Shown here: positions 1-64,000 of the stretch, in pieces
How positions within the stretch are numbered: the first letter of the stretch is position 1
How the letters are laid out: each line of letters opens with the position of its first letter
Source of the DNA: Eledone cirrhosa
Taxonomy: Eukaryota
Direction of reading: 5' to 3'
Assembly: GCA_964016885.1 (NCBI GenBank)
Contig: OZ024740.1
Coordinates: 342,550,001 to 342,614,000 of the forward strand
Length of the DNA stretch: 64,000 nt
Translations under genes and position numbers: made by a program
The notes under the pieces: model-generated
What the model was told of the DNA's origin: nothing
Database searches by the model: none
What the model saw: only the letters and a program-made list of their open reading frames with translations

Positions 1-1790
1 CAGTGTGCTGTTTTATATGTTCCATTAGTTCTTGGTGTGCAATGTTTATGGCTGTGTACTTTTTGTGGGGCGGGGTGGTTTTGTTGCTCTTTTCTTGTTG
101 TTGCTGTTGGGTGTGTGCCTTGTTGTGTTTGCGATGTTGGTGTTTTTGGTGGTGCTGGTGGTGGTGTGGTTGTTGTTGGTGGTGATGCTTGTGGTGGTGA
201 TGGTGATGGTGGTGGTGTTGCTACAAGTCTCCTTGCAGTCTTTATCCTTCTTTCTTTGCCTTCGCTTTTGGAGGGAGAAGCTACGGTGTTTTTGCATTTG
301 TTCTTTTTGTTTACAACTGTTTTCCACTCCTCAGCCGCCTCATACTCCATGTCTGACTGTGAGAGATTGGGAAGGGATATGAGATCTACCCTCTCATTTG
401 TCTTTGTTGTTGTTGTTGGTGGTGGAGCCTGGTCTGCCGTTCTTGGCACAGGTGCAGCTAGTGCAACTGTTTCTGTTGCTGCAGCTGCCGTCACTGTTTT
501 TGTTGTCCATGGTTTTGGTGTGGGTGCCACGGATGTTGTCTCCCTATTCTCTGTAGAAGCTCCCGACTTTTTCGCTAACTGCTCTGTTTCTGATGGCAGT
601 GGTTCCGGCGTTGGAAGGAGGGGGACCTTGGCCTTTGATATTTTCTGTGGGCAGAAAGCCCTGAGGTGAGACTTCGATCCACAGTTGAAGCACTTTGGGC
701 GCCTTCCTTCAACAGATATGGGAAGTTGGGAGCTATTCCCGAGGTCTATTACGTTGGGAATAGTGCTGATGCAGTCCTGGTCTGTTTGGATGAGCATCTC
801 CATTCCAATACCAGACCAGTCCTCTCTCCGCCACCTTCTGTACCTGCAGATTGGTTGTTCTATCCTCGATGCCGCAAGAACAGACACGACCAGCCAAGGC
901 ATGGGTATGTAGGGTGGGACCTGGGTTACCTTGAATTTTGCAATTTTTTCCCGCAGTAAAACGGGACTAACGTTATGTCATCACTCCTTAGGGTCCTCAG
1001 TGAGTGCGATTTTGCTTCCTAGGTGGTAGCAAAAAGGACGTCCACAGTTGCATATTTCTTGCCACGGGTGATGTGGGTTTTCCTTGCCCACACACTTCCC
1101 AAAGCCTTCTGGATTTGGGCCTCTGAGGCTTTCTCCACACGACGCGATTTCATGGCAATCGTGCAGTATGACAATGTGCGTCGCTCTTGTTCCTCCAGGA
1201 AGTCGGTTGGTGGTTTCAAGGACACTGAAAATTCAGTTCTGGTTACCACGTGTCTTGCGACTGCCATCTCTTCCTCTGTGATCATGACTGTTTCTACGTT
1301 GCGAGCTACCTCTGCAAAAGTGATGGTCTCTTTTTCAGTGGCATCATTGTTACCACCGCTACTGCTGTTACTGGTCTTGTTGTTGTTGCCACTGCTACAA
1401 ACGGTGTTGTTGGTGTTGCTGCTGCTGCTGCTGCTACTGCTACCACAGGTGGTGTTGTTAATACTGCCGCTGCTGTTGCTGTTGCTGCTGCTATTGCTAC
1501 CTCCTTTGTTGTCAAATGCATCAGCAAGCAGCCGCTTCACGACCGTCGTTTGATGAAGAAGAGAAAGGAGTGGCGTTCGCCTGACTTTCACTATGTGACG
1601 ATGAAGAAGACGAAAAGGAAAGCGAGACTCCACTCTGACAGCTGGGCGAAGAAAGAGAAGGTTGAGAAGGATACCTTGCTGAATGGGTAATTTTTGTGTA
1701 GATACATGGCAGAGAAATAGATTTTTTGAATGACACCATTTTTTTTTTTTTTTTTTTGGCGGTACGTATTTGCTAAACGCAAAGTTCAAA
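1..1790 (-). mobile_element. Degenerate gag-like ORF1 of a non-LTR retrotransposon (L1/Tx1-like), running off the left edge
   Basis: ORF 1789-1019 continues past a TAG (1019-1021) and a 1-nt frameshift in an A-run (~945) into ...SVEGRRPKCFNCGSKSHLRAFCPQK (~650-710), a CX2CX4HX4C zinc knuckle, followed by a Pro/Thr-rich tail. The region is GC-richer than its flanks. Confidence 0.7.
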
Positions 1791-2056
1791 TTGGAATTTA
1801 GCCCCGAAGGGCTAAATACCGATTAATTCCGACCATTTCAAAAGAAGCCGGATGTGTTTAAACTCAAAACAATATAATTTTTTACAATAAGTTCGCAATA
1901 AAAACTGTTCAAAAATCACAAACTTACGGGAACAAAATTTCCCACCCCGTAAGGATGAAAGGCAAAGTTAACCTTGGAGGGATTTGAACTCTAAGTGTCA
2001 AAGCATGGCGTCTGACCCTCTACCAATACTGCCAATATAATAATAATAATAACAAT

Positions 2057-2240
2057 AATTGTTTCTACTTTAGGCACAAGGCCAGCAATTACCCAGTACA
2101 TTACTGGTACTTTATTTTATCGACCCCGTAAGGATGAAAGGCAAAGTTAACCTCGGCGGGATTTGAACTCAGAATGGCAAGGGTCGTAACTCAATGCGTC
2201 AAAGCATGGCGTCCGACCCTCTACCGATACTGCCAATCCA
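2057..2240 (-). mobile_element. tRNA-derived SINE with a Nin/Deu-type core
   Basis: Minus strand reads TGGCAGTATCGG (A box), GTTCAAATCC (B box), core GCCTTTCATCCTTACGGGGTCGATAAAATAAAGTACCAG and a (TTA)n tail. A partial tandem copy lies at 1945-2035. Confidence 0.8.
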
Positions 2241-3214
2241 ATAATAATAATAATAATTAAAAAACAAAAGCAAGAGAACACCAACTAACCAGCAGGAGAC
2301 CCAGGGAGAGACCCCAAGCAAGATGGTTGAATTTCCCCCATGATCTCAGCTGGTCTCACTTAGGGATTCAGTCAGATCAGTTGGAGATGGTTGCTTCTGA
2401 CAGGACCCACTGAAAGGAGTGTTTGAGGACTCTGCCCCCCACGACTCCCTCAGGAATAAGTGGGTGAAGAAGAATACTAATGTTATTTTGACTAGCAGTG
2501 GTTCACTAATTGAGTTATCTCCTCTTGCAAGGGAAAGAATTGAGGAAAAATTGAAAATCTTTTGTTTCTTTTCTCTTCTCCCACACTATAATTTAAAATA
2601 TCATGCTTATAAAACTAAATTTAATCTAATTTAATTTATTTACTTATTAACTAGATCATATTGTTTTTATATGGGTGAGTCTTAATTGAAATGTCTTTGA
2701 CCATGGGGGTGCTCAGTCAAGGGGGCTAAACAACAACTAAAGTACTATTCAATAGCTTTGCTGACAGCATCCCTTCAATTGTGGCAATTATTAAATTCAT
2801 TTAGCAAATAGATTTATGTATTTTTGTTATTTTCTTTAAAATATACATTACACAACAACACAACAATCATTTTAAGGATATTTTTCCTGCTGAACCAGGG
2901 ATTAGCCTTGCAAGCCCCATAAGCTTCATACATATTGTGAGGTCTTTTTTGAGGCAATGTTTTACAACTAGTGGCCCTTCTTGGTCCCTGCCTATATGCA
3001 GAAATATGGTGTACCTATTCCAAGCTGGGTAGACATACTCTAATGCTTGGTGCCAATGCTTTTAGTCACCTCTTATGACATACAAGGATACAGTGTACCT
3101 GTTCTAAACTGGATAGATATACTATAATTCCTGCAAAAATATGTTAACTAAATTCTACTTGAAACAATATCTCCTTGTCATGTTTCCATCCTTGTTTTGT
3201 TTTTATCTTTGCAG

Positions 3215-3442
3215 ATGTCAACGAATGTATGTTCCCAAAGGTTTTTGAATGTCATCCACACATGATCTGTAATGACACACTTAATGGTTATGAATGTAGT
3301 CAATGTATCTACGGCTATAATGGTTCTAACTGTGATCAAAGCATTGATGAGTGTGGCCTTGGTGTTTGTCAGAATGGTGCCACCTGTACTGATGGACCCA
3401 GTCCCTATGACTATACATGTTTATGTACTTCATATTTCAAGG
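3215..3442 (+). CDS. Gene 1 exon: two calcium-binding-type EGF repeats
   Basis: ttgcag|ATGTC acceptor. [40 protein letters not shown] and [16 protein letters not shown]...YTCLC. G|gtatga donor. Confidence 0.9.
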
Positions 3443-6400
3443 GTATGAATATAGACTTTTTTTAAAGAATGTATTAATGTTTTAAGTATAACATATATTT
3501 TATATCATAGGAAGCCTGAAATTAAAACATTGCAATTATTTTAAAACTAAGTTTGTTCACCAATTACAATTAATTAGACATTGTTAATTAGAGATCAGGT
3601 CAATTCTTTCTAACATTTTGCTTACTAGATACTAAGCTATTTTGGAGATAGGAAGTGTAAGGAAGTGTGTGCATGTATGTGTGTGTGTGTGTGCTTGTCT
3701 CATCTTTCGCTTCTTCACTCTATGCCTCTTTACACATTTGACATCACAGTTGATGGTGATATTTGTTAATGCTCCAGATATCCCACTGATCAGGAGTTCA
3801 ATGTGGGAAGATTTGTATTTTATTTACAATATGAGCTGAGCTAATTTTTCTTTATCAAGTGTTTTCATATTATTTCAGGCAGAACATGTGCTGAGAAGTT
3901 GGAACCATGTTTTGATCCAAACCTATGTAATGCTTACACTACATGTCTTACTGATGGTAAGGAACACTACTGCCGACCGAAAAGTGGTCATGGGGATCCT
4001 GGCTTTCCAACTATTGATTGTAGTAATGACCCTTGCCAAAATGGTGGAAGTTGTGTGAGTAAGAAGAATCAACCTGACAGATGTAAATGTGCCTCGAAGT
4101 GGATGGGAGAATTTTGTGATATTGAATATCAGCCAACATGTGAACTTTCACCTTGTTTGAATAATGGCAAGTATATCTTTTTCATTCTTTGTAGGGTTTT
4201 ATGTATCCTCTAAGTAAATTGTATACAATAGACATCGAATATAATTGAAGGAAATTATGAACAATCTGTGAACAAACTACAATTCTTCCATAGAATCAGA
4301 AAATGTAGCCAAAATGTCAGTCTGTTTATATCAAGAGTCCCTAAACTTTTTAGAACATCGACCCTTTCATGGAATCCTTGATCCCTCATCAAACCCCAGG
4401 CATATACAAAAATAAATAAATAATTATTATTTAGTAGATGTACAGTTTCCATGTATATTAGTATGGGAAACTGTATACTAAACCCTGCTTTCAATATACA
4501 CCAGTATGGGAAACTGCATACGATACCCTGCAAAACTATTGTTCTGTATACCCCCTCCCCACGATGAATATGTTTCATGAAATATGAAAAACAAAAAAGA
4601 CAAACTGTTTACTGTCATAGTGTCAGAGCAGTTTCATGACAAACAGACAATGGCAGGCAGACAGACAAGCTGAACTTCTTAGATCCCTATACTATACATG
4701 TGTGATACATTTGCATTACCCCTAGTTTTGACACCAAACCCAACATCACTAATAATAATGAGAAAGAAACTTCATAATTAATATAGGTAATATCAAATAC
4801 ATTAGAAATAAATTAAGATACCTTTTTTATTGAATTGGTTGACATTATTAATAGGAAGGATGTATTTGATGAGCATAAGAAAGGACTTTGATATTTGGTT
4901 GGAGATTGGTGAGTTTTAGTTGTCACCATGCTCTTCTAGTTTCAGTTTGTTCCTCTGCTTTGTTAGAATTGCATTTGCATGGATAAAACCAGCTTCAACC
5001 ATGTACAAACTTGGGAGTGCAAGTAAAAATGGCTCAATCTCTGCACTAAGCTTGTGGTATTTAGTAACAGTATTTACTATATTTCCCGGCGCCGAAGATG
5101 CTTCGTCTTCGAGGGCGAACCCTAATTTTGACAACCAAAAATTTGAAAATAACTAATAAACAACCTTCGGCCTCCAGGACGTATGGTAGATTTTTGAGAC
5201 TTATTTTAGGAAAAAAGTAGCATCTCTGAAGCCGGAAAATAAGGTACATTGTTCCAATAGTCACTAAGGCTTTTATTTCTGAACAATGATTTAGCTTCGA
5301 GATCCACACAACGAGTTCTTATTCTAAGTAAAATTCAATGTCTGCATTTTCTATTTTCAACTCAAAAGGGGGAACAATCCAGTCGAGTACGTGCATTTCT
5401 CCAGGTCCTCAAAACGTACTTTAAAGTCTTCCTTTAATTTATCAAGGTGATTTATATATATCTCCAAATCACAGTCTGAGATGTTTTCATCTTCTTCCAA
5501 TTGCCGTAAATTTGAAAGATATTTAAAATGTTTATGTGCCAGTGAAGATTTAGATAACCCTAGTGTGTCTTGAAAGCTATTAATATTGTTAGGGTTTGGA
5601 TAATTGTAACCTCTTTACATTAGTTACGTCCCTTTACGGTATGAGTTCAAATCCGTCGAGGTTAACCTTGCCTTTCATCCTTACGGGGTCGATAAAATGA
5701 AGTACCAGTAATGTACTGGTTAATTGCTGGCCTTGTGCCAAAAGTAGAAACTATTATTTCTTATACGAAATAAGGCAGTGAATTGGCAATATCGGTGGAG
5801 GGTCGGACGCCATGCTTTGCAGCATAGAGTTACGGCCCTTTTGACCCCCAGGCATTTATCGACCCCTTGAAGAGTCCTATCGATCCCTAGAGGTCAATAT
5901 CGACCACTTTGTAGACCACTGGTTTATATCCTTTTCAACAAGAAAGCTATTTGCTGAAAGCACCTCTTCAAAAGTAGCTTTTGGAGTTACTTCCCTTACA
6001 TCAATTACTTGTTAATCTACCGTAGTGTTGCTTAATTTCTGATTTATAGTATTCGTCTATCATATTGACTGGAAGTATAATGATCCAAACTATTGTTACT
6101 CTCTGATTCTGTCTAAGTTTAATTGGCTTTGATAGGTATTTTCAACTAGTTGAACTCTAGCTGGACATATGAGTAAAACAATTCACACCTTTAGGTGCCT
6201 TTCAGTATTTGCTCCATACACACTGAGTTCAAATCCCACAGATGGCAACGTTGCATTTCATCCTTTCCAGGTCAATATAATTTACTACCAATCCATGGCG
6301 ATGGATTAATGGAATTTTTAAGAATCAGAAGGAATTCCTTTAATCATTTGTTCTGTCTCTTCGTATATTGACTTCAGATTTTGCTGTGACCTACTTGGGT

Positions 6401-9400
6401 AGAAGACATAACCCATTGCTCAGTTTAACATCACTACCTGGTCGTTGGGTGCTTTTAACAAAGTCACTCTATGGCAAACCTTCAAAACAGGTCTCTAGTT
6501 TGAGGATACCTTCGTCCAGCTCTCCCACAAAACATTGATACGGAATCTACTAAACATCATAGAAATTTACCAACATTTCAACCATCCTCTTACGGAATCA
6601 CCTATATAACTCACCCACCACACACCCAAAAAAAATTTTTCTCCACACGCCACCTACACCCACAACACGCTTAAACCCCCCACACACGTGCTTTCCACCA
6701 CATATTTACACCCTCAGCCTCCTGATTCCTCTCCCCCCACCCCTCTATCCACACACGCACAGACACTCCGACCCCCCCCCCCACACACACCTCTTCCTGA
6801 ACATGCAACCCCGTTCTTCCCCCAACCCTTACTTTCACATACACACACACACACACACACGTACACCTACACACACACACCACCTTCAGCCCTCCTCGCT
6901 CGGACACCCCGTCTCCCTCTCCCCACTCCACCCGCCACCACCCCTACACACCCCACACCCTTCCACCACCTGTTTTACCCCTTTTTAATTTCAGTTTATT
7001 TTGATCATGCTTTTATATTTAATTTTATTTCATTCCTTGTATTTTGATCATGCTTTATTTTTAATTTCATTCGAACCGTTTCCTTTCGCTATATGTCTCT
7101 CCACCACTCCCCCACACACCCTTTGAACTCTGTTCCCACACACTTCTCACCTGAGGAAGGGCTTATGCCCGAAACGTCGTTCCCCACCACCACCCCACTC
7201 TCCAGAGCGTGAAATTAATAAACATTCGTTGTACTGCCTCTCTGTTTTGTTCCTGTTCAAATTTTTCCATTATATATATATATATATATATACTATATTT
7301 ACAAACACACACACACACACACACATACACACATACATACATACATACATATATATATATACATCATCATCATTTTACAACCGCTTTTCCCTGCTTGCAA
7401 GGGTAGGACAGGTCCTCTTCAACATAGCATCTCTCCATTCATCACGGTCCCTCATCATCTCTTCTGTGAGCTTTAGCGATCTGAGGTCAGCTCTCACCAC
7501 CTCCGCCCATGTTCTTTTCATGGTCTTCCTCTACTGCATCTTCCTTCCACCGGGATTTCTTGGCACTCCTTCACCCAGCGGTCATCTTCCATGCACATCA
7601 CATGGCCAGACCAATGCAGTCTTCTCTCATGCACACTACATGTTATCCCTCTTATACACAGTTTCACTCTCAACTCGTCTATGCTTGGTCGTTCATGCAT
7701 ATTGACATTACACATCCATCGGAGCATGCTTGCTTCATTTCTCTCCGGCCTTTGCATGTCCTCTGCAGTTGTTGCCCATGTCTCACTACCATGCAGCATC
7801 GCACATCTCACACAGGCACCATACAACCGACCTTTCATTCTTAGGGAGAAACCCTTCGTTGTCAACAGAGGAAGCAGCTCTCTAAACTTCTTCCATCCTG
7901 TCCTTATTCTAGATACTATGGCCTCGGAGCATCCTCCTCCCTTGCTAAAATTGATCACCTAGATATCTGAAGCTATCAACCACCTCTATAGATCCTACCT
8001 GCATTTAGAAAATGTGCCTATCACTGACACTTCTACTATCAATTTTCCCTGAGCATTTATTACATATGAAGTTTTCCCTTCCTGTTAGTTTGCCTGCTAT
8101 CCCACTACACCTCTGTGTACTCAAGATCTACATTGTGTACATTCTATAGAGTTTATGCCCTCTCCTTTTCTACATATCGAACATGGCTATTTCCCTGATG
8201 GAATCAGAGTTTTGTCCTCTTTCCTACTTATCAACACTTTAGTCTTTGCTAGGTTTACTCTCAGTCCTCTTGATTTCAATTGCTGTTTCCATAGCCGGAA
8301 TTTATTCTTTAGCTCCTCTACTGATTCTTGTATAAGTACCAGATCATCAGCATAGAGAAGTTCCCATGGGCAGCCAGTCTTAAACTCCTAGTTTGGAGAA
8401 CTATAATGAATAAGAGTGGACTGAGGACTGAACCCTAATGAACTCCTACTTGTATCTGGAATTCCTCACTAAACTCCATTCCTACTCTCACTTTACTGAC
8501 AGTTCCTCTGTACATAGCTTGCACTGTCCTTACAAGCCATTCCTCTATACCTAGAATGATGAAATAGGAATTATTTGTATTTGTTTTTATTTCTAGGTAC
8601 ATGTGTTTCCAAACCTGGCCAAGATCAAGGTTACACCTGCATATGTCCAGAAAAAAAGTATAATTCTTCTGTACGTTTAGATGATAACTGCGCACTTAAA
8701 AATCCATGTGATTCCTATCCTTGTCAAAATAATGGTATATGTGTAAGTTCTAAAGAGGATTCAAATGGATTTACATGTGAATGTGTTGGTAAATCTAAGG
8801 GGGAAAATTGCCAGATAACACCTATGTCATCTTCCCCAGGTAAGAGCTTTTATAAATAAACATGCTGTAATGAGCTAGATATATATATAATCGTGTACAT
8901 CAGTGAAAGTATATGACTTAATGCGCAGGGTCTAAGGTCTAAAGTCTGTCTCGAGCCTGAAGACTCATCAAGCCAGTACTTATCCCTGTTTTCATGGCAT
9001 GAAGTGACTAAGAGTCCAAGACTTCCTCATGGACAGGGTTATACCCCCAGCTATTGCTGGTACTTATTTTCAGTTCAGTATACTGGAGCAATGTAAAATG
9101 TAGAACAATACCCAGTCCATATGTCATATGACAGGAAACTTTGGGAGTATACATTTGTCACTGTAGTTAACAGTATTTAAATAAATAAGAATAAATAAAT
9201 GTATCAATAAAAATCAATAAATGAATTCACTATGCCTGTATATGACTAAAATGATTCATTACATTGCTCCCACTCAAACACCACAAATAATATTAGGAAT
9301 AACAGTGATTTAACAAAAAAGAAAAAAAAAAGAATTCGAAAAAAGGAGTATATATTTTCATACATGTTTATTCCATTCATCAAGAAAATAGAAGACGGAA

Positions 9401-9886
9401 AAGAAATGTTATAGTATTGTTCTCAAAATAAATAATATCAAAATCTCATAGATTCGATATTTTGTGAGTTAATTATGTGAAATAAAGTGTTAATTATGAA
9501 AATGAAATAGTAAATATAGAGTAATGTAAATGCTAAAGGATTAATACAGACACTAAAAGCACTCACTATTATACTTGCCTAGTAATGTGTTTGAAGAAAA
9601 GCTTTGTATTGAAACAATTGTAAGACTTAAACTATGTAAGAACTTCTTGCTGTCATCTTAATTTGTTTTATATGCTGTTTTAAAATTGCAACCTTTCTTC
9701 AACCCTTTAAAAGTTTCCTCATTATATTTCTATCTACATAAATACATTGAGCTTAAATCTTTTCAATCACAGCTTCTCGTGTAACTACATTTTTTCTTAT
9801 TTATTATTATTAAAAAAATATATATGAAAGAATATATATACATGTGTGTGTGTATATATGTCTATGTATGTATATAAATGTATATA

Positions 9887-9917
<31 letters not shown>

Positions 9918-10424
9918 CGTTATATTTGGGGATAGTCATGTTGTCAATATTGCTAACAGAATGAAAAAAACACACCCCTTATAATTTTCACTTTATCTTT
10001 ATTGTTTGTAATTCATTTGTTTATCAAATTTCTTTTGTTACATATTCTGTGGCCTCCTCAATGATTATCTGTTTTGTGCCTTCTCTTTTTTCTGGTCTTA
10101 AACTTCTAGAAAGTTTAAGACCAGGAAAAAGTGTGTTTCTTTCTATTGGCAATATTAGCAACATGGCCATCCCCATATGTAACAATATTGGTTTCAATAT
10201 ACAATTTCACATCAAGAATCTTGAGGAACAAATATAAAACGTTTCTATTTTCAGCAGTTAAAGAATGCTCCAGTGATATGATATGTCACAACTTAGGAAC
10301 CTGTGTTAGGCACGATGAGGGCTATGACTGTATATGTACCCTTAGGTACACTGGAAAATTATGTGACATTGAACAAGAGCAAAGTAAGTCTCATCTCATC
10401 AAATGCTTTATTCAAAATAGATGC

Positions 10425-10494
<70 letters not shown>

Positions 10495-13400
10495 ACATGA
10501 ATGGACCTGTTATTTTTCTCTAAAAAGTTTTTTTTCTGTTTCCCTCCTGCCTGTCTCCTCAATATGTAAGAAAGATGTAGGTAGGAACTCCATCCTCTGC
10601 CCCAAATGCAAACTATGGGTACACAAGAGATGTAGTGGGATCTCAGGAAGTTTAGTTAAGAAACAAAGGTGCTACCCAAGGTTTCAAAACCCAAATTTGA
10701 CCATACCTCCAGAAAACAAATTAATGACCTTTCTTTTGGCACAAGTTTAAAAGATAACATTAAAAGTGAACAGTATCTTATTAAAAGTAAACAGTATCTA
10801 GCCATAGAAACCAGGCTCAAACCAGTTCTGTATGAGCAAGACATGGTCATCAGACCTGGCTTGTCTCACTGCAGGGAAACCCATCAAACCCATGCTATCA
10901 TATTAATTTCTTCTTCATAGTCCCTTATATTAAGTGACTTCTTTCTTTGTTTTGAACTCTCATCAGAAAACAAAATTCTATCATTGTTTGTTCTAAATTC
11001 AAGTACAAACAGGATCAATAAAATATATACCTATATGATATAACCCTGTCAAGTCAGTCAACTATTAAATGGTTCCCTTCGATAATGACAGACTATGGAT
11101 ATGCACTGGAAAGTTTCTCTCCAAAGCACAAGCTAGGGCAAGCTGCTTTTCGTGAAAGACCAATAGTCGTTCATACATGTCTTTCACCCCTCTCTATGCC
11201 ACCAATGTTGTCCAAGGGAAAGGTATAAGCTGACACAGCTTAGCACTAGAGTGTCATCCCAATTCATTTTTTTTTATCCAATTGAGTAAATTGGAGCAAC
11301 ATGAAATAAAATGCCTTGCTCAAGGACACAAACATTTCTTATCCTAGAACCTAAGTTGTAGTCTGAGAGGAAGCACAATTAAACTGGCAACATTAGAACT
11401 GTGTAGCAGCAAAAAATAACAGCAACAATAACGATAATAGTTTGCAGTCTTATTCACAGAGCACAGCCCCAATACTGCCACGCCCTAGGTCTAGGGCCCA
11501 TCACCGTCACCTTTCCCTTTCCCCATTCTTCTGTGACGCTAGAGCCCTTGCCTTTACCTTCTTTTTCTATTTTCATAACCACAAAAGACACTTGAATTTT
11601 TTACAATGGATTTTTTAAAAAGTGGATAATATAGTTGTCATATAGTTGTTATAATTGTTATTATAACAATAGTGATATAAAGATACCATATATACTCGAA
11701 TATAAGCCAATCCAAATATAAACGGTCATTTTCTGGTTAAATAATGTTTATTTTTTCTAAATTGTATATTTATTATATATTACATATTTATTCTTTCAAT
11801 ATAATATATTATAGATAATTTACTTTATATTGCAGAGAAGAAATCATTTGATGTTACTGTTGAAGTCCAATACCCTTTCTCAAAAACTAGTAACAAGGGA
11901 TTTCCAGATTATTTCTCTAAACAGGTAAACTTTGCAATGTTATTTCTGAAATGCAAAGACACTGGGTGATAGTGTGTAGGATACTAGCATAGCTGTATGG
12001 TCAAGAAGTTTGTTTCGCAGCCATATGGATTTAAGTTCAGCCCCACTGCATTGCACCTTTGGCAAGTTTAATCTACTATAGCCTCAGGTCAATCAATGGC
12101 TTGTGAATGAACTTGATAGGCAGAAACACAAAGGAAGCTCATCATGTGTGTATGTATGGTGTGCACATGTGTATATGCATATGTGCACGTGAGTATATGC
12201 ATCTGTGTGTCCATGTCTGGGTTTATGTTTACTATAAAAAAACAAACAATGTTGTGTCAAAAATACAACTTGGCAGTTTTATATCTATGGACTCAGAAAT
12301 GAAGTACCAGATTGAAATAAGTTCTGGAATTGATAAAATATAGTTGTATGCCCAATGACTGAAATAGTAAAAAATAATATTAAGATAATCCTCAATTATA
12401 AAATATTTTTAAAAAAGCAACTCTAACCCATGCTAGCATGGAAAATGGACATTAAACAGTGATGATTATGATGATGATATAACAGACCTGCCAACCTCTA
12501 AAATCCCACATGAGGAGTACCATGAAAAAAAGTGCCCCAAAATGGGGGAGATTTTACATAATGAAAGCTATACTCATTTTCACAAGAGGAGACATCTCTC
12601 ACCCACCCGAAAGAGGGTGGAAGATCTCCCTGTTGGACGTGGAGAGTTGGCAGGTCTGATATAGTAATAATATACTCCCAAAAGAGAAGAAGAAGAATAA
12701 AGTGTACAATAATGAAACCATTGTAGTTATAAAAACTGAATAAATCAGTTTATAATAGAGAGAGTGTTTAGATGTTTAGAATGAAAAGTATGGTTATAAT
12801 AGATATAGTGTTTAGATGTTTAGAATGAAAAGTATGGTTATAATAGATATAGTGTTTAGATGTTTAGAATGAAAAGTATGGAAATGAAAAGCCAATTGAT
12901 TGTTACATGTCTTTTTCTTAATATTTTTTAGCTAAAAAGCTTATACCATAAAATTCTGAAAAAAGTCCAGTTACAAGTGCACATTAAAAACCTGAAGTAA
13001 GTTATTGTTTTTAACTTTTTTTAAAATGTACTTTGGGCGGAAATGTAAATATTTGTTTAGAGGTAACTTGTTAAATTAATCAGTTAAAGTCTGTCTCAAA
13101 CCTGGAGGCTCATCAGGTTGCTGTTTATCCCAGTTTCATTGGCATTAACCTTTTAATATTTAAACCAGCCATATCCGGCCAGAATTCTCTCACCTCTTTC
13201 TGTTCAAACTGGCTGTAACCAACCACTCATACTGATGTTAAGGTATTTTTCTAATTAAATAATATCAAAATCTTATAGATTTGATATTATGTGAGATAAT
13301 TATGTAAGGTCCTTTACCATGAAAATATAATATAAAATATATAGTAATGTATATGTTAAAGTGTTAGGTGACTGGGAGTACAAGACTTGCCCCTGGACAA

Positions 13401-14450
13401 GATGCCAGTCAATTGCAGGGTTAAACTCAAGTTTTTGCTGGTACTCATTTCCAGTTGAGTGGACTGGAGCAATGTGAACTGAAGTGTTTTGCTCAAGAAC
13501 ACAATGCTACCCAGTCCAAGAATTAAACCCACAACATTACGATCATATATCCAACACTTTAACCACATAGAGTTATGTGTAAAAGACATATTAATCCTAT
13601 CTATTTTCCAGGGAAACACCTCTATACTTCTCTATACTGCCCCAATTTGCCCATAAAAGTGAGAGATGGGGAGAGCGGGAGAGACAGAGGCAGTGACAGT
13701 GTATATGTATATGTTTCAAAGGAGCAATATTAAAGTCACTATTTTGCTATCACTATACATAGTAACCTCACCTCTAGGGTATCTCTTTGTCCAATAGTAT
13801 GGCCTTCTTTCACTATATCTACTCTTTCCATATCAAAAATTTAATTTTCATTTCATTATTAAAAAATATTTTTTTCCAGGCCTGGCTTTTCTTTTAATGA
13901 CACTGTGGTTCAGTTTGAATTGATTGTCATTCAATATATAAACTCTTCTGAAAAAAATCCAGTTACAGATCCATACACGATAAGACGTATCCTTGAAGAT
14001 GCTTTATACCAAAATACATTTGGTGATTTAAGTGCATCTCGTCGAAATTTCGCATTTAAAGGTAATATTTGATCATTTTTCCTTTTTATAACATAGCCCA
14101 ATCAATGTATCATCTATTTCTTATATTAGAATTCCCCTTTTTTTTACTATTTTTCTGCATGACTGCTATATTTTCATGTAACTGATATACCCAGTTATAG
14201 TTCTGAGAAAATCTTTATTAACTTTCTTGTTACCAACTGAACCAAAACCAATTCTTCTTCTATAAAATACAGAACATCATACTCTGATATGAATGGCAAT
14301 CCTTATATTTTAGTGTCTTAAGCATGGCCTATAAATGCCATATTTTAAGACAACTCACTTTCATGCATTTCTTTTCCTTGTATATATATACCTCTGCCTA
14401 TATATGCCATATTTTAAGTCTTAACTCACTTTAATGTATATATTTTCCTA

Positions 14451-14537
<87 letters not shown>

Positions 14538-17500
14538 GAGAGAGAGAGAAAAAAGAGATGTGAGAAAAACCACAGACCCTCCATCTCAACTCTACTTTTG
14601 AAAAGCAGAACTGCGAAACCAGTAAAGGAACCAAATAAATATATATATTTTTTTTAAAATAAGACTCCAGTTGCATTTTAGATTTCATCTATTTTTCTTT
14701 ATACTTTCACTCGTGTAGGACACCTCGGTTATTTTTCATTTTGTAAAAATAACCTCACTTTCTAATATATATATATACACCTCTCCTCTATCTTGAACTT
14801 GAAAGGCATGATCAGTTTAATCAAAGTAATGAGATTGATGGCTATATAGGACTATGTCAGTGTACTTACCTATAGACTATCTGTGGGTATTTGGTCAATA
14901 CAGGCAAGTCTATAGCTGTTTATCAATCATTTGCATTGTTCTAGAAAGGATTTCACATTAGCGAAGCTAGTTTGGAAGTAAAATATTTAAATCATGACTG
15001 TTATTTGATGTTCTAATACGAAGTAAATAAAAAGAGAAATAGATAAAAATTATATACTGAGTTAACAACAGGATACAAAGATCTTAATACTTCTGATAAT
15101 CCATTATAGAGAGCTGGATCTTTCTTACAGTCAGAGCCACTAAGAGAATTTTGGAAAAGCAAAATATGATTGCTGTCAGAACAGAGGAAGCAGGGGAAAG
15201 TTCCTTCCATAATTCAAGGAAGCCGGAATGGACTAGAATAATTATAATTGGATTGTATTTTAAATAGTAATTACTTGATGTAGACACAAGGAGCAAATAA
15301 ACCTAGTGAATACATACAATAACCACTTCAGGTTCTCTGAAAAAAACCCACCCATTTTAATTAAAATCTTCTAAAATAGTTATATATTAGAACAATATAT
15401 TAAGTTGCTATCTTAGTAATAAAATGATTAATAAGTTTAGTAAATCCTTCAAAATTCTTCATCAATTAAAATAGAATGTATTTCATTAAAAATATCACAA
15501 AAAAGTTGACATAGGAAACATATGAATAAAATAGAATGTTCTGGAACAGTTGTTCCCAAATTTTGCCATGGGGCAGTTTTCCAAAAATGACAAAACCCAT
15601 AGCTATATTTTCTGGGCATTGTCCTAATTTATATAAGACATTAAATGAAACCAAAATTGTTTTAGAGATAGACATTTTTCATATAAAAGAAGTTAAAAGA
15701 TGCCATAAATTTTTATTAGATTTTATCAAAAGACACCTTATCTTTTTAGCAGAACCCAGTTTGGGAAACATTGTTCTAGAACAACAAACCAGTCATGATA
15801 AAACACAATGCCTTTTTAATAAGCACCTTGTCTTAACCCTTTATCATTTAAACTGGCCATATCTGGCCAGAATTCTCTCACCTCTTTCTGTTCAAACTGG
15901 TCGTAACTGGCCACTCATAACAACGTTAAGGTATTGTTCTCAATATAAATAACATCAAAATCTCATAGATTCGATATTATGTGAGATAATTATATGAAGT
16001 AAAGCCTTTATCATGAAAATATATCTGTAATATTACAAATGAGACCGCTCTACACTGAGAAAATTATACCAGATCTTTTTAATACTATTTTAATACTATA
16101 CCCTATTTTGCTGATTATACTGGGTAATAGTTAATATATGATCATGAAACTTTTATATTGTATTTGTCTAAATGTTTCTGTATATTTAGTTTTAAAAAAA
16201 AATAGTTGCATGTAGTAGAAACTTGAAGTTTTCTTTTCTAATGTGTGTATGTGTGTTTACATGTGTACTTGTGTCTTATAACTGACCACGAATAAGTTAT
16301 ATTTTAGGGTGTCTGTCCTATTTCAATATTTTTTGATTTGATAGCTAATTCAGACTAGTTTATAAATGAGATATATTGAATGTTGATGGTTTGTATGATT
16401 GTGTTAAAAACAAAAACAACTTAATTATGACACAAACTAAGTTTCTTTAAATTTCTTTACAGTTAAAACAATATCTTCGCTTAAACATCTTTCAAATATT
16501 GAATAAAACCAATTATACATAATGCCTCCCTAACATTGATTGATCTACATCAAATGAAACAGATTTAATTAGAGAGGAAATATACTATGATCAGTGACAT
16601 AGCTAGAGTTTATGCTACCTTGAATAATCTTTGAGTTTGCCATTCCACCAAACAAAATACGCACTAAAAATGCCACACAGGGTTGACTCTCCACCCCTAG
16701 TTTAGCTATGCTACCAACTAAAATACTAGACCTCCCACTAGTTGATATCAAATAAAATGTTCTCCACAAACCCTCATATCCAACTAGTGACACCACCAGC
16801 CATTAATAAGCCCATCTCATGGTCTAGGAAGTGAAGAAAAATAAATGAAATATGCTTTATTCAAATGGAAGAGTAAAAAGTCAAATAGTTTGCTTTAGCA
16901 GTGGTGGAATGGACTTAAATGTAGAAGATTCTGTAATTATTAAAATGCTTTTAGGAACCTCCTATTTCGTCTGAGTGTGTTGAGGAGCAGTTTTTAAACT
17001 GAAGGCGAATCTCAGTAGTTGACATGAATAGGATAAATAGAAGATTATATGTCTGTCACATGGTAATGAGACTTAGTTACTAAAGAAAAAAAATAATAGA
17101 CAAAAGATAGAGCAACATTTCCTCTAATTTATCCAGTGCTGGATTTAGGATAAATGAGGCACTGTGATAGTTAAGTTATGAAGCCCCTTACTTAGGCCCT
17201 GAAGGAGGCAAAACATTTTTGGGGCAGGAATATGGGCTACCCTGACCAACGAGGCACTGTGCTTAAGCACACATAAGGACAATGGTAAATCCAGCACTGA
17301 ATTTGTCCCATCTACTAAACAGAAGTTTTGGTGCTTTGAGCAAAATTATTTTAAATTTAAATCTACTGAGCAGCAATATTTTGCAGCTTGTGACAACCTA
17401 TTGATGTGTGTGGTACCAATACAGCACACCCATAGAGCTTAGAAGGAACATTATCTGTGAATGGGGAAGAATGCAATGACTGATCTATTTAATGTGTTTT

Positions 17501-18773
17501 ATGAATGGGTAAAGCAGGATGGATGGGCTAAGCTAGATGAAAAAGTGAAATTTTTGATATGTGATGATAAAGGACACATTATGATGGTGATTGTTGGTAG
17601 AGGTGTTGTCTGAGAAAACTTGAATTCACAGAAGAATCAGAGGACAAAGACGGAATAACTGTAAGTCTGTCCAACTCTTAACAGCATGAAAAAACAGGAA
17701 AACAACCGATTTTAATGTTGTTGTTGTTGTTGTTGTTGGCAATGTTTTTAACTTAAGCCAGCTCTGATTAAGCAAAGCTATAATCAAAGGTATTCCATCC
17801 ATGACCATCCCATCTTTTATTCAGTCCAACATAACCATAACTGCATCATTGACTGTCTGTTCTTGTATTTTTTAATGATAGGATGCAATGAAGGAGATTT
17901 GTCTGCTATGGTGGTTGTGGTGGTAGTGGTGGTGTTTTAGGAATAGTAATATAAAAGAGAAGTATTTCATTGAACCTTGTTTATATAGAAAGGTGTTTAA
18001 TTAAGTAGAAATATTTCAGAACATTTAGCTTACGTAAATCTGTACTGATAATTGGATATGTGTTTCTTATTTTACCACTGATATTCTCCTCTCAAGAACT
18101 GAACCCACAAATCACATCCAGTTCTAGAAATTATTCTTATAGATTTCTTTCTGTTCCTTATTTTTTATTCCCCTAGTGGTCACACCTAGAGTGGTACATA
18201 GTAGTACTGTGTTCTATGTTCTACTGGCTATTTTTATTCTGGTCATTGTTGCTGTTGGAGTCTGGATTTACTTCAGAAAGTGTCGTCGCAGGGAACAACC
18301 GTGAGTTGGCAGCAATTTATTTTGGTTTTTTTTTTCTACTACTAAATTATTGACAGCTCTAAGTTTAGCTTTATCATCATCATTATTAGTAAACTAGACA
18401 TTAGTATAGCTTCAACTAAGCGGTTAAGCTATACTGATACCAGTTTAGCCAGGTCAGTTAGCTAACAGACTCCTGGACTACAGGTATCCAATGTGGCCTC
18501 ACCAGTGATCTAATGGTCAGTTAAGTAAGAGGGGATCTTAATGATATAGTGGTCACCTGAGATAGAAGTAACCAAATTGAATAGAAAGGTTCAGTCTTAT
18601 TTTAAATTGAGAATATCTTCATCTATGAAGTTAGTGTTACTCAGCAGAAAAATGGAGGATTGAACCAGTTAGTCATTTCACTGATTAATCAGATAGATCA
18701 ATGACTTCCACACAACTTTTAATACAAACTTCATGATCATCATCATCATCAGCCTCATCATCCTCATCACCAC

Positions 18774-18840
<67 letters not shown>

Positions 18841-18991
18841 GTCATCTTCATCATCATCCTCATCACCACCACCGTCATGATGATGATGATGATGATCAAG
18901 ATGATCATGATCTCCATCATCATCATCATCATCATCACCACCACCATCATCATCCTCATGATCGATCATCACCACCACCATCATCATCATG

Positions 18992-19023
<32 letters not shown>

Positions 19024-22000
19024 CATCACGACCACTGCCACCACCACCCTCATCATCCTCATCATCACCACTGCTACCACCATCATCATCATCCTCATCA
19101 CCACCACTGTCACCATCATCATTATTGTAATCAACCTTAAGATCCTCCTTGTCATCATCATCACTACCACCACCACCATCACCACCACCACAACCAGCAC
19201 TGACATTTGGACATTATCCTATGTACTATACATGCACCTTTGACGAGTTGTAGTGCACCTGAGCACTGTGCACAATAATTTCATCATTATTATTATTATT
19301 ACCACCTCCAACATCATCATCATTAGCAACATATTCATCATCATTATAAACCCTCAATTATTTTATACATTAAATCTAAATTCAGTACACAAGACAATAG
19401 GATTCGACATATTCTAGAATAACTGTGGATATTTTATAAGGAATTAATATATTTAGTTGTGTTTGAAGAGTGTATGTACTTGTAGGGGCAATTTAAATGT
19501 GTGTATGTATGTGTGACTGTAGTTGTATGTGTGCTTTGCATGTGTATGTGAGTATCTGAGAAGCATTTTATTTAACTCTAACTATAACTTTAATTTCTTT
19601 CAGAACTATAAACTCTGCACAGAGTAACTGGAATGAAATGCAGCACACAACAAACCCTGCATACAGTCCAACAATCAACCGAAGACCTCCTCCACCCATT
19701 CCACTTGAAGGTAGGGTCTTTTCACCATTATCATCATTATCACCATTTAACCCTTTAGTATTTACATTACTCTATATATACTATTATATTTTCATGGTAA
19801 AAGCTTTACTGCGCATTATTATCTCACATATCGAATCTATGAGATTGTGATATTATTTATTTTGGGAAGTGAGAGAATTCTGACCGGATATGGCCGGTTT
19901 AAATGCTAAGGGGTTAATGTCTGTTTTCCATGCCTGCATGGGTTAGACAGGTTGTCACATGTTTTAGGTCAGACCAGTCAGGTGATAACATCCTGCTTCT
20001 ATGCTCCATTTTGGCTTGGTTTTTATGGCTGGATGCCCTCCTTAATGCCAATCACCTTACAAAATGTACTGGGACCATGGTTTTTATGGCTGGGTGACAT
20101 TCCTAATACCAACTACTTTACAGTGTTTATGGGAAACACTTTATTGTGACTCCAGCACTACCTCCATATGGATGCTTTCATAAGCCATAATTCCTTTGTT
20201 TAATTTTCAAGCCCATTTTTTCCTTGCTGGCATGACTGTAGGGTTAGGAATGGTAAGCAGTTTGCTTTGCAATCTCATGGTTTTCGGTTCAGCTCCACTG
20301 CACAGCACCATAGGCAAGTGTCATCTACTATAATCTAAGGTTGGCCGATACTCAGTGAAATTTAGTTGTTGGAACTTGCAGAAGCTCAACATATATACAT
20401 ATGTATGTATGTATGTATGTTAGGTCACCAGTTGGTGCTATGGTAACATACATGTATCCCAGTACAACCTGTCTCATGGTCGGGTCGTTGGCGACTAAAC
20501 TGGCAACCCCACCAAGGTTTCTTGGTGAGGAGGGTGACTTTGGACATCCTGCAGGACTAAAAACAAAACCTGTCAAAAGGCAAAGGAGCTCTTAAGAGTC
20601 AATGGCTATCCAAAATCACCGGGAGAGATGACCCCTTAGCCTTTGTCAAGGCAGAATTCTAGAAGGAAAACTCTGATATAACACCTGCAACCCTGATGGT
20701 ATCCAATGATGTTGACTTATTCTTCTTTTTGGTAAATATCATCTTGGTTAAGAGAGTGGGACTGGCTTTGTGCAGTGCCTTTGCTCACTATAAAAGCTTC
20801 ACGGCACAGGCATTGCTTTATATCTGGAGATCTCTCTGCACTTGTCGTCACATGGTACCATGGGCCCAGCACTATGTGTCAATAATTGTCACAAGTGTAG
20901 TGTTTGTACCAGAGTTTTTAAGTCGCTGGCTGGACTAAAAAGTCACACTCGTTCAGCGCATCGGTAGGGGTTCTCCTACATGGATATAAAGTAGTGGCCA
21001 TACTCGAAAACGAGTTGGCAGCCACCATGTATGTATCATCATCATCATCATCGTTTAACGTCCATGTTCCACGCTTGCATGGGTTTGGACGGGAGTTTTC
21101 CCACTTGAGGCAAGAGTGGTTGTCTTGCTCGCATAGGACTGTCTGGCGGGTTTTCTACAGCTGGATGCCCTTCCTAACACCAACCACATTTACAGTGTGG
21201 GACTGGGAGGTTTTTACCGTGTTGCCTACACGGCCACATTACAGCGTGGACTGTGTGTTTTTTTGTCGTGACACCTACACGATCTCATTTGTTTCGGCCT
21301 GGATGTTGTGGCACCAACATAACTTTACATTGAAAGGGGCGGTGTGGATAAGGTGGGGGTGGTGGGACAGGGGGTGTATTTTGTTAGAGATGCCTACTGA
21401 CTGTAGTAGGTTTTACTTTGTATTAGGTAAGGCTTGTCTTCTCTATTACTGAGTGCCGCCAAAGATCTCGGTCCAGTGACATTGTCTTGGAGAGGTGTAA
21501 GTGTGTGAGGTCGGAGTTTATCAAGTCGTCCCAGGTTTTTCTGGGTCTGGCTACTTCGTAGCTACCGTCTATCTTTATTGCCCTGCACTTTTTTATACAG
21601 CTGTCGTCTTTCATGCGCATTACGTGACCATACCAACGTAGCCTTCTCTCGAGTAAACAACATCTGAACCCTCTTATTTCTAATTTTTCCCTTAGTTCGT
21701 TTATGCTTTGCCGTTCGCGTATATTACTATTACACATCCAGCGGAGCATGCAAGCTTCGTTCCTCTCTAGTCTGCGTATATCCTCTGCACACAATGCCCA
21801 GGTCTCACTGCCATGCAACATTGCTGTTCGTATGCAGGCATCATACAGCCTGCCTTTCATTTTTAGGGAGAACCCTTTAGCGGCTAATAGTGGTATAAGC
21901 TCTCTGAACTTTTTCCATCCAGTTCTGACTCTAGCTACTGTACTTTCAGAGCACCTTCCCCCACTGCTGATTTTGTCACCCAGGTAACGGAAGCTGTCCA

Positions 22001-22518
22001 CTATTTCTATAGAACCCTCTGCGCAATTGAAAGAGCTACTTATTGCACCAGAGCACCGGCCACATGTAAAATCTATGTTCTTAGTTAGCTTACCTATGAT
22101 CCCACTACATCTTTTATGCACCCATACTTTGCATTTGGGACATAAAATGGAGTTTCTACCTATACCTTTCCTACACACTGAGCATGGCCATTTCCCGGAA
22201 GGGACCGGCACCTTATTTTCCCTCCTACAAACTAGAACTTTAGTCTTAGCCAGGTTAATTTTAAGGCCTTTTGATTCTAGGCCGTGCTTCCATGTTTGGA
22301 ATTTCTTCTCTAGCTCGGCCATTGATTCAGCTATGAGCGTTAGATCATCTGCGTATAGGAGTTCCCATGGGCAGCCGGTCTTGAACTCCACTGTTATAGC
22401 CTGAAGGGCAATAATAAATAGTAGGGGGCTAAGAACAGAGCCCTGATGAACACCAGCTTTTACGCTAAACTCTTCACTATATTCGTTGTATATATAAATA
22501 TATATACATAGGTGTGCA

Positions 22519-22553
<35 letters not shown>

Positions 22554-25500
22554 GAGGAGAATAAATGGAAAAAAGATAGTCTGCCCCAAAAAGATCCAAT
22601 AGAAGGCCCAGCGGTGCAAGTTAAAGGTAGTATAATAAGTAAGGCAATCAAAGATATGAAGACAGGCAAGGCAGCTGGGCCTTCGGAGATAGTTGCTGAG
22701 ATGTTGAAAGCATCTGGAATGGTGGGACATACTATGGTCACCTGGATAGTAAACCAAGTAATACAGAATGGGGTCATACCAAATGACTGGCGTAGCATCA
22801 TCATCATTAACTGCTACAAGGGTAAAAGAGATGTTCTAGATAGGGGAAACTATAGAGGCATTAAGTTAGTTGATCAGGTCATGAAGGTCACAGAAAGAGT
22901 TATAGCACAACTAATCAGAAAGCGAATTGATCTATATGAAATGTAGTTTGGGTTTGTGTCAGGTAAAAGTACCACAGAAGCTCTTTTCCTTGTACGACAA
23001 CTGCAGGAGAAGTACCTAGCTAAAAGTAAACTCTTCTACTTAGCTTTTGTAGACCTGGAGAAAGCCTTTGACAGAGTCCCCTGCTCCATTATCTGGTGGG
23101 CTCTTAGAAAACTAGGTGTAGCTGAATGGCTTGTGAGAGCTATACAAACCATGTATAGAGAAACAGTCAGCAAGGTTAGAATTAACAATGAATATAGTGA
23201 AGAATTTAGTGTAAAAGTTGGTGTTCATCAAGGCTCTGTCCTTAGCTCCCTACTATTTATTATTGCCCTTCAGGCTATAACAGACGAGTTTAAGACCGGC
23301 TGCCTATGGGAACTTCTATACACAGATGATCTAACTCTCATAGCTGAATCAATGGCTGAACTAGAGAAGAAATTCCAAACATTGAAACATGGCCTAGAAT
23401 CAAAAGGCCTTAAAGTTAACTTGTCTAAGACTAAAGTTCTAGTTTGTAGAAAGGAAAATAGGGCACACGTGCGCTCTGGGAAATGGCCATGCTCAGTGTG
23501 TAGGAAAGGAGTAGGTAGAAATTCCATTTTATGTCCCAAATGCAAAGTATGGGTACATAAAAGATGTAGTGGGATCACAGGTAAGCTATCTAAGAATGTA
23601 GATTTTATATGTAGCCAATGCTCAGGTGCAATAAGTAGCAAGTGGCCACAGGATACTAGTTTCTTCTATTGCCCAAATGGTTCTATAGAAATAGTGGACA
23701 CTTTCTGTTATCTGGGTGACAAAATCAGCAGTGGTGGAGGGTGCTCTGAAAGTACAGTAGCCAGAGTCAGAACGGGATGGAAAAGGTTCAGAGAGCTTAT
23801 ACCGCAGTTGGCCACAAAAGGTTTCTCTCTAAAAATGAAAGGCAGAATGTATGATGCCTGTATACGAACAGTAATGTTACATGGCAGTGAGACATGTACA
23901 TGGTGTGCAGAGGACCTGCGCAGACTGGAAAGGAATGAACCATGCATGCTCCGTTGGATGTGTAATAGTAATTTACTCGAACGACAAAACGTGAATGAAC
24001 TAAGTGAGAAATTAGGAATAAGAGGGATCAGATGCTGTTTACTTGAGAGAAGACTACGTTGGTATGGCCACGTGATGCGCATGAAAGATGACAGCTATAT
24101 AAAAAAGTGCAGGGCGATCAAAATTGACGGAAGCTACGGAGTCGGTAGACCCAGAAAAACCTGGGACGATTTGATAAATTCCGACCTTACACACTTGCAC
24201 CTCTCTAAGACAATGTCAAGATCTTTGGACCAAGATCAATGGACCGAGATCTTTGGCGCCACGCAGTAATACAGAATACCCGCCTTGCCTATGTACAAAG
24301 CGAAACCTACAGTCAGTAGGCACCTCTTAACCAAATATACACCCCAATCCACTACCCCTACTCCATCCCCTCACTCCCACCAACACCACCCTTTCTCTAT
24401 AAAGTTGGTACCACAACATCCAGTCCAAATAAATGAGATAATGAGATTGAGATCGTGTAGGTGTCACAACAAAAAAACACACAGTCCACACTATAATGTG
24501 GCCGTGTAGGTAACATAGTAAAAAGTTCTCAGTTCCACGCTGTAAATGTGATTGGTGTTAGGAAGGGCATCTAGCCGTAGAAAACCTGCGAGATAGTCCT
24601 TTACGAGTGAGACACGGTCACCCGACCAATCTTGCCTCAAATTGGGACAACTCCTGTCTAACCCATGCTAGCGTGGAAGATGGATGTTAAACAATGATGA
24701 TGATGATGATGATATATAAGCATTCAATTAGAAATCATATAAAATAAACATATGAAACAATCGCAGGGGATAATTTGTTTCATATGTTTATTTTATATAT
24801 ATATATATATCAATTGATTTCTAATTGAATGCTTATAAATGCTTGGATCTATCCATTAGAATTTTTGAGCATGTTCTATAGAGGTTATGGCGCATGTTTC
24901 TCAGACATGACATCCTTATTTTAATTTTGGTTATATATATATCAACATCATCATCATCATCATTTTACGTCCACTTTTCCCTGCTTGCAAGGGTGGGTAC
25001 GGGAACTGATTCTGGCTTGATTTCTACAGCTGGCTGCCCTTCCTAACACCAACCTCTTTACAGTGAGTGCTGGGTGCTTTTTTGCCGTGGCACCTCCACG
25101 ACCACTTTACAGTGGAATGATAGGGACCCCAGTCCCTATCATCTCATTTCTACAGCTGAGTAAACTGGAGCAATGTGAAATAAAGTGTCTTGCTCAAGGA
25201 AACAACACATCACCCGGTCTGAGAATTGAACTCACAACCTTTCGATTGCAAGGCCAATGCTCTAACCACTAAGCCATGTATATATATGTTAGGAGGGGCA
25301 TCCAGCCGTAGAAAACCTGCCAGACAGTCCTATACGAGCAAGACAACTAATCTTGCCTCAAGTGGGACAATTCCCGTCTAAACCCATGCTAGCGTGGAAA
25401 ATAGATGTTAAACGATGATGATGATGATACATATATACACATAGGTGTATATATATATTGTTATACTGCCAATGAAAACACGCGCACCTTTTGGTTTTCA

Positions 25501-28500
25501 CTTCAATTTATTATAAATTGAAGTGAAAACCAACATGTATGTGTGTTTTTATTGACAGCATGACCTTCAAAAAGTATAACAATATCTGTTTCAACACACG
25601 TTTTCACATAAGAAATCTTGCAAAACAAATTCAAAAACAAACTATATATATATATAAATAACTGTTTTAAATACCAGTGTAATCATATCATTGAAACATT
25701 AACTGAATGAGCACTCAATATATGTGAGCCGAGTGTAAGAGTTATTTTCTTAAGAGAAAGTTAACAGCGACTTTGAAGTTTCAGCTATTGCTTCATCTGG
25801 CAATAACCGAAACTTCTAAGTCACTGTCATCTTTCTCTTCAGAACATGTGCGTGTGTGTCTATGCGTGTTTGTGTCTCATAACATAGGGGTTTGATAAAA
25901 AAAGATTGATAAAATAAGTACCAGACAGATTGAGATACTATTTACTAGTACAGGCTGACTGAGGTACTATTTACTAGTACAGGCTAACTGAGATACTATT
26001 TACTAGTACAGGCTAACTGAGGTACTATTTACTAGTACAGGCTGACTGAGGTACTATTTACTAGTACAGGCTAACTGAGGTACTATTTACTAGTACAGGC
26101 TAACTGAGGTACTATTTACTAGTACAGGCTAACTGAGATACTATTTACTAGTACAGGCTAACTGAGATACTATTTACTAGTACAGGCTGACTGAGATACT
26201 ATTTACTAGTACAGGCTGACTGAGATACTATTTACTAGTACAGGCTAACTGAGGTACTATTTACTAGTACAGGCTGACTGAGGTACTATTTACTAGTACA
26301 GGCTAACTGAGGTACTATTTACTAGTACAGGCTAACTGAGGTACTATTTACTAGTACAGGCTAACTGAGATACTATTTACTAGTACAGGCTAACTGAGGT
26401 ACTATTTACTAGTACAGGCTGACTGAGATACTATTTACTAGTACAGGCTGACTGAGGTACTATTTACTAGTACAGGCTAACTGAGGTACTATTTACTAGT
26501 ACAGGCTGACTGAGATACTATTTACTAGTACAGGCTGACTGAGATACTATTTACTAGTACAGGCTGACTGAGGTACTATTTACTAGTACAGGCTGACTGA
26601 GATACTATTTACTAGTACAGGCTGACTGAGGTACTATTTACTAGTACAGGCTGACTGAGATACTATTTACTAGTACAGGCTAACTGAGATACTATTTACT
26701 AGTACAGGCTGACTGAGGTACTATTTACTAGTACAGGCTGACTGAGATACTATTTACTAGTACAGGCTGACTGAGATACTATTTACTAGTACAGGCTGAC
26801 TGAGATACTATTTACTAGTACAGGCTGACTGAGATACTATTTACTAGTACAGGCTGACTGAGATACTATTTACTAGTACAGGCTGACTGAGGTACTATTT
26901 ACTAGTACAGGCTGACTGAGATACTATTTACTAGTACAGGCTGACTGAGGTACTATTTACTAGTACAGGCTGACTGAGGTACTATTTACTAGTACAGGCT
27001 GACTGAGGTACTATTTACTAGTACAGGCTGACTGAGGTACTATTTACTAGTACAGGCTGACTGAGATACTATTTACTAGTACAGGCTAACTGAGATACTA
27101 TTTACTAGTACAGGCTAACTGAGATACTATTTACTAGTACAGGCTGACTGAGGTACTATTTACTAGTACAGGCTGACTGAGATACTATTTACTAGTACAG
27201 GCTGACTGAGATACTATTTACTAGTACAGGCTGACTGAGATACTATTTACTAGTACAGGCTGACTGAGATACTATTTACTAGTACAGGCTGACTGAGATA
27301 CTATTTACTAGTACAGGCTGACTGAGATACTATTTACTAGTACAGGCTGACTGAGGTACTATTTACTAGTACAGGCTGACTGAGATACTATTTACTAGTA
27401 CAGGCTGACTGAGATACTATTTACTAGTACAGGCTGACTGAGATACTATTTACTAGTACAGGCTGACTGAGATACTATTTACTAGTACAGGCTGACTGAG
27501 GTACTATTTACTAGTACAGGCTGACTGAGATACTATTTACTAGTACAGGCTGACTGAGGTACTATTTACTAGTACAGGCTGACTGAGGTACTATTTACTA
27601 GTACAGGCTGACTGAGGTACTATTTACTAGTACAGGCTGACTGAGATACTATTTACTAGTACAGGCTGACTGAGGTACTATTTACTAGTACAGGCTGACT
27701 GAGGTACTATTTACTAGTACAGGCTGACTGAGGTACTATTTACTAGTACAGGCTGACTGAGATACTATTTACTAGTACAGGCTGACTGAGGTACTATTTA
27801 CTAGTACAGGCTGACTGAGGTACTATTTACTAGTACAGGCTGACTGAGGTACTATTTACTAGTACAGGCTGACTGAGGTACTATTTACTAGTACAGGCTG
27901 ACTGAGATACTATTTACTAGTACAGGCTGACTGAGGTACTATTTACTAGTACAGGCTGACTGAGGTACTATTTACTAGTACAGGCTGACTGAGGTACTAT
28001 TTACTAGTACAGGCTGACTGAGGTACTATTTACTAGTACAGGCTGACTGAGGTACTATTTACTAGTACAGGCTGACTGAGGTACTATTAACTAGTACAGG
28101 CTGACTGAGGTACTATTTACTGGTACAGGCTGACTGAGGTACTATTTACTAGTACAGGCTGACTGAGATACTATTTACTAGTACAGGCTGACTGAGGTAC
28201 TATTTACTAGTACAGGCTGACTGAGGTACTATTTACTAGTACAGGCTGACTGAGGTACTATTTACTAGTACAGGCTGACTGAGATACTATTTACTAGTAC
28301 AGGCTGACTGAGATACTATTTACTAGTACAGGCTGACTGAGATACTATTTACTAGTACAGGCTGACTGAGGTACTATTTACTAGTACAGGCTGACTGAGG
28401 TACTATTTACTAGTACAGGCTGACTGAGGTACTATTTACTAGTACAGGCTGACTGAGGTACTATTTACTAGTACAGGCTGACTGAGATACTATTTACTAG

Positions 28501-31496
28501 TACAGGCTGACTGAGATACTATTTACTAGTACAGGCTGACTGAGATACTATTTACTAGTACAGGCTGACTGAGGTACTATTTACTAGTACAGGCTGACTG
28601 AGGTACTATTTACTAGTACAGGCTGACTGAGGTACTATTTACTAGTACAGGCTGACTGAGGTACTATTTACTAGTACAGGCTGACTGAGATACTATTTAC
28701 TAGTACAGGCTGACTGAGGTACTATTTACTAGTACAGGCTGACTGAGGTACTATTTACTAGTACAGGTTGACTGAGGTACTATTTACTAGTACAGGCTGA
28801 CTGAGATACTAATTACTAGTACAGGCTGACTGAGATACTATTTACTAGTACAGGCTGACTGAGATACTATTTACTAGTACAGGCTGACTGAGGTACTATT
28901 TACTAGTACAGGCTGACTGAGGTACTATTTACTAGTACAGGCTAACTGAGGTACTATTTACTAGTACAGGCTGACTGAGATACTATTTACTAGTACAGGC
29001 TGACTGAGGTACTATTTACTAGTACAGGCTGACTGAGATACTATTTACTAGTACAGGCTGACTGAGATACTATTTACTAGTACAGGCTGACTGAGATACT
29101 ATTTACTAGTACAGGCTAACTGAGGTACTATTTACTAGTACAGGCTGACTGAGATACTATTTACTAGTACAGGCTGACTGAGATACTATTTACTAGTACA
29201 GGCTGACTGAGATACTATTTACTAGTACAGGCTAACTGAGGTACTATTTACTAGTACAGGCTGACTGAGGTACTATTTACTAGTACAGGCTGACTGAGAT
29301 ACTATTTACTAGTACAGGCTGGCTGAGGTACTATTTACTAGTACAGGCTGACTGAGATACTATTTACTAGTACAGGCTGACTGAGGTACTATTTACTAGT
29401 ACAGGCTGACTGAGGTACTATTTACTAGTACAGGCTAACTGAGGTACTATTTACTAGTACAGGCTAACTGAGGTACTATTTACTAGTACAGGCTAACTGA
29501 GATACTATTTACTAGTACAGGCTAACTGAGGTACTATTTACTAGTACAGGCTGACTGAGATACTATTTACTAGTACAGGCTAACTGAGGTACTATTTACT
29601 AGTACAGGCTGACTGAGGTACTATTTACTAGTACAGGCTGACTGAGATACTATTTACTAGTACAGGCTGACTGAGATACTATTTACTAGTACAGGCTAAC
29701 TGAGATACTATTTACTAGTACAGGCTGACTGAGATACTATTTACTAGTACAGGCTGACTGAGGTACTATTTACTAGTACAGGCTAACTGAGGTACTATTT
29801 ACTAGTACAGGCTGACTGAGATACTATTTACTAGTACAGGCTGACTGAGATACTATTTACTAGTACAGGCTGACTGAGGTACTATTTACTAGTACAGGCT
29901 GACTGAGGTACTATTTACTAGTACAGGCTGACTGAGGTACTATTTTTAGTACAGGCTGACTGAGGTACTATTTACTAGTACAAGCTAACTGAGGTACTAT
30001 TTACTAGTACAGGCTAACTGAGGTACTATTTACTAGTACAGGCTGACTAAGGTACTATTTACTAGTACAGGCTGACTGAGATACTATTTACTAGTACAGG
30101 CTGACTGAGGTACTATTTACTAGTACAGGCTGACTGAGATACTATTTACTAGTACAGGCTGACTGAGGTACTATTTACTAGTACAGGCTGACTGAGATAC
30201 TATTTACTAGTACAGGCTGACTGAGGTACTATTTACTAGTACAGGCTGACTAAGGTACTATTTACTAGTACAGGCTGACTGAGGTACTATTTACTAGTAC
30301 AGGCTGACTAAGATACAAGCAGTGGATTGGCAATATTGTTGGAGTGCTTTGCAGCATAGAGTTCATCCTTTTACGTTCTGAATTCAAATTTGTTTTTCAT
30401 CGATAAAATAAAGTACCAGTAACACACTGGGGTCGATTTAATCGACTTTCCCTTCCCACAAAATTGTTGGCCTTGTGCCTAAATCAGAAACCATCAGCAC
30501 AGGCTGACTAAGGTATTACTTATTAATACAAGTAAAGTGAGATAATATTTGTTAATAAAATTAAACTGAGGTACTATTTACTAGTCCAGACAGACAGGTA
30601 ATATTTGTAAGTATTGACAGATTAAGGAGCTTATTACAAGTAAAGGCTGACTGAAGTAGTATTTATTAATGCAGACAGTGGGGTACTGTTTATTAGTACA
30701 GACATACTGGAGTACAATTTGTTAATATAGGTTAACTAGTGTACTATTTGGTATGTTTACCTAGAACAGATATTTACAAGTTCAAATACTACAAGTTGTT
30801 TTCTATTTTTCTGTTTGATACCAAAACTGCTTTCTAACATTTTTTCTCAAGCATCTCATGTCAATCTTTGTTTTTCTTTTGTCAGACAATCATTATGCAG
30901 AACTTTCAGATGTGGTACCAAATTACATGAAAAATTCCCCCAAAGCAGCCAATTTTGAAAAAGTAGAAGACAAAACAATTGATGATGATCCACCTGATTC
31001 TCTTGCTAAAATCAGTCCTCTTACCAAACGTTGGTCATGGTTTAATGATGAGCCTGAGAAAGATAGTAAAAATACAACACAATTTAAGTTCCAAGACGGT
31101 GTCTCTAATAGAGCTTATGATGCTGGTGATTATATGGTGCCTGTCAGTGAATGGTCTGGAGATGAGAAAGAAGCAGATGAGAAAGAAGTTGATGAGAAAG
31201 AAGTTGATGAAGAGGAAGACGTTGACTATGTGTATGAGAGCCAGCCACAGTATCTTGAACTTGATGATGCAGGCAACAGGACAAAGGTCCCAACTGAAAT
31301 AAAGCCAACACTTCCCAAATTAGATGATGACATGCCACCAGCATCACCACCTGCTCTACCACCGCCACCCCCACATGAACTCAGACCCCTTCAACCATCA
31401 CCTGTAGCCCGGCCAAGATCAAGATCACCAGCCCAATCTGCAATGTTATCACAAAGAAAACTTCCTCCTCTGCCAACACGACGTAAACGTCATTGA
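3215..31496 (+). CDS. Gene 1 (5'-incomplete): multi-EGF / SEA-like / single-pass transmembrane protein. join(3215..3442,3879..4166,8597..8839,10258..10383,11836..11924,12932..12996,13880..14061,18177..18300,19604..19710,30886..31496)
   Basis: All junction phases are compatible (1,1,1,1,0,2,1,2,1) and give one continuous ORF of about 687 aa ending at TGA 31494-31496. Confidence 0.85.
3879..4166 (+). CDS. Gene 1 exon: EGF repeats, ending at a GC donor
   Basis: tttcag|GC acceptor. ...[12 protein letters not shown]...[12 protein letters not shown]...[11 protein letters not shown]|gcaagt is the only donor in phase with the next exon. Confidence 0.85.
4830..5600 (-). mobile_element. hAT (Charlie/Buster-like) transposase C-terminal remnant
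   Basis: Fragments [65 protein letters not shown] and [11 protein letters not shown] resemble the hAT dimerisation region. Stops and frameshifts are present. Confidence 0.7.
5077..5244. mobile_element. Tc1/pogo-type MITE with TA target duplication, nested in the hAT remnant
   Basis: Imperfect TIRs of about 26 bp (ctatatttcccggcgccgaagatgct / agcatctctgaagccggaaaataagg) flanked by TA. Removing it rejoins the hAT reading frame. Confidence 0.7.
6530..7262 (+). mobile_element. Probable Penelope-like element 3' remnant with a hammerhead-like core
   Basis: C-rich tract, then CTGAGGA-a-GGGC ttat GCCC-GAAAC-GTC (7151-7178), then AATAAA, ending at (TA)n. Confidence 0.5.
7364..8553 (-). mobile_element. 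RTE-clade LINE, 5'-truncated and degenerate (older subfamily)
   Basis: GVHQGS-like and ELLYADD RT motifs, [19 protein letters not shown], and a (GAT)n tail. Confidence 0.85.
8597..8839 (+). CDS. Gene 1 exon: EGF repeats
   Basis: ttctag|GT acceptor. [17 protein letters not shown]...[14 protein letters not shown]...[15 protein letters not shown]|gtaaga donor. Confidence 0.9.
10258..10383 (+). CDS. Gene 1 exon: last EGF repeat (tandem CAGCAG acceptor, start at 10255 or 10258)
   Basis: [38 protein letters not shown]|gtaagt donor. Confidence 0.9.
11836..11924 (+). CDS. Gene 1 exon: SEA-like domain, N-terminal part
   Basis: ttgcag|[35 protein letters not shown]|gtaaac. Confidence 0.8.
12483..12658. 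mobile_element. MITE with 13-bp perfect TIRs (hAT-like)
   Basis: CAGACCTGCCAAC ... GTTGGCAGGTCTG. No clear target duplication. Confidence 0.6.
12763..12881. repeat. 44-bp tandem repeat, about 2.7 copies
   Basis: agtgtttagatgtttagaatgaaaagtatggttataatagatat at 12763, 12807 and 12851. Confidence 0.9.
12932..12996 (+). CDS. Gene 1 exon: SEA-like domain, middle part
   Basis: ttttag|[26 protein letters not shown]|gtaagt. It bridges phase 0 to phase 2, as the neighbouring exons require. Confidence 0.8.
13880..14061 (+). CDS. Gene 1 exon: SEA-like domain, C-terminal part
   Basis: ttccag|[18 protein letters not shown]...[28 protein letters not shown]|gtaata. Confidence 0.85.
17134..17299. mobile_element. 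hAT-type MITE
   Basis: 14-bp TIRs CAGTGCTGGATTTA / TAAATCCAGCACTG. 8-bp target duplication AATTTATC / AATTTGTC. Confidence 0.75.
18177..18300 (+). CDS. Gene 1 exon: transmembrane helix
   Basis: ccctag|[26 protein letters not shown] followed by the stop-transfer sequence RKCRRR. CC|gtgagt. Confidence 0.9.
18731..19345. repeat. Imperfect (CAT/CAC)n microsatellite
   Basis: Seen directly. Intronic. Confidence 0.95.
19604..19710 (+). CDS. Gene 1 exon: cytoplasmic, NPxY motif and Pro-rich stretch
   Basis: tttcag|[37 protein letters not shown]|gtaggg. Confidence 0.85.
21036..22489 (-). mobile_element. RTE-clade LINE, 5'-truncated (RT C-terminal half, PHD-like finger, 3' UTR, (GAT)n tail)
   Basis: [28 protein letters not shown]. 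The 3' end reads GGACGTTAAACGATGATGAT on the minus strand. Confidence 0.92.
22551..24713 (+). mobile_element. RTE-clade LINE, 5'-truncated, head-to-head with the previous copy
   Basis: [35 protein letters not shown]. Premature TAG at 22944-22946. (GAT)n tail. Confidence 0.92.
25931..30317. repeat. Tandem array of a 29-bp satellite/minisatellite, about 150 copies, in the last intron of gene 1
   Basis: Unit TGAGRTACTATTTACTAGTACAGGCTRAC repeated head-to-tail without spacers. Confidence 0.97.
30318..30495 (+). mobile_element. Nin-type SINE separating the homogeneous satellite from its diverged copies
   Basis: GCAGTGGATTGGCAATATT...GATAAAATAAAGTACCAG...GGCCTTGTGCCTAAATCAGAAAC. Confidence 0.7.
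30886..31496 (+). CDS. Gene 1 terminal coding exon: acidic, Tyr- and Pro-rich cytoplasmic tail
   Basis: tgtcag|AC. DNHYAEL...SNRAYD..YMVP..(DEKEV)n..[30 protein letters not shown]. Confidence 0.88.
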
Positions 31497-31526
31497 TACT
31501 AATCTGTCTCTGTTTAGTTATATAAT

Positions 31527-31585
<59 letters not shown>

Positions 31586-31600
31586 GTATATATATATATA

Positions 31601-31641
<41 letters not shown>

Positions 31642-31664
31642 ATGTATATATATATATGTGTATG

Positions 31665-31711
<47 letters not shown>

Positions 31712-32042
31712 ATGTATATATATATATACACAAACATGTACATATATACGTATATATGCACATATATATATATATAATTGACAAAACACAATGGAGTTGA
31801 CAAATGACAATTGATTAGAATCCTTACAATTGTTTCTGTGCATAAAATCCCTGTGTATTTTTATATTCAGGAAACCTCCTTAGAGATCTTGTATATTTTA
31901 CCACTTTGGAGATTTCCTGTAGAATATTCCTACAACAAACATAAACAGCTTGTTTTACATCCATGCACTGAGTGGATTCATATTCACTTCATCAAAAGAA
32001 AAATTTCTCACAAATTCATCTATTCATGGCAAATACCTTTGG

Positions 32043-32106
<64 letters not shown>

Positions 32107-32113
32107 CGTACGC

Positions 32114-32154
<41 letters not shown>

Positions 32155-32368
32155 CATTTATGTTTAGTGGTTCACCACTGGATAGAACTGGTCATTCCGT
32201 TTGGTTAACCATGAAGTAATATTATGAAAAGCTCTCTACGTTATGCAACTCATCCCTCATTGATGTTGAATACTGTGGTTGGTGCAGGAACAAAGTTAAA
32301 TATTGAATTGATTAAAATAAGAGGAGGCTGGACTGGTGATATTCCTTTAAAGTTTTATTGTTGCAAAA

Positions 32369-32426
32369 ACACTATATACATTTCAATGGCCTGGTTATGT
32401 AAGATTCTGGCGATGTCATCAGGTGC
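32369..32426 (-). ncRNA. Minimal type I hammerhead ribozyme-like motif (Penelope type), degenerate
   Basis: Minus strand: GCAC-CTGATGA-[catcgcc...ggccatt]-GAAA-T-gtat-A-TA-GTGT, followed by AATAAA. Confidence 0.55.
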
Positions 32427-32709
32427 CGATTGAATAATTAGTAGATCAATAAAGGAAATACAGCATACATAAACAGAGAAAATATAGAAAAAATATTTGA
32501 TTCGGAGATGGCCTGTGGCCTAGGTATAATTGTTTCCGCAGACCATCCCTGAATTTTAATCAAACATATATATATATATATATTTGTAGTAAGGTTGCTT
32601 GGATGCGTCCATAGGCGGTATGCTGGTTGAGCACTCTATGCTGCTTCGGAGCAGAGTATAATAATATGGAAAACGAAGAAGCAGTGATGCATCGGAACAC
32701 AAATTTATT

Positions 32710-32802
32710 ACGTATTACAATTGTTTCTCCGGCGAACAGCTCGAGGTGCGATCTGTTTGTGGATCGAACCTGACTCTGGATTCGCAAGTTCCTCAGATAC
32801 GT
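32710..32802 (-). ncRNA. Minimal type I hammerhead ribozyme-like motif with a long stem II
   Basis: Minus strand: ACGTAT-CTGAGGA-[..gcgaa...ttcgc..]-GAAAC-AATT-GTA-ATACGT. Perfect 6-bp stem I and palindromic loop III. The base of stem II is mispaired. Confidence 0.6.
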
Positions 32803-32829
32803 CTAGTGATTTCGAAGCAAATCCTCTTT

Positions 32830-32898
<69 letters not shown>

Positions 32899-33344
32899 CA
32901 TACATTACATACATTACATACATACATATATACACACATATATATATATATATATATATATCTATATGAATTCATACACACACACATATATATATATACA
33001 CACACATACATATAAGCTGCATACATCAACGAGAAGACAAAGAAAATACAACTACAATGTACCACACATGAATCAACTGCAAAATTATTTACTTACTTGC
33101 TTTAAATTTCTAGAGATTTTTTTCTCCAGAAATATCTTTAAATTAAAAATAATATATGTATCTATTTACCTTAATATGAATAACAATTTAAATATTTTAA
33201 AAATATATATGAAGTGTGATACAAATGTGTTGTGAAACCTGTTGTGTGAAAAAGAAAAGGTGGGATGGAAACTGTATTATAACTATATATTGGCGTGTGT
33301 GCATATATATATGTATATATATATATATATGTATGTATTATTAC

Positions 33345-33414
<70 letters not shown>

Positions 33415-33630
33415 CCCAAGTAAAAAAATGTTGGTTGATCAATTAATCGACAAACAGACGTAAGCATGCCATGATATAGGTACCTTAAGGTATTACCTAT
33501 AAGGTATCATAAAGAAGAGGGACAGTTTTATAATCTTGTTATACACACCTCAAAGACACAATAATCATTTGATGTGTTGTTATGAGACAGGTATTAAGGT
33601 GTAAAAAAATATTAGATATACACCTTAATA

Positions 33631-33701
33631 CCTGTCTGATGACAAAATATCAAATGATTATTATGCAATCGCTTTGATGTCTTCGAAATGTGCATAACAG
33701 G
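33631..33701 (+). ncRNA. Minimal type I hammerhead ribozyme-like motif within an inverted repeat
   Basis: CCTGT-CTGATGA-[caaaatatcaaa...tttgatgtcttc]-GAAA-T-gtgc-A-TA-ACAGG, followed by AATAAA. An upstream inverted copy lies at 33560-33603. Confidence 0.6.
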
Positions 33702-33755
33702 ATTATATAATAAACAGAGGATGCATACATAAAACTATCTCTCTTCTTTATAATA

Positions 33756-33798
<43 letters not shown>

Positions 33799-34282
33799 AT
33801 GTATGTGTATGTGTGTGTTCATTTGTATGCATATATATATACATGCGCACACACTCACATACACATGTATACACACTTACATACATACACAGACAGATAC
33901 ATGCACACACGCACACACATTTTTGACTTTAAGAAAAATTCTTGTAACTTTGTAAATGATGTTATTCTACGATTTATGAATCCAGTAACATATAATGATA
34001 TACCTGTGTAAACATTTGATTTGTTAAATGAGAATATGCATACATATTTTTTATACATCTTGTCTATGTATATATGTACTATATATGCTTGGAAGAATTA
34101 CTTTGGCAAATGTACAATTAGAATGTAATATTTTGTATATTTTTCAGTTAAGTATGAAGGAACTATTGAAATATTTGACATATAGCTACTAGTTGCAGAA
34201 CGTAGATTGTTTAGTTAAGTCTGTTCGCTTGTTTTAGTAAGTACTACTAGTAGCACTAATATATGATAAGCATATGTGTAAG

Positions 34283-34424
34283 CAGGGTTGGACTTAAGCT
34301 AATTAGACCCAAAGGCACCTAATGCTGGAGTTATCTACACTTGGCTCATCAAGTACACACAACAATACATTACAATATATATGTATTAATCAATAGGATT
34401 CCTCAACTCCTAAGTCCAGCCCTG
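34283..34424. mobile_element. Small TIR element (MITE)
   Basis: CAGGGTTGGACTTA ... TAAGTCCAGCCCTG (13/14 match). Confidence 0.55.
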
Positions 34425-36696
34425 CAATAGTAGATATTGTACTCATCATTGCAATCAAGGTAGTGGTATACTTAGTTCAGAATATTTTAAACTCTATATG
34501 TCAAATCTGAAGTGTAAATATTAACTGAAGCTTGAGATAAATCACATTTTAACAAGTAATTAAAGGTTCACTGTTATTAACCTGGACTTGATTAAAATGT
34601 TGAGATACTGACAATATAATGCTATATAAAGATCCTTAATGAATATATATATTTCTACATCTGTTGCATCAAATAGGGAATCAGGCAGGTCTTCGGTCTA
34701 GTTATGTAAAATTAAGACAGTAGCTATTCTTATAGAAAATCATTGAATTTGTGCATGATGTTTAGTTTGGAATATTTTCTCATATCACATATTACATAGG
34801 GCCATGGTAAACTGTTGATATCAGTCCTCCAAAAATAAACATATTTGAAATAAAACTGTTGTTGGTAATTTTTTAATATATGTAAATGTGGTTGGCATTA
34901 AGAAGGGCATGCAACAGTAGAAACCAAGCCAGAAACAGTATGAGTATCACATGGTCACCTGATCTGATTTGTCTCACAATGGGACAACTCTTCTAACCCA
35001 TGCTAGTATGGAAAGTGGACGTTAAACAGTGATGATGATGATTGCAATAGTAATGAAGACATGTTTGATAAAAATGTACTGGATATCAAACTCTATAGAT
35101 TTAACATATTGACTTGCACTTGTCTATGAAATACAAGATATATAAATAAATGGACCCATAACCGTAATGATGTAGTGTTGCTGTGAAATCAGGTATCTGA
35201 GAGCCTTATTGATAACTTGGAAGATGGATCAAACCAATGGGTTTTCGTTGTTATTTAACAATTCACCAAGATTAACTTCCTCCCAAACTGTTGAAGATGG
35301 GAGTTGAAAGCTACTTATTAATATACAAACATGTGTGTACCACACCATTGTAGTGTATTGGCTTATAAAACCAATTGTGACATCAGGCCAGTGTGCTATA
35401 TAGACTATAGCTGGGGTAGGTCATTTTTTGCGACTGGCCTGGTTCTGTTTGACCATTTGAAATTGTGAAACATTTCAGGTAGCCCAAAGGAGCTTGAAAG
35501 AACTGAAGAAATGATATCTTCTTATGTATTTAGGAAATGAGGTAAGCCTGTACATATTTTCAATTACAAGCACTAACTCATTTGTATAATGGTACAATGT
35601 TGGTGGCATGTAAACACAGATTGCGTAGGACTTACCTCGCCCTCAAACCCCATAATGACCCGGGGGGGGGGGGGGGGGGTAGACTAGGGCTATAACACCC
35701 TGTCGATTTTGTAATGGGTAACCCCTGCTTGCAAAGGTAGACGTAAGATCTTCTTTTATATCTTTTTATCGCTTCCTCTATATTTCCTTCCTCCCCCATC
35801 CCTCCCTAGTCCTTCCACCCCAATCCTCTTTGTTTGTCGTCGTCCTTTTCACTTTCTCGCCCACCCAAAGCAGCCCCTCGGTCCTTTGTAGCCTCAGTAC
35901 CCCCACCCCCTTCCACTATTCTATGATAGAATTGGCCGACTCCGCTTTTTATAGCAGATGTGTTAGACGCCGGATACTTGCCTTCTTATCCGATGGCTGC
36001 CTCTTTTCCGTGCTTTCTATATTTCTTAGTGGTATCTTTGCTTTAATTTCTGGGGGGGGGGGGGGGGGGGAATTCTGAATTAATTTTCCGTATCAAATTT
36101 CTCACATACTTCGTACGAGCATTTATGTAGTTTGCACTAGAATTTTTGTATCGTGGCGGCACCCTTAGAGATAGTATTAGTATTCCTTTTCGGGATTCTG
36201 AATTATTATTTCGTATTAGTTTTTTGTTTTTTTTTGCACTGGGTGGTTGCTAGCCTTGTGCCTGGGGTAGAAACCTTTATTTCGTACTGGTCTCGGGACT
36301 CTGAATTATTATTTTGTGGTAGTTTCTTTAGTATTTTGTCCCCCCACTTGTTGACCCGTCACCGTAAGATATACTCGGTTGATTACTTATACCTCTTAAA
36401 AGGGTCTCATTATAATTCCGTCCCACCTAGTAAACCTTTCTTTAGTCTAGCAGTACCAGTGAGAGACTTGATAGCTGTCCTTAGGTTATAGTAACCAGAA
36501 ATTGTTTTTTCTTTTTACATTTAATTGTTTTTTAACATTCTCGCACGACTGGGTTTCCTCCACCCCCTCTCCCTCTTTCTTCTACTGGCAGATTCAGCTG
36601 CCCCTCCCTCCAAAAATTGCCATGATAGAATTATGTGTCTCAACAACAAACTTTTGACCAATCCTTGTGACAATCACTTTTACCATATATGGAATT

Positions 36697-36794
36697 ACCC
36701 CCTGAGAAGCTCGGCTATTCATATATACCAGGATAAACATTTTCATTTAGTCCAGAATTAGCTGTCGAAACGGCTTGAGCTCAGCCGTCGGGGT
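36697..36794 (+). ncRNA. Type I hammerhead-like motif with a full stem III and a variant core
   Basis: ACCCC-CTGAGAA-[..cggcta...tagctg..]-GAAACGGCT-tgagctc-AGCCGTC-GGGGT. The core differs from CUGANGA at G8. Confidence 0.5.
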
Positions 36795-36844
36795 CCTACT
36801 CGTTCCTATATATATATATATGTATATATATATTTATATATCTA

Positions 36845-39800
36845 TCATCATCATCGTTTAACGTCCACCTTCCACACTTGCATGGGTTTGGACGAGAGTT
36901 TTCCCACTTGAGGCAAGAGTGGTTGTCTTGCTCGCATAGGACTGTCTGGCAGGTTTTCTACGGCTGGATGCCCTTCCTAACACCAACCACGTTTACAGTG
37001 TGGACTGGGAGGTTTTTACCGTGTTACCTACACGGCCACATTACAGCATGGACTGTGTGTTTTTTTGTCGTGACAACTACACGACCTCATTTGCTTCGGA
37101 CTGTATGTTGTGGTACCATCATAACTTTACATTGAAAGGGGTGGTGTGGATGGAGTGGGGGTAGTGGGAAGGGGGTGTATTTTATTAGAAGTACCTACTA
37201 AGTAGGTTTCACTTTGTATTTAGGTAAGGCAGGTCTTCTGTATTACTGTGTAGTGCCAAAGATCTTGGTCCAGTGACATTGTCTTGGAGAGGTGTAAGTG
37301 TGTGAGGTCGGAATTTATCAAGTCGTCCCAGGTTTTTCTGAGTCTGCCTACTCCATGGCTACCGTCTATTTGTATTGCCCTGCACTTTTTTATGCAACTG
37401 TTGTCTTTCTTGCGCATCACGTGACCATACCAACGTAGTCTTCTCTCGAGTAAACAACATCTGATCCTTCTTATTTCTAATTTTTCCCTTAGTTCGTTAA
37501 TGCTTTGCCGTTCACGTATATTACTATTACACATCCAGCGGAGCATGCAAGCTTCATTCCTCTCCAGTCTGCGTATATCCTCTGCACACAATGCCCAGGT
37601 CTCACTGCTATGTAACATTGCTGTTCGTATGCAGGCATCATACAGCCTGCTTTTCATTTTTAGGGAGAACCCTTTAGTGGCTAATAGTGGTATAAGCTCT
37701 CTGAACTTTTTCCATCCAGTTCTGACTCTAGCTACTGTACTTTCAGAGCACCCTCCAACACTGCTGATTTTGTTACCCAGGTAACGGAAGCTGTCCACTA
37801 TTTCTATAGAACCATCTGTGCAATGGAATGAGCTAATATTCTGTGAGCACTTGCTGCTACTTATTGCACCAGAGCACCGGCCACATATAAAATCTATGTT
37901 CTTAGTTAGCTTACCTGTGATCCCACTACATCTTTTATGCACCCATACTTTGTATTTGGGACATAAAATGGAGTTTCTACCTACTCCTTTCCTACACACT
38001 GAGCATGGCCATTTCCAGGATGGGACCGGTGCCCTATTTTCCTTCCTACAAACTAGAACTTTAGTCTTAGACAGGTTAATTTTAAGGCCTTTTGATTCTA
38101 GGCATGCTTCCATGTTTGGAATTTCCTCTCTAGTTCGGCCATTGATTCAGCTGTGAGCGTTAGATCATCTGCGTATAGGAGTTCCCATGGGCAGCCGGTC
38201 TTGAACTCCACTGTTATAGCCTGAAGGGCAATAATAAATAGTAGGGGGCTAAGAACGGAGCTCTGATGAACACCAACTTTTACGCTAAACTCTTCACTAT
38301 ATTCGTTGTTAATTCTAACCTTGCTGACTGTTTCTTTATACATGGCTTGTATAGCTCTCACAAGCCATTCATCAACACCTAGTTTTCTAAGAGCCCACCA
38401 GATAATGGAACGGGGGACTCTCACAAAGGCTTTCTCCAAGTCGACAAAAGCTAAGTATAGGGGTTTACTTTTAGCTAGGTACTGTAGTTGTCGTACAATG
38501 AAAAGAGCGTCTGTGGTACTTTTACCTGACACAAACCCGAACTGCATTTCATCTAGATCAATTCTCTCTCTAATTAGTTGCGCTATTACTTTTTCTGTGA
38601 CCTTCATGACCTAGTCGATTAATTTAATGCCTCTATAGTTACTCCTATCTAGGGCATCTCCTTTACCCTTGTAGCAGTTAATGATGATGCTGCTACGCCA
38701 GTCCTTCGGAACAACCCCATTCTGTATGACTTGGTTTACTATCCGGGTGACCATGGTGTGTCCCACCGTTCCAGAAGCTTTCAGCATTTCAGCAACTATT
38801 TCCGAAGGCCCAGTCGCCTTACCCGTCTTCATATCTTTGATTGCCTTACTTATTATACTACCTTCGACTAACACTGCTGGTCCCTCTATTGGATCGATGT
38901 CTTTCTCCCATTTATTCCCCTCATTTAGTAGTCTTTCGTAGTGACACTGCCAAGCTACCTGCTTATCAGTGTCAGTGATGGCAAGTACACCATCATCATT
39001 AAGGACACACTTCTCCCCGACAATTTCACGGTTTTCCTTGACACATTGCCTAGCAATCCTGAACACCTCACGTTTTTGGTCCTCGCGTTGTAGAACATGC
39101 TTGAACTTTCTTTCCTCAGCTTCCCTTCTTGCGAAGTACACTTGTCTCCTAGCTTCCCTCCTGGCCACTTGATAGTCTTCTCTATTTCCCCCATCCCGCC
39201 ATACTTTCCAAGCCTGCTTTTTGGCCTTAATTGACTCCTCCACCACATTACTCTCCTCCTGCCTATAGGCCTGCTCCAGCCACAGACTTCGTCTGCCGCC
39301 ATCAGGAGGTTTGCTTTCAGGAATTCCCACTGTTCCTCTATATTGTACGACTCTAAATGCTCTTCCTTACTGTCGAAAGCATCAAGTAATATGCTTTTAA
39401 ATTTATTACTGGCTGTGGGGTCCTTCAGCTTCCATATTTTTCTCCTGAGGATAGTCCTCTTCTGTTGTTGAGTACGTCTCGTCCTGACTATGAGGTCGCT
39501 AATTATCAGTCTTTGTTGGGAGGTGCATTCTTCATGGGGAAGGGATTTAGTGTTTACAACAGACACTCTGTCACGTCTTCTGGTAAGGATATAATCTACC
39601 TGGCTGGTATGTTCCCCTGATCTGTAGGTGATCAAGTGATTGTCTCGTTTTTTGAAGTTAGTGTTACAGATAGTTAGGTTATTTGCGTCACAGAATTCCA
39701 GGATTCTGGAGCCTTCCTCATTTCTAGTACCAAACCCATAACCTCCGTGGTTCCGTCATAACCGTCACAATGTTGTCCAACGTGATCATTTAGGTCGCCA

Positions 39801-40165
39801 GCAATAATTATATAGTCACTGTCGGTTATTTGGGAGGTAGTGAGCATCAGTGTCTCATAGAATCTGTCTTTTATAGCGCCAGGCAGTCTGGATTGGGGTG
39901 CGTAAGCAGATATTACTGTCACAGTAGTTCTATTTAGAACAAGTCTTATTTTAATTATTCTGTCATTCACTCTATTTACGTCTATTATCTTATCCACCCA
40001 TTTTTCTGCTAACATGATTCCTACCCCACCCAGCCCATTGTCATTTCCCACCCAGAAAAGCTTATAGCATCGTTTTTTACCCACAATGAATCTAGCAGAC
40101 CCGCCCCTCCACCTGGTCTCTTGGATACAGCAAACATTAACCTCCTTACGTTCAAGCATTTCTAA
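36845..40165 (-). mobile_element. Near full-length RTE-clade LINE (APE endonuclease, RT, PHD-like finger), frameshifted
   Basis: CCIQETRW, SAYAPQ, IAGDLN and SQVDYIL (APE). DLEKAF and ELLYADD (RT). (GAT)n tail inserted next to (TA)n. Several frameshifts and stops. Confidence 0.93.
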
Positions 40166-40692
40166 TAACAGACATAAATTGAAGTTGTAGCTGCAGTGTA
40201 GCAGATACCAATCAAATTGTTTGAGGCAGTCACAAAGCACTCGATGGTGTGAAAAGTTAATATGTTTTCATCCAGAGTAAACACAAAAAGTTAATTAAGT
40301 GTGAGACCAATAATACCACAAAATATATATAGTTCATAGAAATATATATATATATAATTCATAGAAAATATAGATCATACATAGTTAATAAAAAATATAG
40401 ACCATATGTCACAGACAATGTAGTAGATAATTGCAATTTGTAAGATAGCGCTGAATTATTTCCATTAGAACATTAAGACCATCATTCCATACTTAATAGC
40501 TTCAAATTGAATAAAGAGATCAAATTTCTTTTTGCAGATTGACAGCAATGAGCTTATCAATGCAGAACTAATATTGCAGAGATTATTTTAACAATTTATT
40601 GTTTGTACATACAGTCAGGATAAAAGATAAAATAACTGAAAAAGCTGAAAGAGTAATTTTTCGAAGGGTTTTATCATATTTGGCTAACATCA

Positions 40693-40798
40693 TTAAAGTG
40701 ACAGGATGATCCAATTGGATGAAATCACTAAGATAAGAAGTAGGAGAGATATTTCTACATGTGATCCAGCTGCTATACGGCACTGTAAAAGATCTAAT
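40693..40798 (-). CDS. Gene 2 terminal exon: GPI-signal-like C-terminus
   Basis: tttcag|A. RLDLLQCRIAAGSHVEISLLLLILVISSNWIILSL*. Phase 2 matches the upstream donor. Confidence 0.75.
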
Positions 40799-43700
40799 CT
40801 GAAATAAAAACAATAATTTTGACTATTTATATCCATACTGAATTTTTACAAAACATTAAAAGGGGAAGTTTATATACATTTCATTCACAATTTTAAACAC
40901 TGTCTATATAGGAATGTAACCCTTTAGCATTTAAACTGGCCATATCCAGTCAGAATTCTCTCACCTCTCTGTTCAAACCAGCTACAACTGACTGCTTATA
41001 CTGATATTAAGGTATTGTTCTAACCCATGCTAGCGTGGAAGATAGACGTTAAACAATGATGATGATGATGATGTTCTCAAAATAAACAATATAAAAATCT
41101 CATAGATTCGGAATTATGTAAGCCTTTATCAGGAAAATATAATAGTAAATATAGAGTAATGTAAATGCTAAAGGGCTAAATTCAACATGATTCTTTATAA
41201 TTAACAAATATCAGTCTAAAATATGATAAGGTTGCAAAGTTATAAAACTGTTTAATTAACTATGACTCAATCAATCCCAGTTCTCAGGCCTTTATGTAGT
41301 TCTCTGGGCCATACCAGAGTTTATGACAGACAAAGATTTTCCAAATATAGAAGCAAGGTCTAGAACCCTGAGGTCTAAAAGTAAACGTAGTAGAGTCAGT
41401 AAGAAAGACTTATAAAACTCTACTGTAATCTGGAAAATGGCAGAGGCTCAATATACATAAAAATTATTGGTGTGGACTTTACACTTTGTACCCAATGTAA
41501 ACTATGAGTACCTTAAGAAGGTGCATGTGTGTGTGTGGGGTGGGGGTCACAGTCAAGCTGGCAAAGAAGAAAGACTATGTAGCAGATACTCAAATGTATT
41601 TAGTAATAAGAGCAACAACAACTGCAACAGCAACAACAGCAATAGAACCCATCAATAGTTGTCTGGAATATTACTTTGGTTATCAATGTATGTATGTCTA
41701 ACAACATAGAAGCATTAATTTACCACTTACTACATATTGACAGCAAATTAACAGTGTTGTTTGACTGTAATATAAAATATCTTGCAGTATTTGTTCTGGC
41801 TATCTGTGCTTCAAGCTCAAATCCTGCTGAGGTCAACATTGCCTTTCATCCAAAGTAGTATTCCTAATCTGTCAATTAGTTTAACATCACAGGTTAGCTC
41901 TTGGGCACTTTTAGCAGACTCTACTCTGTTGCAAGCATTTATACCAGGTCTCCAGTTTGAGGATACCTCATTCTTTTCCACCAGTCTCAAAGGCATTGAA
42001 AGGCCCTTCCCTCTCTGACTAAATAGTTAAAAAGAAAAATCATGCAAGATATTTTATTTATAACTTACCTGTTAGGTTCACCTTGCTTTTTCTTTAACCA
42101 TTCTAATTCCAGACTGACACCTTCAAACCAAGATTGTTCATCTTCAAAGGGATATTCATAACCTTGTTTACACTTACAGGCATAATTACCAAGACTGAAC
42201 CCAAACCCTCTCAGTGGGGAACACTGTAAGGGGAAGAAATATTACAAGCATTTCTTATCTAATGACAGTCAACTATAACACTTATCTCATAATGTCAGAC
42301 ATTGTACAACATATTTTGGTGTATATGTGGTAGTGTGCATTAAGAAATCTAATTAGCAGATACAGTAAGGCAGTGACTCCCAACATGGGGTCTGTGGACT
42401 TTCGCAGGGTCTGCAAAAGGAAGTATTGAGAATCAGTTAGCTTCCTGAGTTGACAGACCTTTCATGGGAAAATCCACTTAAATAAACAGTGTCCTTGGTT
42501 GTGAAAAAGTTGAGAATCATTGCATTAAAGCATCAGATAAAATGTCTTGTGGTCTTTATACTCTTACATTCCAAGCTCAAACCTTGCCAAAGTCAATTTT
42601 AGTTTTCATCCTTCCAGAGACAATAAATATAGGAACAGTTTGTAGTGGTGGAGTAATGGAATCATTAGTACATTGAACAGGGTTTTTTGTGGCATTTTGT
42701 CTGGCTCATTGTATCCTGAGTTCAAATACTGTTGGGTTCTATTTGAGTAGTAAACTTAATTTTTCAGCAAGTTTACCACCAATACATGGCTCTTGGGTGC
42801 TTTTAGGGGAGTCCTCTTGGCTGCAAACATTTGGGTCAGATCTCCAGTTTGAAGATACCTTCCCCCTCCTCCTCTCTCTCCCACTAGTCATAAAAGCCCT
42901 GCAAAGGATCATAGGTGCTGCTCTTCCTCTTGACTCAGCAATGCTCATGTCTAAATATATAGTACATAAAGTTAATAGATGTTTAAAATAACCACTTTCT
43001 ATGTAATGGCCATTTTACTTACATATTCTTTGTTTGGAATTAAGATCTGTTTAAGAAATATGTTGGCTTCTTTTAGTTAATACCAGCAGAATGGCCTGGC
43101 GTTGCTCAGGATTCTAAACATAGATTGGCATGTTTATCCTTCCTTTCTGAAACAGTACAGAAGAGAAGTACGGAATACCTCGGCCTGGGGATGGTGCTTA
43201 TAAAAGATATTTGTCGTAGATTACCAGGGGTTTAACTTAATTGGGTGCCTGAGAGTAAAATATTCAACCCACGAAAGTCAAGACGATAGGGTTAAGTAAA
43301 AAGGCATTCGCCAAACCGAACATGTATTTGTTATGCTATGGTACAATGAAAGCAATAGTTACAGAGCAGTAAGGATGTGGGACTGAAGTGGTGGAGAGCA
43401 TGAAGGAATTTAGTTGGATACTTTTAAGGTTACAGGCCCTAATGCAACCAAAATGCTAAACAGTGCGGTCCCCGGGCCAAAATTTGAAATCTTTTTCAGT
43501 CAAGAAAATTTGTGAAACATGAGTAATGCATATGCAAAGTTTTTAAAAAATCGGTTGGGTACTTCTCGAGTTACAGGCCCTAATGCAACCAAAATGCTTT
43601 AAAAAATCGTTTTTTCGCCTAATGCTGTCCCTGGGGCAAAAAATGAGAAAATCTTTTTTGCTTAAGACACTTTAAACGACATAAGTAATGCAAAATTTGG

Positions 43701-46700
43701 AGAAATCACCTGGATATTGTTCCGTTATGCCTAAAAAAAAGCCTTTAAAGCCTAAAATATGTGGTTTTTTCGCCTAATGCGGTCCCTAGGGCATAGAAAA
43801 TTTGAAATATTTTTTGCTCAAAACACTCACACGACCATTAGTATTACATGTGTAAAGTTTGAAAAAAATCGGTTGGGTGGTTCTTGAGTTTTAGGGAAAC
43901 AGACAGACAGACAGACATTCTCTGTTTTAGATATATCGATGTATAAAATTACTTTCACTAGATCCCAATCATTACCTTTTGAAATTCTCATTGTGCCAAC
44001 ACTAATTCTCCCCCTCCTACATATTTTGAGAAAAACCTTGATTCTCTCTCTTGGCTACTACCCAATCTTAGAAGTCCCCTCTCTAGCTTTATAAAGTTCA
44101 CAAATATGTGTTTATGTATGTGTTTGTATGCATATGAACGTTTATTTTATATCAAATATATATATTTTCTGTATGTGCATGAGTGAGTATGTATACATGT
44201 ACCTGTTTATATTAGTTGGCATATGCATATATGGTATGGGCCTGCATTCTGCACTTGAGTAAGTACATATCCTTACAAATGTTTGATGTTTGGCTGTGTC
44301 TTCATACTTGTGTATACATGTATATATATATATATATATATAAATATATATAATATAAAAAACTGCCCGCCAGTACAACCCTTGTAACACAAAAAGTAAA
44401 TGTAGTGAGTGACTGGAAGCTACCGCAGGGGTGACCAAATGGAGACAGTAAATGGTTTAAGAGCTCCCGTCAATCTGGGTGAACATGTAGCAACCTCTCT
44501 AGTGTTTGTGCAATGATAAATTTCACCCAGTACACCTTATAATGTGGCAGTGCATGAAAAACGTACCTATGACTTATCATCCACCCTACCCTACATCATA
44601 TCCACCACATCATAAGGTAGAAAGGGCCCTTCACTTGAATTTGACCTACATACTCCCTAGTGCTAGTACCACAATAAAACACACCTAGTACGCTGTGTAA
44701 GATAGCTGGTGATAGGAAGAACACCCAGTTGAAGAAACCATGTCAAACAAAGAGTAGAGAGGACTTTTCAGTTGTGTCAAGAGTATGATGACCTCTCTAG
44801 TGCTAGTGCCATGATAAAATGCACAATGCACTCTGTAGAGTGCTAGCATATATGAAAACGAGCTGAGGTCCTGGCCCATCTGAGAGATGAGTTGTTCTGA
44901 TTAAGTACTGACTTGGTCTTTGATGACCTCACCCATCCTTTGCTAGTATAATGATATCTTAAAGGCTTAAAGCATTTAGCTAAATAGTAGCAATCTTTAG
45001 AATAAATTGTACAGTGTATTGTTTATAATAGACAAAAGAGTAAAGTAAACAACCTAAAGTCTGTAAAATGTATAGCTGTATAATTTTCTTTGTAGAAGAC
45101 TTACCTTTGTAGAAGCTGGACATAAAGCTGTGTTCTTAAAAGCATTGGCAGTGTAGAATGGCTTTTGGCATTGATTAATGTCCAAGAACTTCAGATCAAT
45201 ATCAACTAGAACAAGACCTCTAGAAATACAAGAAAGAATGAATAAGATGTGCCTATCATTATGACTGTAAATAACATAACGTGTCATCATATTGTTGTTT
45301 TTATGTCTGTTTTTTTCATGATAACATGTAAAGTGGTTGTGTAGATATCACAACAAAAAGGACCCAGTACACACTGTAAATTGGGTTGGCGTTATGAAGG
45401 GCACCCTACCATAGAAACAAAGCCCAAATCAGTTTTGTATGAGCAAAACATGGTCATCTGATCTGGCATGTTTCACAATGGGACAACTTGTCTAACCCAT
45501 ACTAGCATGGAAAAATGGATGTAAAACGATAGAAAGAAGATATATATTGTGTGGGTACACACATGATGGGCTTCGTGCAGTTTCTGTATACCAATTTACT
45601 CAAGGACATTTGCTCAAGGTATCATGCAACGGGATAGATCCTGAAGCTATGGTGCTGTGAAGATATAATATATTTGGGAAAATGGATCTATTGATTGTGC
45701 CTGGTTCTTTAACCAACTACCAACTTTGGCTATAACATTGCTGGATTATGGCAGAGTTAGGGATACACAACAACTCCAAATAACCATTTCTCAATTCTTC
45801 TTTTCTGCTTGTCTAATTGTGTCCTCATTACCTTCTTTCTTCCTTCCTTCTCCCACTTCTGATTCTTTCTCCCACTTCAGATTCATTTTACTCTTCCTTC
45901 TCCTCCCATTATTCTGTTTAGTGACCTTCAACACTCCTACATCCTCTGTGTCAGGCCACCTAAACTGCCCTATATTCTCTGTTAAGTTTACAGTTTTCTT
46001 ATTCAGATCTGCCCCCCTCCTCCCCATAAAAATAATACTGTCTTAGTTTCTAAGATTTATTTCAATATTTCTATATTGTTAAGGAATTATTCATACAGTT
46101 TGGAAACTCTTTCTATTGTTAACTACTTAGCTATGTAGTGAGAGTGGAGCCTGCTGCCAATCAAACAGACTGGAACAGGCAGAGTTATGTATGTATGGTC
46201 CCATAACTCCTGATACAGTCATAGAGGCACCGTATATACATACAGGATTTCTCAGGCATTTTAAGCCCCTGCTGGAGCCCATCCGTCTCCAGGCCTGAGT
46301 ACAGCAGATTTCTTCCAGGGAAAGATAGAAAGTGAGAGAGAGGAAATGAGAAATAGATATAGAGGAAGAATCCACCCCAGTACTAGACTGGTACTTTTTT
46401 TATCGACCTCAACAGGATGAAAGGCAAAGTTGACCTCGGCTGGATTTGAACTCAGAGAGCAGAGAGCTGGAATGAATACCATAAAGCATTCTATCCAACT
46501 TTCTAATGACTCTACCAATTCTCCGCTTCTAAGCAGAGTTATATGTTTTGTCAGAGGTCTAGCATAATAGGTGTATTGCTGGCAATGAAAGGTTTCTTTC
46601 TCTGATTGAATACTGTGAATATGCAAAGGTTTCGAAAAAATGAAGTGAGTATGCTCCACTAGATGTGTGCATAAAAGAAAAGACACATTTGAGCTGAGGG

Positions 46701-49700
46701 GGAAAACTAGGCATAAAATAAATCAAATGTAGAGTGCCAGAGAGGAGAATGCATTGGGACAGACATGTGATGCATGTGGATGATGATCATTGGGTAAAAA
46801 AATGGAAGAAAGATATGGTAGAGATAGGCCAAGGGAGACTTTGGGTGAAGTGGTGAATGTAGATTTCAGGATGCTGTATTTCACAAAGAAGATGGCAAAG
46901 AAAAGAAGAAACAATTGGAGAGATGCTGTGCTGGAAAGAATTTGTCTAACTCATGTAAACATGATAACATATATTTAGAAATAATGATGGCGAGGATGAA
47001 GATTATGATGATGGTGATGGTGGTGGTGGTGATGATGATGATGGTGGTGGTGGTGGTGGTAATGATGATGGTGGTGGTGGTGGTGGTGGTGGTGGTGGTA
47101 ATGATGATGGTGGTGGTAGTGATGATGATGATGATGACGACGATGACGACGATGATGAAGATGATGATGATTATGATGATGGTGGTGGTGGTGATGATGA
47201 TAATGTTGATGATGATGACAACAATGACGACAATGACGATGACGATGACAATGACGAAGATGATGATGATTATGATGATGGTGGTGATTATGATGATGGT
47301 GATGATGATGATGGTGGTGGTGGTGGTGGTGGTGATGATAATGTTGATGATGACGGCGACAACGATGACAATGATGACAATGATGATGATGATGATGACG
47401 ATGACGAAGATGATGATGATGCTAAGGCTGTTGATGATGATGGTGATTATGATGATGATGATGAAGTGTTGAACACATTACAATGGTCATGAGAGGTTTT
47501 AAAATGTGTCGGATGAATGTAAATTATTGTTGATGTTAAGAATATCAGGACTAAAGAAATACAAATAGATAAATCTGAAGAAAAAACAAGAAAAAAAACA
47601 AATGCTGACTTACATAAACTTTACAGTGAGGGAGGAATCATGACTAAAAAATGGAACAGTATAGGTAATGACCCATTTGTCAATTCTTCCATCACAACGG
47701 TAAGTTGGTCCACTCCATCGACCAGACTTGAAAGTAGGTGCCTTGTATGGCATATCACTGTATTTAAAACGTGTTCTTCCTGTTCCATTAATATTAGACC
47801 GTACAAATGCTTTAATATGGAATTTTTTCAATGCCTTTGTGTTTGATTTAAAACGTTCTTTTTCTGCCATGAACCATGGTGTATGTAAATAACTTTCTTT
47901 CAATCCTGCAGCATCTATTGCCCACCAACCATCATCCTTTCTGTAAGCCCAAGGTCCAAACAATGACTTTTGTTTCCCATTAGCTCCAATAAATTGGTAA
48001 CTGTCAAAAAACACTGCAGAAGAAAGTATTTTGTGATCTGACATAACGTTAGCTAAAACCTCAGCAAATACATGGTCTTCCTGAAGTTGCTGTCCTCCAT
48101 TCATGGTTCCAAAATTTACACCAACTTCATTGTTTTGTAAAAAACTGCTAAGAAAATGTGCCAGACGCAGAGCTGTTCTGGCTTGTGGTTCAAATTGTGA
48201 TTCAGCTCCATATATCACAGATCCAGATAATGACAGGCCTGATGGAGGTTCTTTATGACAGTTTGTTTTGTTCATATCACCAATTTGTTTCATAAGAGTT
48301 GTCACCTTAATAGCAAGCTTCTCATCATAAGCATTTCGACGCTGGCGAGATGTCCTATGTTTAATATTTCTTTTGATGTTTAATGTTCTCTCATGTTGCA
48401 TATATAATGTTAGACTTCTATGTTTCTCCAATTGTTGTACTTTACGATCTGAAATATAAAATGTTAAGCACAGTTTTGTAAATAAATATATTATCTCTAC
48501 ATACAGCTTACATTAGCTGACAATGTGAAAATGTTCTGGATGTATGGCTGTTAAATAGAGAACTAGCTCTTTGACATCCATAACCAATATGAACTGGATT
48601 ACACAATTTGAGTGTTGAAGACACCAAACAGTGTCTCAAGCACTCTAATTTATTATTCTTTTACAGGTTTTAGTCATTGGATTGCAACCATGGTCTATGT
48701 CAGAGGTTCTCAAACTATCGGGGCCACTACCCCCCCCTCAACGCCACGTAATACCCTCAGTGCCACCACCCCTATTTCTAGAGAGACCTGCCTACATGGA
48801 AATTATAAATAACATATAATAAATAAAATTGTTATCATCATCATCATCGTTTAACGTCTACTTTCCACACTATCATAAGTTAGACGAGTTTGCCGCTAAT
48901 AAATAATATAATATATAATATGTATAAATAGATATTATACATTTTTTATTTTACTATATTTATATATAATATGCATCATTTGATATTTGATATACTATTA
49001 TGTCATCTGTACCACAACCCCATCACCTGCTTAGGCCATTGCACCCCACCCCCCTGGACCTTCTCGACGCACCCCCCCCAGGGGTGGTAGCGCCCACTTT
49101 GAGAACCTCTGGTCTAGGTTTATATAGAGTAAAATTAGGGTTAAGCAATAACATCATCAGCATTTAGGCAATTCATTTAAAGGTCCCTGTGATGCTAATG
49201 AAGTTACATGCTACATTTGAATGATGTAGAGGCACTCTATATCCCATAATACCACAAACAACATCATCCTTATCTCATGTTAACTTATGAGAAACATCAC
49301 CTCTATTTTTTATATCATGCATTTTGTAAACAATAGTATCATTAGTTATAGGTTTTCAAAGGCTCAATGACTTTTAAAAAGTCTTTCTCAAGCCATGAGA
49401 CTTATCAGGCTGGATCCCAGTTCCATGAGGTGTTAAGCAACTGAAAATACAAGACACCCACTGGGATGGGATGTCAATTGATTGCAAGAGTCAATCACTG
49501 GTTCACTGCATTTACAATGGTGAGAGTCTCAAGGGAGTGTCTTGGATAAGATAAATACCTTAAGGTATTTTTATTCAGCACACTATTTTTCTTGCTGGTG
49601 TGAATAGCTTTTTACAACACACACACAGACTCTCTCACATTCACACACTCACACACAGACACACACACATGCTCACTCACACACATGTGCACTCACACAC

Positions 49701-52700
49701 AAACACACAACACACTCACCTACACATAAGTACTACTTACGTTGAATGGGAGTACATGTGAAACCATTCTTATATTCCTCCTCAGTAGCTTGTTCTATAT
49801 TAGTTCCATGGAATGGTGGTTTAATATAGGATGGATATTTATAGCCTCGATTGCAGACACACTTGTAACCTCCTCGCTTAAACCCGAAGCCTGGTACATG
49901 TTTACACTGAAAAATTAGAATATTTAATAGCTGTTAGGATATACACAACTGCATTGGCTGTCAGCTGTTGAGACACTGCATCCTACAAAACTTCCATGCT
50001 TCCCGAAATTCGTCAACACTACACCTGATATTGCCCCTCCATACACATGTACACATGTGTGTGTGTCTGTGTGTATATCATGACTCATACGCTGTTCACT
50101 TTCCTGACATTTGTACATTATTCTATGTACTATATATGTACCTTTGATGAGTTGTAGTGCACCTGAGCATTGTACACAATAATTTTCTTTATTATTATTA
50201 TATATATAACCTGCTGAGGTTAACTTTGACTTTCATCCTTACGGGGTAGATAAAATAAAGCACCAGTAATACACTGGTATAATTGCTGGCATTGTGCCAA
50301 AAGTAGAAACAATTATTATTATACCTAACAGGTATCTTTACAGTTTCCATCAACTAAATTCACTTGCAAAGCACTGATCCCTTCAAGGGTAGGTATAGAA
50401 AAATACATTTGCCCAAGGTGTCGTGAAGTGGGACTGAACCTGAAATCACAGGATTCTGAAATAAATATCTTAACTACACAACCATGCCTGTAACCATGCC
50501 TATATAAAACCATATTTAAAAAGATAGCGTGTTAGTTTTTTGACATGGGAAGACTGGTGTATTTAGGTAGAGTAGTGAGATTTGAGATATAATTTAGTCA
50601 TGTAAACCCTCATTATATGATATGCCCTGAACATAGTAGTGTATTTTAACCCTTTAGCATTTACATTACTCTATATTTACTGTTATATTTTCACGGTAAA
50701 GGCTTTATTTCACATAATATCAAATCTATGAGATTTTGATATTATTTATTTATTTTGAGAACAATACATTAACATCAGTATGAGTGGCCGGTTACAGTCA
50801 GTTTGAGCAGAAAGAGGTGAAAGAATTCTGGCCGGATACAGCGGATTTGAATGTTAAAGGGTTAAATACATGAGGGTCAGCTGAAAAGTTCATAGGCTGA
50901 CTATAAAGGAGTGATACTAGGGCTGTGAAATCTTGCAAGCATTAATTTCAACTTTACTTATTAATAACTGCATTGTTTCTTTCCAGGGACTATGTTGAAT
51001 AATAAACCTCATTTGGTCATTCGATGAGAGTATCTTGGTCAGCCTATGAACTTTTCAGCCAACCCTCATTATGTGTAATGAAAATCATGAAGACACATGG
51101 TTTTGGGGTTAGTGTGTTTGGCTCACAATTGTAAGGATGTAAGTTCAATTTCTAATAGCATTCAGTGTCTTTTAGCAAGACACTTTATTTCATGTTGCTC
51201 CAGTTCACTCAGCTGGAAAAAATAAATTGTACCTGTAATTCAAAGGGGCAGATATATCACATTGAATCTTCTAGAGAATTACGTTAACCCTTTAGCATTT
51301 AAAACAGCCGTATCTGGCTAGAATTCTCTCACCTTTTTCTGTTCAAACTAACCATAACCGGCCACTCATACTGATGTTAAGGTATTGTTCCCAAAATAAA
51401 TAATATCAAAATTTCGTAGATTCGATATTATGAGATAATTCTATGAAAATGCAATAGTAAATATAGAGTACTGTAAATGCTAAAGGGTTAAGAGTACATG
51501 TGTCTGTAGAATGCTCAGTCACTTGCACGTTAATTTCCTGAGTTAGGCTGTTCTACAGAACATTCATCATGAGAGCCAACAGAAAGATCCAACACATCAC
51601 ACCGTGCTCTTACCTTTGTGGTTGGTTTACACCTGTCAATTCCGGCAAGATAATTGGGAGGTGGATTTCCAATGCTTAAAGGACAGGCATTAAAGTCAAT
51701 TTTCCGGAAATAGGTATCCATGGTAATCAATGCAACTATTCTAGGGGAAAAAAATGACATAATTGTAATTCTAGTTAGAGTTGATGCAAAGGGTTGATTT
51801 CTGGTTGTGTCATTTTAGCTACACTCGGGTCCCAAATATTGGGGGGGGGGGGGTTAAGTGGGCAGTGAAATAAGTAGGTGCAGGGTTGGAAAATCAGTAA
51901 TTTTTATAGGTTGCATCCGTTGATTTTTTTTAAAAACCAGAATTAGTTATTTATTTTACATATTGAAACCCCAACTCAGCTCATCCTATTTATTTTATAA
52001 TGTATGGGACTTCTAGTAATGTACTTTTTTTTATCATGTATAATGTTTTTTAATGTATAAAGAAAATTAACAGTCGCAAGAATGCTACCACTTAAAATTT
52101 TACCAGAGATAGATTAGCAAAATTGAATAAGCGGTGTGGGGGGGGGGGGGTAAGAGCAGGGGAGTGGAAAAAGTCGGGGGGGGGGGGGGGGGGGGGGGGG
52201 GGGCGATTATTTGAGACCCGAGAGTATGTAAAAACAAATGAGGAAAAGGAAAAGAAATAAACAAAAATAAATGTAAAGTGAATTTAGCAGTTTGATATTT
52301 GTAATTGATTTTAGCGGTATGCCCAGCTAACTATTGCAGTATTTAGACAAATGCAATAATTTAGGCATACATAACAATTGTTTCTACTTTTGGCACAAGG
52401 CCAGCAATTATCCCGGTACATTACTGGTAAATTTATTTTATCGACTCCCATAAGGATGAAAGGCAAAGTTAACCTTGGTGGGATTTGAACTCAGACCGTA
52501 AAGGGTCGTAACTCTATGCTGCAAAGCATGGCGTCCAACCTTCAACTGATACTGCCAATCCACAACAATGCCGACCAAACTAGTTTCTCTGAATCCCAAT
52601 TATAGGTGTAGATACACAGTTATTATCACAATGATCTCTAACAGGCACAAAGCTACATATCACCACCATCATCATTTTCCATGCAGGCATGGATTAGATG

Positions 52701-55700
52701 AAATTTTTTGAGGCAATTTTTCTATGGTCAGATGCCTTTCATAACACCAACATACAGGATGTCCCCAAAAGATGTATACGCATTTCAACAGCATTCTAAT
52801 AAATATGTGTATACACATTTGGGACACCCTGTATACGTTATTTCTAACTATATGGTATATATATTGGACAAAGATGCAAGGACTCCTCCTCTTTATTTCG
52901 GCCGCGGATGGCCAACATAACCCCATCTCCCTCACCCCTCCCTGCGCCCCACCGTTCCCACCCACCAAACGCAATCCCAAACTTACCAAAATACACCCCC
53001 GTCCCACTACCCCCACCCCATCCACACCACCCCCTTCTGATGTAAAGTTATGTTGGTACCACAACATCCAGTCCTAAATAAATGAGGTCGTGTAGGTGTC
53101 ACAACAAAAAAACCACACTGTCCACACTGTAATGTGGCCGTGTAGGTAACACAGTAAAAACCTCCCAGTCCACACTGTAAACGTGGTTGGTGTTAGGAAG
53201 GGCATCCAGCCGTAGAAAATCCATCAGACAGTCCTATACGAGCAAGACAACCAATCTTGCCCCAAGTGGGAAAATTCCCGTCCAAACCCATGCCAGCGTG
53301 GAAGATGGACGTTAAACGATGATGATGATGATGATGATGATGATTGCTAATTTTTTTTGTTGAGTCATATTATTTATGCAGGATTTACACACTTTATTTT
53401 AATGTTATTGATATGAAGATAAATAGTAAGCTGACATAAAAGGATGATGATATGACAGACTTTGTACAATTTCCATTCAATTTCATCCCCAAAGCATTGC
53501 TCAGCCTGAGGCTAGAGTAGAAGACGCTTGCTCCATATGTTACACATCATCATCATCATTTAACGTCCATTTTTCCATGCTAGTATAGGTTAGACAAGTT
53601 GTCCTGTTGTGAGACGAGTCAGATCAGATGACAATGTCTTTCTCATACAGAACTGATTTTGGCTTGGTTTCTACAGCTGGATGCCCTTCCTAATGCCAGC
53701 CACATTTACAGTGTACATTGGGTGCTTTTTATTGTGACACCTATATGATCAATTTACAGTGGACTGGGTGTTCTTTGTCATTACACCTATATGACCATTT
53801 TACAGTGTTGACTGGCCACTTTTTGTTGTGACACCTATATGATCACTTTATAGAGTGGGCTGGGTGCTTTTTGTTGTGTCACCAATTCAACCACTTTACA
53901 GCAAAACCAAAAACCATGTAATTGTAAAGCAAACTTCTTAACTACAGTCATATCTGCACCCAATATTTATAATATAATAATAGAATATGAATGGAATAGA
54001 AATATGATATGAAAACAGTATAAAACATCCAAAACTTTTACAAAATTTTTCAAGTCAAAAATATTTATCCTTCTTTTACCTTGGTCTTCTCATATGGGTG
54101 AATCGCAAGTATCTCGGCATGAAATCTATCACAGGTGAGACTGCAGAAACTATCCATTCATTTGACTTTTTACAGTCAAAATATGGCCGAGTAAATCTAA
54201 CCGGAAGTTCTTCATCCAAAGAATGCTGACCAGGAAGAGCAGGTCCAAAGAAAACCGAAATATTAAAATGATCACTGATGAACTGTCCTGGTCTGTTTGA
54301 ATATTTTATGCCCACTGAATACTTATATTTCGTCAAAGAGTCCTTACTCTTATACACATCAGGCATATTCCATAAAGAATACCAAATATTTGTTTTACTC
54401 CATCTGCTTGTGTAATTGTCATAACCTAAATAAAAAATAGAAACCACAGTGTAGTATATCAATGAGAAGAATAATACTCGTCCGAAACTATTATTATTGT
54501 AGATTGGTAATATCGGTAGAGAGTTGGATGCCATGCTTTGCAGCAAAGAGTTACAGTCCCTTATGGTCCGAGTTCAAATCCCGCCGAAGTTAAATTTGCC
54601 TTTCATCTTTATGGGGTTGATAAAATAAAGCACCAGTAATGCACTGGAGTAATTGCTGGCCTTGTGCCAAAAGTAGAAACAATTATTGTAATTGTTATAA
54701 AATGTCCTTTTTATAAAGATTAACTCTGTCAGTACCAAAATACCAACTAATATATTGTTTATCTCCCACCATTTTTAAATGCCAAAAATATACCCCTTTA
54801 GTATTTAAACCGACCATATCCAGCCAGAATTCTCTCGCCTCTTTCTTTTCAAATCAGCTATAACTGGCTGCTCATACTTATGTTAAGATATTGTTCTCAA
54901 AATAAATAATCTCAAAATCTTGTAGATTTGATATTATGTGAAATAATTATGTGAAATAAAGTGTTTACCATGAAAATATAATAGTAAATATAGAGTAATG
55001 TAAATGCTAAAGGAGTACTGGTGTGTTTTACTTTAGTTTGTGAAGTGCATGCCAAGATAAAGTAAATAAAGAAAATTTGAAATATCTATTTTATTTTACT
55101 TTTTGCAATGCTTTGAAAAATGCAGATATTAACATGTAGTAACTGTTTGGGGCAGTAGAGTACAAAAAAACCAGCACTGGCATTCAAAGAGTTAAAGGTG
55201 AGATACAGTTCTTTATTCTACATAGATAATTTCATTGACATTTATTTGCTCATTTTCTTTTGCATTTCTCATTGAATAAATTAGAAGGTATGTAGAGTAG
55301 ATTACCAAATGTAAATATAATAATTCAGGCTACCAAATTAACAATGTACTCACTTCCAAGTTGGTGTCAGAAAGATTATTTATAAATCATTTGCTCTATC
55401 TTTGAGGTAAAGTATCTAAATTTGTAGTATATATCAAATGCTGGTGAAAGGAAATGGATGTGGAAAGAAAGGAATCTAATTGAAATAAATTACACATATT
55501 AGCACAAAATTAGTATTGATGTATACATGTATATTTGTAGGGGTGTGAAATGCTGCATGTGATTTAACTACAGAACTTTCCCTGGGCTTGTAATTTGCAG
55601 CACACCCTAAAACTCACACACACACACACATATATATATATATGCATAGACACACATGCACAAATACACACATATGCATATACATGCACACAGACAGAAA

Positions 55701-57840
55701 GAGCAGCACATGATTAAGTATATAGGGCAGGTTGGTCTTTAAAGCTAACTGGTGAAATCAATTAATGTTTTGTTTACTCATTACTTGAATAATTTTAGTA
55801 GGCTGAATATTTTCAGCTCTCTATGTGACATATGTGAGACCCTACTGTAGAGATGTATGCATATATATTATATAAGGAGGAGAAGGCGCAAAACAAAAAT
55901 ACAATATATTGAAACAGGTTTGAAATTTGTACCAAAAATTAAATAAACAAGAGCAACCTACCAGCAGCGCCTATGAGAGGGGGGGGGGGGGGGGGGTCCA
56001 GCCAATACTTTGTTCTGGGGTCCAAAAGCTAAGAAGGTCCCACAACAACCATTTTGAGAAAAATCTTTGTCGGCTTCAGGCCCCAAATGGGTCTTGTACC
56101 ACCTTGCAAAATTTCTCTTGGAGGCCCTGCCTACCAGTACACAAGTGAGAAACTGCCACCTAAGTAGGAATAGGGTGCTCCATGAGCCTGACCCCTTCTC
56201 AGACAGATCACATTCTGCAAACTGGGTCCTCTGTAATTACCAGAGAATTTTTTGACCTTAGCCAGGCTGAGCAGTGATACCTTAGCTGTCGATAGATTGC
56301 TGATGGGATCTCTAACCGCCATCTATCCTTTCAGGGATCAGGGTATACCCTATCACATCCTCAGTAAATATAGTATGTAGCTTTTCCTCTTTTAGTTTTA
56401 TCACCAAATCAAATAATCTGTGGGTACGCCTTCAGATTACTCCAAAATTTAGGTACCCCATTAGAAGTGGGCGTCTTTTAGGGAGCAACTTCCAGTCTCT
56501 TAATTGTCTTTTACCTGAGATTTTAATTACTGTTTCCTATGGGTTACCTCACCTTTCTCCAGTCTCTGTCTAAGGGTTCTCAAACTCAAGGACTCAAAAG
56601 AGCCATTACATCCTAGGGGAGAAGCACAGCAGGCCAAAAGTAAGCTGAAGGGTGCTAATCTGATCTGCAATACAGCTGATTGACTGGTATTTATTTTTTT
56701 TTTATCAAAATGAATACACATATGATAATAAGTGGAATATATGATTAGCATAAAATGTTAGGGTACAAATTATCCATTTCAAAATTTCCTTAATTCCGTT
56801 TTTGATTTTGGTAAATTCCTTTTTTTTCCATTTTCATTTTTGATAAATTTTGTTTTATTTTTTCCCATTTTATTATATTTCATGGGTAAATTTCAATAAA
56901 TTGTGCTATAGATATTATCAAAAGAGGAAGAAATTACCAAGTTTTAAAAATAAATATTAGTCATGAAAATTGTTTTGCTGTGGGCCATACAAAAGTAGTT
57001 GGTGGGCTGTGAGTTTGAGACCCTGGCTCTATTGCCAATTTATCGCCTTGTAATGATGAATCGATGAAAGGAGACTGCTGCTTAGAGTATCTGGTGGGGC
57101 CTGTGTTGGAGAAGGAAACTATTGCTGCAAGGAGTATCTGGTATGGCCTGTTAATAGCATTAACAGCAGCAATAACAATAGCAACAAAAACCATGGACTT
57201 CACCTTAGGGCTTTGCTGTTGCTGCCTCTGCTACTCTTTGTCCTTACCTTTAACCTTTTTTGCCTCCTTTCTCCCTCAAGTGGTTCCTACACCCACAAAC
57301 ATAGCAAATTGATCTTCTGCTCTGCACAGCCAATCTGATTGACTGTCTCTCCACTCCCTTAATGTGGTATAACTCCAGAATAGTCTTGTTGGCTTCAGGG
57401 TCATCAGAACTTATATGTCCATGCAGACTGCCACTAAATCACATGTGGGTTTTTTTTTTTATTATTTTTGTTTTTATTGTGCTTCCCAAATTATAACTGT
57501 TTATGTTTATTTGACATTTAGCAAGAGGGGGATCTTTTTTTGCAAACTATCTTTGTATCTGAAAGTATTTTTCACACTGAGGATGAAGACATTTTAATTG
57601 TTTCCAATCTGGCCAATGCCAAAACTTGTGAGAAGTGGTGCTTAGGAAGCAACAATTGTAGTAACCTATGTTTTCACCATGGGATCTACTATTATTATTG
57701 CTTCTGCCTCTACAGCATCCTGAAAATGGCCTTACTAAGCACTGCACACATATTACAAAGCATATTCTCAATACAATAGAAATAACAACACTGCACATAA
57801 CCAAGGCACACAGAGCTGTGCTCAGTAATGCAGTAACCAC

Positions 57841-57893
<53 letters not shown>

Positions 57894-60800
57894 TTCTTTA
57901 TTGGCCACAAGGGCTGACATCAAGAAAAACATTACAAACGGCACAGGACGGTACATGACGGTACGATGTGGGTTTTGTGCGTGTAAATATTTTTATTATT
58001 TATATAAGAGAAGAAAAAAAAAAGACATAGAAACATATATATAAACAATAAAAATGAAAATTGAAACAATGAAAAATTCCCCAATAGGGGGGGGAAACCT
58101 CCGAGGGTTACTCGTGGCGAAAACCACACAAAAGACCACGGCCACCCTGACCACCAGGGCAAGCGCCCTCTCTCAATTTTTCCATTTCTCAAACTATAGG
58201 CGTATATTCAGAGCGGTCCAGTTCACTCGGACCATTCTCACTACATTCACCCACCTTTCAACAAACTTGCTAGAGGGCAGCACTTGCCTCTCCACCCTGA
58301 TTTTCCTCTTCAAGTGAAACTTGAAAAAGTTAATTAGGGATTTGCCGAAGAGGAAAGTGTCTGTCTTTAACCCTTTCCACCTTGTCCACCACACAATCTC
58401 TTTCGCCATGGCCACCAGGCAAATGAAAACCGCCTGCCCTTCCTCCTCGAAGGAAGACGGCGAGACCATCTGCACAATGGACTCAGTCGATAACCGGATC
58501 AGTCCTACACGCGACAGCAACTGTTCGACATAGCTCCACAAGTCAGCAATGCTCGGGCACTGAACGAGTGCGTGCACGACGGTTTCGTCGCTCTGCGCGC
58601 ATCTCGGACAGGCTCGGCTGACGGCACTTCCGTGCCTGTAGAGCTTATCTCGAACCGGCAGCGCTCCCCGGTAGTACTGCCAGGCCAGGGATTTTTAATA
58701 ATAATAATAATGCTTTCTTTATTAACCACAAGGGTTTACACAAAGTAGACATTAAGGACAGTACAGGACAATACAGGTACAAATGGGCATTTCTGCAAAT
58801 AAAAAAAACAAAAAAACAGAGGATGTAATAATGAAAAATTCCCCAATAGGGGGGAGACTTCCGAGGGCCATCGAGGAGAAAACCCATTAAAAAAAGCCAC
58901 GGTGACCCTGACCACCAGGGCAATTGTCCTCTCCCAGTTTTCCACCTTCAATTTACAGGCATATACTCAGAGTAGGTCCATTCACTTGAGCCATACTTGC
59001 CTCTCTCACCCATCTGTCAACAAAAAGCTGGGAAGAGAGCACCTCCCTCTCTACTCTGATTTTCCTTTTCAAATGAAATTGGAAAAAGTTAATCAGGGCA
59101 TCACCGAAGAGGTAAGTGCTCATCTTCAGCCCTTTCAGACGCGTCCGCCATACTATCTCTTTCGCCATGGCCACCAGACAGATAAAAACTGCATGCCCTT
59201 CCCGGTTAAAGGAAGAGGGCAGGGAAATCCTCACGATGGACTCAGCTGATAGTCGGATCCATTCTACACGTGACAGCAGGTGTTCAACATAAATCCACAA
59301 GTCAGCAATGCTCGGACACTGGACGAGTGCATGCAGGACGGTTTCGTCGCCCTGCGCGCATCTCAGACATGCCCGGCTGACGGCACCTCCATGCCTGTAG
59401 AGTTGTTTATCCCAAACTGGCAAAGCTCCTCGGTAGCACTGCCAGGCCAGGGATTTCTGGAAGTTGTCCATAGGCCTTGGCATGAAAGTTCTTCCAAAGA
59501 GATTGGCTAGTTGATTTTCGTCGATGCCTAGTTTCCCCAAGTATGTCGTCGCTCTTCCCCTCCACTAATCCTCTATAGAATGCCAAGGTGGAATTTTCAC
59601 CAATCACATTGCCCAATTGGTCGAGGGCTGTGAGCGCCTGAAGACATTCCAGTCTCTAAGCGCTCCCTCTCGGTCTTCGCTTGATCCAGGACTGCAGCTC
59701 CGTCAAGGAGATGAGCTGGGGAAAGACGCATCTAGCAAATGCCGACCACACCTGATCACCGTCGAGGAAGAGGTGGAGATGTCGTAGCCTGAGCATCATA
59801 AGCCACAGCATGCCCAGCCCTCCATGTAGCGGGTGTTGACAGCAGATGGACCGCCTGACCATCGGAGCGCATCCCTTCCACAAAAAGCGGAAGAGCAAAC
59901 ACTCCAGCGCAGTCAGGTGAGGCTTAGGACAAGGCACGACGGTCAGGCGGTAGTAGATGACGGACGCGATGTACGCGTTAACCACCTCCGCTTGACCTTT
60001 CAGGGATAGCTTACTCTCCGCCCATTTCTGGGTGAGAGAAGCCACCCTGCTCATCACCTCGTCCCAGTTTTTGTCCGTCTGGAGGCCCGGACCGAACCAG
60101 ACCCCTAGCAATTTAACCGGTCCATCCGTCCAGCGCCTGACGACGCCATTGGATGGCATGGACATGCTTCTCCAGGTGCCGAGCTGCAGGCCCACCGACT
60201 TTTCCTGATTGATCATTGCTCCTGTCACAGCGTCGTATTCTCTTAGTGTAGTGCCAATCGCCTCGATGTGTTTGGCGTTCGACACCACTACGGTGACATC
60301 GTCCGCATATTCTGACATGGATCTTCCGCATCCTAGTTCACACGCCCCCCCCCCCTCAACGTCTCCAGTTTGTGCAGTAATGGCTCGAGAGTCAATACGT
60401 ACAAGAGGGACGAGAGGGGACATCCTTGGCGGACCGAGCGCATGATGTTGAATGGTTCCGAAAGGTGACCGTTCACTCTCACCACAGAGCAGATGTCGCT
60501 GTGCATGGCAGAGATCGAGCCTCTGAAGACGGGCCCAAAGCCAGACGCCAGATAACGATGGTCGACCCTATCAAAAGCTTTCGACTGATCTAAATTGATC
60601 AAGGACCCACCCGTGCCAGGTTCCCTAGCTACCCGCTCCACAATGTATCGCATGAGGTGGAGGTTGTCGTGGATGGATCTGTCGGGAATGGCGCATGTCT
60701 GCGCCTCTCCTACCAGACCACCAACGACAAGCGCCAACCTCTTTGCTAGCACCTTGACCAAAATCTTGAACTCTGTGTTTAGAAGAGTTATGGGCCTGAA

Positions 60801-63800
60801 ATTATCTATGTTATTCCCCTTGTTCGGATCCTTTTTCAGCAGCACCACCGTTTCTCGGCTCACAGAGCTGGGAATTCTCCCGTTCTGTTGCCAGTTGCAG
60901 TAGACGTCCGCCAAGAGGCCTCCGAACAAGTCTGGCATCTGTACGTAAAGTTCATAGGGCAGACCATCCGATTTACCCTTTGTGCAGCCAGTCATTGCCT
61001 CCCATACTTCAGCTGCTGTTATCGGCTTTTCGCAACACTCTGCCTCAGTGGCCGAGAGCCGCGGCAGTCCGTCAAGGTAGACACTAAAGTCCATCCCTCG
61101 ATCCGGCCCACCGCTGCCCCCCGATAACTGGATCCGTCCTACATGCGACAGCAACTGTTCGACATAGCTCCACAAGTCCGCAATCTTCGGACACTGAATG
61201 AGTGTGTGCAGGACAGTTTTGTCACCCTGCGCGTATCTCGGACAGGTTCAGCTGACAGCACTTCCATACCTGTAGAGCTTATCTTGAACTGGCAACGCTC
61301 CGCGGTAGCAATGCCAGGCCGGAGATTTCTGGACGTTGTCCATAGGCCCCGGGCTGAAAGTTCTCTTGAAGATAGCGAATAGCTGATCATCTTCGATGCC
61401 CATCGTCTCACTCAAAACGTCATCGCTCTTCCCCTCCATTAGTCCTCTATAGAACGCTAAGTTGTAGTTCCACCGATGCTAGTGCCCAGCTGGTAGAAGG
61501 CTATGAGCGCTTGGAGACATTCCAGTTTCCAAGCGCTATCCCTCTGTCTTTTCCTGATCCAGGACTGCAGCTCCGTTAATGAGACGAGCTGGGGAAAACA
61601 CGTCTGGCAAACGGCGACCACACCTGTTCACCATCAAGGAAGCCCCAGAGATGTCGCAGCCTCAGTGCATGTTTGCGTATCATCAGCCACAGTCCTCTGT
61701 GCAACGGGTGCTGACAGCAGATGGATCGTCTGACCATGGGAGCACATCCCTTCTATAAAAAGCAGATGGGGAGGCGCTCCATTTTTGTCAGAGTTGGGCT
61801 GTGGCAAAGCACAACGGTTAGGCAGTAAAGATGACAGATGCAATGAACGCATTCGCCACCTCTGCCCTAACAACAGTAATAATAGTATAATAATAATTGT
61901 TTCTACTTTTGGCACAAGGCCAGCAATTACCCAGTGCATTACTGGTACTTTATTTTATCGACCCCCGTAAGGATGAAAGGCAAAGTTAACCTCGACAGGA
62001 TTTGAACTCAGAATAGCAAGGGCCGTAACTCTATGCGTCAAAGCATGGCATCCGACCCTCTACCAATACTGCCAATCCACCGCCATAATAGTATAATAAT
62101 AATTGTTTCTACTTTTGGCACATGGCCAGCAATTACCCAGTACATTACTGGTACTTTATTTTATCGACCCCGTAAGGATGAAAGGTAAAGTTAACCTCGG
62201 CGGGATTTGAACTCAGAATAGCAAGGGCCGTAACTCTATGCGGCAAAGCATGGCGTCTGACCCTCTACCGATACTGCCAATCCAGGCACAAGGTTAGCAG
62301 TTTGAGTGGAGGGAAAGCGAATTAAATTGACCCCAGTACATAACTGCTTCTTTATACTATTGACCCACAGTTAATCTCAGAATTTAAAGAGTCAGAACAA
62401 ATACAAGTCGATAGGGTTTCTAATTTAAGCATAAGGCCAGCAACTACATGTAATAATAATGGTTTCTGATTAAAGCACAAGGCCAAAGGTTTTGGGGGAG
62501 GGAAAGTTGATTAAGCCTTAAGCATTTAAACCTGCCATATCCATCCAGAATTCTCTCACCTCTTTCCATTCAAAGCGGCTGTGACCGGCCACTCATACTG
62601 ATGTTAAGGTATTGTTCTCAAAATAAATATCAAAATCTCATAGATTCGATATGAGATATTATGTGAGATAAAGCCTTTACCATAAAATATAATAGTAAAT
62701 ATAGAGTAACGTAAATGCTAAAGGGTTAAATCAATCCCAGGACATTACTGGTTCTTTACTTTATTGAGCCCATAAGGATGAAAGGCAAAGTTGAACACAG
62801 AATGTAAAGGGATGTAGCTCTATGCTGCAAAGCTCTACCAATCCACTGCCTTGCATTTTCTTGAATTACCATAACAATGGTTTCTGCACAAGGCCAACAA
62901 TTTTTGGGAGGAGAAATCGATTAAATCAACCCCAGTTCATTACTTGTGTTTTATTTTATTGTCCCTATAAGGATGAAAGGCAAAGCTAACCATGGCGGGA
63001 TTTGAACCCTGAATGTAAAGGGTCGTAACTATATGCCACAAAGCATGTTGTCCGACGCTCTACCGATACTGCCAATCCATAACAATATTAAAAAGTAAAG
63101 ACCCTTTTCTGTTGTGAATGATCATGGATTTTGCACCTAGAAAGTTTCCCTCCAAGACATAAGCCTAGGTAAGATGTTTTTGTGGACCAGCAGCAGTCTG
63201 GGTGTCGAACTCACAACCTCACGATTGTGAATCCAACTCTCTAACCTTGGTAACTCTTGAGGGAGTCGTAGTGGCAGTGTATTGACATATGGCATAATAT
63301 ACAACAGTACTAAAACAACAACAACAATAATAATGGTTTCTGAGTTAGGCACAAGGCCAGCAATTTTGGAGGAGGGGAAAGTTGATTAAATCGACCCCAG
63401 TGTATTACTGGCACTTTATTTTATCGACCCCGTAAGGATGAAAGGCAAAGCTAAATAATGTTAATAATGTTGGTCAGTGTAATGAGAAAAAAATAAATAT
63501 AATAAACAAAAAAAAGCTTATGTTTACCTGTTCCCATGTCAGAAACTTTTGTCGATGTCAATGTTGGTTCATGTAAGAAATTTTTTGAATCTCTTGTGTC
63601 ATCGTATCTCCAAGCTGATGGTGCAAACAATGGTAGAGTCCTGTTAAATGGGTAAATCCCTATCCAATTTGGATAATGACAGTTGTTGTCAAAATATATG
63701 GAACTTCCATTGACAAGGTTAGGGTTAGAGTTAACATTAGCAGTAACACTCATATAAAGATACAACCATCCAGGTAGATTGGGGAAATCCTTTGACTGAT

Positions 63801-64000
63801 TAAACTTTTGTAGAATAAAACTGTGAAAGTAGGCTCTATTTAGTGCTAAGTTGTGTAAATGAAGCAATCCAGTTCTGTTGCGATAAAAAACTTTGCTCAA
63901 GAGATTATTGTATTTTGGTATCTGTGAAACAGTTCCAGGCCTCAGGAGAATATCAGACATCGATTTTGAACGACAGTTTTCTGCATTGACATTTTTCATA
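40693..64000 (-). CDS. Gene 2 (5'-incomplete): protein with tandem GPR158/GPR179-type Cache+EGF ectodomains, a putative GPI anchor and no 7TM. complement(join(40693..40798,42069..42223,45105..45219,47614..48448,49741..49906,51614..51740,54080..54425,63528..>64000))
   Basis: All introns are GT-AG with compatible phases (1,2,0,1,2,0,2), giving an ORF of about 773 aa. Motifs ALRLAHFLSSFLQ, FGPWAYR, GRWSGPTYRC..WVITYTVPFF, LDINQC and GFGFSLGNYACKCKQGYEYP match the GPR158-family ectodomain as I recall it. Confidence 0.85.
42069..42223 (-). CDS. Gene 2 exon: EGF-like/Cys-rich part of module 2
   Basis: ttacag|CSPLRGFGFSLGNYACKCKQGYEYPFEDEQSWFEGVSLELEWLKKKQGEPN. AG|gtaagt. Confidence 0.88.
43430..43930 (+). 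mobile_element. Possible Helentron/DINE-like non-autonomous element
   Basis: Internal direct repeats (ttacaggccctaatgcaaccaaaatgct twice; aaaaaatcggttgggt twice) ending in (GACA)n. Confidence 0.4.
45105..45219 (-). CDS. Gene 2 exon: end of Cache / start of EGF-like region, module 2
   Basis: ttctag|A GLVLVDIDLKFLDINQCQKPFYTANAFKNTALCPASTK|gtaagt. Confidence 0.88.
46982..47465. repeat. Imperfect (GAT/GGT)n microsatellite
   Basis: Seen directly. Intronic. Confidence 0.95.
47614..48448 (-). CDS. Gene 2 exon: linker and Cache domain of module 2
   Basis: 835-nt open exon. RQRR, YGAESQFEPQARTALRLAHFLSSFLQ, WVITYTVPFF. AT|gtaagt. Confidence 0.9.
48701..49111. mobile_element. hAT-Charlie-type MITE
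   Basis: TIRs CAGAGGTTCTCAAA / TTTGAGAACCTCTG. 8-bp target duplication GTCTATGT / GTCTAGGT. Confidence 0.8.
49741..49906 (-). CDS. Gene 2 exon: EGF-like/Cys-rich part of module 1
   Basis: tttcag|CKHVPGFGFKRGGYKCVCNRGYKYPSYIKPPFHGTNIEQATEEEYKNGFTCTPIQ. C|gtaagt. Confidence 0.88.
51285..51491. mobile_element. piggyBac-type MITE of about 200 bp (representative copy of a family)
   Basis: TTAA-CCCTTTAGCATTTA...TAAATGCTAAAGGG-TTAA. Related copies near 9430-9543, 13146-13362, 15833-16020, 19747-19917, 40917-41178, 50647-50865, 54790-55012 and 62514-62729. Confidence 0.75.
51614..51740 (-). CDS. Gene 2 exon: end of Cache / start of EGF-like region, module 1
   Basis: ccctag|A IVALITMDTYFRKIDFNACPLSIGNPPPNYLAGIDRCKPTTK|gtaaga. 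Confidence 0.88.
52905..53343 (+). mobile_element. RTE LINE 3' UTR fragment
   Basis: Matches the 3' UTR of the RTE copies at 24330-24713 and 36845-37200. (GAT)n tail. Confidence 0.85.
54080..54425 (-). CDS. Gene 2 exon: Cache domain of module 1, C-terminal half
   Basis: atttag|GT. YDNYTSRWSKTNIWYSLW...PVRFTRPYFDCKKSNEWIVSAVSPVIDFMPRY. AG|gtaaaa. Confidence 0.9.
57716..57893 (+). mobile_element. R4/Dong-like LINE 3' end followed by (TAA)n
   Basis: KMALLSTAHILQSIFSIQ* resembles the C-terminus of restriction-like-endonuclease LINEs. A short UTR is followed by (TAA)n. Confidence 0.55.
57891..61867 (-). mobile_element. Cluster of three truncated Tx1/L1-clade LINE copies (57891-58690, 58712-61120, 61121-61867)
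   Basis: NFRPITLLN, DQSKAFDRVDH, VRQGCPLS and YADD (RT). CLRCAQGDETVLHALVQCP (zf-RVT CCHC). AATAAA plus (TTA)n tails on two copies. Confidence 0.9.
61896..63450 (-). mobile_element. Cluster of Nin-type tRNA SINE copies and fragments
   Basis: Two near-identical full copies (61896-62085, 62101-62285) plus several partial copies. Same family as the copies at 2057, 52376 and 54500. Confidence 0.8.
63528..64000 (-). CDS. Gene 2 exon (cut by the window edge): module 1, N-terminal half
   Basis: NRTGLLHLHNLALNRAYFHSFILQK, PGWLYLYMSVTANV, TLPLFAPSAWR, VSDMGT G|gtaaac. Phase 1 matches the next exon. Confidence 0.88.

What the first reader, a model, noticed from the sequence alone, without database searches (positions are those of the whole stretch)
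40693..64000. GPR158-family ectodomain duplicated in tandem and apparently GPI-anchored, with no 7TM domain
Seen: two successive Cache+EGF-like modules spliced in frame to a last exon reading ...CRIAAGSHVEISLLLLILVISSNWIILSL*, i.e. small residues, a spacer, a hydrophobic end and no cytoplasmic tail. Downstream there is only a LINE and the convergent gene 1. Known: GPR158/GPR179 are class C GPCRs with one Cache ectodomain and a 7TM domain, and the GPR158 Cache domain binds glycine. Inference: this is a receptor-less surface ligand-binding protein (co-receptor, decoy or synaptic organiser). Similar uncharacterised proteins may already exist in other invertebrates, so novelty is not established.
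Basis: partly seen in the sequence, partly recalled or inferred. Interest (0 to 1): 0.8.

Follow-up and report, generated by a model that had tools for sequence, protein, structure and literature searches.

The report
Anchored single-chain GPR158-type sensor pair
This octopus gene is spliced into a message for two tandem copies of the outer sensing part of the GPR158/GPR179 nerve-cell receptors with no membrane-spanning receptor body, which are predicted to fold onto each other like that receptor's pair and likely hang on the cell surface by a lipid anchor, in an apparently unstudied protein family shared by molluscs, worms and insects including fruit flies.

Summary
Confirmed. Eight GT-AG exons on the minus strand give an 820-aa protein: signal peptide, two GPR158/179-type Cache+EGF modules and a 28-residue GPI-type tail. 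The ATG lies 140 nt beyond the window. A spliced 2,543-nt contig uses the last three junctions and ends beside AATAAA, and no 7TM exons were found. This is not an octopus oddity: 267 of 293 proteins examined are two-module, none has a 7TM, and 229 of 245 complete ones have a GPI-like tail. They span molluscs, annelids, flatworms and arthropods, including Drosophila. New here: the two modules of the O. sinensis orthologue are predicted to pack like the GPR158 homodimer (ipSAE 0.85, best control 0.00; possibly by likeness to solved dimers). A furin-type site sits before module 2 in 74 of 78 non-arthropod members and 1 of 189 arthropod ones. Module 1's pocket motif is conserved; module 2's varies. 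Best reading: a lipid-anchored, internally paired binding platform acting through a separate membrane partner, like alpha2delta. Anchor, cleavage, ligand and partner are untested, and glycine binding is unsupported. No paper found in 10 searches. This scan noted the family before in another genome (e1-7832283).

The parts
63528..64000 (-). Coding exon 1 (in-window part; it continues to the ATG at window-equivalent 64140 and encodes the predicted signal peptide 1-30 outside the window): N-terminal helices, the two dimer helices and first strands of module 1
   Evidence: 78% identical to P0001 residues 1-206
54080..54425 (-). Exon 2: module 1 hairpin and Cache strands, with the conserved T-x-P-Y-x-D-C motif
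51614..51740 (-). Exon 3: last Cache strand and start of EGF-like domain 1
49741..49906 (-). Exon 4: EGF-like domain 1, ending at Cys413
   Evidence: (PF22572 E 7e-4 for the exon alone)
47614..48448 (-). Exon 5: low-confidence linker, furin-type site and Cache core of module 2
   Evidence: covered by the spliced contig
48336..48347 (-). RQRR (residues 452-455), the protein's only R-x-K/R-R site, just before module 2; predicted furin cleavage
45105..45219 (-). Exon 6: last Cache strand and start of EGF-like domain 2
42069..42223 (-). Exon 7: EGF-like domain 2
40693..40798 (-). Exon 8 coding part: last EGF cysteine (Cys792), GPI-type signal and stop codon (40693-40695)
40696..40773 (-). Predicted GPI signal: omega site Ala795 (or Ala796), small omega+1/+2 residues, short spacer, hydrophobic run to the C-terminus
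   Evidence: rule-based; no trained GPI predictor was available
40595..40600 (-). AATAAA polyadenylation signal; the spliced contig ends 5 nt before it

Best explanation
The gene is spliced into a message for a signal peptide, two GPR158-type Cache+EGF modules and a short hydrophobic tail with no 7TM; the tail is likely swapped for a GPI lipid anchor, the two modules are predicted to fold onto each other as a one-chain copy of the GPR158 ectodomain dimer, the linker is likely cut by furin, and the result would act as a surface binding platform that signals only through a separate membrane partner, much as alpha2delta does. Shown: exon structure, the last three splice junctions, the stop, two modules, no 7TM, family-wide conservation of the tail pattern and of the spiralian R-x-K/R-R site. 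Predicted: Cache/EGF fold and module-module packing (helices 94-114 on 540-555 and 124-140 on 505-524, plus swapped hairpins; P0001 numbering). Inferred: GPI addition at Ala795/796 in the ER; Golgi cleavage after Arg455, leaving module 1 held non-covalently on the anchored module 2; an asymmetric pair in which module 1 keeps a conserved pocket or binding face and module 2 is freer to vary; binding of an extracellular matrix or synaptic protein, or a small ligand, passed to a channel or receptor in the same membrane. Tissue, ligand and partner are not known. A neuronal or synaptic role is inferred only from GPR158/179 and alpha2delta.
For: Spliced contig to the stop and poly(A) signal. AlphaFold2 on a 111-sequence alignment of P0001: mean pLDDT 90.5, pTM 0.88, linker 421-450 at about 53. 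Top fold matches: GPR179 (Foldseek E 1.5e-12; VIA Z 9.9, rmsd 5.4, 251 aligned, model 470-798 on chain 63-361) and GPR158, then bacterial Cache sensors; module 1 matches 9hvj at Z 9.1, rmsd 3.4, 155 aligned. Module 1 with module 2 as two chains: ipSAE 0.85 in three runs, best of 3 controls 0.00, runs agree in at least 85% of contacts, partner pLDDT at least 75; the mark was reached by 51 of 78 solved and 2 of 108 mismatched microbial pairs, and by 39 of 65 and 2 of 126 eukaryotic pairs. The crossed helix contacts match the alpha4-alpha5'/alpha5-alpha4' packing described for GPR158 (PMC8611064 section 7), and hairpins reaching the other protomer are described for GPR179 (PMC11437087 passages). 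Each module keeps six CR-domain cysteines and lacks the four of the D-loop that docks on the 7TM in GPR158. Tail: 229 of 245 complete members pass my GPI rule; small residues at omega and omega+2 in 55 of 58 redundancy-reduced tails, against a shuffle mean of 6.2 and maximum of 13. R-x-K/R-R before module 2 in 74 of 78 non-arthropod members, against 7 of 1,442 background windows. Pocket-side triplet T-Y-D in 56 of 62 module 1s, S/T-Y-D in 31 of 72 module 2s. Alpha2delta precedent: Cache domains, GPI anchor, proteolytic cleavage (PMC9901441 passages).
Against: No experiment on any member was found, and there are no expression data by tissue. The complex pass may come from likeness to the solved GPR158/179 dimers, and both models are of P0001, not of the window's own protein. 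GPI was called by my own rule; many family tails end with a few charged residues (median 2-3 after an uncharged run of about 20), which also fits a short type-I anchor. The furin site is nearly absent in arthropods (1 of 189), and a mite clade lacks the tail altogether (P0126 and 7 similar), so neither cleavage nor anchoring is essential to the family. Whole-chain matches to alpha2delta have rmsd 22-24: the arrangement differs, and there is no VWA domain. The YxxxxRxW amino-acid motif Arg is absent from both modules.
Confidence: 0.55

Rival explanations
1. Same paired ectodomain, but the C-terminal hydrophobic run stays as a single-pass membrane helix with almost no cytoplasmic tail, rather than being replaced by GPI.
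For: Uncharged run of about 20-21 residues followed by a median of 2-3 residues in the family. One cuttlefish model (P0003) has a long polar extension after it. The same ambiguity long applied to alpha2delta (PMC9901441 passages).
Against: Position-specific small residues at omega and omega+2 (55 of 58). In the window protein the hydrophobic run reaches the last residue, is interrupted by S-S-N and has no basic stop-transfer residues.
Confidence: 0.13
2. A decoy or shed ligand sink for the 7TM GPR158/CG31760-type receptors: it binds their ligand, or released module 1 pairs with a receptor ectodomain and damps its signalling.
For: Same fold and pocket-side motif as the 7TM relatives. A cleavage site in spiralians and tail-less mite members show soluble forms are possible.
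Against: Both dimer faces are predicted to be occupied within the molecule, with about 190 confident contacts. Modules 1 and 2 and the 7TM ectodomains form three separate, long-diverged groups. Very high conservation (about 66-91% among the 120 arthropod-query hits listed) fits a fixed partner better than a sink.
Confidence: 0.15
3. A glycine (or general amino-acid) co-receptor: the Cache pockets bind glycine as in mGlyR and present it to a partner.
For: Module 1 keeps T/Y/D/D at the positions aligned to GPR158 S266/Y269/E271/D307 (alignments; their role in glycine binding is recalled from Laboute 2023, which was not held).
Against: GPR179 keeps several such residues and does not respond to glycine. 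The dCache_1AA Arg is absent in both modules. The window's module 2 has S/T/R at the first three positions. The region around GPR158 172-173 was not aligned by any search.
Confidence: 0.12
4. A truncated or mis-modelled GPR158-type receptor: the real transcript skips exon 8 and reaches 7TM exons elsewhere.
For: Only one contig from one run shows the 3' end, and contigs drop rare isoforms.
Against: The contig uses exon 8 through the stop. No 7TM match in the window plus 200 kb upstream. 0 of 267 two-module proteins carry a 7TM. The one 1.5-module + 7TM record (P0188) repeats its own exons almost verbatim. The C9 paralogue in this genome has the same type of last exon.
Confidence: 0.02

Closest known systems
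GPR158 (mGlyR) and GPR179, class C GPCRs with a Cache+EGF ectodomain; invertebrate 7TM relatives annotated 'probable GPCR CG31760'
   Same: N-terminal helices + Cache/PAS core + EGF-like domain (PF22572, PF22673); the D-x-N/D calcium-EGF-type motif; predicted crossed two-helix dimer interface.
   Different: Two modules in one chain, so the dimer would be an internal heterodimer. No D-loop, 7TM or cytoplasmic RGS7-binding tail. GPI-type end, and a furin-type linker in spiralians.
alpha2delta subunits (CACNA2D) and CACHD1
   Same: Secreted-pathway surface protein with more than one Cache unit, a GPI-type C-terminus and a proteolytic cut that leaves two pieces associated; no signalling domain of its own (PMC9901441 passages).
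   Different: No VWA/MIDAS domain; tandem single Cache+EGF modules rather than nested double-Cache domains; whole-chain rmsd 22-24; no dCache_1AA Arg; no spare cysteine in module 2 for an inter-piece disulfide; no evidence of channel binding.
Database entries 'uncharacterized protein / GPR158/179 extracellular domain-containing protein': O. sinensis LOC115216171, O. bimaculoides LOC106878076, D. simulans GD20036 (LOC6727293), A. gambiae AGAP001418
   Same: Same two-module, tail-bearing architecture; the window gene is the orthologue of the octopod entries (79% and 74% identity to P0001 and P0002).
   Different: They carry only automatic names, several mislabelled as GPCRs. No description of the architecture or function was found.

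Membership tests
GPR158/GPR179 class C GPCRs | Cache/PAS + EGF-like ectodomain (PF22572) | tested here: met
   Two PF22572 stretches in P0001; exon-level hits in the window; top fold matches GPR179/GPR158.
GPR158/GPR179 class C GPCRs | 7TM domain (PF00003) and cytoplasmic RGS7-binding tail | tested here: not met
   Stop after a 28-residue tail in a spliced contig; no 7TM in window + 200 kb; 0 of 267 family members; P0122 as positive control has PF00003.
GPR158/GPR179 class C GPCRs | CR domain with five disulfides including the D-loop | tested here: not met
   Each module keeps the first six CR cysteines and ends before the four D-loop cysteines.
GPR158/GPR179 class C GPCRs | Ectodomain dimer through crossed alpha4/alpha5 helices | tested here: inconclusive
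   Predicted between modules 1 and 2 (ipSAE 0.85, best control 0.00); a model only, possibly by likeness, and not superposed on the solved dimer.
mGlyR (GPR158) function | Glycine binding in the Cache pocket | not testable with these tools
   Partial residue mapping only; pocket residue list recalled; primary paper not held.
dCache_1AA amino-acid sensors | YxxxxRxW(Y)...Y...D motif | tested here: not met
   Position W-2 is Asn in 90 of 111 module 1s and Glu/Lys/other in module 2; motif from PMC8915833 passages.
alpha2delta/CACHD1 | VWA domain with nested double-Cache domains | tested here: not met
   No VWA hit at E 0.1 in four members; the 821-residue model is filled by two Cache+EGF modules.
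GPI-anchored proteins | Signal peptide plus omega/omega+2 small residues, spacer, C-terminal hydrophobic run, no cytoplasmic tail | tested here: met
   Window tail; 229 of 245 by my rule; 55 of 58 against a shuffle maximum of 13. Rule-based, not a trained predictor.
GPI-anchored proteins | Actual GPI attachment (PI-PLC release) | not testable with these tools
   Needs bench work.
Drosophila argus (CG16791), recalled as a possible fly orthologue | Same protein as the fly two-module orthologue | tested here: inconclusive
   The paper gives no protein sequence. Its short cDNA starts at a second Met 51 residues in, and its primer reads Met-Gln, neither of which fits P0408. Treated as not the orthologue.

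The most novel reading that the evidence does not exclude
Protostomes have kept, since before the ecdysozoan-spiralian split, a receptor-free, single-chain heterodimer of the GPR158 ectodomain that works as a second, independently built alpha2delta-like auxiliary subunit or synaptic organiser: lipid-anchored, furin-matured into two bound halves in spiralians, with a conserved sensing half and a variable half that diverged quickly in this octopod paralogue. The single fly orthologue would give a direct genetic route to what GPR158-type ectodomains bind and do without a 7TM.
Probability: 0.3. Interest if true: 0.8.

Novelty: new variant of a known kind. Interest (0 to 1): 0.55.

Why it matters
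GPR158 and GPR179 are studied for mood, synapse formation and night vision, and their ectodomains are known as ligand sensors and matrix-binding organisers on a 7TM body. A family that keeps only the ectodomain pair, fuses it into one chain and likely tethers it by a lipid shows that this unit has a job apart from the receptor. It is strongly conserved in insects and present in Drosophila and Anopheles, yet carries only automatic names, some wrongly calling it a GPCR. That makes it an easy genetic target and a soluble, pre-paired scaffold for ligand screens and structures. It matters less as an octopus finding: the family is old and already in databases.

Tried and rejected
No RNA holder was listed by the run search; this is no evidence either way, and the spliced contig came from a run of unrecorded kind. 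The first AlphaFold model (17 sequences) was weak (pLDDT 67.7, pTM 0.66) and was replaced. CG16791/argus, recalled as a possible fly orthologue, did not fit; the D. melanogaster gene name was not established. P0188 as a 'missing link' with a 7TM was rejected as an exon-duplication artefact. The careful tree did not finish; the quick tree has no outgroup and a midpoint root, so the order of events is not shown. Laboute 2023 and Patil 2022 were not held, and two searches for the glycine-pocket residues returned nothing relevant. No named nematode, deuterostome or cnidarian two-module protein appeared, but many hits are unnamed and the queries were protostome, so absence is not shown. The sequence look-up of earlier findings returned nothing. 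The Atlas held no structure, and its feature hits were the family's own clusters.
Full report
Gene model. Reading the minus strand, I built eight coding exons with GT-AG ends that splice into one frame. The first exon runs off the window; the ATG is 140 nt beyond it, giving 820 aa. The protein is 79% identical to Octopus sinensis LOC115216171 (P0001) and 74% to an Argonauta protein, so the window is from an octopod. Layout: predicted signal peptide 1-30, module 1 about 35-417, linker, RQRR 452-455, module 2 457-794, tail 793-820, eight N-glycosylation sequons.

Transcript. No run was on record as RNA, but run X2 holds a 2,543-nt contig that lies on exons 5, 6, 7 and 8 with exactly the predicted junctions and ends at 40605, 5 nt before AATAAA. 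The remaining 1,244 nt match exons 1-4 in length; those exons were outside the stretch laid. This is one contig from one study and does not exclude rare isoforms. 7TM regions of three relatives found no credible match in the window plus 200 kb upstream.

Domains and fold. P0001 and three other members each give two PF22572 stretches. PDB sequence hits are GPR179 and GPR158. The joined window protein cannot be handed to the folding tools, so I folded P0001. With 111 aligned sequences the model reached pLDDT 90.5 and pTM 0.88, with the linker low. Foldseek and VIA rank GPR179 and GPR158 ectodomains at the top, with bacterial Cache sensors close behind. Module 2 aligns to GPR179 63-361 (Z 9.9, rmsd 5.4, 251 residues) and module 1 to a Cache sensor (Z 9.1, rmsd 3.4, 155 residues). 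Both modules stop after the sixth CR cysteine, dropping the D-loop that contacts the 7TM in GPR158 (PMC8611064 section 7). The truncation follows a domain boundary.

Internal pairing. Folded as two chains (ESMFold2, alignment not used), modules 1 and 2 of P0001 scored ipSAE 0.85 in three runs; the best of three controls scored 0.00. The runs agreed in at least 85% of contacts and the partner's pLDDT was at least 75. The mark was reached by 51 of 78 solved and 2 of 108 mismatched microbial pairs, and by 39 of 65 and 2 of 126 eukaryotic pairs. The tightest contacts cross the first dimer helix of each module onto the second helix of the other (550 with 102/105/106; 516 and 520 with 128/131/135), with hairpins 241-254 and 627-641 reaching across. 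This matches the packing described for the GPR158 and GPR179 dimers. Because like dimers are solved, the pass may reflect likeness. I did not test M1-M1 or M2-M2.

Family. Three homologue searches and cluster look-ups name molluscs, annelids, flatworms, an orthonectid, a rotifer, a nematomorph, a tardigrade, chelicerates, a myriapod, crustaceans and insects, including D. simulans GD20036 and Anopheles AGAP001418. One search examined 293 proteins (the window model, P0001-P0126 and P0298-P0463; P0127-P0297 were left out; the set is rich in near-identical insects). Of these, 267 had two modules and none had a 7TM. Of 245 with a complete module 2, 229 passed my GPI rule, 9 had a short or no tail (8 ending within 5 residues of the last Cys, one cluster named as an eriophyid mite) and 7 were otherwise. 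After reduction to 72 representatives at 70% identity, 55 of 58 tails had small residues at omega and omega+2 (shuffles: mean 6.2, maximum 13 in 500). This shows position-specific selection of a GPI-type pattern, not attachment. R-x-K/R-R lies just before module 2 in 74 of 78 non-arthropod and 1 of 189 arthropod-like members (background 7 of 1,442 windows). From the profile search of 1.84 billion representatives (1,654 hits, 150 listed) I examined the 38 new ones of 400 aa or more. Sixteen had a 7TM; 15 of these were single-module, and the other (P0188) repeats its own exons.

History. A quick tree of 72 modules (28 M1, 28 M2, 16 7TM ectodomains) puts each class on one side of a branch (SH-aLRT 100, 98, 98), and the M1 and M2 subtrees broadly separate ecdysozoans from spiralians. 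This fits one duplication before that split; there is no outgroup, so the order of events is open. The window gene and its O. sinensis orthologue sit on a long module-2 branch (0.70 against 0.33 for module 1); identity to the sister paralogue is 58% in M1 and 50% in M2. This genome has two further paralogues (C1:320.35-320.40 Mb, C9:44.01-44.02 Mb), a fragment on C26 and a near-identical copy of the whole locus.

Ligand. The universal amino-acid motif (PMC8915833 passages) lacks its Arg in both modules. At positions aligned to GPR158 S266/Y269/E271 (their role in glycine binding is recalled, not read), module 1 has T-Y-D in 56 of 62 representatives. Module 2 has S/T-Y-D in 31 of 72, and the window's own module 2 has S-T-R. 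The module-1 triplet could be structural, but its freedom in module 2 suggests an asymmetric pair. GPR179 keeps several such residues without responding to glycine (PMC11437087 section 12), so glycine binding should not be assumed. GPR158 and GPR179 ectodomains also bind matrix proteins (passages), which is the other likely kind of partner.

Literature. Ten searches found no paper on a two-module, 7TM-less family; the Pfam, PANTHER and locus ids gave 0 papers. The library lacks most subscription journals, supplements were not searched for this family, and the D. melanogaster gene name is unknown to me, so a fly study could have been missed. Seen: passages of PMC12716839, PMC12834959, PMC9901441, PMC8915833 and PMC10695916; passages plus one section of PMC11437087 and PMC8611064; abstract, passages, two sections and two supplementary files of PMC8177895. 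This scan noted the same family earlier in another genome (e1-7832283); I saw that note after my own tests.

Verdict. Real, expressed, and correctly described. It works like a lipid-anchored, pre-paired GPR158 ectodomain, and in design like alpha2delta, but it is a member of neither family. New variant of a known kind; interest 0.55.

Noticed in passing
window 2074-64000 and upstream, versus G000:C1:341790001-341940000 (L026-L029, L049-L055): A same-strand copy about 760 kb away, 98-99.9% identical in every block sampled over about 150 kb, ending near an assembly gap. It holds the whole gene with two amino-acid differences, and the spliced contig carries the copy's letter at 48392. Likely an uncollapsed haplotype; a recent duplication is not excluded.
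   Followed up: partly
window 58200-61500 (intron 1) and 37220-40270: Broken non-LTR retroelements (Pfam RVT_1; endonuclease in the downstream one), with further 3' fragments in intron 1.
   Followed up: partly
window 3845-31493, + strand: Convergent gene with EGF-repeat exons (3845-4210, 10119-10520) and a long acidic last open frame (30819-31493); probably a single-pass EGF-repeat protein.
   Followed up: no
L048 and L058 (G000:C1:341740001-341750000, 342500001-342510000): Both stretches are filled by a 40-bp tandem satellite, next to each copy of the duplicated block.
   Followed up: no
P0126, P0090, P0094, P0095, P0106-P0108, P0110: A clade (one member named as the mite Aceria tosichella) ends 3-4 residues after the last Cys-Arg, right at the predicted omega site: possibly secreted forms.
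   Followed up: partly
P0161, P0187, P0192, P0205: Divergent gastropod and nemertean proteins of 546-625 aa with two Cache cores but no second EGF domain or tail: a possible secreted sub-family, or incomplete models.
   Followed up: no
window exon 1, Cys154: An extra, unpaired cysteine in module 1, present in 50 of 111 aligned members.
   Followed up: no
G000:C26:12720903-12721253 (L005) and G000:C5:77211163-77211333 (L046): An isolated fragment resembling the C9 paralogue, with an in-frame stop, and a further PF22572 exon, perhaps from a 7TM GPR158-type gene.
   Followed up: no
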